Source: Escherichia coli (GTDB lineage Bacteria > Pseudomonadota > Gammaproteobacteria > Enterobacterales > Enterobacteriaceae). From it: a DNA stretch of 64,000 nucleotides. The notes below the pieces were generated by a model. The model had not been told where the DNA came from, ran no database searches, and saw only the letters and a program-made list of their open reading frames with translations. Both the position numbers and the translations under genes were made by a program. Positions 1 through 64,000 of this stretch are shown here, piece by piece; within the stretch, counting starts at the first letter, position 1, and every line of letters starts with the position of its first letter. The stretch lies in assembly GCF_044324875.1 (NCBI RefSeq), contig NZ_CP172185.1; one strand, 5' to 3'.

Positions 1-13
1 GTGACATTGTCGT

Positions 14-1390
14 TCATTGCACTGGCACCTTCAGAGGGATCACCGGCACAAAGCCGGGATGCGTAATGGCATTACGCCGGATAATGTCCGCGTCACGCGC
101 CGCGTTATCAAACCAGGTCGCCGCCAGCACCAGCGCGGGTAAAACCTCATCCGGTGTGCGCTGAATGATCCGCGCAGACTGTTCAAGGCGCATGTTGATA
201 TCCGCATTCAGATCTGCTTTCACCCGGCGCAGCGCCAGAAACAGCGCATCACTGGTTGTACGGGACAACTCCTTATCAATTGTCGTATTCAGTGTGTCGC
301 GAATGTCAGTCAGTTCTTCCCACGTCGGCAGGTCAACCGTGCTTTTCACCGCCGGTGCATTGTTCAGTGCCGGATGCGTGACGGAAGGCCAGCCAGTGCT
401 CTGCGCAGGTGTTGTTGCCTGCCCCATTGCGGCATTCTGCATCACCGCGGAAGTTGTTGGCGCAGGCAATCGTGTGACGGCATACGCCGCTTCGCTGATT
501 GCGGTCGTACGAAGGGTGCTGGCAACCACGTTACGCTGCTGCGTCGCCGTAGCGGTAGTTTTACTGTCCGTTTTCCAGACGCCGCGCGGTTGCAGATCGC
601 TGCCGAGGCTGACACCGGAAAGCGTTTTGATCATGGTGACCAGGTCGCTGGCGTTACCATAAAGGCGTTTCCCGGTACGCCACATTTTCTGCACCTGCTC
701 AACGAAATTTTTGCCTGACGATGGCGGCGGCAGAAGTACCGAGATATCCCCCTGCAACAGCCTGGCGGCATCCGATACGGCAGAATCCACCACTTTCATC
801 GCATCAGAAACATACCCAAGCATTGTGCTGGCATTACCGACGACGTCGTTCTGCACAAAATCTGCCACGCCATCGATACTGAAACCACTGAAACTGTCAC
901 TGATGCAGTCATCCAGTGCAGAACAGGATGACATCAGCGTCTGCGCCGTCGCCGCACCTGATGTGGGGTAAGAGAGTTCTCCCGCTTCGACAAACTTCAG
1001 GTCAAAGCGGACAATACGCCCTTCACTCTTCGATGTGCTGACCCGAACCTCCCCGTCAACACAGACTTTCAGCTCACCGTATGTCGGATGGACAAGCGTG
1101 CCGGGACCGGGTTTATTCAGCGCGTCAATCAGGCGATCGCGCTGGTCAAAGCAGTCATCTCCCACCACATAAGCCGTGATGGACGGGCGAAAAGTGATTT
1201 TCCCCAGGTCTTCGGTATAGGGTTTGTCGCGGTTCGGGTATTCATGTGTTTCCACACGGCGACCGGTTCCCGCACTTTCTTCTTCAACCTTAAACGGCAC
1301 GCCGCGAAATGACGCGTCCTGAAGTCTGTCACGCCAGCCTGAAGACGACGAAAGTAATGAAGGTCGGGTGGGAAATGAGGATAAATCCAT
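14..1390 (-). CDS. Mu N-like DNA circularization protein (tail module)
   Basis: 458-aa ORF, N-terminus WRDRLQDASFRGVPF typical of Mu N family; downstream of tape measure gene. Confidence 0.55.
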   Translation of the reverse strand: MDLSSFPTRPSLLSSSSGWRDRLQDASFRGVPFKVEEESAGTGRRVETHEYPNRDKPYTEDLGKITFRPSITAYVVGDDCFDQRDRLIDALNKPGPGTLVHPTYGELKVCVDGEVRVSTSKSEGRIVRFDLKFVEAGELSYPTSGAATAQTLMSSCSALDDCISDSFSGFSIDGVADFVQNDVVGNASTMLGYVSDAMKVVDSAVSDAARLLQGDISVLLPPPSSGKNFVEQVQKMWRTGKRLYGNASDLVTMIKTLSGVSLGSDLQPRGVWKTDSKTTATATQQRNVVASTLRTTAISEAAYAVTRLPAPTTSAVMQNAAMGQATTPAQSTGWPSVTHPALNNAPAVKSTVDLPTWEELTDIRDTLNTTIDKELSRTTSDALFLALRRVKADLNADINMRLEQSARIIQRTPDEVLPALVLAATWFDNAARDADIIRRNAITHPGFVPVIPLKVPVQ

Positions 1391-1414
1391 AGACTGACCT
1401 CAAAAAGGACTGCA

Positions 1415-3322
1415 TTATCGTGGAAAACGAAAAGGGGAATACCCCACATCGTGCGTGATTTTCATCAGGGGATCGGCTTTGCCCGGTACATCAATTATCT
1501 TCATACCTGGCGGAGCATTCTCGAACGTGACTTTCAGTTCGCTGTGCTGTGTCATGGAAGAAGATGGATTCAACAGCGGAACATTGGGTTTGTACTGGCT
1601 CAGGCTGGCCTGATACTGCTCGTACTCTTTACGATCAAAAAAAGGCGTCCAGTCTGAAGCCAGAAACAGCCCTTTATTATCCAGCCAGTTAACCGTATCT
1701 TCAGGAACAACACTTTCCAGAGTATCTTTAACCGGCTCATACATCAGGGTTCCCAGAAAACCATATCCCCCGGCCTTCCCGATAAAGCCGCGGCCTTTCC
1801 CCATCAATCCCGTTTCTGCCGATACCTTCCCCAGCGTACGCATCTCTCTGGTCACTGCGGTAATGGATTTGGTAACGTCAGCAACCCATTTGGTTGCCAT
1901 AAACAGGGCAATCGCTTTCAGAACAGTTTCCCATCCCCCCATCGCCTGCGCCGTTTCATCCACCACGTGCCAGACTTTTTTTATGACAGGGCCTACGGTT
2001 TCCCAGTTATCAATAATGAGGTAAGCGCCACCAACCAGAAGAGCAATCAGCCCCTTAGCTGGCGTCATATTCATCACACCGCCGAGAACTTTCATAATTC
2101 TGGACAAAGAGCCTGCAGCGGCTCCCACCGTCAGTAAGGCCAGACCGATTTTAGCAATGGTCTTAACGAGCTCCGGGTTTTCACGGACAAACGTTCTCAC
2201 TTCCTCAAGGAGCGGTTTTACCGCTTCAAGACCATCATTAACCTCAGGAAGAAACGTTTCCCCCAGCGTGGAAGAAATGGCATCAAGTTGATTTTGCAGA
2301 AGTAAAAGCTGGTTTTCCGTCGTCGCTGCCCTCGAAGCATATTCCTTCTGCATCGAACTGCCATACTGCTGGGAATCCGCAACCCGCCTGAAGTTGGTAC
2401 GCAACAAATCAAGGTTAGTCAGCAGAGGTGCTATCGCGCCCAGAGACTCTTTCCCGAACAGGGCATTCAGCACAGCGGCCCGTTTTTCTTTAGGCACTTT
2501 AGCCATCGCATCCAGTACAGACAGCATGGTGCCCCGGGCATCTTTCTGCATATCAGCAGCTAATTTCTTCGGATTGATCCGCAGAAAACGCAATGCCTGT
2601 TTCTGCGATTTTGTCGCAGAATTTCCCGCGGTCAGGGAAAGCATGAAGTTCTTGATCCCTGTGGCGGCAATTTCTGACTCCACGCCCATCCCGGCAATGG
2701 TTGCCCCCATTGCCGCAATTTCGCCGGAAGCCACACCTGCAACACCACCTAAAGGACCAATACGCGTAACAATATCGGAGATTTTCTTCGCATTCGCCGG
2801 GCCGGTATTACCAAGGTAGTTGATTTTGTCAGCCAGCCCGGCCACTTCATCCTGCGTCATATTAAACGCAGTACGCCACTGGGCCATCATCTGCCCGGAC
2901 TCTTCAGCCGTTGTATCAAAGGCCACGCCCATCTTCACCGCATCAGTGGCAAACTGCATCAGTTCATCACGTGCAATCCCGGCCTGACCGCCAGCCGCCA
3001 CAATTTCCGCGATCCCGTCTGCAGACATGGGAAGCTCTGTAGACAAAGCGCGTACCTGCTCCGTCATGGCCTTAAATGCATCCGGCGTATCCAGACCGTC
3101 CACCACTTTGCGGACATCAGCCATCTTCGATTCAAGGGTGATGGCTGATTTTACAGGGAGTGCCAGTGCCCCCATTATTGCAGTACCCGCCCCGGCAGCA
3201 CCCAGAGCAAGGCTGGAGACTTCTTTCTGAAATCCCTTAAGCTGACGCTGCATACCTTTAAGCGGGCCGGATAGCCTGTCAACGGCGGTGATGATGGCTT
3301 TCAGCTGAAAATTATCAGCCAT
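1415..3322 (-). CDS. Tail tape measure protein
   Basis: 635-aa ORF, Ala/Gly-rich with hydrophobic central segments, positioned between tail chaperone and Mu N-like gene. Confidence 0.7.
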   Translation of the reverse strand: MADNFQLKAIITAVDRLSGPLKGMQRQLKGFQKEVSSLALGAAGAGTAIMGALALPVKSAITLESKMADVRKVVDGLDTPDAFKAMTEQVRALSTELPMSADGIAEIVAAGGQAGIARDELMQFATDAVKMGVAFDTTAEESGQMMAQWRTAFNMTQDEVAGLADKINYLGNTGPANAKKISDIVTRIGPLGGVAGVASGEIAAMGATIAGMGVESEIAATGIKNFMLSLTAGNSATKSQKQALRFLRINPKKLAADMQKDARGTMLSVLDAMAKVPKEKRAAVLNALFGKESLGAIAPLLTNLDLLRTNFRRVADSQQYGSSMQKEYASRAATTENQLLLLQNQLDAISSTLGETFLPEVNDGLEAVKPLLEEVRTFVRENPELVKTIAKIGLALLTVGAAAGSLSRIMKVLGGVMNMTPAKGLIALLVGGAYLIIDNWETVGPVIKKVWHVVDETAQAMGGWETVLKAIALFMATKWVADVTKSITAVTREMRTLGKVSAETGLMGKGRGFIGKAGGYGFLGTLMYEPVKDTLESVVPEDTVNWLDNKGLFLASDWTPFFDRKEYEQYQASLSQYKPNVPLLNPSSSMTQHSELKVTFENAPPGMKIIDVPGKADPLMKITHDVGYSPFRFPR

Positions 3323-3406
3323 GCTTCATCTCCTCATTTATACGGACGGCCTCTGCCTCCAGATCAGCAAAGTGGGAAATAGCCGTCCGGCGAAGTTCAA
3401 GTGGGT

Positions 3407-3730
3407 TTAATTTCCAGAACCACGCGACATTGTAGAATCGCTTCCTGAGGTCTCTTCCGTCTCCAAGCCGGTAAAAAAACGCATTACAATCATGCCTGCC
3501 TTGAAAATATCCAGCTTCGTCATCTGCGCTGCAGACGAGCGCGGGATCCCGGCCAGAAGCGGGATATATTTCAGCGCCACCTGACTGTCCATTTTCATAC
3601 CACCATCAGGCGAAACAGAGAAAGGGAACCCCAGCGCCTCAATCTCGTCATACGTAGGCTCACGTATTTCCAACACATGCAGTGTTTCTTTGTGGGCGAT
3701 GATCGGTTTTTTAAGTACAAGCTCAATCAC
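3407..3730 (-). CDS. Putative tail assembly chaperone
   Basis: 107-aa ORF between tail tube and tape measure genes; position-based. Confidence 0.35.
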   Translation of the reverse strand: MIELVLKKPIIAHKETLHVLEIREPTYDEIEALGFPFSVSPDGGMKMDSQVALKYIPLLAGIPRSSAAQMTKLDIFKAGMIVMRFFTGLETEETSGSDSTMSRGSGN

Positions 3731-4083
3731 TGGTAATCCCCTTCTTCACCGTGAAATTCAATATCGACCGTGCCTTCTTCGGCATTATGGTTCGCTTCGC
3801 CGTGCAGCCAGGCTGACGACAATACATAGACCTGACCGTTCGCCAGCTCGGCAGTGATGGTCATCTCATCAGACGAGGTGATTTTGCTCACCGGAAAATT
3901 CTTCGGTACCTTGAAGGTCCCTTTGACATAAGGTGCACGGTGAGTTTCCTTGCGGTCCACTGAACCGTCCAGACCGATGATGTCATCATTAACCGTTTTG
4001 TTCATGGGCACCTCAATGCCGCCGGTCAGCGATAGCTGCTGACCGTCAATCTTGAAATAACAGGTTCCCCCGATACGGGCCAT
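3727..4083 (-). CDS. Tail tube protein (Mu M-like)
   Basis: 118-aa ORF immediately downstream of the sheath gene, 1-nt junction. Confidence 0.5.
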   Translation of the reverse strand: MARIGGTCYFKIDGQQLSLTGGIEVPMNKTVNDDIIGLDGSVDRKETHRAPYVKGTFKVPKNFPVSKITSSDEMTITAELANGQVYVLSSAWLHGEANHNAEEGTVDIEFHGEEGDYQ

Positions 4084-5579
4084 TATGCGGACTCCTCTGA
4101 ATACTGAAGACGGAACTGGTTAACCACGGCAAAGACACGCAGCTGGTTAACATAGTCAGGCGGGAACAGCGTGTTCAGGCGATTTGGATCGCTGGCATCA
4201 CGCTCCACAACCAGGTACTGCTTAAACAGTTCGTAGTTTTCCACGATGCCCGCACGCTCGAGCTGACGGTAGGTTGCCAGCAGTTCCCCTTTGATCACCG
4301 CCGGGGTGACAATCGCCTGACCGGGACCAAAGCGGGTACCGTCGCTGGCAAGCTTGTGACGCCCGTACTTACTGGTAATGACGGATTTCAGTTTGCGCAG
4401 TACATACGCACTGGTATGCAGCGTCTCGCTGTCGAGGTAGCTGTTATCCGCAACCCCGTAAGCATTTTCCCTGTACGTGGTGACATCACGCTGAATGCGC
4501 AGCACCCCGCTTTCGACATACGCCGTTGCCACGCCATGAGACAGCAGGGTCTGTTGTTCTGTCATCGTGAACCGTTTCCCCTTCGGCGCAGGCAGCATAC
4601 CCACCAGCTCACCGGTCTGCGTGGGACGTGCCGGATCGTTGCGAATAAACACCGCTGCGCGGGCGGTACGGCTTGCCGCCAGCTCGTCGGCAGGCGTCTG
4701 GGTGTCTTTTTCGTATCCCGCCAGGGTAATGTGCTGCTGGTTAAACTGGTCACCTGCGGTCACCAGTTCTGACAGCGTGCCGATCTTTGCCGTATACACA
4801 TGACCATACAGCTGACGCGCATAGCTCCAGCGACCGCTGGTATCGTTCATCTCGGTCACCAGCGTGTTAACGGAGGCCGTGTCGTTGAACGGCAGGCCGA
4901 TATAATCAAACGGCTCATCCGCCATTGCAGCCACCGCGCCGGTGAGAACCGGAGCGCCCGTTCCGGCGGTACCCGTCGCCACAGCAATCTGTACACCCGC
5001 TGGCAGCACTTCGCCACCACCAAAGCCGTAGTAATTGAGGCTGACAGGAATTTCATTCCCGCAAAGCCCCTTATGACGCGCGGTCAGCGTGACCACGCCT
5101 GCCGAAGATGAGGCCGTAAACGGCAGGGTCGGAACGGCATTGATGGCATCCTGGATACTGCTGGCAATCGTCGTGACGTTATCGCCGTTGGTCACCGGTG
5201 CCTGCACGCGGGTACGTCCCACATAAACATTCACCGTGCCGCTTTCGGTTGCTGCTCCAGTCACCGTCAGCGTAACCGTTGCCGCCGCGCCCGTGGATTC
5301 AGGAACGGCAATCACATACAGCTCACCAAACGGGTCGGTCTGGCGATAAGCCTCGACCATACGCGCCAGCTGACTTCCCGCACCACAAATCTGGCATGCA
5401 TAGTCTGCCGACGGCATCAGCACCAGACTGTTGGCAACAATCTCTGCACCGTTATTGGCATGACCAATCAGCAGCGATGCTCCGCTGTCCTGTGCAGTAT
5501 TCGCAGCCTGGTTATCCATTTCCGCATAAAACAGCGGAACCAGCGTATTCGACGGAATGGTGTTAAAGCTTATCGTCAT
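4083..5579 (-). CDS. Contractile tail sheath protein (Mu L-like)
   Basis: 498-aa ORF, MTISFNTIPSNTLVPLFYAEMDN N-terminus typical of myovirus sheath proteins. Confidence 0.75.
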   Translation of the reverse strand: MTISFNTIPSNTLVPLFYAEMDNQAANTAQDSGASLLIGHANNGAEIVANSLVLMPSADYACQICGAGSQLARMVEAYRQTDPFGELYVIAVPESTGAAATVTLTVTGAATESGTVNVYVGRTRVQAPVTNGDNVTTIASSIQDAINAVPTLPFTASSSAGVVTLTARHKGLCGNEIPVSLNYYGFGGGEVLPAGVQIAVATGTAGTGAPVLTGAVAAMADEPFDYIGLPFNDTASVNTLVTEMNDTSGRWSYARQLYGHVYTAKIGTLSELVTAGDQFNQQHITLAGYEKDTQTPADELAASRTARAAVFIRNDPARPTQTGELVGMLPAPKGKRFTMTEQQTLLSHGVATAYVESGVLRIQRDVTTYRENAYGVADNSYLDSETLHTSAYVLRKLKSVITSKYGRHKLASDGTRFGPGQAIVTPAVIKGELLATYRQLERAGIVENYELFKQYLVVERDASDPNRLNTLFPPDYVNQLRVFAVVNQFRLQYSEESA

Positions 5580-5741
5580 CGGTATTCACCTTTTTATTCA
5601 CGCGCCGGATATCACCCGCTGCTTCACGGCGCAGCCAGTAGTTGTTCTCGTCAACATTTCGCCCTTCGGCGGGCAAAAGGTCGCCGCGGGCAGGGTCAGG
5701 CACTGACCGCCCTTTAACAGGTTTCACAAACATGAGGATCC

Positions 5742-6302
5742 TCAGGAAGGAAGGGTTATTTCGGTGTGATGTTCGATATCGCCGTCAGGCCCGTTACCGG
5801 GATCGAGATAATCAACATCAATCGCCAGCGTTCGCAGTTCATCCAGACTGTTCAGGTCATCCTGCTGGCGGGTATCGTCTTCGGTCAGCTCGCTGATGAC
5901 CGAAAAATCGAACTGATAAATCAGCTCATGACGATTCAGATCCAGCAGCGTGCCGCCGTCATAGGTAATCGGGTTACCGCACGCTTCCGGGTTCCAGCCC
6001 AGCAGAGCCTTAAAGAGCATCTGCCGGACATCGTCCACCACATCATACGAGGCAAACTGACCGCGCTCATCACGCCCGTTACTCAGTATGACAACCACGG
6101 AGAAGCCCTCTTTCAGCTCCTGCCAGTAGTCGGTCTGGCTTTTGTTTTCTCCCGGAGAGTCATCACCCGGTACCACATACGCCGCCGGGAGTCTCAGCTT
6201 TCCGACCTCCGGCAGATTTTTGAACTGTGCCGCGCCTGCCACCCGGTTTTCAAAATACGGGCAGCGGGCACGCAGCGCAGCAATAACAGGCGTCAGTTTC
6301 AT
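5742..6302 (-). CDS. Phage structural protein (head-tail joining or tail completion)
   Basis: 186-aa ORF in head-tail joining block; position-based. Confidence 0.4.
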   Translation of the reverse strand: MKLTPVIAALRARCPYFENRVAGAAQFKNLPEVGKLRLPAAYVVPGDDSPGENKSQTDYWQELKEGFSVVVILSNGRDERGQFASYDVVDDVRQMLFKALLGWNPEACGNPITYDGGTLLDLNRHELIYQFDFSVISELTEDDTRQQDDLNSLDELRTLAIDVDYLDPGNGPDGDIEHHTEITLPS

Positions 6303-6805
6303 CTGTGTCGTCGCTCCGGCTTCAGTGATTTACGCAATTCCCGCGCCAGAAAATAGCGTGTCCAGCTGCGGTTCTTTTCAAGAGTTTCCACCATAAAGTT
6401 ATTACGTGGAGCCAGCCGCCAGCCGCTGCCACCGGATGCACCACGATGATGGCTACGACGACGTTTTGCTCCTCCCCGGACACCAAAAAACAGAAACGCC
6501 GGATAGAAGTCACCAGAGATCATCCGGTTCCCCTTCCCGTTGCGCTGGTTAGGGGCAATGCGTGTCATAAAACCGGCTCGCTTTTTACTGGCTCTCGGCA
6601 CCATGTAACCAATCGAACGAGCCAGACGTCCGGTCTGATAACCGGGATTTTCACCCGGTGCCGACCGCGCACGGCGCATCACCAGCCGACGGGCATTACG
6701 CATATGACGCTGCCCAATCGTGACAAACGCCCGCCGGACACGGGCGCGGTTAAAGCGCATCTCCGCGGGCTGCTGAACATCAACGTGAAAAAAGGGAGTC
6801 GCCAT
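6299..6805 (-). CDS. Phage structural protein, Arg-rich
   Basis: 168-aa basic ORF overlapping neighbours by a few nt in operon arrangement. Confidence 0.35.
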   Translation of the reverse strand: MATPFFHVDVQQPAEMRFNRARVRRAFVTIGQRHMRNARRLVMRRARSAPGENPGYQTGRLARSIGYMVPRASKKRAGFMTRIAPNQRNGKGNRMISGDFYPAFLFFGVRGGAKRRRSHHRGASGGSGWRLAPRNNFMVETLEKNRSWTRYFLARELRKSLKPERRHR

Positions 6806-7190
6806 TGCTGCCTCCGTGACTCTGCGTAAATTCGCCCAGTTCCGTACACTCCAGCAGCAGAAAGCGCCGCGCCCCGTTCAGATCGCGCTGACGTTTCACC
6901 CGGTACACACTGTCACCGCAGACCACCTCATAATCAGCGGTGATCCCCCGGCGGTAGCGAATGGTGATGTAATGGGTGATGGCGTCTCCAGTCTGCGCGG
7001 TTTCCTGCCAGGTGGTGGCACTGGTCTGGATAACCTTCGCCCATGTCCGGAACGTAACCGGGTATTGATGCTCCACGCCAAAGTTATCCGCGGGCATATC
7101 CACCCGCTGGCGGATCAGGACGCGTTTATTCAGTTCACCGGGGTCCGGCAGAATGTAGGTTGCGCTGGTCTGCGCCTGACGAATTTTCAT
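6780..7190 (-). CDS. Head-tail adaptor or head closure protein
   Basis: 136-aa ORF in conserved position after connector gene. Confidence 0.45.
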   Translation of the reverse strand: MKIRQAQTSATYILPDPGELNKRVLIRQRVDMPADNFGVEHQYPVTFRTWAKVIQTSATTWQETAQTGDAITHYITIRYRRGITADYEVVCGDSVYRVKRQRDLNGARRFLLLECTELGEFTQSHGGSNGDSLFSR

Positions 7191-7510
7191 TGCGGAAAGT
7201 ACCTGTACGGGCCGACAAGCCAGCCAAAACTCTGCGGCATGTCGAGTTTCTCCACTTCCGTAACCGACGAGTGGTTTTCGTAAAAATGGCTGATAAGCAT
7301 CAGCATCCCCAGACGAATATCATCCGGCAGGTGCAGCCCGTCCGGATCGCTGTCCGGAATGGTTTCATCCGGTGCATAGAGCTTCCGGTTCAGATACGTT
7401 TCCGTCCGCTTTTGCGCCGCACAGGCCAGCAGTTGCAGATGGCGGTCATCAGCATCGAAATCCTCATCCAGCCGGAGTTGGGCTTTAATCTCTTCCATTG
7501 TCAGAAGCAT
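7187..7510 (-). CDS. Head-tail connector protein (gp6-like)
   Basis: 107-aa acidic ORF directly downstream of capsid gene block. Confidence 0.5.
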   Translation of the reverse strand: MLLTMEEIKAQLRLDEDFDADDRHLQLLACAAQKRTETYLNRKLYAPDETIPDSDPDGLHLPDDIRLGMLMLISHFYENHSSVTEVEKLDMPQSFGWLVGPYRYFPQ

Positions 7511-7512
7511 AC

Positions 7513-7713
7513 TCAGCCCTCTTTACTGGTCGTGGCTTTTTTCTCTTTTGCCGCTTTACTGCTTTTTGTACTGATTCCGCGCTCTGCTAACCCAGCCTGA
7601 AGTGCAATCTCCTGCACCCGGGCAGGAAGCGCCCCGTCGTCATACTCACCGGCCCGAATGACCTCAACACGCATACCGTCCGGTGACCATTTCAGATCTT
7701 GTTTCAGGATCAT
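7513..7713 (-). CDS. Small phage protein, hypothetical
   Basis: 66-aa ORF between capsid and connector genes. Confidence 0.3.
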   Translation of the reverse strand: MILKQDLKWSPDGMRVEVIRAGEYDDGALPARVQEIALQAGLAERGISTKSSKAAKEKKATTSKEG

Positions 7714-7761
7714 GATTCTTCACCCGTCAGAACAGGGGCGCGGTTCCGCGCCCCTGAGTGA

Positions 7762-8967
7762 TTACGCCGCTGCAATCTTCAGCAGTTTGATGGCCTGCGA
7801 ATCGACCAGCATCCCGCCGGTGCGCTTGGTGGTATAAAAACCGACAAACGGTTTATTGGTGTACGGGTCACGCAGAATGCGGGTGCCGATACGGTCAACG
7901 ATGGTGTAACCCCGTTTGAAGTTACCAAATGCAATGGCTTTCGCATCAGCGGCGATATCCGGCATCTGTTCGTTTTCAGCGATACCGTAACCCGCCAGAG
8001 AGGACGGCTGCCCCAGTTCCAGCCCCGGACGCCACAGATAGTTACCCTCGGTGTCTTTCAGCAGACGGATGGCAAACAGGCTGTTGTTGTTCATCATGAA
8101 CTTCGCGCCAGTGCGGTGTGCCTTACGCAGCGTGTAAATCAGTTTGATAATGGCGTCTGCGGTCACCGCCGTCGCTTCGCCGGATACAATATGCTGAAGT
8201 TTGCCGAACGCCCGGACCTTATCGGTTTCATCAGTGGATTCATACGCCAGGAACCCTTTCGGCTTCTTGGTACCATCGCCGGTGGTAAAGGCAATTTCTT
8301 CCTGTTCGGCAAATTCGGTTGCCAGCTCGCTGTTGATCCATGCTTCCACGTTGAAAAAGGCATCATCCAGCATTTTCTGGGTAGCCTGCGGGTTACCGTA
8401 GATTTCCCCCATGAAAGGTTCAATCAGTCCCAGTTTTGAGGTGGCAGTCTGGGAGCGCGCGTCAGTCTCGCCAACCCATCCGGAAGCCGTGCCGCCCAGA
8501 TTCACCAGTTTTTTGTAGTCGGAACCGCCAACGGTGATCACCGTGGCTTCCTGGCGCATCACCACTTCATCTTTCAGCAGGGTAAGAATGTTGCGATCCA
8601 GTGCTTCCGGCACGGCATAGCCGCCGTCTTCATCGGTGCCCACCTGTAATGCCTTGCGCTCCAGATCGCGCAGACCATCTTCACGGCCTTTACGCAGGAA
8701 GCCCACAAACGCTTCTTTATGCTCGGTGGCCAGTTTATTTTGCGCACCACCTGCCGGACGTTTCAGCTCAAGAAGCTCTTTTTCAAGATCGCTTTTGAGG
8801 TTTTCCAGCTCGCTGAGTTTCCCGTTCAGGGTTTCCACCTGCCCGGCAAGTTTGCCTTTTTCCTGCTCAATCGCATCCACGCGCTTGTCGTTCTTTGCTT
8901 TGAAGTCGTCAAACTTCTGCTGCAGCTCCTGCGCGACCTGTTCGACATCTTTAATATCAACCGCCAT
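7762..8967 (-). CDS. Major capsid protein, HK97 family
   Basis: 401-aa ORF with coiled-coil N-terminal delta domain then HK97-fold region; follows prohead protease. Confidence 0.85.
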   Translation of the reverse strand: MAVDIKDVEQVAQELQQKFDDFKAKNDKRVDAIEQEKGKLAGQVETLNGKLSELENLKSDLEKELLELKRPAGGAQNKLATEHKEAFVGFLRKGREDGLRDLERKALQVGTDEDGGYAVPEALDRNILTLLKDEVVMRQEATVITVGGSDYKKLVNLGGTASGWVGETDARSQTATSKLGLIEPFMGEIYGNPQATQKMLDDAFFNVEAWINSELATEFAEQEEIAFTTGDGTKKPKGFLAYESTDETDKVRAFGKLQHIVSGEATAVTADAIIKLIYTLRKAHRTGAKFMMNNNSLFAIRLLKDTEGNYLWRPGLELGQPSSLAGYGIAENEQMPDIAADAKAIAFGNFKRGYTIVDRIGTRILRDPYTNKPFVGFYTTKRTGGMLVDSQAIKLLKIAAA

Positions 8968-8981
8968 CGTATTTCTCCTGA

Positions 8982-9668
8982 TTAGAAGTTCAGATTTTTC
9001 AGTGCATTCAGTGCAGAGCCCACATCCTCAGCGTCGCGCAGGGACAGTGCGCCATAGCCCCCGGCCATGAATGCTTTGGCCTGGGTACGGGAGAGTCCGA
9101 CATCACGCAGGACTCTTTCGATTTTTTTCTGTTCGGGGATTTCCCCGCGGGCCAGTGCGTTCTTGACGTCGCTGATCCGCGCCTCGTCGTTAGACGGGAA
9201 CGTCACCAGGCTGACTTCCCAGAGGTCGATTTCTTTCAGCAGAAAGGCTTCTTTGCTCCGGTCGTATTCCCAGTCTTTCAGGACATACCCAATAGAAAGG
9301 CCGGTTAACGAACCGGCCTTCATGTGTGCATGTGCGCGTTTTGCGAGGGGATCATCATCAATAAGCAACCGTCCCCTGACGTAAAGCCCGACATCGTCTT
9401 CCTTCATTTCGGTGTAAACACCGATGGGTTCATCCATGCGGTGCTGCCAGAGCAGCGCAGGTAACGCTTTTCTGTCACTCCACGCCCGCAGGGAAGCAGC
9501 AAATGCCCCGGACATCACCACATCATCGTGGCTGTCCTTTACACCAAAGACGGAGCCATACCCTTCAAACTCACCGGAGTCACTGACAGATTTCAGACTC
9601 AGCGGTACATCAAGACGTTGTTTCGTCTGCATTGGCGTTATCCTTCTGCTTACCGGCTTTACTGCCAT
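8982..9668 (-). CDS. Prohead protease, HK97 family (true start may be an internal Met)
   Basis: 228-aa ORF between portal and capsid; 5' end overlaps portal gene. Confidence 0.8.
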   Translation of the reverse strand: MAVKPVSRRITPMQTKQRLDVPLSLKSVSDSGEFEGYGSVFGVKDSHDDVVMSGAFAASLRAWSDRKALPALLWQHRMDEPIGVYTEMKEDDVGLYVRGRLLIDDDPLAKRAHAHMKAGSLTGLSIGYVLKDWEYDRSKEAFLLKEIDLWEVSLVTFPSNDEARISDVKNALARGEIPEQKKIERVLRDVGLSRTQAKAFMAGGYGALSLRDAEDVGSALNALKNLNF

Positions 9669-10851
9669 CGGAGGGTTTCGTGGTCATGTTCATCGGTGTG
9701 AGATAGACATCCCCACCGGGACGCGGATTCATATCTTCCAGGTCGCGGCAGTCATTGGGAGAGTAAATTCCCCAGTTGATCCCGGTGGCGTAGGCTTCAA
9801 AACGGGACTTCATATCCCCGCGCAGTAACGCCCCGGCGTTAAATTTGGCGTAATAAACGCCCTGCTTACTTTTTCGTACCAGTCCGGTGTTGATCCGCTG
9901 TTCGATGCGGGTCAGATACGGCACCAGTGAATAGTTGATAAATCCCAGCCCCAGCTCTTCGATATTGTTGAAGGTGGCGCGATCGGTGTTCTGCACCATG
10001 TGCAACGGCACCCGGAACAGACGACAGATTTCTTCAAGCTGAAACTTGCGGGTTTCCAGGAACTGGCTGTCCTCGGCGTTCAGCGCCATCGACTTCCAGT
10101 CCAGCCCCATCTCAAGGATCATCGGGCGGTGAGCATTGCCAAGCCCGGTGTGACGCTCCTCAAAATCTTTCTTCAGGCGCTCATAAGCCTGATCTGACAG
10201 CGTCTGCTCTGTACGCAACACCCCCGACGTCACCGCGCCATTGCTGAACAGTCTGGCCCCGTGCTCTTCGGTCGCTGCCGCCAGCGATATTGCCTCGCGG
10301 GCATAGGCGACGGGATTCAGCCCCACCAGTCCGTCCAGCGTCAGCGTGCGCACATGCCAGATATCCTCCTGGCTCAGTACATCCGTGGAGCCATCCGGGA
10401 ATGTGACCTGATAGACCGGCTCCCAGCTACTGTTAAGCTTCGGTACCACACAACCGGGATCGACGGGCAGCAGTTCAGCCACTTCGCCAAATGCTTTCAC
10501 TTTGTAGGCGTAAAAATTTCCCCTCAGACACAGACAGGTGACCACCAGCTCCCAGAACTCCTGCGGCGTCATATAGCTATTGGGATGCGTGGAGATCAGT
10601 TTATGCAGACGTTCGCCGGTGGCTCTCTGCTTCAGGCTGCCGTTCAGGTGATACAGATTGCAGGGCAACATCCCGACCGACTCTGCCAGCACTCTGACGC
10701 AGGAAAAAACCGCCGTCAGTCGCATGGCTCGCTGACTGCTGATCTGCTTTCCGGTATAGGTGTCGTAGGACAACCCGATGGCATCCGCCAGCTCTGCTGG
10801 CGTGGTCACCGGTGCGTCACTTTTTCGTTGAAATAATCCCGAAAAGAACAC
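9610..10851 (-). CDS. Portal protein
   Basis: 413-aa ORF downstream of large terminase, HK97-type portal features. Confidence 0.8.
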   Translation of the reverse strand: MFFSGLFQRKSDAPVTTPAELADAIGLSYDTYTGKQISSQRAMRLTAVFSCVRVLAESVGMLPCNLYHLNGSLKQRATGERLHKLISTHPNSYMTPQEFWELVVTCLCLRGNFYAYKVKAFGEVAELLPVDPGCVVPKLNSSWEPVYQVTFPDGSTDVLSQEDIWHVRTLTLDGLVGLNPVAYAREAISLAAATEEHGARLFSNGAVTSGVLRTEQTLSDQAYERLKKDFEERHTGLGNAHRPMILEMGLDWKSMALNAEDSQFLETRKFQLEEICRLFRVPLHMVQNTDRATFNNIEELGLGFINYSLVPYLTRIEQRINTGLVRKSKQGVYYAKFNAGALLRGDMKSRFEAYATGINWGIYSPNDCRDLEDMNPRPGGDVYLTPMNMTTKPSDGSKAGKQKDNANADETTS

Positions 10852-11033
10852 TATTTACCTCCACCAACAGACAGCTGTGTACGGTCGAGATATCGCGCCA
10901 CCAGCCACGACCAGAACAGGCACAACGCCCCGGCAACAACAAACCCCGCCGGGGGATAAATCAGCCAGGCACCATACGCCAGCAAAAGCGCCCCCAGCAC
11001 GCCCACCAGAGGCGCGAGAATCAGCATGATCAT
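10851..11033 (-). CDS. Small two-helix membrane protein
   Basis: 60-aa ORF with two hydrophobic segments between large terminase and portal. Confidence 0.35.
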
Positions 11034-11044
11034 AATTACCTCAG

Positions 11045-12778
11045 TTAAAGCGAGCGGATCCCATAGGACTCAATGTGGTCAGACAGCGTGTCTTCTTTCT
11101 CGTACAGCATGGCTCTGCCAACCGCCATAATCAGCGCAACTGCACCATCGATTTTGTTTTCCGCCTGCTCTTTGACGGGCTTCACCACATCATCGTTACC
11201 CGGAATGGTTTTGCCGACCACGTTGCCGATACACCAGGTCATGATGGGATTGCCATCATGATGAAAGCGCCCCGATTCAATTGCCGCTTCCAGCTCTTTC
11301 ATCGGGTCGGACATGTTGGTGTAGTTCTGAATGATAGTGATGGGGTTCAGGTCTTCATCAGCAAGGTCATGTGAGAGCCCGGTCGCCCCGAAGGGGTCGA
11401 TGGGTGACTCGCTGACCGGGCTGATTTTGTTCGCCGCTTTGGCCTCTTCGAGGATGTAGCGATAATCCACCTCCGCACCATCGGTAACGGTCAGAACGCC
11501 CATTTCCACCCATTTCTGAAAGCGTTCGGCTGTCCGGCGATCTTCATTTTTCTCGACGCTGTACACCGTGTCATACGGTACCCAGAAACGCGGGGCTACA
11601 CTGTAGTAATGCGTTTTACCGTCAATCTCGCGGGTATAAAGTCGCGCCATGCTGTTCATATCCAGTTTACGCGCCAGGTCAAAGGCCAGAATGCACGGCT
11701 GCCCCTCGAACTGCTCAAGGGACAGTGATTTATCCTCGCAGCTCTGCCAGCTCACCAGGTTGAAATACGCCGAACGCGCCGACACCCAGATATTGAGGTG
11801 TTTTGTTTTAAAGACGTTTGCCAGACGGGCGTTATTTTTCGCACGCTGCTGCTGACTTAACAAAAATTCGCGATAAACCGACACGCCAATATTTGGATTG
11901 GCTTTTTCCAGCACCTGCGGGTCGGTCCAGTCGTCACCTTCATCAACGGTATAGATGATCCCGAACAGTTCATCGTTAGGCACCGAGCCGTTGAGCATCT
12001 CGATGACTTCCCGCCGTTTGTCGTAGCACGGCCCCTCAATGTTGTACCCGGCGGCAGTGATAGCCCACATCAGTGGCTGACGTCGCGCCCCCATCCCGGT
12101 AAGCATCGTGGTGTAAAGCGCATCTGTGGCGTGCTCGTGATATTCATCCACCACCGCACAGTGGGGTGATGAACCATCACCGGGGTTACCGATCAGCGGT
12201 TCAAAACGCGCACCATCCTCCGGACGGTTCATGTTTGAGGCGTTAACCTCAATCCCGAACGCTTCCGTCAGCATGGGTGTGCGTTTACACATCAGTCTTG
12301 CCGGGCGAAAGACTTCCCATGCCTGTTTCTCTGTCGTGGCACCGGAATACACTTCCGCGCCGAACTCGTTATCACAGGCAAAACAATACAGGGCGACACC
12401 GGCAGAGATTGCCGATTTGCCGTTCTTACGGGGGATTTCGGTATACACCTCACGGAAGCGGCGCAGCCGGGAGCCTTTATTGACCCAGCCAAACGCGCAG
12501 CAGATCACAAAGAGCTGCCACGGCTCCAGCGTGATGGGCATCCTCTTAAATGCCCACTCACCCTTGGTGTGCGGCAACAGCTGAATAAATTTGGCGGCCC
12601 GTTCAGCCAGGTCCTTGTCGAAGCGGTAACGAAACGACTTACTTTTTTCCGCCATCAGGTCATCAAGATGGCGCTGGCAGGCCTGAATCACAAACTGGCA
12701 GGCCACAATCTTTCCGCGCACGACATCACGGGCATACTGATTGGCAGCATTTACGTTGGGGTAAGATTTCCGGCTCAT
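11045..12778 (-). CDS. Terminase large subunit
   Basis: 577-aa ORF with ATPase and nuclease regions, overlapping small terminase by 4 nt. Confidence 0.85.
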
Positions 12779-13278
12779 GATTCGATGATTTTCAGAAACG
12801 GGTTAGTGGTTTTCTTCTGCCCCGCCAGGCCAATCAGACGCTGACGGCTGCTGGGGTCGAGTCCGAGCATTGCCCCCGTGCTGCTCATCTCGGACTCCTG
12901 TTCTTTTTTGGCGGTCAGCTCCGGATTTTTGACCATGCCGCCCATTGCACCGGTGATGGTGTTGCCCTGTCTGGCAATATTTTTCACGGCACGTCGCCAG
13001 AACTCGTAGGCCACGCACCACCGCTCAAGCACCGCGAGGTCAGTCACGCACAGCAGGCCCTGACCGCAGAGTTCTTTAGTTGTCAGTTGCCACATGATCG
13101 TAGCGAGAGGGAGATCTTCTTCAGCGAACCACTCCGGTGGCTCAACACCTTTGATGGGCGTAAAAACAGGTTCATCTTTATTCAGGGCTCGCTTGCCGGG
13201 GTTTCCGGCCAGCGCCTTGCGCGCCGTTGGCTTGGGGCGACGCCCGGAACGCCCCGCCGTTCCAGCCATATGCGGCAC
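12775..13278 (-). CDS. Terminase small subunit (P27 family-like)
   Basis: 167-aa ORF immediately upstream of large terminase. Confidence 0.65.
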
Positions 13279-13394
13279 TCCTGGTTAAATTTCATTTTTC
13301 GCGGGTATAAAAAAACGATGGGGCGGGCAGTCCGGAAGACGTCAGGTCACAGAGATTTGACCCGCCCCTCCCCTCAGACAGTTGAGAGTTATTA
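13279..13394. other. Putative cos / packaging recognition region
   Basis: Inverted repeat GGGGCGGGC...GCCCGCCCC at about 13321-13370 between HNH endonuclease and small terminase. Confidence 0.3.
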
Positions 13395-13745
13395 TCACTT
13401 AAGCCGTTCACGGGCCGTCTTCGCCTTATGGCACGGCCAGCACAGACTCTGCATATTACTGTCGGCATCAGTGCCACCATGTGCTTTAGGGATGATGTGG
13501 TCAACGGTTTTCGCTTCACGCGCCACACCAGCACGCAGACATAACTGACACAGGCCTTTGTCACGTTGCAGCACACGCACACGGATAACATCCCACTTAG
13601 AACCATAACCGCGCTGATGACGGGATTGTCCAGGTTTGTATTGCTTCCAGCCTTCGCTTTTGTGGCTTTCGCAGTAGCCTGAAGGGTCCGTGGTTGTAGA
13701 GCGGCAGCCGCGAACACGGCAGGCTTTTGGGGTTCGTGGGGGCAT
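13395..13745 (-). CDS. HNH endonuclease (packaging-associated)
   Basis: 116-aa ORF, Cys-rich zinc-finger pattern and HNH catalytic core (DHIIPKAHGGTD...CHPCH-like). Confidence 0.85.
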   Translation of the reverse strand: MPPRTPKACRVRGCRSTTTDPSGYCESHKSEGWKQYKPGQSRHQRGYGSKWDVIRVRVLQRDKGLCQLCLRAGVAREAKTVDHIIPKAHGGTDADSNMQSLCWPCHKAKTARERLK

Positions 13746-13876
13746 CCAATCACCTCTTAAATTATTACTATAGTTCTATCTATAACTTCGCAAATAAAAA
13801 TACCGGAGAACTAATCATCAAAAAAGATAATTAGTTCAACCAGCATTAATAATATGGAATATCCAGACAATCTATT

Positions 13877-14332
13877 TCATTTTAAATCTATATATAACAT
13901 TTTCCCTGCAAGCAAGGCCAATTCTGATTTAAAACCCTTTCCGGCCAAGAAAGCCATTTGAAGTTCTCGTAAATTATCCATGGTTTTAGAAATATCATCA
14001 TTTGAGTTAGATGATAGATAAATATTGCACCTAGATTGCAATTCATTAAAGGCTCTGATAATCAACTTTCTATTAACATAACCTTCATCATTTTCTAAAT
14101 TCTTTGGCATAGAAATCAAAGTATTATTATACTCAATGATAGCATCCATCAATTTCAATTTTTTGTCTTCATTATACTGTTTTTTCCATTGCCCTAATGC
14201 GAGAAAACCCACAATCCCTGCGAACAAAGTAACTCCAATACTCGCCAGACTCACAAGAGCAGAAAATTTAGCCCAAAATGCAGCATCTCTGTTAGCTACA
14301 AGAGTTTCATAAGCAATATAAGTAGCGTCCAT
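13877..14332 (-). CDS. Hypothetical single-pass membrane protein (AT-rich cargo)
   Basis: 151-aa ORF with one hydrophobic helix, very AT-rich, in bor-equivalent moron position. Confidence 0.45.
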   Translation of the reverse strand: MDATYIAYETLVANRDAAFWAKFSALVSLASIGVTLFAGIVGFLALGQWKKQYNEDKKLKLMDAIIEYNNTLISMPKNLENDEGYVNRKLIIRAFNELQSRCNIYLSSNSNDDISKTMDNLRELQMAFLAGKGFKSELALLAGKMLYIDLK

Positions 14333-14448
14333 TTACACCTCACTTTATTTTAGAGGTGATTATAGCAAATTACATTCAATCAGGGCTGTACAGTTTTTTA
14401 TCAATTATACTTCGCCATCTCGCTATTATATAACAATATCTTTACATA

Positions 14449-15078
14449 TTGATGGCGTGCCAGCACAATACTGTCACGTACAACCATTCGGATTACTCAG
14501 AGAAAAGTATGATTCAGGATTTACTGATCGAAGCAATTAGTCACGATAGGATGCATAAAAAGTTAAATGAACTGAATTGCTACTTCTACAATCGCAAACA
14601 TGAAACACAAATACGTGATGAGTTAGTTGTTATAATCAATCAAATCAGCACACTAACTGCTTTAAGTGAGCATCCAAAACTCGGTATCGGCGCTGTTGAC
14701 ATATCACTTTATAACCAGTCGATATTGACGCCTGAACATAATGGCAATGTTGCAACCATCGAGATAAAACATCATTACCCAAAAGATTTGCTTTATCGGC
14801 AGGTTCAAGAAGATATCACTTCCGATATTTCAAGAGTAATAGTTTCACCAACTACACACTTTATCCATATAATCCAGCAAAGAACCAGAATTAAAACTCC
14901 TTCTTTTGGTCAAGTGAAATTCCTTGAACGTGATGCAAGTGATATCAGCACTTATGTGCAATATCTTGAGGAGCTAAGTTCATTTCCCAGTAATTTTCAT
15001 AAAAAAAGTGTATGTATTGAGGTAATTGGTGAAATTATGTCGACATATACCTTTAACGTATATTCATTTGACAACTGA
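14449..15078 (+). CDS. Hypothetical protein (AT-rich cargo, opposite to late genes)
   Basis: 209-aa ORF, AT-rich, divergent from 13877-14332; true start may be internal Met near 14509. Confidence 0.45.
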   Translation: MMACQHNTVTYNHSDYSEKSMIQDLLIEAISHDRMHKKLNELNCYFYNRKHETQIRDELVVIINQISTLTALSEHPKLGIGAVDISLYNQSILTPEHNGNVATIEIKHHYPKDLLYRQVQEDITSDISRVIVSPTTHFIHIIQQRTRIKTPSFGQVKFLERDASDISTYVQYLEELSSFPSNFHKKSVCIEVIGEIMSTYTFNVYSFDN

Positions 15079-15099
15079 TTAAACTGTCAATTTTATTGC

Positions 15100-15357
15100 T
15101 TAATGGTTAGTTCTCTCTGAATCTATTTTACGAATGTCAGCTTTATCTCGATTGCAGTTAGCCAGCGCAGACAACAGACTCACATTCAACTCCAGACTAG
15201 CACCATACGTCAGCGGATTAGGTATAAACGGTACAGGAGTATCAGAAGTCAGGCTGGCTGGCAGTGGTGCCACCGGAGCGCTCACGTAAACCGTCCGCGA
15301 ATTTCCGCAACCGGTCAGCAGCGGCAGCAGGCACATGACGTGAAGCACAATCATCAT
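15100..15357 (-). CDS. Rz1: Rz1-type outer-membrane lipoprotein spanin (o-spanin)
   Basis: Lipobox LLTGC and proline-rich tail in alternative frame overlapping 3' end of Rz. Confidence 0.6.
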   Translation of the reverse strand: MMIVLHVMCLLPLLTGCGNSRTVYVSAPVAPLPASLTSDTPVPFIPNPLTYGASLELNVSLLSALANCNRDKADIRKIDSERTNH

Positions 15358-15634
15358 CCGTAACAGCCACTTTGATATCTTCCTGGGTTCTCTGTGACTC
15401 CAGTGCGATCTGCTGTTTTGCATGCTGGTTAGCCTCCAGAACTGTATTGACGATTTGTAGTGATTGCAGGACGTTATTGGTAATGGCAGTTGCTGATTCA
15501 GCATTTCGTACAGCCTCATCAGCACGTTTCTTTTCGTACTGATATTTGCTGTAGTAGTGGTTGGCTGACCAGATGAAAGAACCAATGACAGTAACGAAGA
15601 AAGCAGCGATAACCAGCTTATAGCTCAACTTCAT
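15242..15634 (-). CDS. Rz: Rz-type inner-membrane spanin (i-spanin)
   Basis: 130-aa ORF with N-terminal TM helix and coiled coil, directly after endolysin. Confidence 0.7.
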   Translation of the reverse strand: MKLSYKLVIAAFFVTVIGSFIWSANHYYSKYQYEKKRADEAVRNAESATAITNNVLQSLQIVNTVLEANQHAKQQIALESQRTQEDIKVAVTDDDCASRHVPAAAADRLRKFADGLRERSGGTTASQPDF

Positions 15635-16094
15635 TTACCACCCCACCAGCCTCTTTAAACCGGGCAATCAGGTCACCGATTTTATGTTCATACTGACCGT
15701 AACCAGCACCCGGCAGTGAAGCCCAGATATTGCTGCAACGGTCGATTGCCTGACGGATATCACCGCGATCAATCATCGGTAAAGCGCCACGCTCTTTAAT
15801 CTGCTGCAGAGCTACAGCGTCCTGGCTTTCTGGAGAAAAATCTTTCAGGCCAAGCTGTTTACGGTAAGCATCCCACCAGCGTGAAAGAAGCTGGTAACGT
15901 CCGGCGGCTGTTGATTTGAGTTTGGGGTTTAGCGTGACAAGTTTGCGAGGGTGATCGGAGTAATCAGTGAACAGTTCACCACCAACAATAACATCATAAC
16001 CGTGGTTACGTGTCGGTTGTCGCCCGTTATCCGTTCCTTCTGACCATGCCACCATATCGAGGAAAGCTTTACGCTGGGAATTTAGTACCTGCAT
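15618..16094 (-). CDS. R: Endolysin, lambda R-type lytic transglycosylase
   Basis: 158-aa ORF near-identical over most of its length to recalled lambda R (NQRKAFLDM...AWSEGTDNGRQ...). Confidence 0.9.
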   Translation of the reverse strand: MQVLNSQRKAFLDMVAWSEGTDNGRQPTRNHGYDVIVGGELFTDYSDHPRKLVTLNPKLKSTAAGRYQLLSRWWDAYRKQLGLKDFSPESQDAVALQQIKERGALPMIDRGDIRQAIDRCSNIWASLPGAGYGQYEHKIGDLIARFKEAGGVVNEVEL

Positions 16095-16097
16095 AAA

Positions 16098-16424
16098 TTA
16101 CTCCTTAGAGCCACCAAACTTATTACCGATTACTCTCATTGCAGCCCCACGAATAGCATCGACACCGATCAGCCCCACCCCACCACCAATGGCAACAGAA
16201 AGCGATTTAGGCCATCCGACATACTCAAGAGCGGATGCAAAAGTCAGCGTCAGAGCGCCACAGAGTAGAATTTCGAGTGTTTTTCGCTTCCAGCCACCAC
16301 CACCGCCAAAATAGGCAATGCGCAAGCCAGCCATAACGATCGACATAATCACTGCGCCCAGTGGTGTGTCTCCACGCCACCAGCTCTGGACCAACTCCAG
16401 CCAGGTATTTGGGTTATGAGGCAT
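16098..16424 (-). CDS. S: Holin, lambda S-like class I
   Basis: 108-aa ORF with three hydrophobic segments and charged C-terminus, immediately upstream of R. Confidence 0.75.
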   Translation of the reverse strand: MPHNPNTWLELVQSWWRGDTPLGAVIMSIVMAGLRIAYFGGGGGWKRKTLEILLCGALTLTFASALEYVGWPKSLSVAIGGGVGLIGVDAIRGAAMRVIGNKFGGSKE

Positions 16425-16564
16425 TTGTAGTTATCTCTCACCTCGCCGATACAGGAGGTGCAAATTGAGGGAGTACCACGAACCGCAAACCAGAAGCGGA
16501 AACGTAAAAGAAGCCGAGCCAATGGATAAGTACTAGATAGACCAAGCCCAACGAATACCAAGGC

Positions 16565-16598
16565 CCAGAAATGACAAAACCCGCTCGACGGCGGGTTT
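16565..16598 (-). terminator. Intrinsic terminator upstream of holin (tR'-like)
   Basis: Hairpin AAACCCGC-cgtcga-GCGGGTTT followed by T-rich tract on minus strand. Confidence 0.5.
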
Positions 16599-16755
16599 AA
16601 GCTGTGTGGCAAAGTAACCACTCTTAACACGATATAATACTTTTTGCGTACGCGTTAACTTTTTCTGTAGTATTTAGTGTAAGATTCTTCACAAGATAGA
16701 TACTTTGGAGTACATGATGTAAAGTGCTGTATGCATAAACAGTACAAAGGATATC

Positions 16756-17277
16756 ATGATGAACAAATTAGCACGCTTATTATTAACAGCCAGCTCAATT
16801 GCACCTGTTTGCGCAACTCTATTTTTTATTGGATATGTAAAAGATACGGTTTGGCTGATGCAATATAGCTTATGCGTTGGCATAGCAAGTTGGTTATTAG
16901 CAATAGGCCTGATTCAATATGCTGAGAAACAACTTGAACCTCTGACAAAAAATATTAGTTCAGTTTCTCCCGCTAACAAAGAAGTAACTAATTATTTCTT
17001 AAGCTATTTATTCCCTCTCCTAGGAACAGATTCTATTGCTGAAAATAAAGCATATGCGTTATTCTTTTATTTATCATTGTTATTTTACATCAGCTTTTCC
17101 GAGAACTATAACTTTAACCCAGTATTGTCACTTATCGGTTATAAATTTTACGAAGCTGAAGATGACACCGGCGTAGGTTTTGTATTGATTTCTAAATCAG
17201 TTATTACTGATATTAAAGATATCAAATTTACAGTTATTCAATTAACAGACTACACATTTCTACATGTTAAAGGATAA
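16756..17277 (+). CDS. Multi-pass membrane protein, first gene of AT-rich cargo cassette
   Basis: 173-aa ORF with 3-4 hydrophobic helices, AAGGA ribosome-binding site, opposite strand to flanking late genes. Confidence 0.6.
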   Translation: MMNKLARLLLTASSIAPVCATLFFIGYVKDTVWLMQYSLCVGIASWLLAIGLIQYAEKQLEPLTKNISSVSPANKEVTNYFLSYLFPLLGTDSIAENKAYALFFYLSLLFYISFSENYNFNPVLSLIGYKFYEAEDDTGVGFVLISKSVITDIKDIKFTVIQLTDYTFLHVKG

Positions 17278-17282
17278 TAACC

Positions 17283-18167
17283 ATGGCACTTTTTGCAGTA
17301 ATAGATAATACAATTGCAACGAGAATTGTTAGAGTCGAACTTGATGCAACAGCAAGTACTTCTGTTACGGCCATTTTCCAACAACAGCGTCAATATTTTG
17401 AAAGTCATCATAACAATATGATACCATTCTATGCCGGTTATACACCAAAACATAGTGAGTGTTTTGAAATACAAAACTTTACTGATTCTGCACGCCTGAT
17501 TGACGCAGTCAATAGGCCTACCGCCGTGCCTATCTGGGATCCTAGCCAAATTGATATTGGTTATATTAAAGCATTATTTGTTGGTGTTGACGCGCCAGCA
17601 AACCCCAATATTATTGCACTACAAACTTTCAACAAAAAACAAATCTTAGATACCTCAAAATCATTCTTTGGAAAGCTTTTTGCAAGCAAAACTACCTTTA
17701 GTAAAGCTAATAGCATCGGTTTTAATGTTGATGATAAACTAGTTGCAATAATTATCAATGATACAATACGATTTAAGAGTTTCTTTAATCTAAGAAGCAT
17801 TTTTGACATGTCGTCCTATTTTTCTGCTGCTACTGACCAAGAACTTAATGCATTTAGTCAACTTAGTGTATTTTCTACTCCCCAAGGTTTTGATCTAAAA
17901 TCCGTTGCAGATACAGTGATAAGAAATAAAGTAACACTAATAAATCAGACTGGGATGCTAACACCCCAAAATATGTCAAAGTTTAAATCCGAAGCTGCTA
18001 AAGTTAATTTCCCCTTACAAACCATAATAGTTGGCGGTGTTGAGAAAATTGTCATGCCTTCATCAAAAAAAGAAATAAAAGCCCTTCTTGACTTTCTTGA
18101 GGAAGACATTTGGGTTTCTGGAATAAGTGGAAGACGCTTTAAATCGAATTCAAAGCGCCCAATATAA
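17283..18167 (+). CDS. Hypothetical soluble protein, second gene of cargo cassette
   Basis: 294-aa ORF starting 5 nt after the preceding stop with its own AAAGGA ribosome-binding site; AT-rich. Confidence 0.6.
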   Translation: MALFAVIDNTIATRIVRVELDATASTSVTAIFQQQRQYFESHHNNMIPFYAGYTPKHSECFEIQNFTDSARLIDAVNRPTAVPIWDPSQIDIGYIKALFVGVDAPANPNIIALQTFNKKQILDTSKSFFGKLFASKTTFSKANSIGFNVDDKLVAIIINDTIRFKSFFNLRSIFDMSSYFSAATDQELNAFSQLSVFSTPQGFDLKSVADTVIRNKVTLINQTGMLTPQNMSKFKSEAAKVNFPLQTIIVGGVEKIVMPSSKKEIKALLDFLEEDIWVSGISGRRFKSNSKRPI

Positions 18168-18188
18168 CTAGAAGACAGTTAAGAATAG

Positions 18189-18551
18189 TTAACAGGCAAG
18201 AGTGCAAACAATGCCTTCAATGAAACCAAGCGATGTTTGCAACTCTTTCCTGATAGTCCCATCCGAACACTTTCTCTTCTTAGCAATGGCTCGCAATGAA
18301 ATCCCTACCACAAAATGGGCTATAACTAACTCATACTCTTCTGGTTTGTACTTTCTTAATCTAGCTACGCACCCATCGATCATGAGCCCCTCATCATCAT
18401 CACACTGAATCCGGGACTTTTTGCCATGAGGTAAAAGCCCCTTGAAGCCAGCGGCTACCGGTTGCCAGTCCACTCCGCTATTGTCTGAAGCAGCCCAAGC
18501 TCCCCAACGATCCATCACTTCATACATATCACGCATCAACTTTCTCCACAA
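18189..18551 (-). CDS. Late-gene antiterminator Q (DLP12 QuuD-like); start probably at Met 18533
   Basis: ORF shares the WGAWAA...AAGFKGL...CSDG pattern of the small Q family as recalled. Confidence 0.75.
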   Translation of the reverse strand: MWRKLMRDMYEVMDRWGAWAASDNSGVDWQPVAAGFKGLLPHGKKSRIQCDDDEGLMIDGCVARLRKYKPEEYELVIAHFVVGISLRAIAKKRKCSDGTIRKELQTSLGFIEGIVCTLAC

Positions 18552-18553
18552 AA

Positions 18554-19549
18554 TCAGGCCAGTACGCCAATTGCCAGCGCACGATCGATAAAACGAAATA
18601 TCAGCTCCAGCTGAGAGCCATACTTCTCTTCAAATGCCACGGTATCCGCATGCAGCTCGTCGTGATGCTTTCTGCACAAAGGCAACACAAAGAGGTCATG
18701 CGCTTTTGTACCCATTCCACCCTGACCGTGGCCTATCAGATGGTGGGGATCATCAGCAGGCTTTCCACAACATGCACACGGCTGTGTCTTAACCCAGCGC
18801 GTGTACTTTTCATTAACCCAGCGGCGGCTTTTTGGGCGTAACATAAAAGACTCCGGCGACTCCGGATCCACTTTCAGCGCCAGCACCTTTTTCGCTTTAT
18901 CCAGGATGATGCTGGTGGCAGGAACCGAAGGCACAAGGTCACTTTCCCGGGTGACAGACGGCACAACAGGTTTCGGTAATCTCAGCGCCTTACGGGCTGC
19001 GCTTTCAGGTAAGGCATCCGCCAGGTCATTACGAATCAGCCACCAGCACAGTTCCGGCATTGTCACGGCATGGTTATCATCAGAATCGAGATCCCGACGG
19101 ACTACAGACAACACCCAACGGGCACAGTTATCCGTTGCCATTGATTCCAGCCGCTCCGTGAACTGATCACGTAACTGATTATCGCAGTGCCAGCACAGAC
19201 GGATTGCACCCGGCGCGTGTCGCATTGTGGTCATGTTCTCGCTGTGCCAGTCGGAATGAGGCCACTGGCAGCCTTTTTCACGAAGTAACCAGCTTTCAAG
19301 ACATTCCAACCCACCAGCACGACGAATCACTGCCTCATTACGGAACACGGCCCGAACGGCAGGATCATCCGCCAGCGGTTGTGATGCCGCCGGAACGGCA
19401 CCACTGGCGAAAGATGAATAACGTTCCGGCTCAGGCTCCAGCAGGACACGCCCCTGCATAAACAGGGGCATCAGCTCTGAACCTGGCCTGAACAATACGA
19501 TCCCCATACGCGGGGCAATTTCAGGGGTCAGTAGCGCTCTCACGGTCAC
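18554..19549 (-). CDS. DUF968-family prophage protein
   Basis: 331-aa ORF with C-terminal Cys/His cluster CACCGKP...HHLIGHGQGGMG typical of this prophage family. Confidence 0.6.
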   Translation of the reverse strand: MTVRALLTPEIAPRMGIVLFRPGSELMPLFMQGRVLLEPEPERYSSFASGAVPAASQPLADDPAVRAVFRNEAVIRRAGGLECLESWLLREKGCQWPHSDWHSENMTTMRHAPGAIRLCWHCDNQLRDQFTERLESMATDNCARWVLSVVRRDLDSDDNHAVTMPELCWWLIRNDLADALPESAARKALRLPKPVVPSVTRESDLVPSVPATSIILDKAKKVLALKVDPESPESFMLRPKSRRWVNEKYTRWVKTQPCACCGKPADDPHHLIGHGQGGMGTKAHDLFVLPLCRKHHDELHADTVAFEEKYGSQLELIFRFIDRALAIGVLA

Positions 19550-19550
19550 C

Positions 19551-20381
19551 TCAATGAACGGTATCGAGCAGCTTTAACAGCTCAGGGAACCGGGATTCGA
19601 AGAAATGCGGCTGCGTCTCGCGCGGATTTGCGGGACTGGTGATGTTCTTGCCGAACATGCAGCCTTTCGCCGTCAGCGACCAGAATTTTTTGATGTTGTT
19701 AATCGCAGTGCGGCTGTATCGTTCACGTTGTTCAACGATCCCCAGCTTCGCCATCTGGTGATATGCCTGATTAGCTGTCAGGCGGATACCATACTGCTTC
19801 AGCAGTGCACTCAGTGACAGCGTGGGGCGGCTTGAGCCATCAGGCGCGTCAGCAGGAGCATCAATGGCATAGCGCGGTGCCAGATTCGGTAAGCCAACAG
19901 CCTCCTGGAGTTTCTGACAGGCACCAAGCACTGAAGAGTTAGACAGGTTTAATTCCCGGCGCATAAAGTCCAGCAGAATCACACCAGCCTGCATCTTGTC
20001 AGCAGCCTGTCCGGATAATTTTTCCGGTGCGCTGGTTACCATGTCGAAAGTACGGATCACCTTCAGATGGAATGACGGGCTTATCCACATTGCATAGGCA
20101 TACACCAGTTCTTTGCAGACATACGTCCCCTGGTTATTTCCGCCACGAATAACGTTAACTGGCTCTATATTGACCGAGTTGCAAATCTGCAACTCGCTTA
20201 TTAAACGTTCAGTTTGCTCATTGCGGAGCCAGAATGCAGGCTTATGCTTATCCAGAGAACCGGCAGCCCTGTGCAGATCGTTCAGGCTGTAACGACCATA
20301 AGCATCACGACGAACTTCAATACCATCAATGACCATCAGATTATTCATACTTCGTTTCTCCTCTTGATCAGGCGGCTGCAC
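19551..20381 (-). CDS. KilA-N domain protein
   Basis: N-terminal VIDGIEVRRDAYGRYSLNDLHRAAG motif of the KilA-N DNA-binding domain. Confidence 0.7.
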   Translation of the reverse strand: MQPPDQEEKRSMNNLMVIDGIEVRRDAYGRYSLNDLHRAAGSLDKHKPAFWLRNEQTERLISELQICNSVNIEPVNVIRGGNNQGTYVCKELVYAYAMWISPSFHLKVIRTFDMVTSAPEKLSGQAADKMQAGVILLDFMRRELNLSNSSVLGACQKLQEAVGLPNLAPRYAIDAPADAPDGSSRPTLSLSALLKQYGIRLTANQAYHQMAKLGIVEQRERYSRTAINNIKKFWSLTAKGCMFGKNITSPANPRETQPHFFESRFPELLKLLDTVH

Positions 20382-20757
20382 CCGCCGTTTTCTCGTACTT
20401 ACTGATGGTGATCTCGACCTTCCCTTTCGGGATAACCGGTCCCCACTCCACCAGCATTCTTTTCACCTGTCTGTCGTCTTCCCACACACCCGCGTGGGTC
20501 AACGCGTCAAACAGCGCCTTGTTATAGTTGTCCAGATCGCGGATCCGGTTATCCGGAGGAAACAACACGATCTCCACTGAAGCAGGTGCCGACGTTGGTT
20601 TTGGCAGACGACGTAACTGCTCAACTATTGCTGCGCACGCCGCGCTCTGAAATTTTCGCCCCGCCGCGCTTATCAGGCTCTTACCAGCAAATGCCCCTTT
20701 GTTGGGGTGTCGCCAGTACGTGTTCACGCTGGGCGGGAAAGGCAGGATCAGCTTCAT
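20368..20757 (-). CDS. rusA: Holliday junction resolvase RusA
   Basis: 129-aa ORF with RusA-like sequence in the ninR-equivalent region. Confidence 0.85.
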   Translation of the reverse strand: MKLILPFPPSVNTYWRHPNKGAFAGKSLISAAGRKFQSAACAAIVEQLRRLPKPTSAPASVEIVLFPPDNRIRDLDNYNKALFDALTHAGVWEDDRQVKRMLVEWGPVIPKGKVEITISKYEKTAGAAA

Positions 20758-21080
20758 ACTTTCAGGCCTCTCTCATGTAACCAGTGGGTTGCACGCAGCC
20801 TGGCGTTTTCCTCACCGGCAAGCAGTGAGCGGATAATCCCGACCGCCTCGCTGTCGTCGTCCTTCACCGCGGTATGAAGAGTGATACCCCGGGCCACGCC
20901 ACGCTTTATCGTGATGACGCCTTTTTTCTCCAGTGCGCGAAGATGTTCCACCGCTGCATTCACTGAACGGTATCCCAGCATGGTTGCCACCTCCTGATTG
21001 GTTGGCGGGAAGCCACGTTCTTTCTGGTAAGAAATCAGCATATCCAGCACCTGCTGCTGGCATTGAGTTAACGTCGTCAT
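20754..21080 (-). CDS. LexA DNA-binding-domain-like protein lacking peptidase domain
   Basis: 108-aa ORF aligning by eye to the LexA N-terminal winged helix (QQQVLDML...GFPPT..E.A..LGYRS.NAA.EHL.AL.KKGVI). Confidence 0.6.
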   Translation of the reverse strand: MTTLTQCQQQVLDMLISYQKERGFPPTNQEVATMLGYRSVNAAVEHLRALEKKGVITIKRGVARGITLHTAVKDDDSEAVGIIRSLLAGEENARLRATHWLHERGLKV

Positions 21081-21729
21081 GCCGCCATCTCCCTGACCAG
21101 TTTTTCCGCCTGCTGGCGAACCTGCGCCAGAAACGCCTCACCACATGCCTCAAGTTCATCGCGCCCGATGTAGCTGATTGCCGGTCCCTTCCAGGTCTTG
21201 TCGAAAACAGCAATAGCACCAGCGAAGAAAGCGCCTGTCGGCACCTGCTTCTCGTCCTTCGGTATAAACCAGGCAGGCAGTTCAAAACCAATACGCCCGC
21301 GAATAAAAGCAATATGATCTGCATCTTCCGGCCACCACACTTCGCTGGTGGCCGCTTTGATCAGGAAAACATAGCGCCCGCCCTTATCACGCATGGCACT
21401 GGCATGTTTCATGATGTAACGCATGCCGGTGATGTATTGCCCCTCATGCTGACTGGCGCGGCTGTATGGGGATTACCAAAGGCAGCACCTTTAAGCTCCG
21501 CAAGACGTTCTGACCAGTCATGCGCCAGCGCGTTATCTTCCGCCGTGTAATACGCGGCACATTTGGCGTTATCACCGTCAGTAAACAGATCCAGAACAAA
21601 CGGGCCAAACAGTGTGTTAATTCCCCAGAAAATGTTGTCCGGCGTGCGCCACTGATCGCCCACTTCCTTCAGTTCATGGGCTGGTTTGTTCCGCAGTTCC
21701 ACCAGTGCCTGACAATATTTATTACTCAT
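21077..21729 (-). pseudogene. Phage DNA N6-adenine methyltransferase (Dam family) split by a 1-nt frameshift
   Basis: ORFs 21409-21762 and 21077-21424 together match the Dam family (WRTPD...NAKC..YYT...FGNP); frame breaks in a G4 run at 21469-21472 exactly at the NPPY motif. Confidence 0.7.
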
Positions 21730-22223
21730 TAAGCCCCCACGTAATTCCCTGACAGATACCACTCTTCACCCGATGCTGCGCGCTTGCTGCTTTTCTGTAA
21801 GCACTGCTCACGACGCGCCAGAAAATTGTTTCGTTCTGGCTGGGAGTGGCTTTCACGGAATGCCGCCATCCACACCGTTGCAGCACGACGGTATAAGCCC
21901 CTGGACTCCAGTTCTTCAGCCTGGCGGGTCAGGCACAAAATCACCCGGGGATCGTTAGTGCCGACATAGAAATTGCGCACAGGTCTAGTTTCACGAACTG
22001 GTTGTGGTTCCGGCTCCTGCGCTCTCTCAGTCAGGCGCGGGAAATGTCTGCGTGTATCTCCTTCACAACGGTGAGCCACACGCCCACTCTGACGTAACTT
22101 GCTTGCTGACTGCAGAACGCGCTGTCGTGAGTAACCTGCAAAAGCATCCGCAATGTCTCCGGAAGTACACCCCGGATGGGCTTCAATGAATTTCTGAACT
22201 TCATTCAAAAGACTCATAATCAC
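21729..22223 (-). CDS. Phage early protein, putative regulator
   Basis: 164-aa ORF whose stop overlaps the Dam start (TAATG). Confidence 0.4.
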   Translation of the reverse strand: MIMSLLNEVQKFIEAHPGCTSGDIADAFAGYSRQRVLQSASKLRQSGRVAHRCEGDTRRHFPRLTERAQEPEPQPVRETRPVRNFYVGTNDPRVILCLTRQAEELESRGLYRRAATVWMAAFRESHSQPERNNFLARREQCLQKSSKRAASGEEWYLSGNYVGA

Positions 22224-23161
22224 CCCCTGAATCCTGCCGGGATCTGGCTGTAGTCCACGTTGTCGTAACTGGCTTTGAAGTACGGGTCTTCGCGTTTTTC
22301 TGTGTGCGTGCTGACGGACGGCGATAAGCGCAGGGAAAGCTCATCCCATTTTTCCCGCAACTTCGACGGGCTGAGCACGTTACGGCACCAGAACGGATCG
22401 CGGCTGACGCGGCTGTACATCTCGCAGATTTGTTTGTGAGTACGACCATCCTGCACACACATCAGGCGAATTTCGTTTGCCCAGGCTGTCCAGTTAGGTT
22501 CTTTGGGACGAACCACCTCGCCGTCACATTCGGCGGCCTGCTCGTACAGGGCGATGATTTTTTTCCAGAGCCACTGTGCGCAGGTCAAATCATCCTGCGT
22601 TCCCCACTGGCGCTTTTTAGGGCTGAATACAACCGCATCAGGATGGCGAGTTAAAAAATCCTGTTCATCCATCTGCGTGTCCGGTTGCGAAGCGTCCGGA
22701 CGAGAAGGTTTTTTATCTGATGGATCATGTTTTGATTTTACTGACGGATCCCCGCCAGATTCTGACGGGTGAAAACCCGCTTTTTTGCCAGATTTCGACG
22801 CATCAAATTTTGACGGGTCAGATTTTGATGCGTCAGATTTTGACGGGTCAGAATCTGACAGTTGAGAAAATGCCGCTGCCTGAAGCTTCGCAACGTTAAG
22901 CTGATAAACATTCGACGCATTGCGGTTACCCTGGCGACGCGCCTTACGCGTTAACCAGCCTTCTGCTTCCAGCCGTGCGATAGCCGTTCTGACGGTACTC
23001 ATCCCCGCGCCAATCTGGCGGGCAATGGTTTCAATTGATGGCCAGCACACACCTTCGTCATTACTGAAATCAGCCAGGCGGGCCATAATTGCCACGCTGG
23101 ATAATTTCATGCCTGACGCAGCGCAACCATCCCATACATAGCCGGTTAATTTAGTGCTCAT
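22220..23161 (-). CDS. Replication initiation protein, O-like with N-terminal HTH
   Basis: 313-aa ORF with HTH near the N-terminus and an internal iteron-encoded repeat, in the O position. Confidence 0.65.
   Translation of the reverse strand: MSTKLTGYVWDGCAASGMKLSSVAIMARLADFSNDEGVCWPSIETIARQIGAGMSTVRTAIARLEAEGWLTRKARRQGNRNASNVYQLNVAKLQAAAFSQLSDSDPSKSDASKSDPSKFDASKSGKKAGFHPSESGGDPSVKSKHDPSDKKPSRPDASQPDTQMDEQDFLTRHPDAVVFSPKKRQWGTQDDLTCAQWLWKKIIALYEQAAECDGEVVRPKEPNWTAWANEIRLMCVQDGRTHKQICEMYSRVSRDPFWCRNVLSPSKLREKWDELSLRLSPSVSTHTEKREDPYFKASYDNVDYSQIPAGFRG
22762..22860. repeat. Iteron array (putative phage origin) inside the O-like gene
   Basis: About six direct repeats of a 12-15 bp unit related to GATTTTGACGGG. 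Confidence 0.5.
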
Positions 23162-23509
23162 GACCGACCTCTATTTCCCTGAATTTACGACGAAACTGTT
23201 CGAGCGGACTGAAGCATTCATGCTCATAGCCTTCGCGGAGGTAGATAACCCGTTGTGTTTCCGGCTCCCAACGAATGACTCTGACGGGCACTCCGTAGTG
23301 ATCTTTGAACCAGCGGTTAACTTGTCGCAAAGGACTGTCTCCTTCTGCCGGTTGAAATCACCCACAGCCCACTCTGCAAAGCTGTGGGTTACAATTTCCC
23401 TGTCACCTAGTACATTCACTGCATAGCAATATTCCACCTTCGCTTTTCCACCCGGTACAGGAAGCGCAATCAGTTGCGAGCGACGGTAGTGTGTTGTTAA
23501 ACTGTTCAT
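23151..23509 (-). pseudogene. Small early gene upstream of O, apparently frameshifted (or two overlapping short ORFs)
   Basis: Protein-like N-terminal half in one frame and protein-like C-terminal half (...[23 protein letters not shown]...) in the -1 frame ending at the O start; junction near 23325-23350. Confidence 0.35.
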
Positions 23510-24075
23510 GCGTTAGTTTCTCCACAACCAGAAGCAATCGACGCCACGACGCCCGGAGCTGCACACTCGCGGGCGTCATTACTTTCTGAAATGCAAAAAA
23601 TTTTGTAGACAAGTGCTGCATGCTCCTGCAGCTTCGAAATTGAGAGATACAGCTCGTCGTTAATTGCTGTCTTCTCATGCGGTTCCACTACACCGTCTTC
23701 GATTGCTGAACGAATCTGTTTTGAATAACTGCCGATCTGTTCAATGACTTCCAGCAGACGCTGGTTAATATCGGCGTTGTCCACATCCTCGACGTCAGGA
23801 AGAGACACAAAGACGCCATTTGCAGACTGCGCCACAGCATCAGCAATGAAATGAGTGCCACCAGCACGCTGTAAAACCATTGCCCATCCCAGCGGGAAAA
23901 TCTGATCGCCATCTGCACGAAGGCGGTTGAATAAAGCGTTTTCTGTTACATCGAGCCAGTCAGCCGCTTCAGCGTAACCACCCGGCAACGCCGCGATAGT
24001 TTTTCTGACAGCTTTCACGTACCACTCAGGCTGTTTTTCTATTTTCCAGTGATGCTTACCCACGATTAGCCTCAT
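23506..24075 (-). CDS. Putative CII-like early regulatory protein
   Basis: 189-aa ORF in the cII-equivalent position directly downstream of cro; position-based. Confidence 0.35.
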
Positions 24076-24106
24076 CGTTCTGTGGTTAAAAATTGAAAGT
24101 GTTCTG

Positions 24107-24310
24107 CTAATCTTTCGGATAGATATCCGGTCTTAAGTCAGATTTCGTAATTGCACCTGACGTGCATTGCTCAAGTTTTTTAGCCAGCACAAAACTGGCT
24201 TTTTTATAGCCATTGAAAACCAGCCGTAAGTAGCCAGGTGTTGAGCCAACTTTTCCGGCCAACTCGCCCTGCTGTTCTTTGGTTAAAGAGTCCCAATACG
24301 CTTTCATACA
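24107..24310 (-). CDS. Cro-like repressor (YdaS/Cro family HTH)
   Basis: 67-aa product from Met 24310 with C-terminal DLRPDIYP-like motif; the listed longer ORF reads through the operator region. Confidence 0.7.
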   Translation of the reverse strand, partial: CMKAYWDSLTKEQQGELAGKVGSTPGYLRLVFNGYKKASFVLAKKLEQCTSGAITKSDLRPDIYPKD

Positions 24311-24397
24311 ATATGTACCTCCGGTATACATATTACATGATTGAAATGAACCTTCAAGATACTTGTACCTTAACGGTACAAGGGTTTTAATTTCGTT
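24311..24397. promoter_or_regulatory. Immunity switch: divergent promoters with palindromic operators
   Basis: Palindromes ATGTACC-tcc-GGTATACAT (24314-24332) and CTTGTACC-ttaac-GGTACAAG (24362-24382); no Shine-Dalgarno before the cI ATG. Confidence 0.6.
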
Positions 24398-25072
24398 ATG
24401 AAAACAATCCATGACATCCGGCGGTCTAACGCCAGAAAACTGAGAGATGGTGTTGGCGGGAATTCTTCCTTTGCCACTATGATTGATCGCGAGCCAACCC
24501 AGACCAGCAGGTTTATGGGAGATGGTGCTACTAAAAATATCGGTGACAGCATGGCACGACACATCGAAAAATGTTTCGACCTGCCTGTCGGATGGCTCGA
24601 TCAAGAACACCAGACAACGAACATCACAAAAAAACCTGATGTTTCAATCACTAATAAACAAATCACATTAGTCCCTGTCATATCATGGGTACAGGCCGGA
24701 GCATGGAAAGAAGTTGGATATTCTGAGGTTGATTTGAGCACAGCAGAAACGTATCCCTGCCCTGTACCCTGTGGGGAAATGACTTATATCTTGCGGGTGA
24801 TAGGTGATTCAATGATTGATGAGTACCGCCCGGGAGACATGATTTTTGTCGATCCTGAAGTACCTGCCTGCCACGGTGACGACGTTATTGCATTGATGCA
24901 CGATACAGGTGAAACCACCTTCAAAAGGTTGATAGAAGATGGGACACAGCGTTATCTCAAAGCGTTAAACCCAAACTGGCCTGAGCCTTACATTAAGATC
25001 AACGGTAATTGCTCTATAATTGGAACTGTGATTTTCTCAGGAAAACCAAGAAGATACAAAATCAAAGCCTAA
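24398..25072 (+). CDS. CI-like repressor with HTH and LexA-like S24 peptidase domain
   Basis: 224-aa ORF; N-terminal HTH and C-terminal GDSM...K autocleavage domain. Confidence 0.85.
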   Translation: MKTIHDIRRSNARKLRDGVGGNSSFATMIDREPTQTSRFMGDGATKNIGDSMARHIEKCFDLPVGWLDQEHQTTNITKKPDVSITNKQITLVPVISWVQAGAWKEVGYSEVDLSTAETYPCPVPCGEMTYILRVIGDSMIDEYRPGDMIFVDPEVPACHGDDVIALMHDTGETTFKRLIEDGTQRYLKALNPNWPEPYIKINGNCSIIGTVIFSGKPRRYKIKA

Positions 25073-25084
25073 TCAATGTTTATG

Positions 25085-25108
25085 AACCTGCTTCGGCAGG
25101 TTTTTTTA
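25085..25108 (+). terminator. Intrinsic terminator after the repressor gene
   Basis: CCTGC-ttcg-GCAGG hairpin followed by seven T. Confidence 0.6.
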
Positions 25109-25111
25109 TAC

Positions 25112-25140
25112 TTGACAATGTACCTTTGGGATACATAATG
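25112..25140 (+). promoter_or_regulatory. pL-like promoter with overlapping operator
   Basis: TTGACA, 16-17 bp spacer containing TGTACC...GGATACA operator-like half-sites, then CATAAT. Confidence 0.55.
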
Positions 25141-25226
25141 TGCCCAAGAGAAACAACAAACAGGCAGGACGCCCACGAAGTAGCCGCCTGGAGCATATGA
25201 AGTCTAGGATGATTCGTTAGCAACAA

Positions 25227-25261
25227 AAAAGCGCCCTACAGGACGCTTAGCTCTTTAACAA
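25227..25261 (+). promoter_or_regulatory. Hairpin plus rrn-type boxA-like element in pL leader
   Basis: GC-rich hairpin 25231-25246 then GCTCTTTAACAA at 25250-25261, matching the rrn boxA core. Confidence 0.4.
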
Positions 25262-25306
25262 TCAGGTCCCCATCAACAAGTAACTGATAACTTGAGGAGG
25301 TGTGAA

Positions 25307-25513
25307 ATGCACAAAACAGAACCAAAAATCGTCGCGCCCGGATACACAAATGAGGAAATTTACGAGTGGATGGCAAAGAAGCTGGCAGCTATAAACCAGC
25401 TTCGTGAAGTGCTGTCTTATCGACAGGAAACAATAGACTCCTTAAAAAAACTGGATCAGGAAATCACGGTTTTATCACAGGATGTTACTTTAGATATTGT
25501 GCAGACAAATTAG
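25307..25513 (+). CDS. Hypothetical 68-aa protein, first gene after pL
   Basis: Strong GAGGAGG ribosome-binding site 6 nt before ATG; no arginine-rich motif. Confidence 0.5.
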   Translation: MHKTEPKIVAPGYTNEEIYEWMAKKLAAINQLREVLSYRQETIDSLKKLDQEITVLSQDVTLDIVQTN

Positions 25514-25919
25514 GATCCCATTCATTTTCGTCAAAATCATCAAAGTGATGAATTTGTGATCTCCAGTCTCGATAATCTAAAAATTTCTGGGCGGTTACGC
25601 TTATTTTATCAAGCGTGAGTTCATCCTGAATTGAAAGAAGAAGTTCATCAAATTTCATCTCATTAATCTGTTTTGGCATCCAGTGATGCTTCATCAGAAT
25701 AAGGTGAACCAGAGCTTTTTTCCCATTCAACTGATTATAGGGAGTGCCGAATTTCTTCCGGTGCTCATGTAAGACAAGGTCCAGAAGAGTAAGTAATGTT
25801 GCCCTTGATTCAACTTTGCTTATTTCGACTGATGACACTACCCCACTGATTTCAATGCCCCGATACTTTCCAACATTTTCACAGTGGGATTTGTACAGCG
25901 TATAGATATTACCGGACAT
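25485..25919 (-). CDS. Hypothetical 144-aa protein antisense to the pL operon
   Basis: AT-rich ORF with AAGGA ribosome-binding site; 3' end overlaps 25307-25513 convergently by 29 nt. Confidence 0.5.
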   Translation of the reverse strand: MSGNIYTLYKSHCENVGKYRGIEISGVVSSVEISKVESRATLLTLLDLVLHEHRKKFGTPYNQLNGKKALVHLILMKHHWMPKQINEMKFDELLLSIQDELTLDKISVTAQKFLDYRDWRSQIHHFDDFDENEWDPNLSAQYLK

Positions 25920-26070
25920 TTCTTTTCCTTTTGCGTTGTTGGGGATAACCAGATTAACCGAATCCTTGTTGTTGGGGAATAACCAGGTCCACCTCGCCTG
26001 ATGTGGCTAAAAGCAGGCACATAACAGCTAAGTATTTTCAACCAGAGAGAATCCTTAGCGTTGTGGTGAA

Positions 26071-26387
26071 TGCGGCTCAGCGCACGCGGGTTAAGGTTGA
26101 GGCTGACAGTCGACCTTCTGTGGATACCCACCCGCCTGGTGTGCAACCTTCGCCAGGCACCGGGAGGCACCCGGCACCACAACTTTATGCTGCGTGTAGT
26201 CTTGGCGGTACCAGCTTTTACCCTTGCTTCCGGCTGGTACCGTCCTTTTTACAAAACAGAGAAGAGCATTACCGGACGACGGGCTCATAACTCAATCCAT
26301 CCGGGCGGCTGCCACCGCAGGTGTTCTTCTCTGTTTTGTGGAGAAACTAATCGGCTTTGCAGGGTCGATATGATGAGGAGCAGCAAA
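26071..26387. other. GC-rich structured noncoding segment (candidate cis-acting RNA or ncRNA)
   Basis: Nested inverted repeats including a 12-bp stem GGCGGTACCAGC/GCTGGTACCGTC (26211-26251); short ORFs in several frames without ribosome-binding sites. Confidence 0.3.
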
Positions 26388-26750
26388 ATGGCTAGCGAAC
26401 GCAGTACTGATGTGCAAGCATTTATCGGGGAGCTGGACGGCGGCGTATTTGAAACCAAAATCGGCGCAGTTCTCAGTGAAGTCGCTTCCGGTGTGATGAA
26501 CACGAAAACCAAAGGTAAGGTCTCACTCAACCTGGAAATCGAACCATTTGATGAAAACCGTGTGAAAATCAAACACAAACTCTCATATGTTCGCCCGACT
26601 AACCGCGGGAAAATTTCCGAAGAAGACACCACCGAAACGCCGATGTATGTCAATCGCGGTGGTCGCCTGACTATTCTGCAGGAAGACCAGGGACAATTAC
26701 TGACTCTTGCCGGTGAACCTGACGGAAAACTCCGCGCAGCAGGTCATTAA
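26388..26750 (+). CDS. Hypothetical early-left protein (CPS-53 YfdP-like)
   Basis: 120-aa product from Met 26388 preceded by GAGGAG; the upstream in-frame extension from 26070 looks noncoding. Confidence 0.5.
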   Translation: MASERSTDVQAFIGELDGGVFETKIGAVLSEVASGVMNTKTKGKVSLNLEIEPFDENRVKIKHKLSYVRPTNRGKISEEDTTETPMYVNRGGRLTILQEDQGQLLTLAGEPDGKLRAAGH

Positions 26751-26815
26751 TATCGTTCTTAATTAACCGATTATTTATCTCATCACTGAATATCTTAATA
26801 TAGTGAGGACTTATT

Positions 26816-27640
26816 ATGTCTCAAAACTTAGACGCAACCGCATTTAATCAAATCCATGCCCTTATTTCTGCTCAGGGTGTTAATGAAATTATCAGTAAGA
26901 TTGGTGCCGATGCTGTGGCATTGCCTGAGAATTTCCGCATTCATGATCTGGAAAAATTTAATTTAAATCGCTTCCGTTTCCGTGGTGCGCTTTCCACTGC
27001 CAGCATCGATGACTTTACCCGTTATTCTAAAGATCTTGCAGATGAAGGCACCCGCTGCTTTATCGATGCTGATAATATGCGTGCCGTCAGTGTGCTTAAC
27101 CTGGGTACTATTGATGAACCAGGTCACGCAGATAACACCGCCACTCTCAAACTGAAAAAGACAGCACCGTTCTCTGCTCTGTTGTCTGTTAATGGCGAGC
27201 GTAACTCCCAGAAATCACTGGCAGAATGGATTGAAAACTGGGCCGACTACCTTGTGGGCTTTGATGCTAATGGTGACGCCATTCAGGCAACCAAAGCGGC
27301 GGCGGCTATCCGTAAAATCACAATTGAAGCGAACCAGACCGCTGATTTTGAAGATAATGACTTCAGCGGCAAACGCTCCCTGATGGAGTCTGTCGAAGCG
27401 AAGACCAAAGACATTATGCCAGTGGCATTTGAATTTAAATGCGTTCCGTTTGAAGGCCTGAAAGAACGTCCATTTAAATTACGCCTCAGCATTATCACTG
27501 GCGATCGTCCTGTACTGGTTCTGCGCATTATTCAGCTGGAAGCGGTGCAGGAAGAAATGGCTAACGAATTTCGTGATCTGCTTGTTGAGAAATTCAAAGA
27601 CAGCAAAGTAGAAACCTTTATTGGTACTTTCACCGCCTGA
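26816..27640 (+). CDS. DUF2303-type protein (YfdQ-like)
   Basis: 274-aa ORF recalled as matching E. coli CPS-53 YfdQ. Confidence 0.6.
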
Positions 27641-27767
27641 TTTCATTACTGCAAATGCCCCTGCGGGGGAATTTATGGAAACGTAATTAACTCAATAATC
27701 GCCGGATGGTGAGGACTTCCTTTTACCAGAATTCAGCGCGGTGCAGCGCATATACGTGGAGAACAAA

Positions 27768-28304
27768 ATGTCATTTATTAAAACTTTTTCCGGGAAGCAT
27801 TTTTATTATGACAAGATAAATCAAGACGACATCGTTATTAACGATATCGCGGTTTCCCTTTCAAATATCTGTCGCTTTGCAGGACATCTTTCACATTTCT
27901 ACAGCGTCGCCCAACATGCGGTGCTTTGCAGCCAACTGGTGCCGCAGGAATTTGCTTTTGAAGCGTTAATGCATGATGCAACAGAAGCGTATTGCCAGGA
28001 CATCCCGGCGCCACTGAAACGCCTTCTTCCTGACTATAAACGGATGGAAGAAAAAATAGACGCCGTAATCCGTGAGAAATACGGGTTACCCCCAGTTATG
28101 AGTACACCCGTGAAATATGCCGATCTCATCATGCTGGCAACTGAACGCCGCGATCTCGGGCTTGATGATGGCTCTTTCTGGCCAGTACTGGAAGGTATCC
28201 CGGCAACAGAGATGTTCAAAGTTATTCCACTGGCACCGGGCCATGCCTACGGGATGTTTATGGAACGCTTCAACGAGTTATCGGAATTACGCAAATGTGC
28301 ATAA
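27768..28304 (+). CDS. HD-domain phosphohydrolase (YfdR-like 5'-deoxynucleotidase)
   Basis: 178-aa product with H..HD metal-binding signature (HAVL...MHDATEAY). Confidence 0.65.
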   Translation: MSFIKTFSGKHFYYDKINQDDIVINDIAVSLSNICRFAGHLSHFYSVAQHAVLCSQLVPQEFAFEALMHDATEAYCQDIPAPLKRLLPDYKRMEEKIDAVIREKYGLPPVMSTPVKYADLIMLATERRDLGLDDGSFWPVLEGIPATEMFKVIPLAPGHAYGMFMERFNELSELRKCA

Positions 28305-29173
28305 CTCATGTAGTTAGTTTTTCTGGCGGGAGAACATCCGCATATCTTGTTCACCTGATGGAAGAACAAAGAAAGGCTGGCAATAACGTCTGCTACATCT
28401 TTATGGATACCGGTTGCGAACATCCGCTGACATACCGCTTTATCCGGGAGGTTGTGAAGTTCTGGGACATACCACTAACTGTGTTACAGGTCGATATAAA
28501 TCCTGAGCTTGGGCAGCCAAATGGTTATACAGAATGGGAGCCAACGGATATTCAGACACGAATGCCGGTGCTTAAACCGTTTATGGACATGGTTAAAAAG
28601 TACGGCACGCCATACATCGGCGGCGCGTTCTGTACTGACAGGCTAAAACTCATCCCTTTCACGAAATACTGCGATAACCATTTCGGGCGAGGTAATTACA
28701 TCACATGGCTGGGTATTCGTGCAGACGAACCCCGTAGGCTGAAACCGAAATCGGGCGTCCGGTATCTTGCCGAGCTGTCAGATTTTGATAAGTCGGATGT
28801 TATCCGGTGGTGGCGAAAACAACCTTTTGATTTGCAAATCCCGGAGCATCTCGGGAACTGTGTTTTCTGCATCAAAAAGTCAACGCAAAAGCTGGGGCTT
28901 GCATGTAAAGACGAACCAGGTCTGATGCGAGTTTTTAATGAGCTGGTTACAGGCAAACACGTCAGGGATGGTCATCGCAGAACAGGTAAAGACATTATGT
29001 ACCGTGGTCACCTGACGCTTGACGGAATTGCCAGAATGTCTGCCAACAGCGACTACAGAAATTTGTATCAGGCGATGGTACAGGCCAGGCGATTCGATAC
29101 CGGCTCGTGTTCAGAGTCATGTGAAATCTGGGGTGATCAATTGGAATTGGAATTCGAAGAGGTAGGGGTATGA
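28295..29173 (+). CDS. PAPS reductase-like PP-loop protein
   Basis: 292-aa ORF with N-terminal SFSGGRTS PP-loop ATP-pyrophosphatase motif. Confidence 0.7.
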   Translation: MCITHVVSFSGGRTSAYLVHLMEEQRKAGNNVCYIFMDTGCEHPLTYRFIREVVKFWDIPLTVLQVDINPELGQPNGYTEWEPTDIQTRMPVLKPFMDMVKKYGTPYIGGAFCTDRLKLIPFTKYCDNHFGRGNYITWLGIRADEPRRLKPKSGVRYLAELSDFDKSDVIRWWRKQPFDLQIPEHLGNCVFCIKKSTQKLGLACKDEPGLMRVFNELVTGKHVRDGHRRTGKDIMYRGHLTLDGIARMSANSDYRNLYQAMVQARRFDTGSCSESCEIWGDQLELEFEEVGV

Positions 29174-29514
29174 CAACCGAAATTAACTACCATGCACTGC
29201 TTGAGCGCGCACGGAATAAAGTGCAGAGCATTGAGTTCGCCTTAACACAGAGTGCATTCGCTGAGATTCGCGCTGAGCTTGAAAATGATTTAGAACTGGC
29301 ACGGATTGCACTGGCATCTCTGGAAGTTGAGCCAGATGAACGCGCAGCCTATGAATTATTTATGGAAAAGCGTTTCGGTAAAACAGTCGATCGTCGGAGA
29401 GCAAAAAACGGCGATAACGAATACATGGCATGGGATATGACTCTCGGTTGGATCATCTGGCAGCAACGAGCTGGTATCCATTTTTCAACAATGTCACAAC
29501 AAGAGGTGAAATAA
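29170..29514 (+). CDS. Hypothetical protein
   Basis: 114-aa ORF overlapping previous stop by 4 nt. Confidence 0.45.
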   Translation: MTTEINYHALLERARNKVQSIEFALTQSAFAEIRAELENDLELARIALASLEVEPDERAAYELFMEKRFGKTVDRRRAKNGDNEYMAWDMTLGWIIWQQRAGIHFSTMSQQEVK

Positions 29515-29628
29515 TAGAGCCATACAGCCTCACACTCGATGAGGCCTGTTCATTGCTCAATGATATCCAGACCTACCATCGCCGCATCAATGCGGCTTTT
29601 TCTTGCGTGTAATTGCGGAGACTTTGCG

Positions 29629-29847
29629 ATGTACTTGACACTTCAGGAGTGGAACGCTCGCCAGCGACGCCCAAGAAGCCTTGAAACAGTTCGTCGATGG
29701 GTGCGCGAATGCAGGATATTCCCTCCTCCGGTTAAGGATGGAAGAGAGTATCTGTTCCACGAATCAGCGGTAAAGGTTGACTTAAATCGACCAGTAACAG
29801 GTAGCCTTTTGAAGAGGATCAGAAATGGGAAGAAGGCGAAGTCATGA
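29629..29847 (+). CDS. xis: Excisionase Xis (lambda)
   Basis: 72-aa product MYLTLQEWNARQRRPRSLETVRRW... matches lambda Xis as recalled. Confidence 0.9.
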   Translation: MYLTLQEWNARQRRPRSLETVRRWVRECRIFPPPVKDGREYLFHESAVKVDLNRPVTGSLLKRIRNGKKAKS

Positions 29848-30895
29848 GCGCCGGGATTTACCCCCTAACCTTTATATAAGAAACAATGGATATTACTGCT
29901 ACAGGGACCCAAGGACGGGTAAAGAGTTCGGATTAGGCAGAGACAGGAGGATAGCAATTACTGAAGCAATACAGGCAAACATTGAGTTATTTTCAGGACA
30001 CAAACACAAGCCTCTGACAGCGAGAATCAACAGTGATAATTCTGTTACGTTACATTCATGGCTTGATCGCTACGAAAAAATCCTCGCCAGCAGAGGAATC
30101 AAGCAGAAGACACTTATAAATTACATGAGCAAAATTAAAGCAATAAGGAGGGGGCTACCTGATGTTCCACTTGAAGACATCACCACAAAAGAAATTGCAG
30201 CAATGCTCAATGGATACATAGACGAGGGCAAGGCGGCGTCAGCCAAGTTAATCAGATCAACACTGAGCGATGCATTCCGAGAGGCAATAGCTGAAGGCCA
30301 TATAACAACAAACCCGGTCGCTGCCACTCGCGCAGCAAAATCAGAGGTAAGGAGATCAAGACTTACGGCTGACGAATACCTGAAAATTTATCAAGCAGCA
30401 GAATCATCACCATGTTGGCTTAGACTTGCAATGGAACTGGCTGTTGTTACCGGGCAGCGAGTTGGTGATTTATGCGAAATGAAGTGGTCTGATATCGTAG
30501 ATGGATATCTTTATGTCGAGCAAAGCAAAACAGGCGTAAAAATTGCCATCCCAACAGCATTGCATGTTGATGCTCTCGGAATATCAATGAAGGAAACACT
30601 TGATAAATGCAAAGAGATTCTTGGCGGAGAAACCATAATTGCATCTACTCGTCGCGAACCGCTTTCATCCGGCACAGTATCAAGGTATTTTATGCGCGCA
30701 CGAAAAGCATCAGGTCTTTCCTTCGAAGGGGATCCGCCTACCTTTCACGAGTTGCGCAGTTTGTCTGCAAGACTCTATGAGAAGCAGATAAGCGATAAGT
30801 TTGCTCAACATCTTCTCGGGCATAAGTCGGACACCATGGCATCACAGTATCGTGATGACAGAGGCAGGGAGTGGGACAAAATTGAAATCAAATAA
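29825..30895 (+). CDS. int: Integrase Int (lambda, tyrosine recombinase)
   Basis: 356-aa product MGRRRSHERRDLPPNLYIRNNGYYCYRDPRTGKEF... matches lambda Int as recalled. Confidence 0.95.
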   Translation: MGRRRSHERRDLPPNLYIRNNGYYCYRDPRTGKEFGLGRDRRIAITEAIQANIELFSGHKHKPLTARINSDNSVTLHSWLDRYEKILASRGIKQKTLINYMSKIKAIRRGLPDVPLEDITTKEIAAMLNGYIDEGKAASAKLIRSTLSDAFREAIAEGHITTNPVAATRAAKSEVRRSRLTADEYLKIYQAAESSPCWLRLAMELAVVTGQRVGDLCEMKWSDIVDGYLYVEQSKTGVKIAIPTALHVDALGISMKETLDKCKEILGGETIIASTRREPLSSGTVSRYFMRARKASGLSFEGDPPTFHELRSLSARLYEKQISDKFAQHLLGHKSDTMASQYRDDRGREWDKIEIK

Positions 30896-30983
30896 TGATT
30901 TTATTTTGACTGATAGTGACCTGTTCGTTGCAACAAATTGATAAGCAATGCTTTTTTATAATGCCAACTTAGTATAAAAAAGC
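30896..30983. other. attL: phage P' arm and 15-bp att core
   Basis: TTAGTATAAAAAAGC at 30969-30983 is the reverse complement of the lambda core GCTTTTTTATACTAA, preceded by lambda P' arm sequence. Confidence 0.85.
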
Positions 30984-31029
30984 AGGCTTCAACGGATTCA
31001 TTTTTCTATTTCATAGCCCGGAGCAACCT

Positions 31030-32313
31030 GTGAACACATTTTCAGTTTCCCGTCTGGCGCTGGCATTGGCTTTTGGCGTGACGCTGACCGCCTGTAGCTC
31101 AACACCACCCGATCAACGTCCTTCTGATCAAACCGCGCCTGGTACCTCTTCTCGCCCGATTCTGTCGGCAAAAGAAGCGCAGAATTTCGATGCTCAACAC
31201 TATTTTGCGTCCCTGACGCCAGGTGCTGCAGCGTGGAATCCTTCCCCGATTTCCCTGCCTGCGCAACCTGACTTTGTTGTCGGCCCGGCAGGTACTCAAG
31301 GTGTAACGCATACCACGATTCAGGCGGCGGTAGATGCGGCAATTATCAAGCGTACCAACAAGCGCCAGTATATTGCCGTGATGCCTGGTGAGTATCAGGG
31401 AACGGTGTATGTCCCTGCTGCTCCGGGTGGAATTACTCTGTACGGTACAGGTGAAAAACCGATTGATGTGAAGATTGGGCTTTCCCTTGATGGGGGCATG
31501 AGCCCTGCCGACTGGCGTCACGACGTCAACCCGCGCGGCAAATATATGCCAGGTAAACCAGCGTGGTATATGTACGATAGCTGCCAGAGCAAACGCAGCG
31601 ACAGTATCGGTGTTCTCTGCTCTGCGGTCTTCTGGTCACAAAACAATGGCCTGCAACTGCAAAATCTGACCATCGAAAACACGCTGGGCGATAGCGTAGA
31701 TGCGGGTAACCATCCGGCGGTGGCACTGCGTACTGATGGTGACAAAGTGCAGATCAATAACGTCAACATTCTCGGTCGTCAGAATACCTTCTTTGTCACC
31801 AACAGTGGTGTGCAAAACCGTCTGGAAACCAACCGTCAGCCGCGTACTCTGGTGACCAACAGTTACATTGAAGGGGATGTGGATATCGTTTCTGGTCGCG
31901 GCGCAGTGGTGTTCGATAATACCGAATTCCGCGTGGTGAACTCTCGTACTCAGCAAGAAGCTTATGTGTTTGCACCGGCAACACTGTCTAACATCTATTA
32001 CGGTTTCCTCGCCGTAAACAGCCGTTTCAATGCTTCAGGTGATGGCGTGGCGCAACTGGGCCGCTCGCTGGATGTTGATGCTAATACCAACGGTCAGGTG
32101 GTGATCCGTGATAGTGCCATCAACGAAGGTTTTAACACGGCGAAACCGTGGGCCGATGCGGTGATTTCCAATCGTCCGTTTGCGGGTAACACCGGCAGCG
32201 TTGATGATAACGACGAAGTACAGCGTAATCTGAATGACACTAACTACAACCGCATGTGGGAATACAATAACCGCGGCGTGGGTAGCAAAGTGGTTGCAGA
32301 GGCGAAGAAGTAA
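31030..32313 (+). CDS. ybhC: Outer-membrane lipoprotein YbhC (pectinesterase-like), GTG start
   Basis: 427-aa product with lipoprotein signal LTACSS; K-12 synteny. Confidence 0.9.
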   Translation: MNTFSVSRLALALAFGVTLTACSSTPPDQRPSDQTAPGTSSRPILSAKEAQNFDAQHYFASLTPGAAAWNPSPISLPAQPDFVVGPAGTQGVTHTTIQAAVDAAIIKRTNKRQYIAVMPGEYQGTVYVPAAPGGITLYGTGEKPIDVKIGLSLDGGMSPADWRHDVNPRGKYMPGKPAWYMYDSCQSKRSDSIGVLCSAVFWSQNNGLQLQNLTIENTLGDSVDAGNHPAVALRTDGDKVQINNVNILGRQNTFFVTNSGVQNRLETNRQPRTLVTNSYIEGDVDIVSGRGAVVFDNTEFRVVNSRTQQEAYVFAPATLSNIYYGFLAVNSRFNASGDGVAQLGRSLDVDANTNGQVVIRDSAINEGFNTAKPWADAVISNRPFAGNTGSVDDNDEVQRNLNDTNYNRMWEYNNRGVGSKVVAEAKK

Positions 32314-32384
32314 AAAAGAAAACCCGATAGTCTGAACCATCGGGTTAATGAAACTGGGCGCTATATTTCATAGCGCCTTTTTTT
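32312..32384. terminator. Convergent intrinsic terminators between ybhC and ybhJ
   Basis: Two hairpins (32321-32348 and 32357-32384) with flanking A/T runs. Confidence 0.55.
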
Positions 32385-34644
32385 ACATCTGACGGTTTTT
32401 ATTGAAGTTAATCAAACTACCCGCCTTGATAATCTCGCGCTCTTCAGCAGTCAGACTTTCCATATAGAGCGTAATCTCTGTTACTGGCGCATCTTCATGG
32501 ATCACATAACCCTTAAACGTCGTACCCGGATTATCCAGCGCCGCTTTAATGCCAGGGATGTAAATGTAATCCCCCACTTCAAACGTTGGTGCTTCCGCCA
32601 TCTGCAGCGGTAACATCCCCCAGTTGATGACGTTAGAACGGTAGCGTTTAGTCGCGTACTCCTCGGCAATATTCGCCAGACCGCCAATCACACGCTGGCA
32701 GCTCGCCGCCTGCTCACGCGCAGAACCATCGCCTGGTTTCACCGCATAGACCATGCTGCCAATTTCAGTTTGCAGCGGATCAATATGCTCCTGACCAGCA
32801 ATCTGCTTAATGCGCGCAAACACCTCTGTCAGCTCGCTGACATTCCCCGCCAGACGCTGATTTTCCAGCTCAGCAGTCACTTTACTTCTGCCAACATAAC
32901 CGGGATCGCGGCGTGACAGGGTAAACTCCGCCAGACCAATCGGATTTGAACGATAAGAAGAGGTTTCACCGGAAGGGATCAGTTCGTCGGTGGTGGTCAC
33001 TTCGTCGAGGATCTTCGAGCACACTTTGAGGACGATATTGTCAGTCAGCGCCCCCAATTCCGGCCAGTCTTTAATGTTCGGTCCGTAAATCAGCGGTTGC
33101 TGAGTTGCCCCTTTCACAAAGCCCTGATAAACACGGTTTTTATACGGCGTTACATCGAAGGCGTACTCCGGCACGTTGTCCCAGCAATCGAGTTCGCTGG
33201 CAGAAGTTAAATAGCCACCGTTTGCCGCAGTCGCAGCGATAGAACGAGCGTCCATCAACGCCACCGCTGACATCTGCCCATTGGCTGGCTTAGAGCCTTC
33301 GCGGTTCGGGAAGTTACGCGTGGTGTGGCGAATACTCAAACCGTTGTTGATTGGCGTATCGCCCGCGCCAAAGCATGGGCCGCAGAACGCGGTTCTGATG
33401 ATTGCGCCTGCGCCAATCAAATCTGCTACCACACCTTTTTTGGCGAGATCCATAAACACCGGCTGTGATGACGGGTAAACCGCTAACGAGAAGGTGTCAT
33501 TGCCACAGGATTGACCGCGCAGTGCATTCGCCGCCGCGATGACGTTTTCGTAGTTACCGCCAGAACAGCCCGCGATAATCCCCTGCTGCACTTTCAGGCG
33601 ACCATTTTCCACTTTATCCAGCAGCGAGAGTTTGGCTTTACCGTGCGCCACGCGTTCGGACTCAATTTCAATCTCACGCAGAATGTCGGTCAGGTTCTGG
33701 TTCAGCGTGTCGATTTCATACACGTTGCTCGGGTGAAACGGCAGCGCAATCATTGGTTTGATGGCGCTTAAATCAACGCTGATGCAGCCATCGTAGTACG
33801 CCATCGGTTGAGGGTTAAGCTGGCAGTAATCCTGGCCGCGACCGTGCAGCGCCAGCCAGTTATGGACTTCTTCATCGGTTTGCCAGACAGAACTTAAACA
33901 GGTCGTTTCAGTGGTCATAACGTCAACGCTGTTACGGAAATCGGTAGAGAGCGCAGCAACACCGGGACCTACGAATTCCATCACTTTGTTTTTGACGTAG
34001 CCGTTTTTGAACACGGCACCGATGATAGCCAGCGCCACATCCTGTGGCCCCACATACGGCGCTGGTTTTCCGGTCAGATGCACCGCAACAACTCCCGGAT
34101 AGTCGATATCCCAGGTGTCATTAAGCAATTGTTTTACCAACTCGCCGCCGCCCTCACCGACTGCCATTGTCCCTAATGCACCGTAACGGGTGTGGCTGTC
34201 TGACCCGAGGATCATTTTGCCGCCGCCTGCCATCATCTCACGCATATATTGATGGATGACCGCAATATGCGGAGGCACAAAAATACCGCCATAACGCTGC
34301 GCTGCCGATAAACCAAAAACATGGTCATCACCGTTAATGGTGCCGCCGACGGCGCAAAGTGAGTTATGGCAGTTGGTCAGCACATACGGCAGCGGGAAAC
34401 GTTCCATACCGGACGCTTTAGCAGTCTGTACAATCCCAACAAAGGTAATATCGTGAGAGGCTAATGAATTAAACTTAATTTTAAGTTTATCCATATTTCC
34501 GGACGTATTATGAGAAGAGAGAATAGACCAGGCAATAGTGCCTTTTTTGGCTTCTTCTTTTTTAATTTCGCCGGTGAAATGTTCTTCGGCAATTATTTCG
34601 TTATTACTGGCGAGAAACACGCCTTTTTCAGATAACTTGATCAT
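32383..34644 (-). CDS. ybhJ: Aconitase-family protein YbhJ
   Basis: 753-aa product from Met 34644 with GGAG ribosome-binding site; K-12 synteny. Confidence 0.85.
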
Positions 34645-34721
34645 CAAATGCTCCAGATATCTGCGCACCGAGAAGTGCGCAGAAAGATAATAAATGGATA
34701 TACTCTAAATAATTAGAGTTG

Positions 34722-34826
34722 CAGGAAGGCGACTAGCGAGTGAATCCCCAGGCGCTTACATAAGTAAGTGACTGGGGTGAGCGAACGCAGACGCAGCACA
34801 TGCAACTTGAAGTATGACGAGTATAT
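34722..34826. repeat. ERIC-like intergenic repeat element
   Basis: GTGAATCCCCAGGCGCTTACATAAGTAAGTGACTGGGGTGAGCGAACGCAG... matches the enterobacterial repetitive intergenic consensus as recalled. Confidence 0.6.
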
Positions 34827-36260
34827 TTACAGCATGTTCCAGCCGATCAGCATATTCCACCACCACACACCGAGGGTGATATGTACCAGGAAGGTTAATA
34901 TCGTCAGTACCGCACCGACCAACCACCAGGATTTAATATCGTTGTAACCCACGCCAAAGATGACCGGACCTGCCGCGCCGCCATAGTGAGTAACCATGCC
35001 GCCATAGGAGTTGGAGAACAACAGTGCCAGCGCGGTTAACATTAACGGTGCGCCGGAGACGTTCGCCAGCATGGCAAATACCGGTAACATAGCAACGATA
35101 TAGGCACTACCGGAAGCGAAGAAATAACGAACGATGATGCTGAGGAAAATAATAACGAAGAAAGCAACGTTACCGTGACCATCAAATGCCAGGTTATTTT
35201 TAAAGACTTCAGCTAACCATTCGAAGAATTTAACTTTCGATAATAAGGAGCTTAAGCCGATAATACCGCCGTACCAGATTAAGGTATTCCAGCCGCCTTT
35301 ATTTTTAACCACGTCTTCCCAGGTAACGATACCCAGCAGCAGCATAGTCGCCATAACAACGATTGCCACGGTGGATTCATCAACCCCCAGTGACTTACTG
35401 AAAATCCAGCCCAGCAGCGCCAGCACGAAGACACCGAGCAGCATTTTTTCGCGGATTTTCATCGGTCCCAGTTCGGCAAGGCCCGCTTTGGCGATAGTTT
35501 TGTTATCCACCTTCTTAATTTCTGGCGGATACATGGTGTAAATCACCAGCGGGGTGACCAGCAGCATAATGATACCCGGCAATCCGGCGGCCAGCGCCCA
35601 TCCACCCCAGCTAATTTGCAGGTGCAGAATGTCGTTGATCATTTTCAGCGCCAGAATGTTCCCCGCCATTGCGGTAAAGAACATATAGCTGGTGGTTTTG
35701 GTGACCATGTAAATGGACATCATCAGGTAATGTCCGACACGACGCGGGCTTTTTTCAGGTTCTGACCCCAAAGCCACCGCCACGCTGTTGATGATCGGTA
35801 ACACAATGCCGCCCGCACGCGCGGTGTTAGACGGTGTTGCCGGAGCCAGTACCAGATCGAGAAATACCGTAACGTAACCCAGGCCCAGGGTAGTGCTACC
35901 AATTTTACCAATCAGCAAATAGGCAATACGTTTACCTAAGCCGGTGGTCACAAATGCGGCGCTTAAGGTAAACGCCGAGAACACCAGCCAGGTGGTACCT
36001 GAAGAGTAACCGCTTAATACGGCGGTGGTTTTAAACGCACCGTCGGATAAGTTACCGACCACCACCATGGAGGCAGCAACGGCAATTAACAGTACGACAG
36101 GTTCCGGGAAAGGCTTGATAACCAGCCCCACAATGGCCGCCAGGTAAATACCAAAAAGCACCCACGCCAGTTCGCTTAATCCTGCCGGAGCTGGCATAAA
36201 GCCAATAATACATGGGATCGCTAATATCAGAATTAGCTTCCATAACGATTTTTTATTCAT
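34827..36260 (-). CDS. ybhI: Anion permease YbhI (DASS family)
   Basis: 477-aa polytopic membrane protein; K-12 synteny. Confidence 0.9.
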   Translation of the reverse strand: MNKKSLWKLILILAIPCIIGFMPAPAGLSELAWVLFGIYLAAIVGLVIKPFPEPVVLLIAVAASMVVVGNLSDGAFKTTAVLSGYSSGTTWLVFSAFTLSAAFVTTGLGKRIAYLLIGKIGSTTLGLGYVTVFLDLVLAPATPSNTARAGGIVLPIINSVAVALGSEPEKSPRRVGHYLMMSIYMVTKTTSYMFFTAMAGNILALKMINDILHLQISWGGWALAAGLPGIIMLLVTPLVIYTMYPPEIKKVDNKTIAKAGLAELGPMKIREKMLLGVFVLALLGWIFSKSLGVDESTVAIVVMATMLLLGIVTWEDVVKNKGGWNTLIWYGGIIGLSSLLSKVKFFEWLAEVFKNNLAFDGHGNVAFFVIIFLSIIVRYFFASGSAYIVAMLPVFAMLANVSGAPLMLTALALLFSNSYGGMVTHYGGAAGPVIFGVGYNDIKSWWLVGAVLTILTFLVHITLGVWWWNMLIGWNML

Positions 36261-36335
36261 TTAAAATCCTGTTCTTTCTGTATGACTCATACAGAAGTCC
36301 TTTATTGATTGTCCTTATCCTGACAACGAATTTTT

Positions 36336-37388
36336 TCAGGGAAGAAAAACTTCACCGGAAAATATTTTTCTGGTTGTCCGAATAACAGATGCGCGTAACG
36401 TCGTGGCATCCTGACCTTCATTACTTAAATGAACGTCGAGCGCACCACTGGGGTGTTCAATATTGATATTGCCGTATCCTACAGAAGGGACGATTTGTCG
36501 GGTGACGGTGCCTTCCAATGCACAACTACTGGAAATGGCAATAGCACCGGTTATCGCCAGCGCGCGATGGCAAGAATGCGGCATAAAATAACGCACATTA
36601 ATTGCTCCGCCTTTCTGCGCTGGAGAAATAAGCACAGGTTTAGGGATAACCATATTACTGACATCGCCTAATCCCATTGCTTTACCCGCTTGTAGACGGA
36701 TAGATTCAATGCGGGCTAATAATGCTTTGTCGGCATCCAGCTCCGCCGGTAATTCATAGCCTGTTTTTCCCAGATATTCAGCAGGAATAATGACAACTGG
36801 CATCGCCATATCGATACAGGTCACCGGGACATCGTCAAAATAATCAATCTGATTATCAGTCGGGAAGATTTTTCCGGTTTTGGTTCCGGCGGCATTCAGG
36901 AAAGTGAGCGCAACCGGTGCGGCAGTACCCGGTACGCCGTCAATTCTGGCGCTACCCTCGTACTCGACAACACCATTTGGCGTTTGCACATCAGCTTCGA
37001 TGAACGTACCCGTATTGACGTTGCGGATACGTACGCGGGTAACTGGCGAAGTCGCTGCAATCAAACCATTTTCAATGGCGAATGCCCCAACCCCAGACAA
37101 CATATTGCCGCAGTTTGGTGTTGTATCGACACGCTGCTCATGGACAATAACCTGAGCAAACAGATAATCGACATCAGCACGCGGATCGTCGGAATGGCTA
37201 ATAATGGCGACTTTACTGGTCAGCGGATTACCGCCGCCAATACCGTCAATTTCCAGATCGTTACCGGAACCCATAATTGCCATCAATATTTTATCGCGCT
37301 GCGTTTGATCTTCGGGTAGATGTTCCGCTAACAGGAACGCGCCCCTCGAGGTTCCCCCTCTCATCATCACGCAGGGTATTTTTTTCAT
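36336..37388 (-). CDS. ybhH: PrpF-family isomerase YbhH
   Basis: 350-aa product; K-12 synteny. Confidence 0.9.
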   Translation of the reverse strand: MKKIPCVMMRGGTSRGAFLLAEHLPEDQTQRDKILMAIMGSGNDLEIDGIGGGNPLTSKVAIISHSDDPRADVDYLFAQVIVHEQRVDTTPNCGNMLSGVGAFAIENGLIAATSPVTRVRIRNVNTGTFIEADVQTPNGVVEYEGSARIDGVPGTAAPVALTFLNAAGTKTGKIFPTDNQIDYFDDVPVTCIDMAMPVVIIPAEYLGKTGYELPAELDADKALLARIESIRLQAGKAMGLGDVSNMVIPKPVLISPAQKGGAINVRYFMPHSCHRALAITGAIAISSSCALEGTVTRQIVPSVGYGNINIEHPSGALDVHLSNEGQDATTLRASVIRTTRKIFSGEVFLP

Positions 37389-37571
37389 AATAATGCCCTC
37401 AATTTAAAAACATAACTTATTGCGATATGGTTACATTAAGGGCAAAGCATCTCTAATGACTTTAGCTCAACGATTAATAACATTTTTTCATTAATTTAAG
37501 TTAGCTAAATGCAGTTAAAATTTTTAACGGCCAGTCACCCAAAATCGACGCTTCCATTTTCCGGAGTAATA

Positions 37572-38525
37572 ATGAAGCATGAATTATCAAGTATGAAGGC
37601 ATTTGTCATACTGGCAGAGTCCAGTTCATTTAACAATGCCGCTAAATTACTCAATATTACGCAACCTGCATTAACGCGAAGAATAAAAAAGATGGAGGAA
37701 GATTTACATATCCAACTATTTGAGCGTACAACTCGCAAGGTTACGTTAACAAAAGCAGGAAAAAGATTGCTCCCGGAGGCGCGGGAATTAATAAAGAAAT
37801 TCGATGAAACGCTTTTTAATATTCGTGATATGAATGCTTATCATCGTGGTATGGTGACATTAGCGTGTATTCCGACCGCAGTATTTTATTTTTTACCGCT
37901 GGCAATCGGTAAATTTAATGAGCTTTATCCCAATATTAAAGTGCGGATTCTGGAACAAGGTACGAATAATTGCATGGAATCGGTGCTGTGTAACGAATCA
38001 GACTTTGGCATAAACATGAACAACGTCACAAATTCATCCATCGATTTTACCCCCCTGGTCAACGAGCCGTTCGTGCTGGCCTGTCGGCGTGACCATCCAT
38101 TGGCCAAAAAGCAGCTTGTAGAATGGCAGGAGTTAGTGGGTTACAAAATGATTGGCGTACGCTCCTCCAGCGGCAACCGACTGTTGATAGAACAACAGCT
38201 GGCCGACAAGCCCTGGAAGCTGGACTGGTTTTACGAAGTGCGTCATCTTTCGACGTCATTAGGACTGGTGGAGGCGGGACTGGGAATTTCGGCGCTTCCT
38301 GGTCTGGCAATGCCCCATGCACCCTATTCTTCGATTATTGGTATCCCGCTGGTGGAACCGGTTATACGTCGAACATTGGGGATTATTCGCCGCAAAGATG
38401 CCGTGCTTTCTCCGGCAGCTGAACGCTTTTTTGCCTTGCTGATTAATTTGTGGACTGACGATAAAGACAATTTGTGGACCAATATCGTCGAACGCCAGAG
38501 ACATGCGTTACAGGAGATAGGTTAA
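37572..38525 (+). CDS. ybhD: LysR-type transcriptional regulator YbhD
   Basis: 317-aa product from Met 37572 with GGAG ribosome-binding site; divergent from ybhH. Confidence 0.85.
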   Translation: MKHELSSMKAFVILAESSSFNNAAKLLNITQPALTRRIKKMEEDLHIQLFERTTRKVTLTKAGKRLLPEARELIKKFDETLFNIRDMNAYHRGMVTLACIPTAVFYFLPLAIGKFNELYPNIKVRILEQGTNNCMESVLCNESDFGINMNNVTNSSIDFTPLVNEPFVLACRRDHPLAKKQLVEWQELVGYKMIGVRSSSGNRLLIEQQLADKPWKLDWFYEVRHLSTSLGLVEAGLGISALPGLAMPHAPYSSIIGIPLVEPVIRRTLGIIRRKDAVLSPAAERFFALLINLWTDDKDNLWTNIVERQRHALQEIG

Positions 38526-38565
38526 TACACCGGCGCAGAAGAGACTGCGCCGGGTAAATCAGCGG

Positions 38566-39597
<1,032 letters not shown>

Positions 39598-39715
39598 CTA
39601 AAATTAGTCGCTTTTGGCGGTGAATGCTGAATTAAAACGCAGAATTTTGTCCGATAGTGGTATCGGTGTACCATTCGCGCAGAAGAAAATTCTTAACCTT
39701 AATCTGGAATACGCC

Positions 39716-40534
39716 ATGACCACACGCGTGATTGCTCTCGACTTAGACGGCACCTTATTGACCCCGAAAAAGACCCTGCTTCCTTCATCGATAGAAGCCC
39801 TGGCCCGCGCTCGCGAAGCAGGCTATCAATTAATCATCGTCACAGGTCGCCATCACGTCGCTATTCATCCTTTTTATCAGGCGCTGGCGCTGGATACACC
39901 TGCTATTTGCTGTAATGGCACCTATTTGTATGATTATCATGCAAAAACAGTGCTGGAAGCGGACCCAATGCCCGTTAATAAAGCCCTGCAACTCATTGAG
40001 ATGCTGAATGAACACCACATTCACGGTCTGATGTATGTGGATGATGCAATGGTCTATGAGCACCCGACCGGGCATGTCATTCGCACGTCTAACTGGGCGC
40101 AAACCCTGCCGCCGGAACAGCGTCCGACTTTCACACAAGTCGCTTCTCTGGCTGAAACGGCGCAACAAGTTAACGCCGTATGGAAGTTCGCTCTGACGCA
40201 CGATGACCTGCCGCAATTGCAGCATTTTGGTAAGCATGTCGAACATGAACTGGGACTGGAGTGTGAATGGTCCTGGCACGATCAGGTTGATATTGCACGC
40301 GGCGGCAACAGCAAAGGTAAACGTTTGACGAAATGGGTTGAGGCACAAGGTTGGTCGATGGAAAACGTCGTGGCATTCGGCGATAACTTTAATGATATCA
40401 GTATGCTGGAAGCCGCTGGTACGGGCGTGGCGATGGGCAACGCCGATGACGCGGTAAAAGCGCGCGCCAACATTGTGATTGGTGATAACACCACCGACAG
40501 CATTGCCCGGTTCATTTATAGCCACCTGATTTAA
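39716..40534 (+). CDS. ybhA: Pyridoxal phosphate phosphatase YbhA (HAD family)
   Basis: 272-aa product from MTTRVIALDLDGTLL. Confidence 0.9.
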   Translation: MTTRVIALDLDGTLLTPKKTLLPSSIEALARAREAGYQLIIVTGRHHVAIHPFYQALALDTPAICCNGTYLYDYHAKTVLEADPMPVNKALQLIEMLNEHHIHGLMYVDDAMVYEHPTGHVIRTSNWAQTLPPEQRPTFTQVASLAETAQQVNAVWKFALTHDDLPQLQHFGKHVEHELGLECEWSWHDQVDIARGGNSKGKRLTKWVEAQGWSMENVVAFGDNFNDISMLEAAGTGVAMGNADDAVKARANIVIGDNTTDSIARFIYSHLI

Positions 40535-41593
40535 TCAGGCGGTTATCGACACACTTTTAATTTGCGCGTACAGCCACAGGCCAGGTTTGATCGCCAGTTC
40601 ATCCCTGGCCCACGGGCTGATACGCGCCCACAGCGTTTTACCGCCGACTTCCAGCTCCACTTCCACCTGGCCGTTGTCGTCATAACTATTAACAACTTTT
40701 GCCCGCAATACGTTACGAATGCTGGTTTGCTGCGGCGGTTGTAAAACCAGAGAAACATCGGAAGCCTGAATGCGGATACGTAGCGCAGCTTGCAGCGGTT
40801 CGTCCAGCTTATTAACCCACAAATGCTGATCGCCCAGCGCCAGCGCGGTCATCGCGTAATGCGGATGATGCTCAAGCACCGTCACTTTCAGAATGCTACT
40901 TTGTTGCTCTTTCGGCAGCCACGGATTCATCACGCTACTGCCCCACACTTCCTCCAGCGCGCCAAAGGCTTTCACCTGACCGTTTTCCAGTACCATCACT
41001 CTGTCTGCCAGATGGAGGATCTCATCCAGCGAATGGCTGACATACAACATCGGAATGTTGATTTCCCGTGTCAGCCGTTGCAGATAAGGCAACAGTTCGC
41101 GTTTACGCGGAATATCCAGTGACGCCAGCGGTTCATCCAGCAACAGCAATTCCGGTGCTGTCAGCAAAGCCCGACCAATCGCCACGCGCTGTTTTTCGCC
41201 TCCGGAAAGGCTGCCCGGTAAACGCTCAAGAAACGGTTCAATGCCTAAAAGCGCCACCAGCTTATCGAACTGATCGACCATACTTTTCGACATGCCGTAG
41301 CGCAGATTGCCACGCACTTTGTAATGCGGGAACAGCCGCGCATCCTGAAAAACATAGCCAACGCGACGCTTTTCCGGCGTCAGGCAGATACCTTTTTCGG
41401 CATCATTTAGTACCCGCCCATTGAGGACAATCCGCCCTTTTTGCGGACGCGTCAGTCCACTGATGGCGTTAATCAGCGAAGTTTTTCCGGCACCGGAGAC
41501 GCCAAAGATAGCAGTGATGCCATTGGCGGGCAGCGTTTCATTAATGGTCAGGCAATGGTTGCCCAACGTCTGGGAAAAATTCAGTTCCAGCAT
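40535..41593 (-). CDS. modC: Molybdate ABC transporter ATPase
   Basis: 352-aa product with Walker [10 protein letters not shown] and C-terminal MOP domain. Confidence 0.95.
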
Positions 41594-41595
41594 GA

Positions 41596-42285
41596 TTAGC
41601 GCCCCGCCCGTTCACGGCTGATTCTGGCCAGCCATTCTGAAATCAACAGGGAGATCATCGCCAGCGCAATAGAAATAATGCACAGTCTCGCCGCGCCACT
41701 TTCCCCGCCGGGGGTCTGGATCAGGGTATACATGGCAGAGGGAATAGTTCGCGTTTCGCCAGGAATGTTCGACACAAAGGTGATGGTTGCACCAAACTCA
41801 CCGAGAGAACGAGCAAAAGCCAGTACCGTACCAACAATAATGCCCGGTAAGGTCAGCGGTAACGTGATAGTAAAGAAAACTCGCCAGCGCCCGGCCCCCA
41901 GTGTTCTTGCGGCCTGCTCCAGTTTGATATCAACACCTTCCAGCGCCAGACGAATCGCCCGCACCATCAGCGGAAAAGACATGACAGCGGCAGCGAGAAC
42001 CGCACCGCGCCAGCTAAAGGCGAAGGTAATGCCAAACCAGTCATACAGACGTTCACCGATAAATCCGCGCCGTCCCATCGAAACTAATAATAAGTAACCG
42101 ACGACCACGGGCGGTAACACCAGCGGTAGATGCAGTACGCTATCGAGCAGAGCTTTGCCCGGAAACGTGCAACGTACCAGTAACCAGGCAAAAAAGATCC
42201 CAAACGGCAGGCTAAACAGCACAGCCAGGGAAGAAACTTTCAGGCTTAATAAAACTGCCTGCCATTCTGGATCGGTCAGTATCAT
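41596..42285 (-). CDS. modB: Molybdate ABC transporter permease
   Basis: 229-aa membrane product; operon position. Confidence 0.95.
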
Positions 42286-43058
42286 TACTTGGTTGTAAAT
42301 CCGTAACGTTTAAAGATTTCCGCAGCCTGCGGCCCCTTCAGATAATCATAAAATGCTATCACTGTCGCATTATTATGCCCTTCCACAACAGCAACCGGAT
42401 ATTCCACTTTTTTATGTGAATCTTCCGGGAAGGTGGCAACCACTTTTACCCCTTTGCTGGCAACTGCGTCAGAACCGTAAACAATACCCAGCGGCGCTTC
42501 ATTGCGTTCGACCAACGCCAGCGCGCCACGAACATCTTCCGCCGGAGCCAGTTTCGGGGAGAGCGTATCCCATGCGCCCAGTTTTTGCAGTGCTTCTTTT
42601 GCATAAATGCCAGCAGGGACATGTTCCGGATCGCCAACCGCGAGGCGACCGCCATTCAGCAGCGAAGTCCAGTTAGTTTTGCTGTCGATGGTGAAATCTT
42701 TCTGCTCGCTGGCTTTCGGTGCTACAACGACCAGGCTATTGCCGAGCAGTGTCTGGCGCGAAGCTGTATCGATCGCTTTTTTATCAACCGCATAATCCAT
42801 CCATTTCTGATCGGCAGAAATAAACAGATCCGCAGGCGCACCCGCTTCAATCTGACGGGCCAAAGTAGATGACGAAGCGAAAGAAGAAACCACATCCACG
42901 CCTTTCTCTTTTTTATACTGCGTAGCAATGTCCTGCATTGCGTTAGTCAGTGATGCGGCGGCGAACACCGTGATTTTCCCTTCATCTGCCAGTGCATTGC
43001 CAGCAACAGCGAAAGAGAGTGCCGCCCCGGTAAACAAGTTCAACCATTTACGAGCCAT
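42285..43058 (-). CDS. modA: Molybdate periplasmic binding protein
   Basis: 257-aa product with signal peptide. Confidence 0.95.
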   Translation of the reverse strand: MARKWLNLFTGAALSFAVAGNALADEGKITVFAAASLTNAMQDIATQYKKEKGVDVVSSFASSSTLARQIEAGAPADLFISADQKWMDYAVDKKAIDTASRQTLLGNSLVVVAPKASEQKDFTIDSKTNWTSLLNGGRLAVGDPEHVPAGIYAKEALQKLGAWDTLSPKLAPAEDVRGALALVERNEAPLGIVYGSDAVASKGVKVVATFPEDSHKKVEYPVAVVEGHNNATVIAFYDYLKGPQAAEIFKRYGFTTK

Positions 43059-43067
43059 TGGTAACCC

Positions 43068-43102
43068 CTTAATGTAACGTTATGTAGGCGTCAATATAAC
43101 GG
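43068..43102 (-). promoter_or_regulatory. modA operator region (ModE binding site)
   Basis: Reverse complement reads CGTTATATTGACGCCTACATAACGTTACATTAAGG just upstream of modA, resembling the recalled ModE operator. Confidence 0.45.
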
Positions 43103-43224
43103 CAAGTTCGGAATTTTCCCAGCAGTTATTGTTAACCTTTGTGAGGTAGATGAGAAAAAATATCGGCAGGAAAAGCAGGAAGTTGAGAAAAAGAAAATGC
43201 CCGACTAAGCGGGCATTCAGGGAA

Positions 43225-43392
<168 letters not shown>

Positions 43393-43502
43393 TCATGAGA
43401 CTATTCTAACCGCTAAGCACAGAAAAGCACTCCCCTTTTGTGCGGTCAGCTTTGCGTGGCGTTCGTTTTCCGTCACAATAAGACTTTTGCCAGGACATTG
43501 TT

Positions 43503-44291
43503 ATGCAGGCCGAAATCCTTCTCACCCTTAAGCTCCAACAAAAATTATTCGCCGACCCGCGCCGCATTTCGCTACTAAAACACATTGCGCTTTCCGGTTC
43601 CATTAGCCAGGGAGCGAAAGATGCCGGTATCAGCTATAAAAGCGCCTGGGATGCCATTAACGAGATGAATCAGTTAAGTGAGCATATTCTGGTCGAGCGC
43701 GCAACAGGCGGTAAAGGTGGCGGCGGCGCAGTACTGACCCGCTATGGTCAGCGACTGATTCAGCTCTATGACTTACTGGCGCAAATCCAGCAAAAAGCCT
43801 TTGATGTGTTAAGTGACGATGACGCCCTGCCGCTGAACAGCCTGCTGGCCGCGATCTCACGTTTTTCACTGCAAACCAGCGCCCGTAACCAGTGGTTCGG
43901 TACCATCACCGCCCGCGATCATGATGACGTTCAACAGCATGTTGATGTCTTACTGGCTGACGGAAAAACACGCCTGAAAGTCGCAATTACCGCACAAAGC
44001 GGCGCGCGTCTGGGGCTGGATGAAGGCAAAGAAGTGTTGATATTACTAAAAGCGCCGTGGGTAGGCATTACTCAGGACGAAGCGGTCGCACAAAACGCCG
44101 ACAACCAATTACCGGGTATTATTAGTCATATTGAGCGCGGCGCAGAGCAGTGCGAAGTATTAATGGCGCTACCCGACGGGCAAACACTGTGCGCCACAGT
44201 GCCGGTAAATGAAGCGACTTCTCTTCAGCAAGGACAGAATGTCACGGCCTACTTTAATGCCGACAGCGTGATTATCGCCACGCTGTGCTAA
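43503..44291 (+). CDS. modE: Molybdate-responsive transcriptional regulator ModE
   Basis: 262-aa product; divergent from acrZ-modABC. Confidence 0.95.
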   Translation: MQAEILLTLKLQQKLFADPRRISLLKHIALSGSISQGAKDAGISYKSAWDAINEMNQLSEHILVERATGGKGGGGAVLTRYGQRLIQLYDLLAQIQQKAFDVLSDDDALPLNSLLAAISRFSLQTSARNQWFGTITARDHDDVQQHVDVLLADGKTRLKVAITAQSGARLGLDEGKEVLILLKAPWVGITQDEAVAQNADNQLPGIISHIERGAEQCEVLMALPDGQTLCATVPVNEATSLQQGQNVTAYFNADSVIIATLC

Positions 44292-44358
44292 GCGTGTTGA
44301 CAATTTGTTATGAAACACGTATCCCTGTCAGTAATCGCTGCACAAAATGGGATATAAA

Positions 44359-45831
44359 ATGTCATTGTTGCAAATTTTGCAAGGCACGTTTCGTCTTAGC
44401 GACACAAAAACGCTGCAATTGCCTCAGCTAACGTTAAACGCGGGTGATAGTTGGGCGTTTGTCGGTTCGAATGGAAGCGGGAAATCGGCCCTGGCCCGCG
44501 CGCTGGCGGGGGAACTTCCGCTTTTGAAAGGTGAACGGCAAAGCCAGTTTTCCCACATCACTCGTCTCTCCTTCGAGCAATTGCAAAAGCTCGTCAGCGA
44601 CGAATGGCAGCGGAATAACACCGATATGCTCGGCCCTGGCGAAGATGACACCGGGCGTACCACGGCTGAAATCATTCAGGATGAAGTAAAGGATGCACCG
44701 CGTTGTATGCAACTGGCGCAGCAGTTCGGTATTACCGCCCTCCTCGACCGACGCTTTAAATACCTTTCCACTGGCGAGACGCGAAAAACCCTGCTGTGTC
44801 AGGCGCTGATGTCGGAGCCTGACTTGTTGATTCTTGATGAGCCGTTCGATGGCCTGGATGTTGCCTCACGTCAGCAGCTGGCTGAGCTACTCGCCTCGTT
44901 ACATCAGTCCGGTATTACTCTGGTACTGGTGCTCAATCGCTTCGATGAGATCCCGGAATTTGTCCAGTTTGCTGGCGTGCTGGCGGATTGTACGTTAGCG
45001 GAAACGGGCGCTAAAGAGGAACTGCTCCAACAAGCACTCGTTGCGCAACTGGCGCATAGCGAACAGCTTGAAGGTGTACAACTGCCGGAGCCGGATGAAC
45101 CTTCAGCACGTCACGCCTTACCCGCCAACGAACCGCGCATTGTGCTGAACAACGGCGTGGTTTCTTATAATGATCGCCCCATTCTTAATAACCTTAGCTG
45201 GCAGGTGAATCCAGGTGAACACTGGCAAATTGTCGGGCCAAATGGCGCGGGAAAATCGACGTTATTAAGCCTGATTACTGGCGATCATCCGCAAGGTTAC
45301 AGCAACGATTTGACGCTTTTCGGACGACGTCGCGGCAGCGGCGAAACCATCTGGGATATCAAAAAGCATATCGGTTACGTCAGCAGTAGTTTGCATCTGG
45401 ATTACCGGGTCAGTACTACTGTGCGTAATGTGATTCTTTCTGGCTATTTTGATTCGATTGGCATTTATCAGGCCGTTTCGGATCGCCAGCAAAAACTGGT
45501 GCAGCAGTGGCTGGATATTCTCGGCATTGATAAACGCACGGCTGACGCTCCGTTCCATAGTCTTTCCTGGGGGCAACAACGCCTGGCGCTGATCGTCCGC
45601 GCGCTGGTGAAACATCCGACGTTGCTTATTCTCGATGAACCACTACAGGGGCTTGATCCGCTCAATCGCCAGCTTATCCGCCGGTTTGTTGATGTGCTGA
45701 TTAGCGAAGGTGAAACGCAATTGTTGTTTGTTTCGCACCACGCTGAAGATGCGCCTGCCTGTATTACCCATCGTCTTGAGTTCGTGCCAGACGGCGGACT
45801 CTATCGCTATGTGCTGACAAAAATAAATTGA
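44359..45831 (+). CDS. modF: ABC-type ATPase ModF
   Basis: 490-aa product from Met 44359 with two ATP-binding cassettes. Confidence 0.9.
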   Translation: MSLLQILQGTFRLSDTKTLQLPQLTLNAGDSWAFVGSNGSGKSALARALAGELPLLKGERQSQFSHITRLSFEQLQKLVSDEWQRNNTDMLGPGEDDTGRTTAEIIQDEVKDAPRCMQLAQQFGITALLDRRFKYLSTGETRKTLLCQALMSEPDLLILDEPFDGLDVASRQQLAELLASLHQSGITLVLVLNRFDEIPEFVQFAGVLADCTLAETGAKEELLQQALVAQLAHSEQLEGVQLPEPDEPSARHALPANEPRIVLNNGVVSYNDRPILNNLSWQVNPGEHWQIVGPNGAGKSTLLSLITGDHPQGYSNDLTLFGRRRGSGETIWDIKKHIGYVSSSLHLDYRVSTTVRNVILSGYFDSIGIYQAVSDRQQKLVQQWLDILGIDKRTADAPFHSLSWGQQRLALIVRALVKHPTLLILDEPLQGLDPLNRQLIRRFVDVLISEGETQLLFVSHHAEDAPACITHRLEFVPDGGLYRYVLTKIN

Positions 45832-45994
45832 GTCGGTAGTGCTGACCGTGCCGGAGGCGGCCTAAGCGCCCTCTCCGGCCAACGGTTCGACGCATCCAGG
45901 CATGAAACCGCGTCTTTTTTTTCAGATAAAAAGCGCAATCATTCATAAACCCTCTGTTTTATAATCACTTAATCGCGCATAAAAAACGGCTAAA

Positions 45995-46130
45995 TTCTTG
46001 TGTAAACGATTCCACTAATTTATTCCATGTCACACTTTTCGCATCTTTGTTATGCTATGGTTATTTCATACCATAAGCCTAATGGAGCGAATTATGAGAG
46101 TTCTGGTTACCGGTGGTAGCGGTTACATTG
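45995..46130 (+). promoter_or_regulatory. gal operon control region: GalR operators OE and OI, P1/P2 promoters
   Basis: GTGTAAACGATTCCAC at 46000-46015 (OE) and GTGGTAGCGGTTACAT at 46113-46128 (OI, inside galE). Confidence 0.7.
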
Positions 46131-47110
46131 GAAGTCATACCTGTGTGCAATTACTGCAAAACGGTCATGATGTCATCATTCTTGATAACCTCTGTAACAG
46201 TAAGCGCAGCGTACTGCCCGTTATCGAGCGTTTAGGCGGCAAACATCCAACGTTTGTTGAAGGCGATATTCGTAACGAAGCGTTGATGACCGAGATCCTG
46301 CACGATCACGCTATCGACACCGTGATCCACTTCGCCGGGCTGAAAGCCGTTGGCGAATCGGTACAAAAACCGCTGGAATATTACGACAACAATGTCAACG
46401 GTACTCTCCGCCTGATTAGCGCCATGCGCGCCGCGAACGTCAAAAACTTTATTTTTAGCTCCTCTGCCACCGTTTATGGCGATCAGCCCAAAATTCCATA
46501 CGTTGAAAGCTTCCCGACCGGCACACCGCAAAGCCCTTACGGCAAAAGCAAACTGATGGTTGAACAGATCCTCACCGATCTGCAAAAAGCCCAGCCGGAC
46601 TGGAGCATTGCCCTGCTGCGCTACTTCAACCCGGTTGGCGCACATCCGTCGGGCGATATGGGCGAAGATCCGCAAGGCATTCCGAATAACCTGATGCCAT
46701 ACATCGCCCAGGTTGCTGTAGGCCGTCGCGACTCGCTGGCGATTTTTGGTAACGATTATCCGACCGAAGACGGTACTGGCGTACGCGATTACATCCACGT
46801 AATGGATCTGGCGGACGGTCACGTCGTGGCGATGGAGAAACTGGCGAACAAGCCAGGCGTACACATCTACAACCTCGGCGCTGGCGTAGGCAGCAGCGTG
46901 CTGGACGTGGTTAATGCCTTCAGCAAAGCCTGCGGCAAACCAGTTAACTATCATTTTGCACCGCGTCGCGAGGGCGACCTTCCGGCCTACTGGGCGGACG
47001 CCAGCAAAGCCGACCGTGAACTGAACTGGCGCGTGACGCGCACACTCGATGAAATGGCGCAGGACACCTGGCACTGGCAGTCACGCCATCCACAGGGATA
47101 TCCCGATTAA
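46094..47110 (+). CDS. galE: UDP-glucose 4-epimerase
   Basis: 338-aa product MRVLVTGGSGYIGSH. Confidence 0.97.
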   Translation: MRVLVTGGSGYIGSHTCVQLLQNGHDVIILDNLCNSKRSVLPVIERLGGKHPTFVEGDIRNEALMTEILHDHAIDTVIHFAGLKAVGESVQKPLEYYDNNVNGTLRLISAMRAANVKNFIFSSSATVYGDQPKIPYVESFPTGTPQSPYGKSKLMVEQILTDLQKAQPDWSIALLRYFNPVGAHPSGDMGEDPQGIPNNLMPYIAQVAVGRRDSLAIFGNDYPTEDGTGVRDYIHVMDLADGHVVAMEKLANKPGVHIYNLGAGVGSSVLDVVNAFSKACGKPVNYHFAPRREGDLPAYWADASKADRELNWRVTRTLDEMAQDTWHWQSRHPQGYPD

Positions 47111-47119
47111 GGAACGACC

Positions 47120-48166
47120 ATGACGCAATTTAATCCCGTTGATCATCCACATCGCCGCTACAACCCGCTCACCGGGCAATGGATTCTGGTTTCACCGCAC
47201 CGCGCTAAGCGCCCCTGGCAGGGGGCGCAGGAAACGCCAGCCAAACAGGTGTTACCTGCGCACGATCCAGATTGCTTCCTCTGCGCAGGTAATGTGCGGG
47301 TGACAGGCGATAAAAACCCCGATTACACCGGGACTTACGTTTTCACTAATGACTTTGCGGCCTTGATGTCTGACACGCCAGATGCGCCAGAAAGCAACGA
47401 TCCGCTGATGCGTTGCCAGAGCGCGCGCGGTGCCAGCCGGGTGATCTGCTTTTCACCGGATCACAGTAAAACGTTGCCAGAACTCAGCGTTGCGGCATTG
47501 ACGGAAATCGTCAAAACCTGGCAGGAGCAAACCGCAGAACTGGGGAAAACATACCCATGGGTGCAGGTCTTTGAAAACAAAGGTGCGGCGATGGGCTGCT
47601 CTAACCCGCATCCGCACGGACAGATTTGGGCAAATAGCTTCCTGCCTAACGAAGCTGAGCGCGAAGACCGCCTGCAAAAAGAATATTTTGCCGAACAGAA
47701 ATCACCAATGCTGGTGGATTATGTTCAGCGCGAGCTGGCAGACGGTAGCCGTACCGTTGTCGAAACCGAACACTGGTTAGCCGTCGTGCCTTACTGGGCT
47801 GCCTGGCCGTTCGAAACGCTACTGCTGCCCAAAGCCCACGTTTTACGGATCACCGATTTGACCGACGCCCAGCGCAGCGATTTGGCACTGGCGTTGAAAA
47901 AGCTGACCAGTCGTTATGACAACCTCTTCCAGTGCTCCTTCCCCTACTCTATGGGCTGGCACGGCGCGCCATTTAATGGCGAAGAGAATCAACACTGGCA
48001 GCTGCACGCGCACTTTTATCCGCCTCTGTTGCGCTCCGCCACCGTACGTAAATTTATGGTTGGTTATGAAATGCTGGCAGAGACCCAGCGAGACCTGACC
48101 GCAGAACAGGCAGCAGAGCGTTTGCGCGCAGTCAGCGATATCCATTTTCGCGAATCCGGAGTGTAA
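47120..48166 (+). CDS. galT: Galactose-1-phosphate uridylyltransferase
   Basis: 348-aa product with HPHGQ active-site motif. Confidence 0.97.
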
Positions 48167-48169
48167 GAA

Positions 48170-49318
48170 ATGAGTCTGAAAGAAAAAACACAATCTCTGT
48201 TTGCCAACGCATTTGGCTACCCTGCCACTCACACCATTCAGGCGCCTGGCCGCGTGAATTTGATTGGTGAACACACCGACTACAACGACGGTTTCGTTCT
48301 GCCCTGCGCGATTGATTATCAAACCGTGATCAGCTGTGCGCCACGCGATGACCATAAAGTTCGCGTAATGGCAGCCGATTATGAAAATCAGCTCGACGAG
48401 TTTTCCCTCGATGCGCCCATTGTCGCGCATGAAAACTATCAATGGGCTAACTACGTTCGTGGCGTGGTGAAACATCTGCAACTGCGTAACAACAGCTTCG
48501 GCGGCGTGGACATGGTGATCAGCGGCAATGTGCCGCAGGGTGCCGGGTTAAGTTCTTCCGCTTCACTGGAAGTCGCGGTCGGAACCGTATTGCAGCAGCT
48601 TTATCATTTGCCGCTGGATGGCGCACAAATCGCGCTTAACGGTCAGGAAGCAGAAAACCAGTTTGTTGGCTGTAACTGCGGGATCATGGATCAGCTAATT
48701 TCCGCACTCGGCAAGAAAGATCATGCCTTGCTGATTGACTGCCGCTCACTGGGGACTAAAGCAGTTTCCATGCCGAAAGGTGTGGCTGTCGTCATCATTA
48801 ACAGTAACTTCAAACGTACCCTGGTTGGCAGCGAATACAACACCCGTCGTGAACAGTGCGAAACCGGTGCGCGTTTCTTCCAGCAGCCAGCGCTGCGCGA
48901 TGTCACCATTGAAGAGTTCAACGCTGTTGCGCATGAACTGGACCCGATCGTGGCAAAACGTGTGCGTCATATACTGACTGAAAACGCCCGCACCGTTGAA
49001 GCTGCCAGTGCGCTGGAGCAAGGCGACCTGAAACGTATGGGCGAGTTGATGGCGGAGTCTCATGCCTCTATGCGCGATGATTTCGAAATCACCGTTCCGC
49101 AAATTGACACTCTGGTAGAAATCGTCAAAGCTGTGATTGGCGACAAAGGTGGCGTACGCATGACCGGCGGCGGATTTGGCGGCTGTATCGTCGCGCTGAT
49201 CCCGGAAGAGCTGGTGCCTGCCGTACAGCAAGCTGTCGCTGAACAATATGAAGCAAAAACAGGTATTAAAGAGACTTTTTACGTTTGTAAACCATCACAA
49301 GGAGCAGGACAGTGCTGA
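48170..49318 (+). CDS. galK: Galactokinase
   Basis: 382-aa GHMP kinase product. Confidence 0.97.
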
Positions 49319-50352
49319 ACGAAACTCCCGCACTGGCACCCGATGGTCAGCCGTACCGACTGTTAACTTTGCGTAACAACGCAGGGATGGTAGTCACGCT
49401 GATGGACTGGGGTGCGACTTTACTTTCAGCCCGTATTCCGCTTTCCGATGGCAGCGTCCGCGAGGCGCTGCTCGGCTGTGCCAGCCCGGAATGCTATCAG
49501 GATCTGGCCGCGTTTCTGGGGGCCTCTATTGGTCGTTATGCCAACCGCATCGCCAATAGCCGTTATACCTTTGACGGTGAAACCGTGACGCTTTCGCCAA
49601 GTCAGGGCGTCAACCAATTGCACGGCGGCCCGGAAGGGTTCGACAAACGTCGCTGGCAGATTGTGAACCAGAACGATCGTCAGGTGCTGTTTGCCCTGAG
49701 TTCAGATGATGGCGATCAGGGCTTCCCGGGTAATCTCGGCGCGACGGTGCAATATCGTCTGACCGACGATAACCGTATCTCCATTACTTATCGCGCCACA
49801 GTTGATAAACCTTGCCCGGTGAATATGACTAATCACGTCTATTTCAATCTTGACGGCGAGCAGTCTGACGTGCGCAATCACAAGTTGCAGATTCTGGCGG
49901 ACGAATATCTGCCGGTTGATGAAGGCGGCATTCCCCACGACGGCCTGAAATCTGTCGCCGGAACGTCTTTTGATTTCCGCAGCGCCAAAATCATCGCCAG
50001 TGAGTTTCTTGCCGACGACGATCAGCGCAAAGTGAAAGGTTACGATCACGCGTTCTTGTTACAGGCCAAAGGCGATGGCAAGAAAGTGGCGGCGCATGTC
50101 TGGTCAGCAGATGAAAAATTGCAGCTGAAGGTCTACACCACCGCTCCGGCTCTGCAATTCTACTCCGGCAACTTCCTCGGCGGCACACCGTCGCGGGGAA
50201 CCGAACCTTACGCCGACTGGCAAGGGCTGGCTCTGGAAAGCGAATTTCTGCCGGACAGCCCGAACCACCCTGAATGGCCGCAACCAGACTGCTTCCTGCG
50301 TCCTGGCGAAGAGTATTCCAGCCTGACGGAATATCAGTTTATTGCTCAGTAA
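49312..50352 (+). CDS. galM: Aldose 1-epimerase (galactose mutarotase)
   Basis: 346-aa product; overlaps galK stop. Confidence 0.95.
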
Positions 50353-50505
50353 TGTTAAGCCCTCGTCATGAGGGCTTTATCCTCATATTGTTCAAATCAC
50401 CAGCAAACACCGACATATTTGCAACTCAATATTCACAACAACCTTACACTGCGACACTATTTTCGCTATGGTTATGCGTAAGCATTGCTGTTGCTTCGTC
50501 ACGGC

Positions 50506-50530
50506 AATATAATGAGAATTATTATCATTA
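50506..50530 (+). promoter_or_regulatory. Putative Fur box upstream of gpmA
   Basis: AATATAATGAGAATTATTATCATT resembles the Fur consensus GATAATGATAATCATTATC. Confidence 0.45.
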
Positions 50531-50554
50531 AAAGATGATTTGAGGAGTAAGTAT

Positions 50555-51307
50555 ATGGCTGTAACTAAGCTGGTTCTGGTTCGTCATGGCGAAAGTCAGT
50601 GGAACAAAGAAAACCGTTTCACCGGTTGGTACGACGTGGATCTGTCTGAGAAAGGCGTAAGCGAAGCAAAAGCAGCAGGTAAGCTGCTGAAAGAGGAAGG
50701 TTACAGCTTTGACTTTGCTTACACCTCTGTGCTGAAACGCGCTATCCATACCCTGTGGAATGTGCTGGACGAACTGGATCAGGCATGGCTGCCCGTTGAG
50801 AAATCCTGGAAACTGAACGAACGTCACTACGGTGCGTTGCAGGGTCTGAACAAAGCGGAAACTGCTGAAAAGTATGGCGACGAGCAGGTGAAACAGTGGC
50901 GTCGTGGTTTTGCAGTGACTCCGCCGGAACTGACTAAAGATGATGAGCGTTATCCGGGTCACGATCCACGTTACGCGAAGCTGAGCGAGAAAGAACTGCC
51001 ACTGACGGAAAGCCTGGCGCTGACCATTGACCGCGTGATCCCTTACTGGAATGAAACCATTCTGCCGCGTATGAAGAGCGGTGAGCGCGTAATCATCGCT
51101 GCACACGGTAACTCGTTACGTGCGCTGGTGAAATATCTTGATAACATGAGCGAAGAAGAGATTCTTGAGCTGAATATCCCGACCGGCGTGCCGCTGGTTT
51201 ATGAGTTTGACGAGAACTTCAAACCGCTGAAACGCTATTATCTGGGTAATGCTGACGAGATCGCGGCGAAAGCAGCAGCCGTTGCGAACCAGGGTAAAGC
51301 GAAGTAA
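50555..51307 (+). CDS. gpmA: 2,3-bisphosphoglycerate-dependent phosphoglycerate mutase
   Basis: 250-aa product [17 protein letters not shown]. Confidence 0.95.
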
Positions 51308-51329
51308 ACGTCATTCGCTTAAAAATGAG

Positions 51330-51360
51330 AAAGCCGACTGCAAGTGAGTCGGCTTTTTTA
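51330..51360. terminator. Intrinsic terminator between gpmA and aroG
   Basis: AGCCGACT-gcaagtg-AGTCGGCT hairpin followed by T run; REP-like palindromes follow at about 51370-51460. Confidence 0.6.
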
Positions 51361-51472
51361 TTTTTCGTTGCTACCAATGGAGCACATTGCCTGATGCGAC
51401 GCTGCGCGTCTTGTCAGGGCTACGGTGATTCATCGGATACGCCACTCTGACGGCGCATCCGACAATTAAACC

Positions 51473-52525
51473 TTACCCGCGACGCGCTTTTACTGCATTC
51501 GCCAGTTGACGTAATAGAGCATCGGTATCTTCCCAGCCGATGCAGGCATCAGTGATGCTCTTTCCGTAGGCCAGCGGCTCCCCGCTCTCGAGGCTCTGAT
51601 TGCCTTCCACCAGATGGCTTTCCACCATCACGCCAATAATGGCCTTTTCGCCACCGGCAATCTGCTGGCAAACGTCAGCACAAACATCCATCTGCTTTTT
51701 GAATTGTTTGGACGAATTAGCATGGCTGAAATCGATCATCACCTGTGCTGGCAGGCCTGCTTTGTTCAGCCCTTCTTTCACTTCAGCAACGTGCTTCGCA
51801 CTGTAGTTAGGCTCTTTACCGCCGCGCAGAATGATATGGCAATCGCCGTTACCGCTGGTATTCACAATCGCCGAATGCCCCCATTTCGTTACGGACAGGA
51901 AGCAGTGCGGCGCACCGGCGGCATTAATGGCATCGATAGCCACTTTAATCGTACCATCAGTGCCATTTTTGAAGCCTACCGGGCAAGAAAGCCCTGATGC
52001 CAGTTCGCGGTGCACCTGCGATTCCGTAGTACGTGCGCCAATTGCGCCCCAGCTCATCAGGTCAGCGAGATATTGTGGGGTGATCATATCCAGGAATTCA
52101 CCCGCCGCTGGCAGACCGCTGTCGTTAATATCGAGCAGCAATTTGCGGGCAATACGCAGACCGTCGTTGATCTGGAAGCTGTTATCCATATGCGGATCGT
52201 TAATCAGCCCTTTCCAGCCCACCGTAGTACGCGGCTTTTCAAAATAGACGCGCATCACGATTTCCAGCTCATCTTGCAGCTCTTCACGCAGCGTCAGCAA
52301 GCGAGCGGCATACTCTTTAGCCGCGACAGGATCATGAATTGAGCACGGACCAATCACCACCAACAGGCGATCATCATTACCTTTCAGGATTTTATGGATC
52401 GCTTTTCGGGCATGGGCGACCGTATTCGCGGCATTTTCAGTAGCGGGGAATTTTTCCAGCAATGCGACAGGAGGAAGTAACTCTTTGATTTCTTTGATGC
52501 GTAAATCGTCGTTCTGATAATTCAT
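51473..52525 (-). CDS. aroG: DAHP synthase, Phe-sensitive
   Basis: 350-aa product MNYQNDDLRIKEIKELLPP. Confidence 0.95.
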   Translation of the reverse strand: MNYQNDDLRIKEIKELLPPVALLEKFPATENAANTVAHARKAIHKILKGNDDRLLVVIGPCSIHDPVAAKEYAARLLTLREELQDELEIVMRVYFEKPRTTVGWKGLINDPHMDNSFQINDGLRIARKLLLDINDSGLPAAGEFLDMITPQYLADLMSWGAIGARTTESQVHRELASGLSCPVGFKNGTDGTIKVAIDAINAAGAPHCFLSVTKWGHSAIVNTSGNGDCHIILRGGKEPNYSAKHVAEVKEGLNKAGLPAQVMIDFSHANSSKQFKKQMDVCADVCQQIAGGEKAIIGVMVESHLVEGNQSLESGEPLAYGKSITDACIGWEDTDALLRQLANAVKARRG

Positions 52526-52839
52526 GTCTGTTCCAGTGTTGCCATACTTATCTTAGTGAATGCAATACTTCCAATCTATATCTTCCGTCAGAATGTGTAA
52601 ACGGGGTTTTACACTATGAACGGATTAATCCTGGAATTAGCAAGAAAAACGCCAGATTGTCGCGAAAAACGAGATCTCTCCTACAATTTCTAACTGTAAC
52701 TCCTTTGTTTGTTAATTATTTCAAGATTCTCTGCTGGGTATCTTAGCCTGGCTGAAATCTTAAACCATTGCCTATATTCACCTGCAAATGCACTGTTGGA
52801 AGAGGTTATCCGACATAACGACCATAACAGGAGCATCCT

Positions 52840-53220
52840 ATGAAAATGACAAAACTGGCCACACTATTTTTGACTGCCACTCTAAGCCTTGCCAGCGGTG
52901 CCGCACTGGCTGCCGATAGCGGAGCGCAAAGCAATAACGGCCAGGCAAACGCCGCAGCTGATGCGGGCCAGGTAGCCCCTGATGCCCGTGAAAATGTCGC
53001 GCCAAATAACGTCGACAATAACGGGGTAAATACCGGTTCTGGTGGCACAATGCTGCATCCGGATGGTTCTTCAATGAACAATGACGGCATGACCAAAGAT
53101 GAAGAGCACAAGAACACCATGTGCAAAGATGGTCGCTGCCCGGATATCAATAAAAAAGTCCAAACCGGTGATGGCATCAACAATGATGTCGATACCAAAA
53201 CCGACGGTACCACGCAGTAA
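52840..53220 (+). CDS. ybgS: Secreted low-complexity protein YbgS
   Basis: 126-aa product with signal peptide and N/G/D-rich body. Confidence 0.9.
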
Positions 53221-53333
53221 CCCTGCGAAATAGCCAATAATGGGAGAGCGGAGTCTCTCCCTTTTAATTTTTCCCTTCTAAAAGCAGTATGATGTCATAA
53301 AGTTAAGTGAGAATAATTAAGGGATGACTCGTC

Positions 53334-54275
53334 ATGGCGCACTCACACTCACACACTTCCTCACACCTGCCAGAAGATAATAATGCTCGTCGCTTGTTGT
53401 ATGCTTTCGGCGTGACTGCCGGGTTTATGCTGGTAGAAGTCATTGGTGGTTTTCTTTCCGGTTCTCTGGCATTGCTGGCCGATGCGGGTCATATGTTGAC
53501 CGATACTGCCGCCCTGCTTTTCGCCCTACTCGCAGTGCAATTTTCCCGTCGTCCTCCCACCATTCGCCACACTTTCGGTTGGCTAAGATTGACCACGCTC
53601 GCGGCGTTTGTGAATGCCATCGCCCTGGTGGTGATTACTATTTTGATTGTCTGGGAGGCGATAGAACGCTTCCGCACTCCGCTTCCGGTCGAGGGCGGCA
53701 TGATGATGGCAATTGCCGTGGCTGGGCTGCTGGCAAATATACTTTCTTTCTGGTTACTTCATCACGGCAGCGAAGAGAAAAACCTCAACGTGCGAGCAGC
53801 GGCACTGCATGTGCTCGGGGACCTGCTGGGTTCGGTTGGGGCTATTATTGCCGCGTTGATTATTATCTGGACCGGCTGGACACCTGCTGACCCCATTCTC
53901 TCAATACTGGTGTCGCTTCTGGTTCTGCGTAGCGCGTGGCGACTGTTGAAAGATAGCGTGAATGAATTACTTGAAGGTGCACCGGTATCGCTGGATATCG
54001 CCGAACTGAAGCGTCGTATGTGCCGGGAAATCCCGGAAGTCCGCAATGTGCACCATGTACATGTATGGATGGTAGGCGAGAAGCCGGTGATGACGCTGCA
54101 TGTGCAGGTGATCCCGCCACACGATCACGATGCCTTGTTAGATCAGATCCAACACTACCTGATGGATCACTATCAGATTGAACACGCCACTATTCAGATG
54201 GAATATCAACCTTGTCATGGGCCAGACTGCCACCTGAATGAAGGGGTGTCTGGCCATTCACATCATCACCATTAA
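53334..54275 (+). CDS. zitB: Zinc efflux transporter ZitB (CDF family)
   Basis: 313-aa membrane product with His-rich termini. Confidence 0.95.
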
Positions 54276-54991
54276 TGGGACAGCGCGCGTGAACCTCTTT
54301 CGCGTGCGCTGTTGATCCACATCCGGCTGCCGTTGAGGGCAATAAAGGTCAGGATGATGTACTCCAGAGACATGGCGTAAACGCCCTGAAGTGCAAAAAT
54401 AACGACGCTAATCACGTTAATAATCACCCACAACAGCCAGTTTTCCACATACTTACGCGTCATCAGAATCATTGCCACGATAGATAACACCATCATGCAG
54501 GAATCCCAGAACGGGAAAGCGTCCGGCTGTAGTTCAGGCATCGCAACCTGTAATCCTAATGCTTGCATGATCATGACTGCCACGCGGGTCAAAAATGCAA
54601 ACACCGGATTGATAAATACCGTCATCAGACCAATCGAAACAACGCAAACCGCCAACCAGCTTAGCGCCTTCGGCAATGGCAACCAGCGAATTTTCAACTC
54701 CGCCTCGTTCTGACTGGTTTGTCGCGACCACGCATACCAGCCGTAAATATTCGCGGCAAAGAAAAACACCTGTAATAGCAGGCTGGCATACAGCTGAATC
54801 TGAAAGAAAATAATGCCAAACAATGTGACGTTGATCAGGCCAAAGAAGTAGTTGCTGATCTTCTCCAGACTGGCAAGGCCAATACACAGCAACCCGGCGA
54901 TCGTGCCTACCGCTTCGATCCATGAGAGATCATAACCGCCTGCTCCTATTGGTATATGTACCAGGATATTCTGCACACTAAAAAAATCCAT
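54272..54991 (-). CDS. pnuC: Nicotinamide riboside transporter PnuC
   Basis: 239-aa membrane product. Confidence 0.95.
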
Positions 54992-55028
54992 CTTTCCCCC
55001 AAAGCGTAACGTTACGCCTTATTATTCG

Positions 55029-56073
55029 TTATCCACGTAGTGTAGCCGCAAAATCCAGCATACGATTGAGCGGCACCAGCGCCCTCTCTCGCAGCCTTTC
55101 CTCAACATGAACCTCGTGGATTGCTTCCTTCCTGTTCTAATGCCTCTGCGATGGCCTGAAGGCCATTCATGGCCATCCACGGACAATGCGCGCAGCTGCG
55201 GCAGGTTGCGCCCTCACCCGCGGTTGGTGCTTCCAGTAACTCTTTATCTGGTACCGCCTGCTGCATTTTGTAGAAAATACCCCGATCGGTTGCCACGATA
55301 AGTCGCTGATGTGGCAATGTTTTCGCAGCAGCAATCAGTTGACTGGTGGAACCGACCGCATCCGCCATCTCTACAATAGCTTGCGGTGATTCTGGATGCA
55401 CCAGTATGGCAGCATCCGGGTATTCTTCTTGCAAGCGGGTTAACGCCTGAGTCTTAAACTCATCATGCACAATGCAGGCACCCTGCCAGCATAAAATGTC
55501 TGCGCCCGTCTGTTTTTGCACGTAACGCCCCAGATGTTTGTCGGGTGCCCAGATGATTTTTTCACCCAAACTATCCAGATGATCAATAAGTTCGACGGCA
55601 ATGCTTGAAGTTATCACCCAATCTGCCCGCGCTTTTACCGCAGCAGAAGTGTTGGCGTAGACGACGACAGTATGATCGGGATGGGCATCGCAAAATGCGT
55701 TAAATTCTTCAACTGGGCAGCCGAGATCCAGTGAACATTCAGCCTGAAGTGTCGGCATCAGAATTGTTTTTTCCGGACTGAGAATTTTGGCGGTTTCTCC
55801 CATAAATCTCACCCCAGCGACTAACAACGTAGAAGCGGGATGCTTTGCACCGAAGCGCGCCATTTCCAGAGAATCAGAAATACAGCCACCGGTTTCTTCT
55901 GCCAGTTGTTGAATTTCGGGATCGGTATAGTAGTGGGCAACCATCACCGCATTACGTTCTTTTAGCAGACGTTTTATCTTCTCGCGGTAATACACTTTTT
56001 CATCAATGCTTAACGGCGTCGGCTTCGGGGGGAAAGGATAAATCGCCGTGTCTGGATCAAACATCACGCTCAT
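55029..56073 (-). pseudogene. nadA: Quinolinate synthase NadA with 1-nt insertion near 3' end (C-terminal frameshift)
   Basis: ORF 55102-56073 gives 323 aa ending ...[11 protein letters not shown]; deleting one C at about 55118-55119 restores ...[30 protein letters not shown] ending at 55029 (347 aa). Confidence 0.7.
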
Positions 56074-56145
56074 CTTACCATCTCGTTTTACAGGATTAAC
56101 GTTAAAGCCGACCTAAGCGTGATATTCGCTATTATCGGCGTAATT

Positions 56146-56163
56146 TGTTTTATATGCTAAACA
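56146..56163 (-). promoter_or_regulatory. Putative NadR operator in nadA promoter
   Basis: TGTTTTATATGCTAAACA resembles the TGTTTA-N6-TAAACA NAD box. Confidence 0.4.
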
Positions 56164-56319
56164 AGATAGTCGAATGGTGGGGAAAAGTCACTCGAATTAC
56201 GTATGAGATGACGAATGCCACACTTTGCGTCTTATTCCTCCGACGTAGAGTTGTTTACGCAGCAAGCGCGGAGTATGTCATCAGGGTTAAGAATTGAAAT
56301 TGAGAGATGCCTGAATAGC

Positions 56320-56347
56320 AAAAAAGCGCCTTTAGGGCGCTTTTTTA
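56320..56347. terminator. Bidirectional intrinsic terminator after lysQ
   Basis: A-run, GCGCC-ttta-GGCGC hairpin, T-run. Confidence 0.6.
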
Positions 56348-56350
56348 CAT

Positions 56351-56426
56351 TGGTGGGTCGTGCAGGATTCGAACCTGCGACCAATTGATTAAAAGTCAAC
56401 TGCTCTACCAACTGAGCTAACGACCC
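56351..56426 (-). tRNA. lysQ: tRNA-Lys (UUU)
   Basis: Reverse complement is a 76-nt tRNA-Lys with CCA end; position 7 of the lysT operon. Confidence 0.95.
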
Positions 56427-56459
56427 CTTGCGGGATTATGCTGCTTTAATCATTCAGGA

Positions 56460-56535
56460 TGGTGGGTCGTGCAGGATTCGAACCTGCGACCAATTGATTA
56501 AAAGTCAACTGCTCTACCAACTGAGCTAACGACCC
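56460..56535 (-). tRNA. lysZ: tRNA-Lys (UUU)
   Basis: Identical 76-nt tRNA-Lys copy. Confidence 0.95.
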
Positions 56536-56583
56536 ATACGGGTGTTACCTGAAAGATTTCTACTCGGAACCAATCTTTAAAAT

Positions 56584-56600
56584 TGGTGGGTCGTGCAGGA
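56584..56600 (-). repeat. tRNA-Lys 3'-end fragment at start of a ~70-bp spacer repeat
   Basis: TGGTGGGTCGTGCAGGA then diverges; the spacer recurs at 57077-57150. Confidence 0.5.
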
Positions 56601-56681
56601 TGACTCGCTTCGCTCGCCCTACGGGCCGTTGCTGGCGCAACGTTATCCTTCACGCTTAACATCTGAGTTTGATGTTAAAAT

Positions 56682-56757
56682 TGGTGGGTCGTGCAGGATT
56701 CGAACCTGCGACCAATTGATTAAAAGTCAACTGCTCTACCAACTGAGCTAACGACCC
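56682..56757 (-). tRNA. lysY: tRNA-Lys (UUU)
   Basis: 76-nt tRNA-Lys. Confidence 0.95.
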
Positions 56758-56760
56758 GAG

Positions 56761-56836
56761 TGGTGGGTGATGACGGGATCGAACCGCCGACCCCCTCCTT
56801 GTAAGGGAGGTGCTCTCCCAGCTGAGCTAATCACCC
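56761..56836 (-). tRNA. valZ: tRNA-Val (UAC)
   Basis: Reverse complement GGGTGATTAGCTCAGCTGGGAGAGCACCTCCCTTACAAGGAGG...CCA. Confidence 0.95.
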
Positions 56837-56887
56837 GATACTGCGCTGGATACTACAAACTACTTCCACCGAACCCACCGTAATTAG

Positions 56888-56963
56888 TGGTGGGTCGTGC
56901 AGGATTCGAACCTGCGACCAATTGATTAAAAGTCAACTGCTCTACCAACTGAGCTAACGACCC
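56888..56963 (-). tRNA. lysW: tRNA-Lys (UUU)
   Basis: 76-nt tRNA-Lys. Confidence 0.95.
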
Positions 56964-56965
56964 GG

Positions 56966-57041
56966 TGGTGGGTGATGACGGGATCGAACCGCCGACCCCC
57001 TCCTTGTAAGGGAGGTGCTCTCCCAGCTGAGCTAATCACCC
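56966..57041 (-). tRNA. valT: tRNA-Val (UAC)
   Basis: 76-nt tRNA-Val. Confidence 0.95.
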
Positions 57042-57076
57042 GATACTACGCTGGATACTACAACTAACTAGGTTAG

Positions 57077-57093
57077 TGGTGGATCGTGCAGGA
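57077..57093 (-). repeat. Second tRNA 3'-end fragment with spacer repeat
   Basis: TGGTGGATCGTGCAGGA followed by the same ~55-nt spacer as at 56601. Confidence 0.5.
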
Positions 57094-57176
57094 TGACTCG
57101 ACTTCGTCTCGCCCTTCGGGCCGTTGCTGATGCAACGTTATCCTTCACGTTTTACTACCGCTTCCACCTTAGCGAT

Positions 57177-57252
57177 TGGTGGGTCGTGCAGGATTCGAAC
57201 CTGCGACCAATTGATTAAAAGTCAACTGCTCTACCAACTGAGCTAACGACCC
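57177..57252 (-). tRNA. lysT: tRNA-Lys (UUU)
   Basis: 76-nt tRNA-Lys, first gene of the operon. Confidence 0.95.
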
Positions 57253-57415
57253 ACTTTTCGTTGCTTTCGGGTTGTTTGATATCCCGTGGCAACGGCGGCA
57301 TATATTACTGATTTCAGACTTGAGCGCAACAAAAATTTCGATGCAGATCACTCAACTGCTTATGATTCGCACGACACGACCAGAAATAATGCGACTTCTG
57401 GTCGTGTGTTATGCA

Positions 57416-58207
57416 TTACATCGCGTTCAGACGTTTTTGCGCCTGTTTAGCGCCATCAGTACCAGGATATTTACTGATAACCTGCTGGTATACGGCTTTC
57501 GCTTTTGCGGTGTCACCTTTGTCCTGCATGATGACGCCGACTTTAAACATCGCATCTGCAGCCTTTGGTGACTTCGGATAGTTTTTCACTACCGAAGCAA
57601 AATAGTACGCCGCATCATCTTTTTTACCCTTGTTGTAGTTTAACTGACCCAGCCAATAATTGGCGTTTGGCAGGTAAGTTGAATCAGGGTAATTTTTGAT
57701 GAAATTCTGAAATGCCACCATTGCGTCATCCTGGCGGGATTTATCCTGCACCAGCGCAATAGCTGCATTGTAATCCGTGTTTGCATCACCGCTTTTCACC
57801 GGCGCGCCAGCATTCGCAGTACCAGCATCAGCTGTCGGCGTCGTTGATGCCGCCGCACCGCTTTGATCGCCGCTGGTTGATTGCGCCGCTGCACCACCGC
57901 TGCTGAGGCTATCGATCTGCAACAGGATCTGCTTTTGCCGCTCCACGACCTGATTCAGTTGATACTGATTTTCCTGAATCTGACCACGCAGGGAATCAAT
58001 ATCGGATTGATTATCAGAGAGTTGTTGCTGGAGTTGGGTTAAAAGCTGGCTGTGAGCATTTGAAATACGCTCAAGTTGAGTGACGCGGTCTTCGACCGAG
58101 CCTGAGCCGACACTACTGATTGGTGCCTGAGCAAAAGCGGCCCAGGGGGCCGCTATACCAACCAGTAACGACAGACTCAATAGTTGATGTCTGAAGTTAC
58201 TGCTCAT
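57416..58207 (-). CDS. cpoB: Cell division coordinator CpoB (YbgF)
   Basis: 263-aa product with signal peptide, coiled coil and TPR region. Confidence 0.95.
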   Translation of the reverse strand: MSSNFRHQLLSLSLLVGIAAPWAAFAQAPISSVGSGSVEDRVTQLERISNAHSQLLTQLQQQLSDNQSDIDSLRGQIQENQYQLNQVVERQKQILLQIDSLSSGGAAAQSTSGDQSGAAASTTPTADAGTANAGAPVKSGDANTDYNAAIALVQDKSRQDDAMVAFQNFIKNYPDSTYLPNANYWLGQLNYNKGKKDDAAYYFASVVKNYPKSPKAADAMFKVGVIMQDKGDTAKAKAVYQQVISKYPGTDGAKQAQKRLNAM

Positions 58208-58216
58208 GCAATTCTC

Positions 58217-58762
<546 letters not shown>

Positions 58763-58772
58763 TTAATTATTA

Positions 58773-60065
58773 TCACAGATACGGCGACCAGGCAGGAAAT
58801 TTGACCTGTCCATCAGTTGCCGGAAGACGCGCTTTGAAACGCCCATCTGTAGAAACCAAATTCAGCACGGATCCCATCCCCTGAGAAGAGCTGTAGATTA
58901 CCATAGTGCCGTTAGGTGCCAGACTTGGCGTTTCATCCAGGAACGTGGACGACAGAACTTGTACGCCTCCCGTTGCCAGATCTTGTTTGGCAATGTGCTG
59001 CTGCCCACCATTGGAGCTGACCATTACCATAAATTTACCGTCGCTGCTGACATCCGCATCCTGGTTCTGCGAACCTTCCCAGGTAATACGTTGTGGCGCA
59101 CCGCCGTTGATATTCACTTTATAAACCTGTGGACGACCGGCCTGGTCAGAAGTAAATGCCAGGTTCTGGCTGTCCGGGAACCAGGTCGGTTCGGTATTGT
59201 TACTGCGACCATCCGTCACCTGGCGGATCTGACCAGAAGCCAAATCCATTACGTACAGGTTCAGACTACCGGTTTTCGACAAGGCGAATGCCAGTTTGCT
59301 GCCGTCTGGCGAGAATGCAGGTGCACCGTTGTGACGCGGGAACGAAGCCACCTGACGTACTGCGCCATTTGCCAGCGTTTGGATGACCAGCGCGGAACGA
59401 CCGCTTTCGAAGGTCACATAAGCCAGTTTAGAACCGTCTGGTGACCACGCCGGAGACATCAGCGGCTGCGGTGAACGGTGAACGACAAACTGGTTGTAAC
59501 CGTCATAGTCAGATACGCGCAGTTCATACGGGAACTGACCGCCGTTGGTCTGAACAACGTAGGCAATACGGGTACGGAACGCACCTTTAATGCCGGTCAG
59601 TTTTTCAAACACTTCATCACTGGCGGTATGACCAGCATAACGCAGCCACTGCTTGTTCACTTTGTACGAGTTCTGAGCAAGTACAGTACCCGGTGCGCCG
59701 CCAGTGTCAACAAGTTGATAAGCAACATTGTAAGAACCGTCCGGATTCGGAGTGACCTGGCCGACAACCACTGCGTCGATCCCCAGCGCAGACCATGCAG
59801 CTGGTTGTACTTCCTGCGCACTACCCGGCTGCTGTGGCAGACGAGCGCGATCTAACGGATTAAATTTACCGCTGTTACGCAAGTCAGCAGCAACGATACC
59901 GCCAATATCTTCAGGTGCCGCACCAGGACCCGCCCACTGGAAAGGAACAACGCCAATAGGACGACCGGAATCTACACCGCTGTCGATCACAATGCGGACT
60001 TCAGCATGCAGAACTGATGCCCACAGTATGAGAAAACCAAATGCTACTCGTAATGCCTGCTTCAT
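58773..60065 (-). CDS. tolB: Tol-Pal system periplasmic protein TolB
   Basis: 430-aa product from [14 protein letters not shown]. Confidence 0.95.
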
Positions 60066-60197
60066 CATATCTCCCTTATCTGGACCGATGGCCCACGATA
60101 ATTTAGCAGAATGTTAACAAACTAAAATACACAAAACTACCAGAACCCCGTGGCAACCGGTGCCTGATGTTGACCGTCGGAACAGTCAACATCGCGA

Positions 60198-61463
60198 TTA
60201 CGGTTTGAAGTCCAATGGCGCGTTTTTGAACACTTCATATACTGCCTGGCTTGGTGGTTTCGGGATCTTCGCAAGTTTAGCTGCTGCCAACGCAGCCTGA
60301 CAAAGTGCGGGATCGCCACCTTCAGGTTTGATATCCAGTAACATACCATCGGGTGCCAGTTTTATGCGCAGCGTACAGGTTTTGCCTGCATAGGACGATG
60401 CGTCATAGAACTTACTTTCGATAGCAGATTTAATCTGCCCGGCATAGTTATTGATATCGGCCCCTGATGCGCCATTGTTTTTAGTATTACCACTCCCGGC
60501 TGGCGAAGCATTGTTCCCTTTCGCCCCTCCCCCCGTTTTCGGTGCATTCTTACCAGAGCTTAGCTCACCGAAAATATCATCTGCCTCTGCGGCCGCTTTT
60601 GCTGCAGCGGCTTTTTCAGCTGCTGCTTTTGCAGCTGCCGCTTTTTTGTCTGCGGCGGCTTTTTCTGCCGCTGCTTTCTTATCAGCTGCTGCCTTTTCAG
60701 CAGCCGCTTTTTCTGCTGCTTTTTTGTCGGCTGCAGCTTTCTCTGCTGCCGCTTTCTTATCAGCTGCAGCCTTTTCAGCAGCCGCTTTCTTCTCAGCTTC
60801 TGCCTTGGCTTTTTCAGCAGCTTCAGTTGCCGCTTTCTTTCTTGCTTCAGCTGCAGCTGCTTCTGCCGCTTCCGCTTTCTTCTTCAGTGCCGCCGCGGCT
60901 GCCTCGGCTTTTTTCTGCGCTTCGGCTGCGGCTTTGGCGGCTTCTGCTTCTGCTTTTTTCTTCGCGTCTGCAGCCGCTTTCTTCGCAGCTTCTTCCGCAG
61001 CTTTAGCATCCGCTTCGGCCTTCGCTTTAGCATCTGCCGCCGCTTTCGCTGCCGCCTCTTCCGCTTGCTTCTGCTTTAACTCGGCCTGTTTTGCGGCTTC
61101 TTCAGCCTGCTTTTTCTGCTCCTGAGCCGCTAACCGCTCTTTCTCAAGTTGCTTCAGGCGTTCCTGTTCAGCCGCTTGTTTCTCACGCAGTTCTTCAGCA
61201 GCCTGCTGTTCCTTCATCTTGCGCTGCTCATCAGAACGCTTCGCGCTTGATTCCTGGCTTTGCATGCGTTTGTACTGCTCAACTACCGCACCTGAATCAA
61301 CCATGACAGCGTCGATGGACGAACCACCGCCGCCTCCGGCTGAAGCTTCTATATTCTCATCGAACGAACTCCAGATCAGCGCCGCAAATAAGATGACATG
61401 CAGCACTGCTGAAATAATTATCGCCCGCTTGAGCTTGTCGTTTTGTTCGGTTGCCTTTGACAC
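60198..61463 (-). CDS. tolA: Tol-Pal system protein TolA
   Basis: 421-aa product with Ala/Lys/Glu-rich repetitive helical domain. Confidence 0.95.
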   Translation of the reverse strand: MSKATEQNDKLKRAIIISAVLHVILFAALIWSSFDENIEASAGGGGGSSIDAVMVDSGAVVEQYKRMQSQESSAKRSDEQRKMKEQQAAEELREKQAAEQERLKQLEKERLAAQEQKKQAEEAAKQAELKQKQAEEAAAKAAADAKAKAEADAKAAEEAAKKAAADAKKKAEAEAAKAAAEAQKKAEAAAAALKKKAEAAEAAAAEARKKAATEAAEKAKAEAEKKAAAEKAAADKKAAAEKAAADKKAAEKAAAEKAAADKKAAAEKAAADKKAAAAKAAAEKAAAAKAAAEADDIFGELSSGKNAPKTGGGAKGNNASPAGSGNTKNNGASGADINNYAGQIKSAIESKFYDASSYAGKTCTLRIKLAPDGMLLDIKPEGGDPALCQAALAAAKLAKIPKPPSQAVYEVFKNAPLDFKP

Positions 61464-61527
61464 TCTCGGTTTCCAAAAACTGTTCGCCTGTTACCCGCTC
61501 TCTTTCAAGCAAGGGAAACGCAGATGT

Positions 61528-61956
61528 TTAGATAGGCTGCGTCATTAAACCAACCGATTTCACACCCGCACTATGTAACAAGTTCAGTGCTTTAATTATT
61601 TCATCGTAAGGCACATCTTTTGCGCCACCGATCAGAAAGACCGTTTTCGGGTTGGCCTTGAAACGGCTGGACACTTCCGCCACCACCTGCTCTGGTGGTA
61701 AACGCTCCAGGCGATCTTTCTCAACCACCACGGTGTACTGACCAATACCAGACACTTCAACAATCACTGGCGGATTATCGTTACTGCTCACCGCCTGTGA
61801 TTCAGTAGCGTCTGGCAGATCGACCTCCACGCTCTGGGTGATGATGGGCGCTGTCGCCATAAAGATCAGCAACAGCACCAGCAGTACGTCCAGCAACGGT
61901 ACAATGTTGATTTCGGACTTGAGATCGCGACGACCTCGTCCACGCGCTCTGGCCAT
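61528..61956 (-). CDS. tolR: Tol-Pal system protein TolR
   Basis: 142-aa product. Confidence 0.95.
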   Translation of the reverse strand: MARARGRGRRDLKSEINIVPLLDVLLVLLLIFMATAPIITQSVEVDLPDATESQAVSSNDNPPVIVEVSGIGQYTVVVEKDRLERLPPEQVVAEVSSRFKANPKTVFLIGGAKDVPYDEIIKALNLLHSAGVKSVGLMTQPI

Positions 61957-61959
61957 GGC

Positions 61960-63053
<1,094 letters not shown>

Positions 63054-63151
63054 TTTACATCCCGGTAATGCAACAAAAGTTAGAGCTTTTAAACGCTGCT
63101 ACTATACGCGCGCGATTGAGGTTTGGGAATGAGGGCAAGTTAAGGGAGCGT

Positions 63152-63187
63152 AAAAATTTATGGGCCTGGAGCGGCCCATAATTTTTT
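63152..63187. terminator. Bidirectional intrinsic terminator after ybgE
   Basis: A-run, TGGGCC-tggagc-GGCCCA hairpin, T-run. Confidence 0.55.
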
Positions 63188-63202
63188 AAAGAGAATTCTG
63201 AT

Positions 63203-63496
63203 TTAAAAGAAGAAGAAAATCAGCCCGACAATGAGAACAATATCGGCAAGCAATGGGCAAAAAATCCCTTGCCAAAGAACCTTCTGCGGACGAAAGCCCA
63301 CGCCGTGAATCACACCAGCACAGACGGCCCACATCAGCAATAAACCATGCCAGATTTCCAGTTCACTGGTCTTCGCGGCGAAACGTGATGGGTCCCAAAA
63401 CATACATCCTGCTAACAGAAGCGCCATCACGAAGGAAAGCGCCCGCAGGGGGCGCTTGTCCATTACCGCATACAAGGTTGCGATAATCTTACTCAT
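63203..63496 (-). CDS. ybgE: Small membrane protein YbgE
   Basis: 97-aa membrane product. Confidence 0.9.
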   Translation of the reverse strand: MSKIIATLYAVMDKRPLRALSFVMALLLAGCMFWDPSRFAAKTSELEIWHGLLLMWAVCAGVIHGVGFRPQKVLWQGIFCPLLADIVLIVGLIFFFF

Positions 63497-63609
63497 CAGA
63501 TGTCTTCTTGACCGGCTTTGCCTGATTCGACGTGCTCAAGCGCCAGCGCGGTGATTACCCCAAACGAACAGGCAAGAAGCGTTCCCAGAATCCATGCGAA
63601 ATACCACAT
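63496..63609 (-). CDS. cydX: Cytochrome bd-I accessory subunit CydX
   Basis: 37-aa product MWYFAWILGTLLACSFGVITALALEHVESGKAGQEDI; stop overlaps ybgE start. Confidence 0.85.
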   Translation of the reverse strand: MWYFAWILGTLLACSFGVITALALEHVESGKAGQEDI

Positions 63610-63623
63610 TTTTAGCTCCTTAC

Positions 63624-64000
63624 TTAGTACAGAGAGTGGGTGTTACGTTCAATATCTTCTTTGGTGATACGACCGAACATTTTCCAGTAACACCAGGCGG
63701 TGTAGAGCAGAATGATCGGTACCAGAACCACCGCAACCCAGGTCATGACGTTAAGTGTCAGCTGGCTGGAAGTTGCATCCCACATTGTCAGACTTGCGTT
63801 CATCATGGTGCTGGACGGCATCACAAACGGGAACATTGCGATACCGGCAGTCAGGATGATGCAGGCCAGCGTCAGGGAGGAGAACACAAACGCCCACGCG
63901 GCTTTATCCATACGTGCAGTCAGGATGGTCAGCAGCGGCAGAACCACACCCAGTGCCGGAATAGCCCACAGAATTGGCGTGTTGTTGAAGTTTACCAGCC
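63624..64000 (-). CDS. cydB: Cytochrome bd-I ubiquinol oxidase subunit II, 3' part (continues beyond window)
   Basis: C-terminal sequence ...YTAWCYWKMFGRITKEDIERNTHSLY; frame stays open to the window edge. Confidence 0.9.
   Translation of the reverse strand, partial: LVNFNNTPILWAIPALGVVLPLLTILTARMDKAAWAFVFSSLTLACIILTAGIAMFPFVMPSSTMMNASLTMWDATSSQLTLNVMTWVAVVLVPIILLYTAWCYWKMFGRITKEDIERNTHSLY

Follow-up and report, generated by a model that had tools for sequence, protein, structure and literature searches.

The prophage described in this study occupies positions 1–30983 of a 64,000-nucleotide stretch of the Escherichia coli contig NZ_CP172185.1, which constitutes the window of our analysis. 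Its boundary within the window is defined by a 15-bp att core on the reverse strand (30969–30983), the crossover region of attL (B-O-P'), where the sequence TTAGTATAAAAAAGC is the reverse complement of the lambda core GCTTTTTTATACTAA, to which it corresponds exactly. This core is the sole match in the window, even if two mismatches are allowed, and it is followed by the B arm of attB and by ybhC at 31030, the DNA remaining homologous to lambda (98.1%) and HK97 (99.2%) exactly up to 30983. On the prophage side, the 73 bp connecting the int stop codon to the core form the P' arm of attP (30896–30968, reverse strand), which is identical to positions 27739–27811 of lambda. The adjoining int gene (29825–30895, forward strand) encodes a lambda-type tyrosine integrase of 356 amino acids, which shares 353 residues with lambda Int, from which it is distinguished by the substitutions A114V, H164P and I248V, and which is 100% identical to HK97 Int. 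Similarly, the 72-residue excisionase encoded by xis (29629–29847, forward strand) matches lambda Xis in 71 positions and HK97 Xis in all of them. The recombination module, as defined by Int, Xis, the core and the P' arm, is thus essentially identical to that of lambda and HK97 and it resides at the same host site, whereas the rest of the prophage is unlike either phage and contains an immunity region of the SfV type instead of that of lambda or HK97. The part derived from lambda or HK97 is, within the window, confined to this xis-int-attP' block of about 1.46 kb, and the window contains no homologue of int or xis of SfV. The block is connected to an early-left region of the SfV/SfIV type by a recombinant joint of shared sequence (29527–29576), where homology to SfIV extends up to 29576 and homology to HK97 starts at 29527, with GCCTCACACTCGATGAGGCCTGT being common to both. 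Of 5,426 complete E. coli genomes, 38 contain this joint in a 100% identical form, and none of 50,697 deposited phage genomes spans it.

The immunity region harbors a cI repressor of 224 amino acids (24398–25072, forward strand), which is of the LexA/UmuD-like S24 peptidase type, is 100% identical to cI of SfV and is assigned to the LexA family in a relative. It is accompanied by a cro-like gene encoding a YdaS-family HTH protein of 66 residues (24107–24307, reverse strand), which shows 96% identity to the cro region of SfV and a weak match to PF15943 and which is called in sister contigs, and by a gene for a 144-residue protein next to the repressor (25485–25919, reverse strand) that matches phrog_5286 over its full length and is annotated as 'ECs1072 family' in a relative. 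The early-left (PL-side) accessory genes (25989–29514, forward strand) code for a YfdP-like protein (26070–26750), YfdQ/DUF2303 (26816–27640), the HD 5'-deoxynucleotidase YfdR (27741–28304), a NinC-like protein with a PAPS-reductase domain (28295–29173; 79% identical to lambda NinC; PF01507) and a protein of 114 residues (29170–29514), with amino acid identities of 96–98% to SfV orf30–32. On the opposite side, the early-right operon (18554–24075, reverse strand) comprises a CII-like/YmfL protein (23506–24075), small open reading frames (23151–23509), an O-like replication protein of the SfIV/720R4 type (22220–23161), PerC/YfdN (21729–22223), a dam-type N6-adenine methylase (21077–21762), a LexA-DNA-binding-like protein (20754–21080), RusA (20368–20757), a KilA-N protein (19551–20381) and DUF968 (18554–19549), which, except for the replication gene, show 88–99% amino acid identity to SfV orf36–45. 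The methylase gene is interrupted by a 1-bp frameshift at its NPPY motif and, since the same lesion is found in an independent assembly, it is inherited rather than a sequencing error.

The antiterminator Q of the late genes (18189–18551, reverse strand) belongs to the PF06530 type (E=1.5e-45); a search for its homologue in SfV gave no match and the same Q is present in sister prophages. The lysis cassette (15100–16424, reverse strand) consists of the holin S (16098–16424; PF05106), the endolysin R (15618–16094), Rz (15242–15634; DUF2570; 86% identical to SfV) and an embedded Rz1 lipoprotein (about 15100–15357), which is called as LysC/Rz1 in sister contigs. The best structural match of the endolysin is lambda lysozyme (1am7, E=3e-96), and its identity amounts to 89% with lambda R, 90% with the HK97 endolysin and 97% with SfV R, which classifies it by sequence as a member of the R proteins of the SfV family that are themselves lambda-R-like. 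A terminator-like hairpin upstream of the holin (16577–16598, reverse strand) may be tR'-like. Between 13.3 and 18.7 kb, a scan for promoter and terminator consensus sequences retrieved no more sites than in shuffled sequence, and Rfam provided no match in the prophage.

The region between Q and the holin contains, on the opposite strand, kwaA (16756–17277), which encodes a membrane protein of 173 amino acids (PADLOC KwaA, 1.9e-83, full length), and kwaB (17283–18167), coding for a protein of 294 residues (PADLOC KwaB, 2.3e-150, full length; DUF4868, Pfam PF16162). Both genes are separated by 5 bp on the same strand and have a GC content of 0.34, and the segment from 16756 to 18167 is assigned by these matches to the Kiwa anti-phage system, carried as a low-GC moron. 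Two further cargo genes, both unannotated and of low GC content, are located on the other side of the lysis cassette. A protein of 189 residues (14509–15078, forward strand) is predicted to adopt a PD-(D/E)xK restriction-endonuclease fold that resembles SwaI and EcoRV, and its family, with 42 cluster representatives among 1.84 billion, contains an invariant K/E...D...ExK motif; its gene is found without a partner methylase, and the genomic contexts of distant homologues gave no clue to its role. A protein of 151 residues (13877–14332, reverse strand; phrog_6169, with only six cluster matches) contains a hydrophobic N-terminal segment that, when the sequence is read by eye, resembles a transmembrane helix, and its gene is in prophages always located between the spanin and terS genes. 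Searches of the 151-aa, 189/209-aa and 144-aa open reading frames against Pfam and PADLOC gave no matches, and in PHROGs they retrieved families of unknown function only. An obligate pairing of the 151-aa and the 189-aa genes was considered and rejected, as both co-occur in sister prophages of E. coli but each is also found alone. Only tentatively, and with more doubt than conviction, we propose that the two genes might encode new prophage anti-phage or superinfection-exclusion functions. The 189-aa protein is the stronger of the two defence candidates and, if active, it would act as a stand-alone PD-(D/E)xK nuclease on incoming phage DNA.

The packaging and head module (7187–13278, reverse strand) encodes TerS (12775–13278; PF05119), which is full length and 98% identical to SfV over 100% of its length, TerL (11045–12778; PF03354/PF20441), a YmfR-like protein of 60 residues (10851–11033), the portal (9610–10851; PF04860), an S78 prohead protease (8982–9632; PF04586), the major capsid protein (7762–8967; PF05065), a protein of 66 residues (7513–7713) and a head-tail connector (7187–7510; PF05135). 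A full-length HNH endonuclease (13395–13745, reverse strand; PF01844, 1.6e-15), which is 98% identical to SfV orf53 and 38% identical to the HNH gene at the genome end of HK97 (HK97p62), adjoins terS and the equivalent of cos (13336–13337), where base 1 of the linear SfV genome corresponds to 13336 and its terminal base 37074 to 13337. A lambdoid layout is thus present, with a divergent cI/cro pair, a CII-like protein, Q, S-R-Rz/Rz1 and cos. The DNA of the head genes is 97% identical to SfIV, SfII, SfI and 720R4 and 89% identical to the Salmonella phage ST64B, and by this measure the closest heads are those of SfI, SfII, SfIV and ST64B. The capsid protein contains an N-terminal delta domain and a separate scaffold gene is absent. 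In a weak alignment with the chainmail residues of HK97 (K169/N356/E363), K169 is located opposite to an arginine and the C-terminal region is unaligned. The amino acid identity to HK97 gp2–gp5 is 25–36%, and a search with the capsid protein did not retrieve PDB chains of HK97 gp5 at E<=1e-3. The PDB entry 9gyi, a strong match of the capsid protein, was rejected as HK97 gp5 after its identity was checked. On the basis of these comparisons, the head is classified as HK97-type at the family level only.

The neck and contractile-tail module (14–7190, reverse strand) starts with a head closure protein (6780–7190), a neck/tail completion protein (6299–6805) and the tail terminator (5742–6302), followed by a Mu gp38-like DUF2635 protein (5563–5733; phmmer versus Mu, 3e-13), the sheath (4083–5579; PF04984/PF17482/PF17481; 3e-84), the tube (3727–4083; PF10618; 9.5e-5), the tail assembly chaperone (3407–3730), the tape measure protein (1415–3322) and a Mu N-like DNA-circularisation protein (14–1390; PF07157; 1.4e-18). 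The sheath is 36% identical to Mu L and its best match in the PDB is Mu gpL (9khy), while the N-like protein is best matched by Mu N (9ki1). The tail genes are homologues of Mu gp38–gp43 in the same order, those of gp38, L, M and N being found in the window, and homologues of gp44–48 and U are present in relatives. The likeness to Mu is limited to the tail, since searches with tblastn and phmmer found no matches in the window to the transposition (A/B), early, regulatory, head or terminase genes of Mu, nor does the window show DNA similarity to Mu, including its G-segment/Gin region. With respect to SfV, the proteins of the module are 98–99% identical, except for the tape measure protein and the chaperone, which correspond to the allele of 720R4. 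In their DNA, the tail genes are 97.7% identical to the tail module of SfIV, whose contractile tail measures about 101 nm (PMC3851460), and through this relative the myovirus-type tail of the preliminary description gains support.

Since only 13 bp of the window lie beyond the stop codon of the N-like gene, the genes for the baseplate and the fibres and the second junction are located outside, as the preliminary description had placed the latter. In contigs that are 99.96–99.97% identical over positions 1–11390, the prophage continues for another 8.4 kb upstream of position 1 and ends next to ybhB at a matching attR core, and in these relatives the second core that the description had proposed is thus found at a plausible prophage length. 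Their additional 8.4 kb encode Mu-like baseplate genes and gtrABC, and the P arm of attR in the relatives is 87% identical to lambda and 91% identical to HK97. When reckoned from these near-identical contigs, the total length of the prophage would be about 39.4 kb, compared to a distance of about 40.2 kb between the two cores of a complete genome with the same layout; gtrABC is also present in the related strain 300033. From TerL to the N-like gene, 16 virion and packaging genes agree in length with their counterparts in sister contigs, and a single alignment of 12.3 kb shows the structural region to be colinear with that of the deposited phage vB_EcoM-720R4. The frameshift in the dam methylase indicates some decay, in a gene that is not known to be essential. 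Overall the prophage is apparently intact, with the completeness of this copy judged from its relatives only.

The described features lead us, with high confidence, to interpret positions 1–30983 as the 31 kb next to attL of a temperate SfV-like phage ('lambdoid myovirus'), for which the lambda attB between ybhC and ybhB served as the integration site. The prophage shares its genome order with SfV, SfIV, SfII and SfI. The DNA identity to these phages and to vB_EcoM-720R4 amounts to 95–98% in the structural genes and most of the early ones, a range that for the four Shigella phages covers terminase, HNH, neck, tail, lysis and most early genes. In the virion genes, the DNA identity to SfV-like phages is 95.6–97.7%, and the sheath, tube, terminator, TerL, TerS and HNH proteins are 97–99% identical to SfV. 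In its type, the head module does not differ from that of SfI, SfII and SfIV. With SfV, the prophage shares the Mu-like tail module and the location of gtrABC next to attP, the latter of which is on the prophage side seen in the near-identical relatives and is typical of the group, though not a strict criterion for it. Contractile tails were observed for SfV, SfI, SfII and SfIV by electron microscopy and their heads all belong to the HK97 family (PMC3851460). The SfV-like group was defined as 'lambdoid Myoviridae' and its prophages use five integration sites in E. coli (PMC3603311), and the absence of an SfV-type integrase and of thrW as target, both of which characterize the Shigella members, is thus not disqualifying. 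The preliminary description was accurate in calling the integration module and the endolysin essentially lambda, in placing attL at the classic lambda site on the ybhC side, in recognizing an HNH endonuclease with the packaging genes and in relating sheath, tube, tape measure and N-like protein to Mu, whereas the proposed HK97-like nature of the head and packaging genes holds for their Pfam families but not as close kinship. What it missed is that this combination is known from the SfV-like lambdoid myoviruses and is not an unusual one-off mosaic: lambda-style regulation, an HK97-type head and a Mu-type contractile tail are not new but the defining architecture of the group, as found in SfV, SfI, SfII and SfIV, and the prophage is an ordinary member of these well-known temperate phages of E. 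coli and Shigella.

Its only distinctive feature is the integration cassette, where xis-int-attP of HK97/lambda stands in place of the SfV-type thrW integrase, and the prophage integrase accordingly targets attB(gal-bio). Further differences to SfV include Q, which is of the PF06530 type, Kiwa in place of the methylase cargo orf47/orf48 that SfV carries between Q and the holin, the two additional cargo genes located between Rz and HNH, the tape measure/chaperone allele that matches vB_EcoM-720R4 and the NinC-like PAPS reductase inserted into the left operon. The SfV-like phages of Shigella flexneri are serotype-converting, whereas the host of the prophage is E. coli. The best match in the phage database, vB_EcoM-720R4 (ON470603), covers 79% of positions 1–25000 of the window at 97.1% identity and shares the tape measure allele, the head module and the replication genes, but it lacks Kiwa, carries a DNA adenine methylase as cargo between Q and the holin, is devoid of the 151-aa and 189-aa genes and its record does not contain the lambda int-xis. 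A resemblance to the cryptic prophages e14 and CPS-53 of E. coli K-12 is reflected in the RefSeq names given to many genes in relatives (ymfK/L/T/R/Q, stfP, yfdN/P/Q/R, yfdG/H); both are decayed remnants at other sites, whereas the prophage described here retains a full set of virion genes. Finally, head and tail genes of lambda and tail genes of HK97 found no matches in the window, which distinguishes the prophage from lambda and HK97 proper (Lambdavirus/Byrnievirus).

The same data bear on alternative interpretations of the locus. The prophage could be a defective, cryptic relative of SfV that is stably resident and retained for its cargo, such as Kiwa, the nuclease-like gene and gtr, and that would not form infectious particles. 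Although the inherited frameshift at the NPPY motif of the methylase, the location of the attR-side 8 kb outside our view and the occasional pseudogenes in relatives (in strain 300033, stfP is truncated and small genes are frameshifted) would all be consistent with such decay, the methylase is an accessory gene, and all genes in view that serve the virion, packaging, lysis, regulation or recombination are full length with 95–100% identity to SfV, SfIV and vB_EcoM-720R4, with Int, Xis, core and P' arm being intact. We thus consider a cryptic state unlikely. It is far less probable that the locus combines two elements, with a lambda/HK97-like remnant (int-xis-attL) residing beside an independently integrated SfV-like phage. 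This proposal would account for the distinct ancestry of int-xis, which is 99% identical to HK97 compared to the 95–98% identity to the SfV family elsewhere, but it is at odds with the single att core in the window, with the joint, which is a clean crossover in a short stretch common to both sides and is 100% identical in 38 complete genomes, and with relatives in which a single attL and a single attR delimit the element at a distance of about 39–40 kb. Moreover, in these relatives gtrABC is located beside the lambda-type P arm, as it is in SfV, and neither an SfV-type integrase nor a second attachment site was found. The possibility that the mosaic was created during assembly, by joining contigs of different prophages, appears negligible, since beyond the general tendency of prophage repeats to cause misassembly nothing specific points in this direction, and the same colinear architecture is observed in independent assemblies (99–99.97% identical) and in 17–38 complete genomes.

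If the locus harbors an SfV-like phage at the lambda site as we propose, the known biology of lambda, HK97 and SfV would suggest that it has entered the chromosome by an Int-catalysed exchange within the 15-bp core and that it is subsequently held silent by CI. In this resident state, it would express Kiwa, the nuclease-like protein and the protein with the predicted membrane helix, and in the near-identical relatives also gtrABC. Cleavage of CI induced by the SOS response would permit excision, mediated by Int and Xis in a recombination between attL and attR, followed by replication. The late genes would then be turned on through Q, HK97-type heads and contractile tails would be built, with cos being cut by the terminase and HNH, and the cell would finally be lysed.

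For the most part, the prophage matters little by itself and illustrates modular phage evolution in an ordinary way. Its value resides in a clean, sequence-resolved swap of an integration cassette, in which a backbone of the SfV type is joined to xis-int-attP of HK97/lambda at a shared boundary of about 25–50 bp, and through which a myovirus that is probably O-antigen-converting is directed to the lambda site instead of thrW. In the lysogen, the lambda attB is occupied and the cell should be immune to phages of the SfV immunity. The carriage of Kiwa and possibly of other defence genes would affect its susceptibility to phages and, since sister prophages hold different cargo at the same position, the interval from Q to the holin emerges as a variable site for cargo, in which new systems could be sought.

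Positions 1–30983 of the window are prophage DNA, reversed with respect to the phage late operon. Its last bases, 30969–30983, are TTAGTATAAAAAAGC, which is the lambda core GCTTTTTTATACTAA in exact reverse complement. On the minus strand, the order ...GTTGAAGCCT-GCTTTTTTATACTAA-GTTGGCATTATAAAAAAGCATTGCTTATCAATTTGTTGCAACGAACAGGTCACTATCAGTCAAAATAAAATCATTATTTG presents the B arm of attB (GTTGAAGCCT), the core (GCTTTTTTATACTAA) and the P' arm (GTTGGCATTATAAAAAAGCATTGCTTATCAATTTGTTGCAACGAACAGGTCACTATCAGTCAAAATAAAATCATTATTTG), the last of which is identical to lambda as far as the int stop codon, with ybhC starting at 31030. In megablast searches, the homology to lambda (98.1%, lambda 27724–29115) and to HK97 (99.2%) terminates precisely at 30983. 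The integration proteins are equally close, with Int matching lambda in 353 of 356 and Xis in 71 of 72 residues, and both being 100% identical to their HK97 counterparts. Core, flanking arms, the identity of Int and Xis and the end of homology at 30983 therefore define the junction as attL (B-O-P') on the ybhC/gal side, as proposed in the preliminary description, whose view of the integration module as essentially that of lambda is equally borne out. No second match to the core was detected in the 64-kb window with up to two mismatches allowed.

The Mu-like, contractile type of the tail genes given in the preliminary description is confirmed by several lines of evidence. The sheath contains three sheath Pfam domains and is 36% identical to Mu L, the tube protein belongs to PF10618 and the N-like DNA-circularisation protein to PF07157, and the module also holds a chaperone and a tape measure protein (TMP). 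Searches with phmmer against the proteins of Mu gave colinear matches to gp38, L, M and N and none to its head, terminase or early proteins, and the best solved structures are those of Mu itself (9khy for the sheath, 9ki1 for the N-like protein). In the head and packaging region we identified TerS (PF05119), TerL (PF03354/PF20441), a portal (PF04860), an S78 prohead protease (PF04586) and a capsid protein (PF05065), with the gene of an HNH endonuclease directly preceding terS. When SfV is aligned to the window, the termini of its linear genome fall at 13336/13337, which places cos between the HNH gene and terS. The described HK97-like character of this region stands with respect to these Pfam families but does not extend to close kinship, since identity to HK97 gp2–gp5 and the HK97 HNH protein amounts to only 25–38% and the capsid protein matched no HK97 gp5 PDB chain at E≤1e-3; judged from these comparisons, 'HK97-type' is a label of family and architecture. 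The endolysin (15618–16094) is lambda-R-like, in line with the preliminary description: it shares 89% identity with lambda R, 90% with the endolysin of HK97 and 97% with R of SfV, and lambda lysozyme is its best solved relative (1am7, E=3e-96). Its gene is flanked by those of a holin of the lambda family, of Rz and of an embedded Rz1 lipoprotein.

This combination of modules is already known and does not constitute a new mosaic. Electron microscopy has shown SfIV, SfV, SfII and SfI to be myoviruses; their heads are of the HK97 family and they integrate at thrW (PMC3851460). Bobay et al. separated the 'SfV-like' phages as lambdoid Myoviridae, with five E. coli sites (PMC3603311). Among the best matches over window 1–25000, Escherichia phage vB_EcoM-720R4 covers 79% at 97.1% DNA identity, followed by SfV (56%, 95.6%), SfIV (52%, 97.7%), SfII (44%, 97.0%) and SfI (44%, 97.1%). 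The cI protein is 100% identical to that of SfV, from which homo-immunity of the lysogen would be expected, and most early genes are 88–99% identical to SfV. The portal-protease-capsid block is of the type found in SfI, SfII, SfIV and ST64B, unlike that of SfV, whereas the TMP/chaperone block corresponds to the allele of 720R4 and the segment from Q through the Kiwa and lysis genes to the gene of a 189-residue protein, reaching to about 14.4 kb, is a 96% match to prophages such as that of strain NIST0056, which lacks the gene for a 151-residue protein found here. On sequence comparison, this segment map is ordinary modular shuffling inside the SfV-like group. In the left operon, the orf29/orf31-type gene of SfV and SfIV is replaced by an inserted NinC-like gene with a PAPS-reductase domain (28295–29173, plus strand; 79% identical to lambda NinC in amino acids), which also shows a weak SspD-like match in PADLOC (1.2e-14).

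The distinctive part of the element is its swapped lambda-type integration cassette. Homology to the left arm of SfV and SfIV ends at 29576 and that to HK97 begins at 29527, and the overlap (29527–29576) includes GCCTCACACTCGATGAGGCCTGT, which is common to SfIV-type and HK97-type phages. It looks like the boundary sequence where an HK97/lambda xis-int-attP cassette replaced one of SfV type. A 601-bp probe across this joint recurs at 100% identity in 38 of the 5,426 complete E. coli genomes searched, and none of 50,697 deposited phage genomes spans it. At least 80% of window 8000–32500 is present at the same ybhC site in 17 complete genomes. The element is thus a further member of the SfV-like lambdoid myoviruses with a lambda-type integration cassette swapped in.

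Between TerL and the N-like gene (14–1390), both included, the 16 ORFs for virion and packaging proteins are as long as their counterparts in near-identical prophage-bearing contigs. TerS and the HNH protein are full length and share 98% identity with those of SfV, and one 12.3-kb HSP spans the structural region in the alignment to the deposited phage 720R4. The one lesion found in the prophage affects the gene of a dam-type N6-adenine methylase (21077–21762, minus strand), which is broken into two ORFs by a 1-bp deletion (C5 to C4; plus-strand G4 run at 21468–21471) at the codons for its catalytic motif NPPY. Since the same deletion is present in the independent assembly L029, which is 99.78% identical and colinear over window 3877–24335, it is real and inherited rather than a sequencing error.

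For the end beyond the window start we turned to relatives. Public assemblies very commonly contain the exact 458-residue N-like protein, and two contigs, CP165150.1 (99.97%) and GL872204.1 (99.96%), are almost identical to window 1–11390. Both continue with homologues of Mu gp44–48 and with genes for a glycine-rich fibre and for fibre assembly, and then, on the other strand, with a gtrC-type glucosyltransferase, gtrB and gtrA. Next comes a P arm that shares 87% identity with lambda and 91% with HK97, and the core GCTTTTTTATACTAA is reached 8.4 kb past the window start, ahead of ybhB and bioA. The complete genome of strain 300033 has the same layout, with about 40.2 kb from core to core. By extrapolation, we infer a length of about 39.4 kb for the element described here, which is probably serotype-converting.

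Following the biology of lambda, HK97 and SfV, integration would proceed by Int-mediated recombination at the 15-bp core and the lysogen would be maintained by SfV-type CI repression, with SOS-dependent induction expected from CI being a LexA-like autopeptidase. Excision would require Int and Xis acting on attL and attR, and late genes would be expressed in a Q-dependent manner. Cos would be cut by terminase and its HNH partner, an activity known from HK97, a head matured by the protease without scaffold gene would join the Mu-type contractile tail, and release would follow lysis by holin, endolysin and spanin.

From ybhC to cydB, gene order agrees with that of other E. coli genomes (99.2% identity), and the window between 31 and 64 kb is ordinary chromosome (ybhC–ybhJ...modABC/EF, galETKM, gpmA, aroG, zitB, pnuC, nadA, a Lys/Val tRNA cluster, cpoB-pal-tolBARQ, ybgC and cydX/B). 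At 56354–58316 (minus strand) lie the seven genes of the usual Lys/Val tRNA cluster, accompanied by two RtT elements, and the cpoB/ybgF thermometer.

Within the prophage, a low-GC island (GC about 0.34) between Q and holin carries on the opposite strand a complete set of kwaA (173 residues) and kwaB (294 residues; together 16756–18167, plus strand), for which the models of the anti-phage system Kiwa gave full-length matches. The Kiwa defence complex is embedded in the membrane (PMC11785009). Sister prophages fill this slot with two unknown genes, with DUF6650, or with a gene of 151 codons and a transglycosylase-domain (PF00912) gene, and it is thus a variable cargo site. Directly after the insertion, about 150 nt upstream of holin, a GC-rich hairpin followed by a T-run (16577–16598, minus strand) may be a tR'-like terminator of a Q-dependent late leader transcript. 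Two unannotated genes are located between Rz1 and HNH. The 189-residue protein (14509–15078, plus strand) belongs to a rare family with 42 representatives among 1.84 billion, in which K/E...D...ExK residues are invariant; the predicted fold most resembles that of the restriction endonucleases SwaI, BglI and EcoRV, and the gene has no adjacent methylase and matched no Pfam or PADLOC model. The 151-residue protein (13877–14332, minus strand), whose hydrophobic N-terminal segment reads as transmembrane-helix-like, has a handful of homologues in E. coli, Enterobacter and Citrobacter, always encoded between spanin and terminase-small-subunit genes of enterobacterial prophages. An obligate pairing of both genes was considered and rejected, since each also occurs without the other. 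Adjoining the cI repressor, a low-GC stretch contains a 144-residue 'ECs1072 family' gene (25485–25919, minus strand), whose family searches returned a single PHROG of unknown function; in lambda, the position beside cI holds exclusion genes such as rexAB.

Follow-up and report, generated by a model that had tools for sequence, protein, structure and literature searches.

Genes at the terminase-portal junction

The analyzed window is a 64,000-nucleotide stretch of the Escherichia coli contig NZ_CP172185.1 that holds a prophage, and the features considered here are collected in Table 1. A sequence-only reading of the window had drawn attention to a 60-residue open reading frame with two hydrophobic helices between the genes for the large terminase subunit and the portal. 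The ORF list, the Pfam matches and the hydropathy confirm such a frame at exactly the position given in that reading; it runs from the ATG at 11033 to the TAG at 10853..10851. Its strand, for which the earlier reading gave none, is minus. The terminase stop TAA occupies 11047..11045, and the minus-strand spacer reads ...TAA CTGAGGTAATT ATG, which leaves gaps of 11 nt to the terminase and -1 nt to the portal.

Table 1. Features of the ymfR locus and of the lysis cassette in the same prophage
Feature	Position	Strand	Description
ymfR-like gene	10851..11033	minus	60 codons and TAG stop; predicted two-helix inner-membrane hairpin
Large terminase subunit	11045..12778	minus	577 aa; directly upstream of ymfR; Pfam PF03354 and PF20441
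Portal	9610..10851	minus	413 aa, GTG start; directly downstream of ymfR; Pfam PF04860, E 4e-108
ymfR Shine-Dalgarno GAGGT	11038..11042	minus	Within the 11-nt terminase-ymfR spacer; read from sequence
Portal Shine-Dalgarno GGAGG	10858..10862	minus	Inside the Gly58 and Gly59 codons of ymfR; 6 nt before the portal GTG
TAGTG overlap	10849..10853	minus	ymfR stop and portal GTG sharing one base; translational-coupling geometry; read from sequence
Terminator-like hairpin inside ymfR	10988..11015	minus	12 pairs, then TTTTGCTGG; putative rho-independent terminator in the SfII annotation
Helix 1 (predicted), residues 2-25	10959..11030	minus	Conserved P8, G11, G14, G21, W23; AlphaFold2, hydropathy, invariant alignment columns
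Tight turn YPPAG, residues 26-30	10944..10958	minus	Family conservation highest here (core motif); predicted periplasmic face; alignments, family sequences
Helix 2, membrane part (predicted), residues 31-46	10896..10943	minus	Conserved G35, C38, L39, W41, S42; alignment, hydropathy, AlphaFold2
C-terminal tail (predicted cytoplasmic), residues 47-60	10854..10895	minus	Basic after the helix, variable middle, GGGK end; alignment, K/R counts
Holin-like ORF	16098..16424		108 aa; lysis cassette of the prophage
Endolysin	15618..16094		Lysis cassette of the prophage
Rz/Rz1	15100..15634		Lysis cassette of the prophage

Translation of ymfR from the late polycistronic mRNA through its own ribosome-binding site, with a start 11 nt past the terminase stop, is strongly supported by the arrangement of these signals. 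The last codons of ymfR also serve as the ribosome-binding site of the portal gene, whose start overlaps the ymfR stop, and this geometry lends strong support to a predicted coupling of portal translation to that of ymfR. Annotations of SfII, phiP27 and the Klebsiella phage ST101-KPC2phi6.3 likewise show an overlap of 1 nt with the portal, and it was also seen in PY54 and in two distant loci (L006 and L009). The C-terminal residue pairs GG, EG or GE, whose coding is Shine-Dalgarno-like, occur in 146 of the 253 family members (58%), compared with 5 of 253 (2%) in a control window.

The terminator-like hairpin within the gene was considered as an internal terminator and rejected. It is broken in phiP27 and absent from the Klebsiella phage, PY54 and the distant homologs, and its T-tract comprises only four residues. 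We judge it to be an incidental by-product of Gly, Ala and Leu codons.

Identity of the gene and its family

By its sequence, the 60-codon gene is ymfR, an already annotated and uncharacterized gene rather than a new one. Its product shares 59 of 60 residues with YmfR of E. coli K-12 (b1150; IPR020297), which is encoded in the cryptic prophage e14, the single substitution being S54 in K-12 and L54 here. The K-12 gene has the same length and occupies the same slot between the terminase (aaaE) and the portal (beeE); these flanking genes are remnants in e14, whereas both are intact in the prophage studied here. The product also matches PHROG 502 (E = 1.5e-27, residues 1-55 of 60), and sequence similarity, the predicted hairpin and the slot agree in assigning it to the YmfR family (IPR020297/PHROG 502). 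Family members elsewhere include Sb3 of ST64B, L37 of phiP27 and SfII_03, and the label "membrane protein" is attached to PHROG 502 as well as to the gene in SfI, SfII, ST64B and phiP27. Unannotated members were found in SfV, SfIV and PY54. The gene is present in approximately 29% of complete E. coli genomes and carries the ymfR name across genomes of this species.

The label "head-tail joining protein W", found in the records ON470603, ON470584, ON470580 and PQ793804, is probably a mis-annotation. The lambda W sequence scores -0.8 bits against the family profile. The likeness to lambda is one of position only, lambda also having a gene of approximately 60-70 codons that separates the large terminase gene (A) from the portal gene (B). 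In contrast to gpW, a soluble protein of head completion, YmfR is almost wholly hydrophobic (GRAVY 1.29) and is predicted to form a membrane hairpin. Searches of Pfam, NCBIfam, PADLOC and PDB sequences with YmfR returned only sub-threshold matches to unrelated membrane proteins.

Selection on the reading frame

A set of 30 distinct natural alleles from near-identical E. coli prophages was used to follow selection on the gene. Third codon positions hold 18 of the 28 variable sites, and there are 24 synonymous versus 9 non-synonymous changes, with 28% expected to be synonymous (binomial p = 1.2e-7). An antisense ORF on the plus strand (10812..11048, 78 aa) is open as well, but it shows 8 synonymous versus 25 non-synonymous changes and was rejected as a gene. 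Homologs of YmfR form 166 clusters in Enterobacterales and their relatives, and a profile search yields 377 representative clusters with a common core motif, which is retained from Enterobacterales to GC-rich metagenomic lineages. Thus conservation in related prophages, proposed by the sequence-only reading as a check, is borne out, and it includes the slot itself. The other option raised there, a spurious ORF arisen by chance in a GC-rich spacer, could appeal to the short length and to the missing annotation in some records (SfIV, PY54 and SfV), but it is refuted by purifying selection confined to the ymfR frame and by deep conservation of both the shared motif and the operon slot, which together with the good ribosome-binding site before the gene make it extremely improbable.

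Predicted membrane topology

Kyte-Doolittle means over 15 residues peak at 2.7 and 2.2 in YmfR, and the AlphaFold2 model (mean pLDDT 83) contains two helices, at residues 2-25 and 29-56. In the alignment of close homologs, residues W23, I25, Y26, P27 and G30 are invariant and the W-x-x-Y-P-P-x-G turn is present. Among the 253 family members, the turn is almost uncharged (22 K/R in total), the N-terminal extensions carry 159 K/R versus 30 D/E, and the start of the C-terminal tail is basic. Because of this distribution of basic residues, together with the hydropathy and the AlphaFold2 model, YmfR is predicted to be a helical hairpin of the inner membrane with both ends in the cytoplasm (N-in/C-in). 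Natural proteins with two hairpins in tandem exist in the family (P0146, P0152, P0169 and P0217), which hints that YmfR may self-associate or oligomerize. A fold search with the hairpin model against viral structures returned only uncharacterized small proteins, none of them at E <= 0.001, a helical hairpin being too simple a shape for such a search to be informative.

Association with the portal in mosaic prophages

Two classes of partial match were observed in complete E. coli genomes, namely the portal with ymfR in the absence of this terminase, and this terminase in the absence of both ymfR and the portal. The third class, ymfR with the terminase but without the portal, was never seen among these genomes. 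In E. coli mosaics, ymfR goes with the portal and not with the terminase. The end of the terminase gene is swapped together with ymfR and the portal, the exchanged part comprising the last 6 codons in phi467-type mosaics and approximately 26 codons in SfV-type mosaics. SfV combines a terminase that is 92-95% identical with a different portal and a very divergent, unannotated 53-aa hairpin. The co-inheritance of ymfR and the portal was seen at no more than two or three recombination junctions that are independent of one another, and adjacency alone could explain it.

A built-in member of the head module

The sequence-only reading had suggested that the gene could be a moron, with a holin-like role or one in superinfection exclusion. 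Morons have their own promoter and terminator, a deviant base composition, and an on/off distribution between close relatives, whereas ymfR has none of these. The 11-nt gap upstream and the 1-nt overlap downstream leave no room for a promoter or terminator of its own, and a scan of the minus strand found no promoter-like site for ymfR in the roughly 500 nt upstream. The GC3 value of ymfR (0.67) matches those of the terminase (0.65) and the portal (0.68). Presence or absence of ymfR alone was not observed as a class among the E. coli genomes and phages, where the gene is exchanged only along with the portal. Real insertions in the same prophage stand out in comparison, namely Kiwa and the ORFs at 13877..15078.

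The slot itself is conserved. The gaps are no longer than 11 nt on both sides of the gene at every locus examined, and the five distant members whose context could be read (L006, L009, L012, L013 and L014) all lie in the order terminase-X-portal; the slot between the terminase and a PF04860 portal is also found in SfII, phiP27, PY54 and the Klebsiella phage. In K-12 treated with an SOS-inducing drug, the ymfR mRNA rises approximately 2^4.5-fold along with those of the other e14 genes (PMC10012262). In view of the tight spacing, matching composition and conserved slot, the moron proposal is not supported, and ymfR is best seen as an integral part of the late operon for head assembly and packaging in HK97-like phages of the P27/ST64B/SfII type.

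Other hairpin proteins in the same slot

The slot between terminase and portal had been called an odd place for a membrane protein. It proves less odd than it seemed: in head modules of this kind, such genes recur there. Two-helix hairpins unrelated to YmfR occupy the slot in Pseudomonas phage 5399 (54 aa) and Streptococcus phage Sfi21 (59 aa, DUF1056), and hairpins with weak profile similarity occupy it in Vibrio phage K308 (67 aa) and Mycobacterium phage Phoebus (62 aa).

A close parallel is DUF1056 (PF06341), represented by orf59c of the Streptococcus thermophilus phage Sfi21, which likewise has two hydrophobic helices and lies in the identical slot of an HK97-like head module. Some sources label it by position as a "putative head-tail joining protein", as happened to YmfR. 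Its host, however, is Gram-positive, and it has no detectable sequence relationship to YmfR: the DUF1056 Pfam model has no match at E <= 1 to YmfR or to 65 family members, while Sfi21 orf59c matches it at 7e-10. Homology of the two families was rejected, with an hhalign probability of 0.2%, and on present evidence DUF1056 would be an analog of YmfR and not a homolog. In the literature searched, neither ymfR nor DUF1056 nor PHROG 502 is the subject of a functional study; the small-protein surveys searched do not discuss the terminase-portal slot, and a review of the SPP1 genome likewise holds nothing relevant.

No gene in the slot was found in HK97, nor in 10 of 15 sampled phages with a portal of the PF04860 family. 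Therefore any role of ymfR would be an accessory one.

Possible functions of YmfR

We tentatively suggest, with a probability of roughly one in three, that YmfR is made late, coupled to the portal, and assists head assembly as a membrane accessory, a hairpin whose YPPAG turn lies at the periplasmic face. By inserting co-translationally, the hairpin would cause the portal to be made at the membrane surface or would hold the portal protein there. The hairpin, probably an oligomer packed via the conserved glycines, would there act as a dispensable accessory that helps the portal ring to form and the procapsid to be initiated, and it would not be needed by every HK97-like phage. The logic would be like that of gp40 and the membrane-bound portal initiator gp20 of phage T4. 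The favored functional model for YmfR is thus gp40, a portal-linked phage factor that works at the inner membrane when heads begin to assemble (PMC9958956); the T4 portal initiator, itself membrane-bound, needs this viral chaperone and contacts YidC (PMC9958956). The two are likened by function and not by sequence, and T4, for its part, has a separate scaffolding core. The gene for gp40 is not known to lie next to the T4 portal gene. HK97 proheads are known to assemble without membrane factors, and we know of no report of a membrane step in the head assembly of HK97-like phages.

Some features of YmfR itself speak against a role at the portal. Conservation is concentrated in the membrane-embedded residues and the turn on the periplasmic side; the tail in the cytoplasm, the part able to touch the portal, is short and variable. 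Further, the same architecture fits holin-like or exclusion proteins.

Consistent with the latter, YmfR could be a late membrane-active lysis accessory (holin-like, pinholin-like, an antiholin or a depolarizer), although we regard this as unlikely. Oligomers of the glycine-rich hairpin would make small lesions or modulate the main holin, and would thereby tune the timing of lysis to head assembly; encoded in the low-expression stretch between terminase and portal, the protein would be made in small amounts only. In its size, two transmembrane helices, predicted N-in/C-in topology, glycine-rich helices and charged C-terminal tail, YmfR resembles class II holins and pinholins such as S21 of phage 21. 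The small residues G11, G14, G21, G30 and G35 are conserved, and the tandem-hairpin variants are suggestive of self-association. T7, in which the lysis genes 17.5 and 18.5/18.7 lie around the packaging genes 18 and 19, provides a precedent for the interleaving of such functions. An ASKA clone of K-12 ymfR released D-alanine in the first round of a halo screen and dropped out in later rounds (PMC10299036); the authors of the screen credit such release partly to leakage or lysis upon overexpression of membrane proteins (PMC10299036).

Several facts weigh against lysis. The prophage holds a complete canonical cassette elsewhere, at 15100..16424, approximately 4 kb upstream of ymfR in the operon, and holin genes are also present in distant loci that have the hairpin. 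Class II holins sit in the lysis cassette, whereas ymfR lies outside it. Neither Pfam nor PHROGs has a holin family that matches YmfR, and a control with S21 scores below zero against the YmfR profile. The dual-start motif, two methionines with a basic residue between them, was not found: the allele studied here starts with MIM and its homologs with MIL, MFL or MLL, there is no charged residue between Met1 and Met3, and the pair is not conserved. Finally, a function in lysis would leave the strict placement and the coupling to the portal across phyla unexplained.

It is less probable still that YmfR protects the host by superinfection exclusion, blocking incoming phage DNA at the inner membrane in the manner of HK97 gp15 or T4 Imm. 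As a small, predicted inner-membrane protein of a prophage it would be suited to this, and both its abundance among complete E. coli genomes and its integrity in the decayed e14, where the terminase and portal genes on either side have been reduced to pseudogenes or fragments, would accord with such a benefit, though survival of a 183-bp gene in e14 may be due to chance. There is also a precedent in HK97 gp15, a moron for superinfection exclusion that, like ymfR, encodes a membrane protein among the morphogenesis genes of an HK97-like prophage; this embedding was reportedly described by Cumby et al. in 2012. However, the hallmarks of a moron (own promoter and terminator, shifted composition, and solo presence or absence) are lacking in ymfR, and its mRNA is induced with lytic genes, rather than being known from lysogens (PMC10012262). 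The identical slot is occupied in virulent-looking as well as temperate phages of three phyla. Nor does YmfR match any PADLOC-DB family at E <= 0.01, in a database that omits most exclusion proteins.

Finally, ymfR might act in cis as a translational device, in which any short hydrophobic ORF would, through coupling, set the expression ratio of terminase to portal and might, by inserting co-translationally, pull the late transcript to the membrane, the peptide itself having no specific partner. Throughout the family, the start/stop arrangement is conserved, as is the portal ribosome-binding site inside the gene, and unrelated families with one architecture in one slot are what would be expected if general properties alone counted. 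We consider this improbable: the conservation of the YmfR sequence is far above the needs of a spacer, and many related phages lack any intervening ORF, the terminase being coupled directly to the portal.

Implications

The portal-coupled accessory role proposed here for YmfR may be extended, as a speculation that we think rather doubtful, to the other hairpins. The terminase-portal junction might have recruited unrelated hairpins (the YmfR/PHROG 502, DUF1056 and Pseudomonas 5399 types) time and again; there, coupled in translation to the portal, they would tether portal synthesis or ring nucleation to the membrane. Whether their hosts are Gram-negative, Gram-positive or actinobacterial, scaffold-less HK97-like phages would then share an unnoticed, T4-like, membrane-initiated mode of head assembly.

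The gene ymfR is a "y-gene" of K-12 and of well-known Shigella, Salmonella and Stx phages, lacking an assigned function. What the comparison adds is its context, as a fixed, portal-coupled part of the head module and not cargo, with unrelated hairpins in the same slot of distant phages. The annotation can be corrected as well: the W label looks wrong, and SfV, SfIV and PY54 hold members that should be added. If YmfR is instead a lysis or exclusion factor, it is still a very widespread one. If YmfR does help to start head assembly at the membrane, this would bear on how HK97-like phages specify a single portal vertex without a separate scaffold.

Identity and Annotation of ymfR

The minus strand of the window carries the late operon of a P27/ST64B/SfII-type HK97-like phage. 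A two-helix ORF was confirmed between the large terminase and portal genes, at the coordinates that the sequence-only reading had given. The product is identical to YmfR of E. coli K-12 (b1150, cryptic prophage e14) at 59 of 60 positions, and in e14 the gene is flanked by aaaE, a terminase remnant, and beeE, a portal fragment. ymfR is an already-annotated gene, so no new element is discovered here. RefSeq calls the K-12 protein "IPR020297 domain-containing protein YmfR", the NCBI pipeline uses the name ymfR in every listed match that includes the gene, and a 1.3-kb query around it has matches in 1598 of 5426 complete E. coli genomes. The features considered are listed in the table.

Coordinates of ymfR, its neighbors, and related loci
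Feature	Sequence	Position	Strand	Remark
Major capsid protein	window	7762..8967	-	after prohead protease
S78-type prohead protease	window	8982..9668	-	after portal
Portal	window	9610..10851	-	directly downstream of ymfR
ymfR	window	10851..11033	-	60 codons
Open antisense frame	window	10812..11048		78 aa
ymfR-internal hairpin	window	10988..11015	-	segment fold -21.6 kcal/mol, then TTTT
Large terminase	window	11045..12778	-	directly upstream of ymfR
Terminase tail	window	11048..11123	-	last ~26 codons
Mosaic breakpoints	window	11063 and about 11123
P27-family small terminase	window	12775..13278	-	after HNH endonuclease
HNH endonuclease	window	13395..13745	-	first in listed late-operon order
151-aa ORF	window	within 13877..15078	-	phrog_6169
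209-aa ORF	window	within 13877..15078	+	phrog_12494, E 1e-123
Lysis cassette	window	15100..16424		complete, with own holin-like ORF
Kiwa pair	window	16756..18167	+
KwaA	window	16756..17277	+	E 1.9e-83
KwaB	window	17283..18167	+	E 2.3e-150
Q-like antiterminator	window	18189..18551	-
53-aa two-helix ORF	SfV (L003, NC_003444)	3262..3423	-	unannotated
65-aa family member	PY54 (L004, NC_005069)	2295..2492	+	unannotated
Family member or relative	SfIV (NC_022749)	about 2382..2483		unannotated
Tandem hairpin	locus L010	1500..1808
Tandem hairpin	locus L015	64..399
Two overlapping ORFs	L099 (Acutalibacteraceae phage NatCom_991)	190..821		101 and 109 aa

The gene is labeled "membrane protein" or "putative integral membrane protein" in SfI, SfII, ST64B (Sb3), phiP27 (L37), and 118970_sal3, and its PHROG match, 502, has the description "membrane protein" and, by default, the category "moron, auxiliary metabolic gene and host takeover". 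Searches of Pfam, NCBIfam, PADLOC, and PDB found no relative of YmfR. Homologs in four automatically annotated records (ON470603.1, ON470584.1, ON470580.1, PQ793804.1) are labeled "head-tail joining protein W". The label appears to have been given because the position is like that of lambda W, and it is probably an annotation mistake inherited through position or a pipeline: lambda gpW and the hydrophobic hairpin show no similarity, and such an identity is ill-suited to a protein with a GRAVY of 1.29. The 1764-bp record OR844959.1 ("Enterococcus phage Efm 3-10"), attributed to Enterococcus faecium, has 95% DNA identity to the terminase-ymfR-portal region of E. coli and Salmonella prophages, and its attribution probably reflects contamination or mislabeling.

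No functional study of ymfR was found in the searchable literature. A siderophore-ampicillin conjugate that induces SOS raised ymfR mRNA (log2 4.5) along with that of the other e14 genes (PMC10012262), and the status of ymfR as a late-operon gene induced along with the operon is strongly supported. The ASKA ymfR clone was among 65 of 392 membrane-protein clones releasing D-alanine in a first-round halo assay; it was unconfirmed in later rounds, and the authors ascribe such halos partly to leakage or lysis (PMC10299036).

Selection and Conservation

In 30 distinct natural alleles, collected from phage records and IMG/VR prophages, third codon positions hold 18 of the 28 variable sites. The ymfR frame shows 24 synonymous versus 9 non-synonymous changes (28% synonymous expected; p = 1.2e-7). 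The open antisense frame, with 8 synonymous and 25 non-synonymous changes, was rejected. Homologs with 58-97% identity occur in Escherichia, Shigella, Salmonella, Citrobacter, Klebsiella, Enterobacter, Yersinia, Hafnia, and Buttiauxella, and the residues P8, G11, G14, G21, W23, I25, Y26, P27, G30, G35, C38, L39, W41, and S42 are invariant in their alignment. A family profile search of 1.84 billion proteins yielded 377 representative clusters (50% identity level, E <= 0.001), nearly all of 45-95 aa and with a common core motif. A broader profile collected 1042 clusters at the 90% level, with named sources extending to Plesiomonas, Salinicola, and Aliamphritea. A check of related prophages found YmfR deeply conserved and its terminase-portal position kept. 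That ymfR is a translated gene under selection is strongly supported; given the synonymous bias and the 377 clusters with a common core, a spurious ORF, one option of the sequence-only reading, has a negligible probability.

ymfR as a Member of the Head Module

The 11-nt spacer that separates the terminase stop TAA from the ymfR ATG, CTGAGGTAATT, includes a Shine-Dalgarno sequence. The 3' end of ymfR reads ...GGT GGA GGT AAA TAG TG, so that the portal gene has its ribosome-binding site, GGAGG, within the last glycine codons of ymfR, and one base is common to the ymfR TAG stop and the portal GTG start. This arrangement is, on strong support, suited to coupling with the portal. Among 253 family members, 146 have GG, EG, or GE within their last five residues, whereas a control window has them in 5 of 253; the overlapping ribosome-binding site is the best explanation for the conserved C-terminal GG. 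Within the coding sequence lies a terminator-like hairpin, annotated in SfII as a rho-independent terminator and conserved in the closest relatives only.

Because of the short spacer and the shared base, ymfR has no room for signals of its own. No promoter-like site was found within ~500 nt upstream on its strand, and its GC3 (0.67) resembles that of the terminase (0.65) and portal (0.68). All five distant members with readable context (profile-search proteins P0160, P0201, P0129, P0170, P0265) are encoded directly beside or between a TerL-type terminase and/or a PF04860 portal, with gaps or overlaps of at most a few bases; one of these loci has a protease of another type, S49. Unannotated members or relatives also fill the terminase-portal gap in PY54 and SfIV. 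SfV has a terminase 92-95% identical to that of the window, a different portal, and between them a 53-aa ORF whose entire length aligns with the family profile (28 bits) but which is devoid of the W..YPP motif. The annotated SfV portal start (GTG, locus 3320) overlaps this ORF by 59 nt and is therefore probably too far upstream. Thus the position, earlier considered odd for a membrane protein, is a conserved feature of the module; the results place ymfR within the head module and do not support the moron option of the sequence-only reading.

Unlike ymfR, two other loci of the same prophage are genuine insertions. The Kiwa defense pair is moron-type cargo on the opposite strand, between the antiterminator and the holin/endolysin/Rz cassette. 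Two low-GC ORFs between the Rz and HNH genes, with no PADLOC match, form a variable insertion, since the alignment with the E. coli prophage closest to this one (strain GN25) ends at about 13746.

Among complete E. coli genomes, partial matches of the phi467 type contain the portal, ymfR, and the last 6 terminase codons without the window terminase, while those of the SfV type contain the window terminase, except for its last ~26 codons, but neither ymfR nor the portal. In the spread sample, ymfR never accompanied the terminase where the portal was missing, and it was never the only gene lost. One IMG/VR locus has the same bias (terminase 86%, portal 97%). These patterns indicate co-inheritance of ymfR with the portal; as only two or three independent junctions are involved, they suggest rather than establish that ymfR belongs to the portal. 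In mosaic prophages, exchanges that bring in ymfR and the portal also replace the terminase tail, as would fit a role of this tail as the portal-binding part of the terminase.

The Terminase-Portal Junction in Other Phages

Streptococcus thermophilus phage Sfi21 encodes between its large terminase and portal a two-helix hydrophobic protein like YmfR, orf59c (59 aa, Pfam DUF1056); the profile-profile probability of 0.2% gives no evidence of homology. Phages were also picked evenly down the ranking of 2103 records matching the window portal, giving 15 interpretable junctions. Three hold a small two-helix ORF: Vibrio phage K308 (67 aa; a weak 15 bits against the YmfR profile), Mycobacterium phage Phoebus (gp11, 62 aa, annotated "membrane protein"; a weak 19 bits), and Pseudomonas phage 5399 (54 aa; no score). 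Ten are empty, one contains two soluble ORFs, and another contains a homing endonuclease. In HK97 the terminase and portal overlap directly, with no gene between.

Hairpins of ~60 aa thus recur at this junction in phages of Gram-negative, Gram-positive, and actinobacterial hosts, apparently with more than one origin. All ORFs of 50-70 codons encountered there are two-helix hairpins, which is hard to ascribe to chance. As the empty junctions and HK97 show, HK97-like assembly as such can proceed without the hairpin. The junction can accept cargo as well, since that of L099 holds two soluble ORFs, which look arranged like a toxin-antitoxin pair.

Predicted Structure and Topology

Hydropathy indicates a helical hairpin, and an AlphaFold2 model built with 65 diverse family members has helices at 2-25 and 29-56 (mean pLDDT 83). 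Among 253 family members, N-terminal extensions, where present, contain 159 K/R versus 30 D/E, basic residues directly follow helix 2, and the turn is nearly uncharged. Under the positive-inside rule, both termini are therefore predicted to be cytoplasmic and the YPPAG turn periplasmic. The most strongly conserved residues are the glycines in each helix and those of the aromatic/proline turn, a pattern that points to close packing of the helices and to a specific contact inside the membrane or on its outer face. Two tandem hairpins are present in four of the representative proteins (P0146, P0152, P0169, P0217; 102-122 aa), suggesting that hairpins associate with each other. Downstream of the tandem-hairpin gene in L010 lie a 100-aa ORF and an S78 protease, and the neighbors have no recognizable portal or terminase domains; this locus may be a different kind of element, for example a satellite or gene-transfer-agent-like cluster.

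Possible Function

We tentatively suggest, with a probability of roughly 35%, that YmfR is an accessory of head assembly: the hairpin would recruit the portal ring, or the synthesis of the portal, to the surface of the membrane and so favor initiation of head assembly. The model is the portal initiator of T4, which is membrane-bound, gp40-dependent, and contacts YidC (PMC9958956). Against it, the membrane part and the periplasmic turn hold the conserved residues, rather than the short tail in the cytoplasm, and the gene is absent from many related phages. We also know of no membrane step in HK97-like phages.

The topology would also fit a low-dose lysis-timing or holin-like factor, which we consider unlikely, as the prophage has a complete lysis cassette and YmfR has no holin signature. 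Superinfection exclusion, for which HK97 gp15 is a precedent and the intact ymfR of e14 an argument, is more doubtful still, none of the marks of a moron having been found. A mainly cis-acting device for coupling or mRNA targeting would account for the unrelated analogs at the junction, but leaves the strong motif conservation unexplained and seems the least probable of these roles.

Whatever the role, ymfR encodes a very common and deeply conserved membrane hairpin that is coupled to the portal gene and has analogs in distant phages.

Follow-up and report, generated by a model that had tools for sequence, protein, structure and literature searches.

The spacer between the HNH endonuclease gene and the small terminase gene of a prophage resident in this Escherichia coli chromosome is very probably (estimated probability about 0.9) the cos site of a temperate phage of the SfV/SfI type, as judged from its identity to a phage with mapped virion ends. 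A candidate cos site at this place had been proposed in a preliminary description of the window, the whole stretch of 64,000 nucleotides analyzed here, and the mapped ends of SfI, which share 55 identical nucleotides with the window, support this proposal. The site as such is already known from SfI and SfV; its position in the window could be refined to the base by homology.

The region is 97 to 99% identical on the DNA level to the Shigella phages SfV, SfI, SfII, and SfIV, and the linear GenBank records of all four are linearized within the corresponding spacer. The order of the HNH, small terminase, and large terminase genes in these phages is that of the window, the small terminases are 98.8 to 99% identical (98.8% for the SfI protein), and the same 55 nt are present, from a G-rich box to the end of TGCCCGCCCC. 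From this box up to the end of the cohesive sequence, the minus strand of the window is identical to SfI; the next base is A in the window but G in SfI. Run-off sequencing of SfI virion DNA revealed a 10-nt gap compared to the prophage, 5'-TGCCCGCCCC-3', and the authors assigned packaging to a cos mechanism and excluded headful packaging (PMC3636060). The SfI record ends with ...GGACTGCCCGCCCC, its last bases being exactly the 10 nt of the gap, and restarts with GTCGTTTTTTT / GTCGTTTTTTTATACCCGCG. The 55-nt identity with SfI places the cohesive end at positions 13329..13320 of the window. The SfV record (U82619.2) ends with ...GACGTCT / ...GTGACCTGACGTCT and starts with TCCGGACTGCCCGCCCC; it is linearized 7 nt upstream of the SfI nick (window 13336/13337), although both sequences are identical there. 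The published SfV and SfI descriptions of the same cos site disagree at the base level.

The genes that flank the spacer are those named in the preliminary description, in agreement with Pfam matches, and all genes around it are located on the minus strand:

13395-13745, minus strand: HNH endonuclease gene, 116 aa, directly preceding cos (PF01844, E 1.6e-15)
12775-13269, minus strand: small terminase gene, 164 aa (PF05119 Terminase_4, P27 family, E 2.3e-21)
11045-12778, minus strand: large terminase gene, 577 aa, encoding packaging ATPase and nuclease (PF03354 and PF20441)
9610-10851, minus strand: portal gene

The boundaries of the spacer needed a correction. The interval 13279-13394 given in the preliminary description assumed a GTG start codon of the small terminase at 13278. 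The homologues from SfV, SfI, and RefSeq, the latter named "phage terminase small subunit P27 family", start at the position of an ATG at 13269, and a Shine-Dalgarno sequence AGGAG is present at 13278-13282. The small terminase most likely starts at this ATG behind the AGGAG, and the corrected spacer comprises positions 13270-13394.

The prophage encodes an HNH protein, a P27-family small terminase, an HK97-type large terminase, a portal protein, and a prohead protease, and these five open reading frames are intact with full-length matches to their families. This speaks against an inactive relic, which would be defective or would package its DNA by another route so that no cutting occurs at this site. 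The cos block is also identical to that of the plaque-forming phage SfI, and an HNH-cos-small terminase block with 80 to 99% identity is kept in 1,123 of the 5,426 complete E. coli genomes. On the other side, the prophage is truncated by the window within its tail genes and may be incomplete, and e14, a related element in E. coli K-12, is a defective one. Taken together, a relic is very improbable.

The assignment to an HK97-like packaging module, also part of the preliminary description, was borne out for two of the proteins. The HNH protein is 40% identical to HK97 gp74 over 65 aa, and the large terminase can be aligned by BLASTP over its full length with HK97 gp2 (25% identity, E 5e-29), with PF03354 and PF20441 found in both. 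The HNH proteins (PF01844) and the large terminases of HK97 and the window are homologous, and the HNH gene is positioned directly upstream of cos and the terminase genes, as expected for HK97-type HNH-dependent packaging. The best relative of the window HNH protein with a solved structure is the GVE2 HNH nicking endonuclease (5h0m_A, E 1.3e-11, residues 1-114). For the small terminase, no relative with a solved structure was found. HK97 gp1 displays no detectable similarity to it (BLASTP E 7.2) and has no PF05119 match, and a small terminase of the HK97 gp1 type was rejected on the basis of BLASTP, Pfam, and solved structures. Headful (pac) packaging was rejected as well: the large terminase has its homologue in HK97, a cos-type enzyme, and SfI possesses defined ends.

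On the minus strand, the cos site would be composed of the following elements, in the direction from the HNH gene to the small terminase gene:

13361..13377, minus strand: G-rich box CTGAGGGGAGGGGCGGG, 12 G of 17, the last 8 nt being the upstream arm of an inverted repeat
13333..13360, minus strand: 28-nt spacer, starting with a conserved TCAAATC (13354-13360) and with a variable center
13330..13332, minus strand: GAC, directly 5' of the cohesive end
13320..13329, minus strand: cohesive end 5'-TGCCCGCCCC-3' (plus strand GGGGCGGGCA), 10 nt, identical to the mapped SfI end
13283..13319, minus strand: downstream block ATCG-TTTTTTT-ATACCCGCGAAAAATGAAATTTAACC, the predicted binding region of the small terminase (cosB-like)

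The left boundary of the SfI gap coincides with the GAC, the sequence GGGGCGGGCA occurs only once in the window, and the cohesive end contains the second arm of the inverted repeat. The downstream block comprises the T-run, ACCCGCG, and an A-tract and extends to the ribosome-binding site of the small terminase. Within the family, conservation was judged from 69 unique sequences of E. coli, Salmonella, and Klebsiella. In these relatives, the G-rich box and TCAAATC are highly conserved, conservation across the cos region is lowest in the center of the spacer (about 13336-13349), and the block from GGAC to the ATG of the small terminase is nearly invariant.

The GC-rich inverted repeat reported for positions of about 13321-13370 is present but shorter than the 9 bp ascribed to it. 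Perfect pairing is limited to 8 bp, GGGGCGGG (13320-13327) with CCCGCCCC (13361-13368), separated by a loop of 33 nt; a ninth pair does not form, with C at 13328 and A at 13360. With 8 bp as the minimum length of a perfect repeat and 60 nt as the maximum loop, 105 of 2,000 shuffled versions of the 116-nt spacer (about 5%) and 107 of 1,102 tiles of 116 nt across the window (about 10%) contained such a repeat. An 8-bp inverted repeat alone is not beyond chance, and the repeat was rejected as evidence in itself.

The idea that the repeat marks the cos site, implied in the preliminary description, does not hold either: its arms belong to the cohesive end and to the separate G-rich box, and in relatives they are no longer complementary. 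It extends over 8 bp in the SfV-like group only. One E. coli subgroup with the same cohesive end carries GGGGAGGGGGAGG in its G-rich box without a compensating change in the end, leaving at most 5 bp. Complementarity of at most 5 bp, again without compensating changes, was also found in HK97 and in the Klebsiella, Burkholderia, Pseudomonas, Moraxella, and Psychrobacter phages. Preservation of the repeat by compensating changes was therefore rejected. Since box-end complementarity is not conserved, the inverted repeat is incidental and, on this comparison, a by-product of two elements of opposite composition, the G-rich box and the C-rich cohesive end. The conserved features in the compared sequences are two separate elements at a fixed distance and not the repeat.

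The repeat might nevertheless function as such, either as a palindromic site for a dimeric protein or as a cruciform marking the cleavage position. Its arms are perfectly complementary over 8 bp, both reside within highly conserved blocks of the SfV-like group, and in all lineages an upstream G-rich stretch stands opposite a C-rich cohesive end in a loose, strand-inverted symmetry. The frequency of such 8-bp repeats by chance and the loss of complementarity in relatives argue against a function, and the center of symmetry (about 13344) is 15 to 25 nt away from both mapped nicks, which makes this explanation highly improbable.

A third possibility considers the repeat together with the TTTTTTT of the minus strand as an intrinsic terminator between the terminase operon and the lysis and HNH genes. 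On this strand, seven consecutive T indeed come 4 nt after GGGGCGGG...CCCGCCCC, and the predicted minimum-energy RNA fold pairs both arms. The loop of 33 nt, a terminator scan of 12500-14500 without a match, a fold that is no better than that of shuffled sequences (z = -0.62; equaled or surpassed by 57 of 200 shuffles), and a search of Rfam without a match at E values up to 1 led to rejection of this candidate. Moreover, the stem is lost in relatives that retain the T-run, and in lambdoid phages, late transcription must cross cos to reach the terminase genes from the lysis genes, a read-through with which a terminator at this position would be in conflict. The chance that a terminator is present is very slight indeed. 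A box and a cohesive end at a fixed distance remain the favored description of this sequence.

Evaluation of this description beyond the SfV-like group needs to consider how the relatives were obtained. They were picked by protein similarity only, plus phages with record ends that mark, or were assumed to mark, the virion ends; distant phages were gathered by tblastn and an alignment-based scan. The close relatives from viral contigs were all about 99% identical in their small terminase and are informative for conservation within the family only. A total of 12 lineages could be aligned without gaps as a G-rich box, 28 nt, (G/C/T)AC, the cut, and a C-rich end of 9 to 10 nt. The box contained 10 to 14 G in 17 positions and was in the same register in 12/12 lineages, as were the 28-nt length of the spacer and the (G/C/T)AC. 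For HK97 and the Klebsiella phages, the spacer also starts with TCAAATC. With ^ indicating the cut, the ends outside the SfV-like group are:

HK97: GAC^CGCCGCCAAA, record end, 10-nt 3' overhang
Burkholderia phiBtTUL1a: GAC^CGCCCGCTTC, as reported for the cohesive end of phiE125 and phi644-2 (PMC2920897)
Bacillus phage Gamma: TAC^CGCCGCCCC, the same 9 nt at both record ends
Mycobacterium phage Cjw1: GAC^CGCTTGTCA, record end
Yersinia phage YeP1: TAC^, the record ends exactly at TAC

Four of these lineages have ends known from publications or record termini, HK97, phiE125/phi644-2, Bacillus Gamma, and Mycobacterium Cjw1, and the cohesive end of the window is in register with them. Phages of Klebsiella, Pseudomonas, Moraxella, and Psychrobacter match the same register, with putative ends.

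The cos site of HK97 agrees with that of the window in the G-rich box, TCAAATC, the 28-nt spacer, GAC, the cut, and the 10-nt C-rich end that follows. Downstream, its CCCG plus A/T tract, which is bound by the HK97 small terminase, is comparable to the block in the window. The sequence of the cohesive end is different, CGCCGCCAAA in HK97 versus TGCCCGCCCC in the window, and so is the distance from the HNH stop codon to cos, about 320 nt versus 65 nt. The overhang of HK97 is given as 10 nt in a figure legend but as 12 nt in the Discussion of the same publication (PMC9410871); it was taken as 10 nt, in agreement with PMC11331095.

The Burkholderia phages phiE125 and phi644-2 have an experimentally described end, 10-nt 3' extensions with the sequence 5'-CGCCCGCTTC-3' (PMC2920897), which is exactly in the predicted register after GAC. 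Their P27-family small terminase is about 50% identical to that of the window, and their downstream box CGCGAAATTAAAAATTCAGGAG resembles CGCGAAAAATGAAATTTAACCAGGAG of the window; the class of the host phylum, the siphovirus tail, and the sequence of the cohesive end are different. In Bacillus phage Gamma, the G-rich box GGGTAGGGGCGGG is identical in 12 of 13 positions to GGGGAGGGGCGGG of the window and is followed by 28 nt, TAC, the cut, and CGCCGCCCC. This phage differs by its Gram-positive host, an end of 9 nt, and an AC^CG boundary compared to AC^TG in the window.

An independent sample of 51 dereplicated viral contigs or loci, chosen only by homology of their small terminase to that of phage Gamma, contained the G-rich box in 30 cases. 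In this sample, the distance from the box to AC[CT][GA] peaked sharply at 32 to 33 nt, with 12 observed loci compared to about 1 expected from shuffled sequences, and the AC motif was at the expected distance in about half of the 30 loci with a box. The layout is frequent but not universal. Only 6 nt separate the HNH gene from the small terminase gene in Vibrio phage H2 (KY658673.3), and neither a G-rich box nor the AC^CG layout was found in the fetched locus; the cos site of this phage must be located elsewhere or be built differently. A loose version of the pattern (at least 10 G in 17 positions, 27 to 30 nt, AC[CT]G) yielded a handful of chance matches in 64 kb. It was rejected as a stand-alone detector; the rule needs the context of the HNH and terminase genes.

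These data can be combined into a model of the cutting reaction. A staggered cut leaving a 10-nt cohesive end of this sequence has been shown in the relative SfI. In the window, concatemeric DNA would be cut by two staggered nicks, one in the minus strand between 13320 and 13319 and the other in the plus strand between 13329 and 13330 (CA^GTC), yielding 10-nt 3' overhangs as in HK97. We infer the 3' polarity from the SfI run-off reads, which left a gap and not an overlap, and from the homology with HK97.

Nicking at CG^GT (AC^CG) has been published for HNH enzymes linked to terminases, among them N.phiGamma and the GVE2 enzyme (PMC3592412), and in phage Gamma, this AC^CG specificity falls exactly on the left edge of the cohesive end. 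Owing to these related nickases, the plus-strand nick at CA^GTC is tentatively assigned to the HNH enzyme, and the nuclease of the large terminase would make the other nick, 10 nt away. The authors of the HK97 study also raised the possibility that the large terminase cuts the other strand (PMC11331095). The match of the AC^YG boundary with the HNH nicking specificity suggests, without proving it, a division of labor in which each of the two enzymes, HNH and large terminase, cuts its own strand. HK97 gp74 is reported to cut DNA non-specifically (PMC3592412), so that a sequence specificity of the proteobacterial HNH enzymes at GAC^ is only putative, and the boundary in the window reads AC^TG and not AC^CG.

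The small terminase may bind to the downstream A/T-tract block at 13319..13283, by analogy with HK97, the small terminase of which binds to positions +15..+29, composed of CCCG and then an A/T tract (PMC11331095). Boxes of the CCGCGAAAT type are kept in Burkholderia, Pseudomonas, and Moraxella phages with P27-family small terminases that are 46 to 51% identical, and a Psychrobacter phage with a 41% identical small terminase has a degenerate GCGTTTAATT box. A box resembling AAATGAAATTT (window 13283-13300) is located just upstream of the ribosome-binding site of the small terminase, and distant phages that encode P27-family small terminases, from Firmicutes and from metagenomes, have boxes of this kind as well (L129-L184; e.g., CCCTAAATGAAATTT). 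They may represent a conserved recognition site of the P27-family small terminase. The G-rich box, about three helical turns upstream of the plus-strand nick, would position the HNH enzyme or the large terminase; HK97 keeps this box despite its unrelated small terminase, which makes one of these two proteins the likelier reader.

A comparison with lambda separates the general principle from the particular enzymes. Lambda leaves 12-nt 5' overhangs, its gpA belongs to a different family from the large terminase of the window, and the lambda terminase is not known to have an HNH partner. The large terminase of the window matches only PF03354 and PF20441, aligns with HK97 gp2, and is not of the lambda type. 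A lambda-type cos was rejected: the cosN sequence GGGCGGCGACCT is absent in or near the spacer at up to 2 mismatches, and the remainder of the window has four weak matches only, no more than expected by chance. The upstream G-rich box is placed like the lambda cosQ. The lambda cos otherwise works in a similar way, with a staggered nick site and a downstream site for the small terminase beside its own gene (PMC11331095, references therein).

The element as a whole belongs to the SfV/e14-like prophages; its head is of the HK97 type, its tail is contractile, and its regulation is lambdoid. Its tail genes are cut by the start of the window, and the integrase end adjoins ybhC at about 30.9 kb (about 30900-31030), with mod, pgl, and ybh genes beyond; ybhC is in the neighborhood of the lambda attachment site. 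SfI, in contrast, is integrated at thrW (tRNA-Thr) next to proA, and the relative in E. coli A27 resides likewise at the tRNA-Thr next to proA. This indicates that the integration module of the same phage type is a different one in this case. Seven tRNA genes (five Lys-UUU, two Val-UAC) are clustered at 56351-57252 on the minus strand and represent ordinary chromosomal context.

The accessory cargo also differs from that of the Shigella SfI-type phages by a Kiwa anti-phage defense pair (16756-18167, plus strand) inside the prophage and an AT-rich island:

18189-18551, minus strand: Q antiterminator, flanking the Kiwa pair
17283-18167, plus strand: KwaB (PADLOC E 2.3e-150; PF16162)
16756-17277, plus strand: KwaA (PADLOC E 1.9e-83)
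16098-16424, minus strand: holin, flanking the Kiwa pair on the other side
14449-15078, plus strand: open reading frame in the second AT-rich island, 209 aa, TTG start
13877-14332, minus strand: open reading frame in the second AT-rich island, 151 aa

The Kiwa island has a GC content of 33 to 39% compared to about 50% around it. The second island (13800-15000, 30 to 36% GC) is located between the Rz/Rz1 lysis genes and the HNH gene, and its two open reading frames (13877-14332 and 14449-15078) had no Pfam or PADLOC match. The relative in E. coli A27 contains different genes in this slot, which looks like an exchangeable cargo position.

To understand the biological meaning, two levels should be kept apart. 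For the prophage family present in about one-fifth of the complete E. coli genomes, the packaging cut site is now fixed to the base by homology with the mapped SfI site. The wider statement is tentative and, as a whole, rather doubtful: that a base-precise layout is common to HNH-associated cos sites of Proteobacteria, Firmicutes, and Actinobacteria, that its AC^YG represents the nicking specificity of the HNH enzyme, and that the HNH enzyme and the large terminase contribute one nick each, with the G-rich box positioning both. No description of such a cross-phylum layout or of its match to the HNH nicking specificity was found in the searchable literature, and both may already be known; they are the only parts that might be new. 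If the pattern holds, the rule of a G-rich box, about 31 nt, AC, the cut, and 9 to 10 nt would make cos ends predictable from the sequence and would serve many HNH-carrying phages and prophages. The layout also offers a direct test of the question left open by the HK97 publications, which enzyme cuts which strand.

Follow-up and report, generated by a model that had tools for sequence, protein, structure and literature searches.

An AT-rich insert at the lysis-packaging junction of an SfV-like Escherichia coli prophage most likely combines two separate cargo cassettes, one encoding a predicted PD-(D/E)xK nuclease

The window analysed here, a 64,000-nucleotide stretch of E. coli contig NZ_CP172185.1 (assembly GCF_044324875.1), contains an SfV-like prophage integrated beside ybhC, in which a 1.35-kb AT-rich insert lies between the spanin genes and the HNH/terminase side of the late operon (genes 13395..13745, 12775..13278 and 11045..12778, all on the minus strand). 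The features of the insert and its flanks are as follows.

13395..13745 (-), terminase-associated HNH endonuclease gene, flank, late operon
13746..15099, no strand assigned, AT-rich insert of cargo genes at the lysis-packaging hotspot of the SfV-like prophage, supported by GC content and comparison with SfV
13792..13847 (-), terminator-like hairpin and U-rich tract just 3' of ORF-A
13877..14332 (-), ORF-A, 151 aa, predicted single-pass inner-membrane protein with a C-terminal four-helix bundle
14336..14367 (-), ORF-A 5' control region (extended -10, CACCTC arm and Shine-Dalgarno), read from sequence, putative function
14367..14359 (-), ORF-A extended -10 TGCTATAAT, candidate promoter element
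14358..14353 (-), CACCTC arm, and 14341..14336 (-), Shine-Dalgarno GAGGTG, both upstream of ORF-A
14383..14408 (+), 3'-end remnant of a phrog_14397 gene, left boundary of the ORF-B module
14441..14469 (+), ORF-B promoter-like element TTTACA-17-CACAAT, a consensus match kept in E. coli UPEC_U013
14509..15078 (+), ORF-B, 189 aa, predicted soluble PD-(D/E)xK nuclease, antisense to the late operon and convergent with Rz1
15100..15634 (-), flank, late operon spanin genes Rz1 (from 15100) and Rz (15242..15634)

The insert (1354 bp) has a GC content of 0.335 (33.5%), compared with 0.556 for the HNH gene, 0.489 for Rz, about 55% for the insert flanks and 0.505 for the window as a whole, bearing out an earlier sequence-only reading that its composition is unlike that of its neighbours. 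In phage SfV only 26 bp separate the HNH start from the Rz1 stop, where the window has 1354 bp, and other relatives of the prophage fill the same slot with different cargo. These comparisons support cargo gained by horizontal transfer in the slot between lysis and packaging where lambda has bor and phi80 has tai, and the bor-equivalent location proposed in the earlier reading stands. Lambda bor and ORF-B are both antisense genes lying between Rz1 and the packaging side. The likeness does not extend to the products, as Bor is a lipoprotein and neither ORF-A (MDATYIAYETL..) nor ORF-B (MIQDLLIEAIS..) has a signal peptide or lipobox, which argues against a bor-like lipoprotein role. Tai genes in prophages likewise lie predominantly upstream of the packaging module (PMC11364771). 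The lysis-packaging slot of lambdoid prophages is thus an established site for lysogen-expressed cargo, to which the window adds two uncharacterised families. An adjacent AT-rich island of the same prophage holds the Kiwa defence system, and an Rfam scan of 13000-19000 returned only chance miRNA-like matches far under threshold.

Two divergent ORFs are present in the insert as first listed, at 13877..14332 (-) and 14449..15078 (+). The late operon runs on the minus strand, as does ORF-A, whereas ORF-B is antisense to it, as originally described. Both genes show purifying selection (ORF-A and its Enterobacter copy give a dN/dS of 0.14, ORF-B and the UPEC_U013 copy one of 0.25), and, judged at the sequence level, each is a real gene rather than a chance ORF. 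Neither protein is structural or packaging-related; homology of that kind had been named in advance as what would speak against a cargo role.

The description of ORF-A as a 151-aa single-pass membrane protein holds, as it has one hydrophobic segment, with a Kyte-Doolittle 19-residue maximum of 2.24 at residues 26-44. The transmembrane segment spans approximately residues 23-47 and is flanked by a charge of -1 N-terminally and +3 C-terminally; the predicted topology is N-out/C-in. Its structure model (pLDDT 79) comprises helices 2-74, 83-108, 112-129 and 135-149, and the bundle domain is predicted to be cytoplasmic. ORF-A matches phrog_6169 at 5.8e-11 and has no match in Pfam, NCBIfam or PADLOC, while Foldseek with its model returned only uncharacterised enterobacterial proteins and a non-significant likeness to four-helix-bundle sensor domains. 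ORF-A was also considered as an extra i-spanin, a candidate dropped since Rz and Rz1 are already present, the domain is a compact bundle and there is no embedded lipoprotein ORF.

ORF-A is flanked by candidate control elements on both sides. Upstream, the -10-like TAnAAT and the Shine-Dalgarno are kept in the Enterobacter and phage sal3 homologues, and a predicted hairpin pairs the Shine-Dalgarno (-11 kcal/mol, z = -2.7). Downstream, RNA from 13770-13880(-) folds at -34.4 kcal/mol (z = -6.3 versus shuffles), with a 12-bp inner stem and an outer stem followed by AUUUUUAUUU; a consensus terminator scan missed this hairpin because its stem is AT-rich. Viewed against the features expected of a moron, the insert has deviant composition, ORF-A lies between an extended -10 and a strong terminator-like hairpin, and ORF-B has a promoter-like element and no terminator. 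In layout (candidate promoter, gene, terminator-like hairpin) and deviant composition ORF-A is moron-like; HK97 gp15 likewise bears the annotation 'moron product' and is immediately followed by a terminator, but it is 62 aa long compared with 151 aa for ORF-A, and homology was rejected at an hhalign probability of 0.13%. The insert is most likely a mosaic of two separate cargo cassettes, or morons, in the lysis-packaging variable slot.

The gene model of ORF-B requires revision. The form originally listed begins at a TTG and encodes 209 aa (14449..15078), whereas all homologues begin MIQ.., phrog_12494 (189 positions) aligns with residues 21-209 of the long form, and RefSeq annotates 189 aa; the TTG extension also overlaps the conserved promoter-like element. 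From this alignment evidence, ATG 14509 is almost certainly the true start, such that the 116-bp spacer, correct for the ORFs as listed (14333..14448), becomes 176 bp. Transcription of both genes from the spacer, as previously proposed, agrees with the predicted, consensus-level promoter-like elements found there for each. For ORF-B, distant homologues have a conserved TATAAT approximately 35 nt 5' of the ATG in place of the CACAAT-type element, although the element in the window carries no statistical weight alone, as a promoter scan of 13600-15300 gave 5 sites compared with 6.6 expected from shuffles. Megablast homology to 79 E. coli genomes begins at window position 14383, and in the UPEC_U013 alignment similarity starts within the last codons of the gene for the 111-aa phrog_14397 protein, the upstream neighbour of ORF-B in E. 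coli prophages.

The sequence-only reading had found that ORF-B resembled nothing recognisable and had proposed remote homology searches and structure prediction for both proteins. For ORF-A these gave a helical bundle with uncharacterised relatives only; for ORF-B they gave a nuclease fold. The AlphaFold2 model of ORF-B (pLDDT 84, pTM 0.84) has an alpha-beta-beta-beta-alpha-beta core, and across 33 sequences, down to 20% identity, residues K30, E32, E54, D64, E85, K87 and D93 are invariant. D64 is found where strand 65-69 begins, E85-I-K87 is part of strand 80-89 and E32 belongs to the preceding helix, so that the core fold is accompanied by the conserved strand-2 acid and strand-3 (D/E)xK. 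The model thus shows a restriction-endonuclease-like PD-(D/E)xK fold, and its catalytic motif is invariant. Named Foldseek AFDB50 matches are nearly all 'Restriction endonuclease', PD-(D/E)XK, TnsA_N or HsdR_N, the best structural matches are type II enzymes, and the core fold and E...D...ExK arrangement are common to R.SwaI, BglI, BamHI, the Mrr and HsdR N-terminal domains and the SduA DUF4263.

At the sequence level, ORF-B itself has no usable match in Pfam, NCBIfam or PADLOC, and its 33-sequence profile finds no PDB sequence even at E = 10; a PDB search with the distant member P0045 gave nothing significant, and tblastn against 50,697 phage records gave no match. Of the 33 family members, one matches HSDR_N (2.2e-4) and one PDDEXK_9 (0.03), and one of ten members tested matched PADLOC SduA at 1e-5. 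No known defence model of PADLOC 2.0 matches either protein, and no papers were found under their RefSeq, UniProt and PHROG identifiers. With only about 25 residues ahead of the core, ORF-B at 189 aa (22 kDa) amounts to little more than the nuclease domain itself and has neither a sensor nor a DNA-recognition domain. Type II restriction-modification systems have an adjacent cognate methyltransferase, whereas none adjoins ORF-B or any homologue examined. In this respect ORF-B would resemble Shedu, a single-gene nuclease without a methyltransferase; however, SduA combines DUF4263 with an N-terminal regulatory domain, and ORF-B has no SduA or DUF4263 match, one distant relative matching 69 residues of one SduA model.

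A toxin-antitoxin-like function had been among the roles suggested for the pair, and the distribution of the two families speaks against it. ORF-A is present in 2 of 55 IMG/VR loci with ORF-B relatives, leaving ORF-B without ORF-A in 53, and both genes occur in 2 of 48 ORF-A-family loci. Among 5426 complete E. coli genomes, 79 carry ORF-B and none of these carries ORF-A, even by distant blastn. ORF-A relatives are found alone in Enterobacter, Serratia, Salmonella and E. coli prophages, as is ORF-B in Klebsiella and Yersinia prophages. About 27 of the 55 ORF-B loci carry phrog_14397 and the remainder have no shared recurring partner; when all ORFs within 1.3 kb were compared over 59 loci, only lineage-specific phage genes and phrog_14397 recurred, the latter solely within the E. 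coli clade. What is constant is placement: ORF-B is antisense between lysis and terminase genes in every IMG/VR locus, and ORF-A relatives lie on the late strand directly after Rz/Rz1 in 48 of 48 IMG/VR loci and all genome loci examined, often as the sole gene before the terminase or HNH gene. By locus comparison, then, ORF-A and ORF-B behave as independent cargo genes that form no conserved pair. That this holds for almost every related locus speaks against an obligate two-gene system or one of the toxin-antitoxin type. More generally, adjacent divergent orphan genes need not constitute a system.

A functional two-gene system could nonetheless take several forms, namely defence with late counter-defence in a non-contiguous operon like the tail assembly inhibition system Tai/Ati of phi80, a toxin with its antidote, or a membrane anchor holding a nuclease at the injection site as a split analogue of SNIPE. 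The layout is suggestive, as phi80 has in the same slot a gene of about 200 aa that is antisense to the Q-dependent late operon, interrupting it just upstream of packaging, and is followed by a late-strand gene; moreover, each of the three possible pairings of the ORF-A, ORF-B and phrog_14397 modules occurs at the slot. Just 5 Ati-like versions were reported among the genomes carrying 57 Tai homologues (PMC11364771), and weak co-occurrence of ORF-A and ORF-B is therefore not fatal to such a model. Yet sequence-level comparison of ORF-B with TaiEcA (orf63) and of ORF-A with AtiEcA (orf64) gives hhalign probabilities of 0.4% and 0.16%, with different PHROG families, on which homology was rejected, and in most loci ORF-A and ORF-B do not occur together. 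The membrane-bound nuclease SNIPE (PD-lambda-1; Saxton et al. 2026, PMC13190303) shows that anchoring at the membrane can let a nuclease distinguish self from non-self, and its N-out single-pass anchor and cytoplasmic domain recall the topology predicted for ORF-A, with a nuclease gene next door. SNIPE, however, joins its transmembrane segment, DUF4041 and GIY-YIG in one polypeptide, whereas ORF-A has no Pfam domain, and its anchor and the PD-(D/E)xK protein are encoded by separate divergent genes that do not co-occur. Given the 53 IMG/VR loci and all 79 E. coli genomes with ORF-B alone, its solitary occurrence in Klebsiella and Yersinia, and ORF-A relatives mostly without ORF-B, we regard a two-gene system as quite improbable.

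Other explanations concern one gene at a time. ORF-A could belong to the lysis cassette as an accessory rather than being a moron, for example as an antiholin-type regulator or one that sets lysis timing, and would then be expressed along with the late genes. Its invariable position right after the spanin genes would be consistent with this; it is also small with an N-terminal transmembrane segment, as in many lysis regulators such as T4 RI and P2 LysA. We consider this unlikely, if still worth some weight. ORF-A has a GC content of 33% compared with about 50% in lysis genes, and SfV and many close relatives lack it and yet lyse normally. It also moves among prophages whose lysis and terminase types are unrelated, a -10 element and a terminator-like hairpin of its own accompany it, and the predicted topology places its bundle in the cytoplasm. 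ORF-B might instead be an orphan type II-like restriction enzyme whose host sites are protected by a methyltransferase elsewhere (Dam, Dcm or a prophage methylase). Its top structural matches agree with this, several ORF-B prophages encode a DNA methyltransferase elsewhere, and its close homologues are all in Enterobacterales, which are generally Dam-positive. The chance appears slim, however, since no context examined has a methyltransferase adjacent to ORF-B, distant members in varied contexts included; in the window Kiwa occupies the slot that holds a methylase in UPEC_U013, and a 97%-identical prophage has no annotated methylase from Q to int. Homing and recombination nucleases with the PD-(D/E)xK fold are known, and the position of ORF-B beside packaging genes and an HNH endonuclease gene would suit a nuclease that serves the phage or itself, be it a free-standing homing endonuclease or an accessory to recombination or packaging. 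This we judge very improbable, as ORF-B is antisense to the late operon at every locus, is missing from close relatives of the prophage, belongs to a family also found singly in chromosomal contexts outside prophages, and lacks a conserved homing target, its flanks in one prophage type bearing no relation to those in another.

We consider it reasonably probable that the insert comprises two lysogen-expressed cargo genes in a known hotspot, a solitary nuclease from a small family without Pfam, NCBIfam or PADLOC models (ORF-B) and a membrane cassette (ORF-A), probably acting in defence or exclusion; the promoters, lysogen expression, defence role and self/non-self discrimination by ORF-B are elements that we infer, and both genes are plausible anti-phage candidates. 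ORF-A would form a cassette in its own right, complete with promoter, Shine-Dalgarno and terminator, and would most likely act at the membrane, in superinfection exclusion or membrane-level defence. ORF-B would have a promoter of its own and be transcribed opposite to the late operon, and is thus expected to be made in the lysogen and dampened by Q-antiterminated late transcription through it. This dampening is modelled on the non-homologous antisense tai gene of phi80, which is made in the lysogen and reduced on Q expression (He et al. 2024, PMC11364771). Having no cognate methyltransferase, ORF-B would most likely cut the nucleic acid that superinfecting phages bring in, which implies type IV-like (modification-dependent) or otherwise trigger- or structure-dependent cleavage.

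ORF-B is the more useful lead, as a bare nuclease under purifying selection that is always antisense and has no adjoining methylase. Against a defence role, a constitutive free nuclease without a methyltransferase needs a mechanism of self-protection, and if ORF-B does defend the cell, how so minimal a nuclease is kept off the host chromosome becomes a concrete question. One tentative answer, to which we give little credence, is that ORF-B represents a new single-gene, methyltransferase-independent anti-phage nuclease family, borne antisense at this junction by many enterobacterial prophages, switched down by late read-through and with ORF-A and phrog_14397 as interchangeable tethers or restraints. 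Either partner might then provide spatial self/non-self discrimination in the manner of SNIPE, and read-through in a non-contiguous-operon arrangement would lower ORF-B during the prophage's own lytic growth.

Beyond the close relatives, distant ORF-B homologues sit alone in varied contexts, some of them chromosomal and outside prophages; two lie near WYL/WCX regulator genes, one of these also near SocA_Panacea and PDDEXK_2 genes. In three prophages an IS3-family element disrupts ORF-B, which fits a costly gene as well as a dispensable one.

The window contains E. coli chromosome with an SfV-like prophage integrated beside ybhC, the late operon of which lies on the minus strand:

11045..12778, minus strand, TerL
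12775..13278, minus strand, TerS
13395..13745, minus strand, HNH endonuclease
13877..14332, minus strand, ORF-A, 151 aa, one hydrophobic segment (cargo)
15242..15634, minus strand, Rz (Rz1 from 15100)
15618..16094, minus strand, endolysin
16098..16424, minus strand, holin
18189..18551, minus strand, Q

From the HNH start to the Rz1 stop the window holds 1354 bp, as against a gap of only 26 bp in phage SfV. Related phages and prophages have other cargo at this point, and one closely related prophage has ~420 bp there with no annotated gene. The short SfV gap and the differing cargo in relatives indicate that the HNH–Rz1 interval is a variable cargo slot. The insert places two cargo genes, independent of each other and horizontally mobile, in this known prophage hotspot. 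Tai genes of prophages are reported to be located predominantly upstream of the packaging module (PMC11364771). Lambda bor has the same position, in antisense orientation; Bor has a lipoprotein signal, whereas ORF-A and the antisense gene, ORF-B, have none. A further occupant of the slot is a 168-aa late-strand protein of phrog_5789 (function unknown), unrelated to ORF-A or ORF-B, found in phage vB_EcoM-689R6 (L018, 1900..2406) and in an IMG/VR prophage (L088, 7343..7849).

The ORF listing bears out the presence of both ORFs as described in the sequence-only reading, and the deviant composition it reported is confirmed (insert 33.5% GC, HNH gene 55.6%, Rz 48.9%), as is the single membrane pass of ORF-A (hydrophobic segment at residues 23-47). 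The length of 209 aa assigned to ORF-B, from a TTG at 14449, is corrected to 189 aa from the ATG at 14509, since all homologues start MIQ.., phrog_12494 spans residues 21-209 of the long form, and the RefSeq annotation is 189 aa. Both are real genes, and purifying selection acts on them: ORF-A has a dN/dS of 0.14 relative to an Enterobacter copy at 72% identity, ORF-B one of 0.25 relative to the copy in E. coli UPEC_U013.

The two do not form a conserved pair. When the insert was searched by megablast against 5426 complete E. coli genomes, 79 of them had ORF-B, in matches that begin at 14383 and extend rightwards only; ORF-A had no match in any of the 5426, distant blastn included. In the 79 genomes a co-directional 111-aa gene of phrog_14397 lies directly upstream of ORF-B; its last codons survive in the window at ~14383-14408 and the rest is gone, so ORF-A has taken its place. 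Among 55 IMG/VR loci with ORF-B relatives, ORF-A is co-present, in the window arrangement, in just 2, and phrog_14397 in ~27, these being E. coli prophages. The 50-70%-identical ORF-B copies in other prophage types had no recurring neighbour in the IMG/VR loci; Klebsiella and Yersinia prophages carry ORF-B without a partner, and in Enterobacter an unrelated 72-75-aa ORF precedes it. ORF-B lies on the opposite strand between lysis and terminase genes wherever either is recognisable. The relatives of ORF-A, drawn from 48 IMG/VR loci plus several genomes, invariably occupy the late strand in the interval from Rz/Rz1 to terminase/HNH, mostly as sole cargo, and the common occupant of the slot in SfV-like prophages is a 184-aa variant (sal3 gp133 type) sharing the N-terminal 92 residues. 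The phrog_14397 gene (L001, 5691..6026; L002, 5569..5901), which encodes an acidic protein of 110-111 aa and unknown function, is also found antisense beside an Enterobacter ORF-A homologue, so that all three pairwise combinations of these modules occur, a pattern we read as cassette shuffling inside one slot.

ORF-B had no match to Pfam, NCBIfam or PADLOC models, and its family is small (26 clusters in a word-indexed search; a search of 1.84 billion proteins gave 42 representatives at E <= 1e-3). Structure prediction, which the sequence-only reading had proposed for both proteins, gave a PD-(D/E)xK core for ORF-B and a four-helix bundle for ORF-A; the statement of that reading that neither is recognisable does not hold for ORF-B. 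The only library match of ORF-A is phrog_6169 (unknown function, 5.8e-11). The AlphaFold2 model of ORF-B (pLDDT 84, pTM 0.84) comprises helix 31-46, strands 49-53, 65-69 and 80-89, helices 91-107 and strand 117-127, with D64 heading the second strand and E85-x-K87 within the third. An alignment of 33 sequences, down to 20% identity, has K30, E32, E54, D64, E85, K87 and D93 invariant. From the fold and motif of the PD-(D/E)xK superfamily we conclude that ORF-B is a predicted restriction-endonuclease-like nuclease of an unnamed family, a well-supported assignment. Type II restriction-modification is distinguished by an adjacent methylase, and no methyltransferase adjoins ORF-B or its homologues in any context examined; the regulatory N-terminal domain of Shedu is also absent. 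Three distant homologues are likewise single: two lie near WYL/WCX regulator genes, with SocA_Panacea and PDDEXK_2 genes close to one of these as well; the third has tusA/recJ on one side and an acetyltransferase gene on the other. Being a bare nuclease and lacking a methylase, it would need some other means of sparing the host chromosome. In three SfV-like IMG/VR prophages (L087, L088, L089) an IS3-family element with orfA/orfB transposase ORFs cuts ORF-B after codon 38 (L088, about 5115..6320); TerS/HNH segments are duplicated on these contigs, which may be assembly artefacts.

In SNIPE, a membrane-bound nuclease, membrane tethering can stand in for methylation as self-protection (PMC13190303). 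ORF-B has no transmembrane segment. A split SNIPE, with ORF-A as anchor and ORF-B as nuclease, would fit the charges flanking the ORF-A membrane segment (N-terminal flank -1, C-terminal flank +3), which predict an N-out, C-in topology equal to that of SNIPE, but the co-occurrence data speak against it and make it unlikely. ORF-A is modelled (pLDDT 79) as a long helix, 2-74, holding the membrane segment, and three later helices that pack with it as the bundle (pLDDT 80-94 in that region). Foldseek matched only uncharacterised enterobacterial proteins of ~150 aa, similarity to four-helix-bundle sensor domains being non-significant. Identity with AtiEcA of phi80 or with HK97 gp15 was rejected (hhalign probabilities 0.16% and 0.13%).

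Each gene has candidate expression signals of its own:

14367..14359, minus strand, ORF-A extended -10 TGCTATAAT, a -10-like element kept in Enterobacter and sal3 homologues
upstream of ORF-A, minus strand, Shine-Dalgarno GAGGTG, kept in the same homologues
14441..14469, plus strand, promoter-like TTTACA-17-CACAAT for ORF-B, kept in E. coli copies

Together with a strong hairpin and U-rich tract 3' of the gene (z = -6.3), the predicted ORF-A signals have the arrangement of a classical moron. The Shine-Dalgarno can be sequestered by pairing with a CACCTC arm that lies close behind the -10, on its 3' side (14336..14358, minus strand; -11 kcal/mol, z = -2.7), and analogous pairings are possible in the Enterobacter and sal3 homologues in another register. 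Speculatively, with a start site at the position expected from the -10, ORF-A's own transcript would lack this arm and late read-through RNA would carry it.

Enterobacter, Klebsiella and Yersinia copies of ORF-B instead share a TATAAT ~35 nt upstream of the ATG. The convergent Rz1 stop is 21 bp from ORF-B, and no terminator was found between them. In phi80 this slot is taken by the antisense gene tai, which the lysogen produces at a level that drops once Q drives late transcription, and a transposon insertion inactivated it upon deletion of its antidote (PMC11364771). ORF-B is not homologous to TaiEcA (hhalign probability 0.4%), and Tai identity was rejected; by analogy, we infer that it would likewise be made in the lysogen and lowered by Q-driven late transcription.

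The next AT-rich slot, between the holin gene and Q, holds a complete Kiwa defence system:

about 16650..18188 (genes 16756..18167), plus strand, antisense island, 34% GC
16756..17277, plus strand, KwaA, 173 aa (PADLOC 1.9e-83)
17283..18167, plus strand, KwaB, 294 aa, DUF4868 (PADLOC 2.3e-150)

The UPEC_U013 prophage has a DNA methyltransferase here instead, and strain 2021CK-01784 a different pair annotated 'anti-phage protein'; these differing occupants mark the island as a second cargo hotspot. Where ORF-A and ORF-B sit, how they are oriented and what accompanies them, Kiwa among it, make a role in defence or exclusion a reasonable inference for either gene. No DNA methyltransferase is annotated between Q and int in a 97%-identical prophage. 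The early region encodes a 292-aa protein (28295..29173, plus strand), adjoining yfdQ/yfdR-like genes, whose counterpart in the 97%-identical prophage is annotated 'phosphoadenosine phosphosulfate reductase domain-containing'.

Follow-up and report, generated by a model that had tools for sequence, protein, structure and literature searches.

A probable Q21/933W-type late switch split by a Kiwa cassette in an Escherichia coli prophage

The late switch of phage lambda is built on a constitutive promoter, pR', whose transcripts terminate early, and on the loading of Q at a promoter-proximal pause, with the Q-binding element (QBE) lying between the -35 and -10 hexamers (PMC9388147, PMC6266700). 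In the Stx phage VT2-Sakai, the start of the pR' transcript was determined by dRNA-seq and its 3′ end by Term-seq, the two being 257 nt apart (Sy et al., PMC7547250), and the 3′ end of this 258-nt transcript is processed into StxS, an Hfq-binding RNA of 74 nt (PMC7547250). A further reference is phage 21, whose features, the QBE sequence included, were taken here from the curated GenBank record OL657228. Prophages are also known to hold hotspots of defence genes, as those described for P2 and P4 (PMC9122126).

The locus reported here lies in an SfII/CPS-53-like E. coli prophage, which occupies positions 1 to ~30,000 of the window (the whole stretch of 64,000 nucleotides analysed, from contig NZ_CP172185.1) on the minus strand and joins lambdoid regulatory and lysis modules to a contractile tail, as found in SfII, SfV and CPS-53. 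On this strand the genes for RusA, KilA-N, DUF968 and Q are followed by two plus-strand genes and then by holin S, endolysin and spanins (Table 1), and the sole noncoding stretch upstream of S is 16425-16755. The product of Q, whose stop codon occupies 18189-18191 and whose reading frame would reach 18551 using an upstream TTG, matches 113 of the 118 positions of the PF06530 profile and is thereby a member of that family; against the solved structures of Q21 (6P18 and 6JNX) it gives a weak match (E=6e-4). The two plus-strand genes, kwaA and kwaB, are full length, co-oriented and separated by 5 bp, and make up a complete Kiwa anti-phage system. They travel in a cassette with a GC content of 0.29-0.40, compared with ~0.5 in the flanks, whose full 1528 bp are found at an identity of at least 99% in 32 of 5426 complete E. 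coli genomes, the same Q allele adjoining it in all three genomes inspected. As for the features expected of a moron, the foreign composition and the discrete unit are observed and a promoter is predicted, and the terminator scan detected no terminator after kwaB or in the 18168-18188 gap.

Table 1. Features of the Q-Kiwa-late promoter region, in window coordinates; numbers with a sign count from the predicted late start.
Feature	Position	Strand	Relative to late start	Basis
Q antiterminator gene (Q21/933W family), 115 aa from the RefSeq start	18189..18536	-		PF06530 E=1.5e-45; RefSeq
Gap between convergent Q and kwaB stop codons, 21 bp	18168..18188	.		sequence
Low-GC Kiwa cassette (upstream region, kwaA and kwaB), discrete inserted unit	16661..18188	+		GC, recurrence, homology break
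kwaB, DUF4868 component of Kiwa	17283..18167	+		PADLOC KwaB E=2.3e-150; Pfam PF16162
kwaA, membrane component of Kiwa	16756..17277	+		PADLOC KwaA E=1.9e-83
Best candidate Kiwa promoter, TAGATA-17-TAAAGT, predicted start ~16732	16697..16725	+		relaxed scan, 8/12
A-tract AAAAA, UP-element-like, last conserved backbone before the cargo junction	16660..16664	-	-42..-38	present with and without cargo
Predicted pR' -35 hexamer, TTAACG	16653..16658	-	-36..-31	aligns with annotated VT2-Sakai -35 region
Dyad motif GCGTACGC, candidate Q-binding element of this Q subtype	16646..16653	-	-31..-24	Q-cluster match
Predicted pR' -10 hexamer, TATCGT	16629..16634	-	-12..-7	aligns with annotated Sakai -10 TATCAT
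Conserved core TGTTAAGAGTGGTTACTTTGCCACACAG, includes the start site	16602..16629	-	-7..+21	one exact copy in window
Predicted late start, A of TAAG-A-GTGG, +/-1-2 nt	16622	-		homologous to L007 position 914
Candidate sigma-dependent pause element TACTTT, -10-like, inside the conserved core		-	+7..+12	
tR'-like hairpin: stem-loop 16598-16577 and U-rich tail UUUUGUCAUUUCU	16565..16598	-	+25..+46 (stem-loop)	scan, fold, relatives
Rest of late leader up to the S start codon	16425..16564	-		terminator scan and leader fold
Holin S (lambda family), first late gene	16098..16424	-		PF05106; RefSeq
Endolysin	15618-16094	-		RefSeq
Spanins	~15109-15634	-		RefSeq

The pR' of the Q-dependent late operon is well supported by homology as lying on the minus strand within 16425-16755, where it is placed at 16.6 kb by its likeness to the start-mapped pR' of VT2-Sakai and to the cassette curated for phage 21. 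Alignment of the window with DLP12, SfII, cdtI, mEp460 and a Stx2a phage revealed a block of ~90 nt with a nearly invariant core, TGTTAAGAGTGGTTACTTyGCCACACAGCTTAAACCCGCCGTCGAGCGGGTTTT; these loci were retrieved through flanking homology and not through the core itself, so that its conservation among them is not circular. The -10 hexamer keeps its positions 2 (A) and 6 (T) in register in all aligned relatives, and TGTTAAGAGTGGTTACTTTGCCACACAG is present as a single copy in the 64-kb window, where none is expected by chance. A sensitive search matched the ~90-nt block in 362 phage records, VT2-Sakai among them, whose depositors labelled the same bases as "putative late promoter", "putative Q-utilization" and "possible rho-independent terminator". 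In that phage the start can be set at position 914 +/-1 from the 257-nt spacing and from the U-tract of the second annotated terminator (locus positions 1166-1171), which puts it 7 nt after the annotated -10 TATCAT; spacing rather than absolute coordinates was used here, PMC7547250 having relied on an older version of the genome record.

The standard promoter scan, which demands 9 of 12 consensus positions, returned no promoter on either strand of 16425-16755. With the threshold relaxed to 7-8 of 12, TTAACG-18-TATCGT, which agrees with the consensus at 8 of 12 positions with a spacer of 18 bp, is the best minus-strand promoter of the interval and predicts the same start as the alignment. The putative pause element just downstream reads TACATT in Sakai, and TACTTC, without the final T, in many relatives. 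Blast searches showed that the sequence from 16425 to ~16658 is widespread and that ~16659-16755 travels with the Kiwa cassette alone. A perfect plus-strand TATAAT at 16633-16638 was considered as a divergent promoter and discarded, as it has no usable -35 and is unconserved in relatives. An Rfam E-value scan of 14000-20000 gave two chance microRNA matches only, with no known family on the leader.

These results bear directly on the initial annotation, which had placed the end of Q at 18189, a 21-bp gap behind it, a noncoding stretch at 16425-16755 and a minus-strand hairpin within it, all of which sequence and scan bear out. Its proposal that the late promoter is found in that stretch and not next to Q is supported by the single pR' core located there, homologous to a promoter whose start has been mapped. 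Its idea of back-to-back promoters has evidence for one side: pR' is well supported, and the candidate Kiwa promoter is only an 8/12 match, under the 9-of-12 threshold of the standard scan. If this prediction is correct, the divergent start sites would be ~110 bp apart, and the Kiwa transcript would begin with a 24-nt leader, with AAAGGA as the RBS of the ATG at 16756. Upstream of kwaA, the sequence specific to the cassette is restricted to 16665-16755, and since all copies of the cassette are at least 99% identical, comparison lends no support to the predicted promoter. In strain ES10 a copy of ISKox3 is found at ~16730, between the candidate promoter and kwaA.

Our main reading, to which we assign a probability of roughly three in four, is that the minus strand of 16565-16664 represents the complete cis half of a Q21/933W-type late switch, cut from its Q gene by Kiwa. 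The mechanism, drawn from phage 21, lambda and 933W, would be as follows. Sigma-70 RNA polymerase would start constitutively at ~16622 from TTAACG-18-TATCGT and the upstream A-tract and, in the lysogen, would stop at the +25 to +46 hairpin, giving an RNA of ~50 nt and leaving S, R and Rz silent. Upon induction, Q made from the early rightward operon would recognise the subtype-specific dyad GCGTACGC and load onto polymerase during its pause in the conserved initial transcribed region, and the resulting complex would pass the hairpin and go on to transcribe the lysis and morphogenesis genes. Kiwa would be transcribed away from pR', presumably from a promoter of its own in 16665-16755, so that Kiwa and late transcription would diverge from ~110 bp without collision.

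How common such a split arrangement is can be seen among relatives. The core region is matched in 2,364 of 5,426 complete E. coli genomes, and a scan of IMG/VR with the core pattern yielded 120 loci, in 107 of which the core is preceded on its own strand by a Q of PF06530; as this sample was retrieved by the exact core pattern, conservation of the core within it is circular. In 89 of the 107 loci, 0.6-2.9 kb are inserted at exactly the Q|pR' junction, and in the window the predicted start lies 1,567 nt from the Q stop codon, so that pR' does not follow Q immediately. The remaining 18 loci carry no cargo and have the Q stop less than 60 nt from the start (range 13-52 nt), from which it follows that the cargo has split an otherwise contiguous Q-pR' unit. 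The cargo-less locus L059, with a Q 85% identical to that of the window, reads Q-stop|GTTATGAAAAAATCACTAACGCGTACGC, and its homology to the window restarts at the A-tract, about -45 of pR', which indicates that the Kiwa cassette fills the few bases between the Q stop and ~-45. The last 7-10 residues of Q vary with each cargo, which places the left junction just inside the 3′ end of Q.

By size the inserts form 28 classes, and in 26 of these every ORF runs counter to Q and pR'. Their content comprises, besides Kiwa, PDC-S20 (a KAP-type NTPase), PDC-M53, a cytosine methylase with an OLD/Gabija-like ATPase, an NA37 (NdpA-like) protein with a membrane partner in three versions, a DUF6731 protein with a membrane partner, an SDH-type protease, a T5orf172 protein and, in DLP12, the porin NmpC. 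The Q|pR' junction serves generally as a site of cargo that points away from pR' and is in large part defence-related. The split layout is the majority state of this promoter family, occurring also in DLP12 of K-12, and hence ordinary. A more far-reaching interpretation, tentative and on balance doubtful, would make the gap between the Q stop and the pR' A-tract a dedicated hotspot for swapping defence and conversion cassettes that mostly face away from pR', with the distant Q finding its target through a dyad that co-varies with its recognition helix. Each swap would then carry the last codons of Q together with the cassette's own divergent promoter, the mode of Q-dyad binding would differ from that of the direct-repeat QBE of phage 21, and the opposite orientation might allow early read-through to silence the prophage's own defence during induction. 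A limited literature search found no paper on the Q|pR' junction as a hotspot or on a dyad that tracks the Q subtype.

The hairpin is the part of the element in which the evidence is most divided. On the minus strand it consists of AAACCCGC-CGTCGA-GCGGGTTT followed by TGTCATTTCT, with a U-rich tail, UUUUGUCAUUUCU, that ends at ~16565 (about +58); it was returned by the terminator scan and forms in both the minimum-free-energy and the centroid folds of the leader. The scan as a whole gave 6 sites with 5.5 expected, that is, no enrichment, and it is the comparative evidence that sets this hairpin above chance: dozens of related loci carry it at an identical position with a varying loop (CGTCGA, CGCGA, CGATGC, CGCTGA or GCCACCT), the GC core of the stem being kept and hardly varying, and in one locus (L124) an unrelated 13-bp stem substitutes for it at the same place. 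Its U-tract is interrupted, and its d'Aubenton-Carafa score in the window is 0.6, a borderline value; the scores are 8.1 for the DLP12 hairpin, 22.0 for the first Sakai hairpin, 24.1 for the Sakai tR' at +258 and 29.3 for the tR' of phage 21. Between the hairpin and S, neither terminator scan nor leader fold gave a convincing second intrinsic terminator; a long weak structure followed by CUUCUUUU in this interval was discarded, its estimated score being far below the terminator threshold.

We regard the window hairpin as probably the tR' of this switch, giving a terminated RNA of ~50 nt. An unlikely alternative keeps pR' as proposed and takes the hairpin as a pause, an RNA-stability element or a partial terminator, with S, R and Rz silenced through Rho, a weak promoter or translational control of the holin. 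What speaks for it, next to the low score in the window, is that the Term-seq 3′ end of Sakai falls at +258 and not at the homologous hairpin, in spite of the high score of the latter, so that this first Sakai hairpin must be read through at least partly (PMC7547250). This alternative has to face, however, that a constitutive pR' left unstopped up to S would express holin and endolysin, which together with the lack of another intrinsic terminator is why the tR' assignment is kept; that phage 21 has a documented terminator at the same promoter-proximal position; that the hairpin is kept even where its sequence has been replaced, as in L124; and that RNAs of ~50 nt would be readily lost from RNA-seq libraries. 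The initial annotation had described a tR'-like terminator ~130 bp upstream of S. The position is roughly right, the S start codon being 153 nt from the end of the stem and 141 nt from the end of the T-rich tail, and the hairpin is real, conserved and placed as in phage 21; its terminator function is less secure, given the borderline score and the use of the second terminator in Sakai.

Between the -35 and -10 hexamers there is an inverted repeat of 8-11 bp that is constant within clusters of Q proteins and different between them, dyad and Q cluster agreeing in 107 of 107 loci. The QuuD/933W cluster (47 loci) has TACGTACGTA, TACGATCGTA or TACAATCGTA, the Stx2_14040/cdtI cluster (29 loci) has GCGGTCCGC and the window-type cluster (25 loci) has GCGTACGC, while the minor clusters 3 (four loci), 4 and 5 (one locus each) have TGTTATAACA, TTCGTTACGAA and GGAATTCC, respectively. 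Each of the three large clusters includes 12-15 different cargo sizes, and past the hairpin the sequence is shuffled, each large cluster having three or four classes of downstream sequence. The Q proteins are conserved across clusters in their N-terminal two-thirds and carry a cluster-specific C-terminal HTH-like segment, exemplified by ISLRAIAKKRKCSDGTIRKELQ, ISKRQIARTRKKSEKAIRIEMQ and MTFMSLAGKHCCSDGYIGKRLQ. The match with Q subtype, the shuffling downstream, the cluster-specific HTH-like segment and the spacer position shared with the QBEs of phage 21 and lambda suggest that the dyad is likely the Q-binding element. A second dyad-like match in the window, at 41438-41453, lies inside gabT and was taken as chance.

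Alternatively, and with rather poor odds, the dyad could be the site of another dimeric regulator, or a sequence merely co-inherited with Q, and Q would then recognise the conserved core, for instance the direct repeat GTTA-N6-GTTA at -6 to +8. In line with this, the QBE of phage 21 is a direct repeat placed nearer to the -10 (-27 to -12, the dyad being centred upstream at ~-27.5), the dyad overlaps the -35 hexamer, a typical position for a repressor, and no cargo family is common to different Q clusters, so that linkage could contribute to the dyad-Q match. Yet the core is identical in all Q clusters whereas the presumed recognition segment of Q differs, the dyad changes between clusters in a way that keeps its symmetry (TACGTACGTA, TACGATCGTA, GCGTACGC, GCGGTCCGC, TGTTATAACA, GGAATTCC), and linkage has been broken by recombination just downstream but never between Q and dyad. 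Finally, that the late transcript starts right after Q and runs antisense through Kiwa, the element at 16.6 kb being a relic, is scarcely credible: there are minus-strand promoter-like matches inside the AT-rich Kiwa genes (17758-17731, 17512-17485 and 17332-17305), but such matches number 12 where 11.9 are expected by chance, near Q neither the pR' core nor the dyad occurs a second time, only 21 bp lie between the two stop codons, and the split layout recurs in the 89 cargo-bearing loci with the element intact and the dyad matching.

If the Q21/933W-type reading is followed, its practical consequence for annotation is that the late promoter of this E. coli/Shigella prophage group is to be sought upstream of the core TAAGAGTGGTTAC and not beside Q. 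The Q|pR' junction is compact and easily recognised, and could anchor the discovery of new defence systems; its cassettes include several uncharacterised two-gene ones (an NA37-like or a DUF6731 protein with a membrane protein). The 933W branch of this family controls Shiga toxin expression, and the match between dyad and Q subtype leads to a testable prediction on Q specificity in that branch.

Compared with the described systems, the window shares its proposed logic with the pR', 6S RNA and tR' of lambda, in which Q belongs to an unrelated family (PF03589), the terminated RNA has 194 nt and pR' comes directly after Q. Phage 21 is closer, with a Q of the same family (PF06530) and an order of parts that the predicted elements of the window repeat: -35, spacer element, -10, start, -10-like element and a terminator by ~+50. 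In it the -35 TTGACA is found 7 nt after the Q stop and the start 42 nt after it, compared with 1,567 nt in the window, this distance from Q being the one point in which the layouts differ; the QBE is formed by the direct repeats ATTGAGCA and AATGAGCA at -27 to -12, whereas the window motif is an inverted repeat at -31 to -24; and the sigma-dependent pause element covers +2 to +8 and the terminator +3 to +50, the window hairpin having the same promoter-proximal position. The two DNAs cannot be aligned and the proteins match weakly (E=6e-4).

The Stx phages 933W and VT2-Sakai (Sp5) are homologous to the window at the DNA level from -36 to ~+56, which takes in the promoter, the core and the first hairpin. 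The Sakai promoter and the 3′ end of Q overlap, and the transcript starts 22 nt past the Q stop and runs to the second terminator at +258, the 74-nt StxS being cut from the 3′ part of that transcript. The window has no StxS, since the Sakai homology stops just past the first hairpin and the leader runs straight to S. With morons and prophage hotspots the locus shares a foreign, variable cassette at a fixed junction and the presence of many known or candidate defence systems. Unlike morons and the P2 and P4 hotspots, the present junction falls within a regulatory unit, with an antiterminator gene to one side and the promoter it targets to the other, and the cassettes run almost always opposite to that unit.

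The nearest architecture is that of DLP12 in K-12, where quuD, IS5, the counter-oriented nmpC, the pR' core with its hairpin, and essD follow one another in an architecture identical to that of the window. There the cargo is a porin and not a defence system, Q subtype and dyad are different (TACGTACGTA), and an extra ~340 bp lie between the nmpC start and pR'. DLP12 has reportedly a sigma-E-dependent start, described by Rueggeberg in 2015; this was not retained as support for pR', as mapping of the reporter primer puts that start ~355 nt upstream of the pR'-like start, at a different promoter. Current understanding is not overturned by the locus, given that its layout was already present in DLP12: the switch of the window belongs to a well-known kind, in an arrangement that E. 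coli K-12 itself carries.

In other cassettes found at the junction between Q and the predicted late promoter pR', a clear GC-rich hairpin separates the Q stop codon from the cargo's 3' end, such as AAAAAGGGCATTTCTGCCCTTTTT in cdtI, and judging from their sequence these hairpins look like bidirectional terminators. Comparison of the window with four related loci (L002, L003, L004 and L005) revealed no such hairpin in the 21-bp gap separating Q from kwaB in the Kiwa cassette, so that transcripts of Q and kwaB would collide there. A terminator-like hairpin, TTGGGGTGTTAGCATCCCAG followed by TCTGATTTAT, is present in antisense orientation within kwaB, some 220 nt beyond the stop codon of Q. This element might terminate transcripts of the early operon, or might be a chance occurrence, since the terminator scan gave no enrichment. 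At the other end of the cassette, one of the 32 strains with this Kiwa cassette (E. coli ES10) carries ISKox3, an ISL3-family element, between the pR' module and kwaA. Only about 25 bp remain between the insertion and the start codon of kwaA, so that the gene would be cut off from its predicted promoter.

With regard to the hairpins close to pR', the first one in VT2-Sakai has a good terminator score (d=22), but the published Term-seq 3' end corresponds to the second terminator, at +258, and not to this first hairpin (PMC7547250). This first hairpin may be leaky at such a short distance from the promoter, or else its product of ~50 nt was missed in detection. A short inverted repeat, GUGG...CCAC, is found within the conserved core of pR' at +2..+17 of the predicted RNA, and its DLP12 version, GUGG...UCAC, retains pairing through a G-U pair. 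As read from the sequence, the nascent RNA could fold into a small hairpin at its 5' end through this repeat.

Rueggeberg et al. 2015 are said to have described a sigma-E-dependent start site for essD, with the 5' end of the reporter primer stated as -121. When the published primer is mapped on the K-12-like DLP12 locus, this start falls upstream of the pR'-like one, at a distance of ~355 nt, and the DLP12 lysis cassette thus appears to be preceded by two promoters.

Coordinates of the features discussed in the text
Feature	Locus	Coordinates	Strand
Q and kwaB 3' ends, region compared	window	18120-18190	
kwaB-antisense hairpin	window	17950-17969	minus
Core inverted repeat	window	16602-16621	minus
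ISKox3	E. coli ES10 (L132, NZ_CM184320.1)	1252-2472	
Equivalent of ISKox3 site	window	~16730	
First pR'-proximal hairpin	VT2-Sakai (L007)	940-962	
Second terminator	VT2-Sakai (L007)	1143-1171	
Region with the two starts	DLP12 (L004)	4386-4957	
pR'-like start	DLP12 (L004)	4554	
sigma-E-dependent essD start	DLP12 (L004)	~4909	
Prophage	window	1-30000	
Prophage integrase	window	28811-29983	
Second island	window	31036-36979	
Near copy of spacer motif	window	41438-41453	minus

In the prophage of the window, regulatory and lysis genes of lambdoid type (CI/Cro, Q, S-R-Rz) occur together with contractile tail genes that are Mu/P2-like and with homologues of CPS-53 (yfdN-yfdR). It is followed by a second island adjoining glaH, which carries a further integrase, a large recombinase, IS1 and two ParB-like genes. 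The sequence GACGCGTCCGCAAAAA inside gabT resembles the spacer motif, with 2 mismatches, and is most likely due to chance.

Several further cassettes between Q and pR' (L002, L030, L036, L005, L115 and L023) encode a small multi-pass membrane protein together with a protein of ~270-360 aa, which in one of them is DUF6731 and in the rest has no family match; PADLOC matched none of them. Three different two-gene cassettes (L034, L040, L087 and L099) encode an NA37 protein (NdpA-like nucleoid-associated) next to a partner of ~400 aa that is a membrane or coiled-coil protein. These occupy a junction identical to that of Kiwa, between Q and pR'. Since PADLOC gave no match for the two pairs checked, the NA37 pairs are candidates for uncharacterised defence systems whose layout resembles that of Kiwa.
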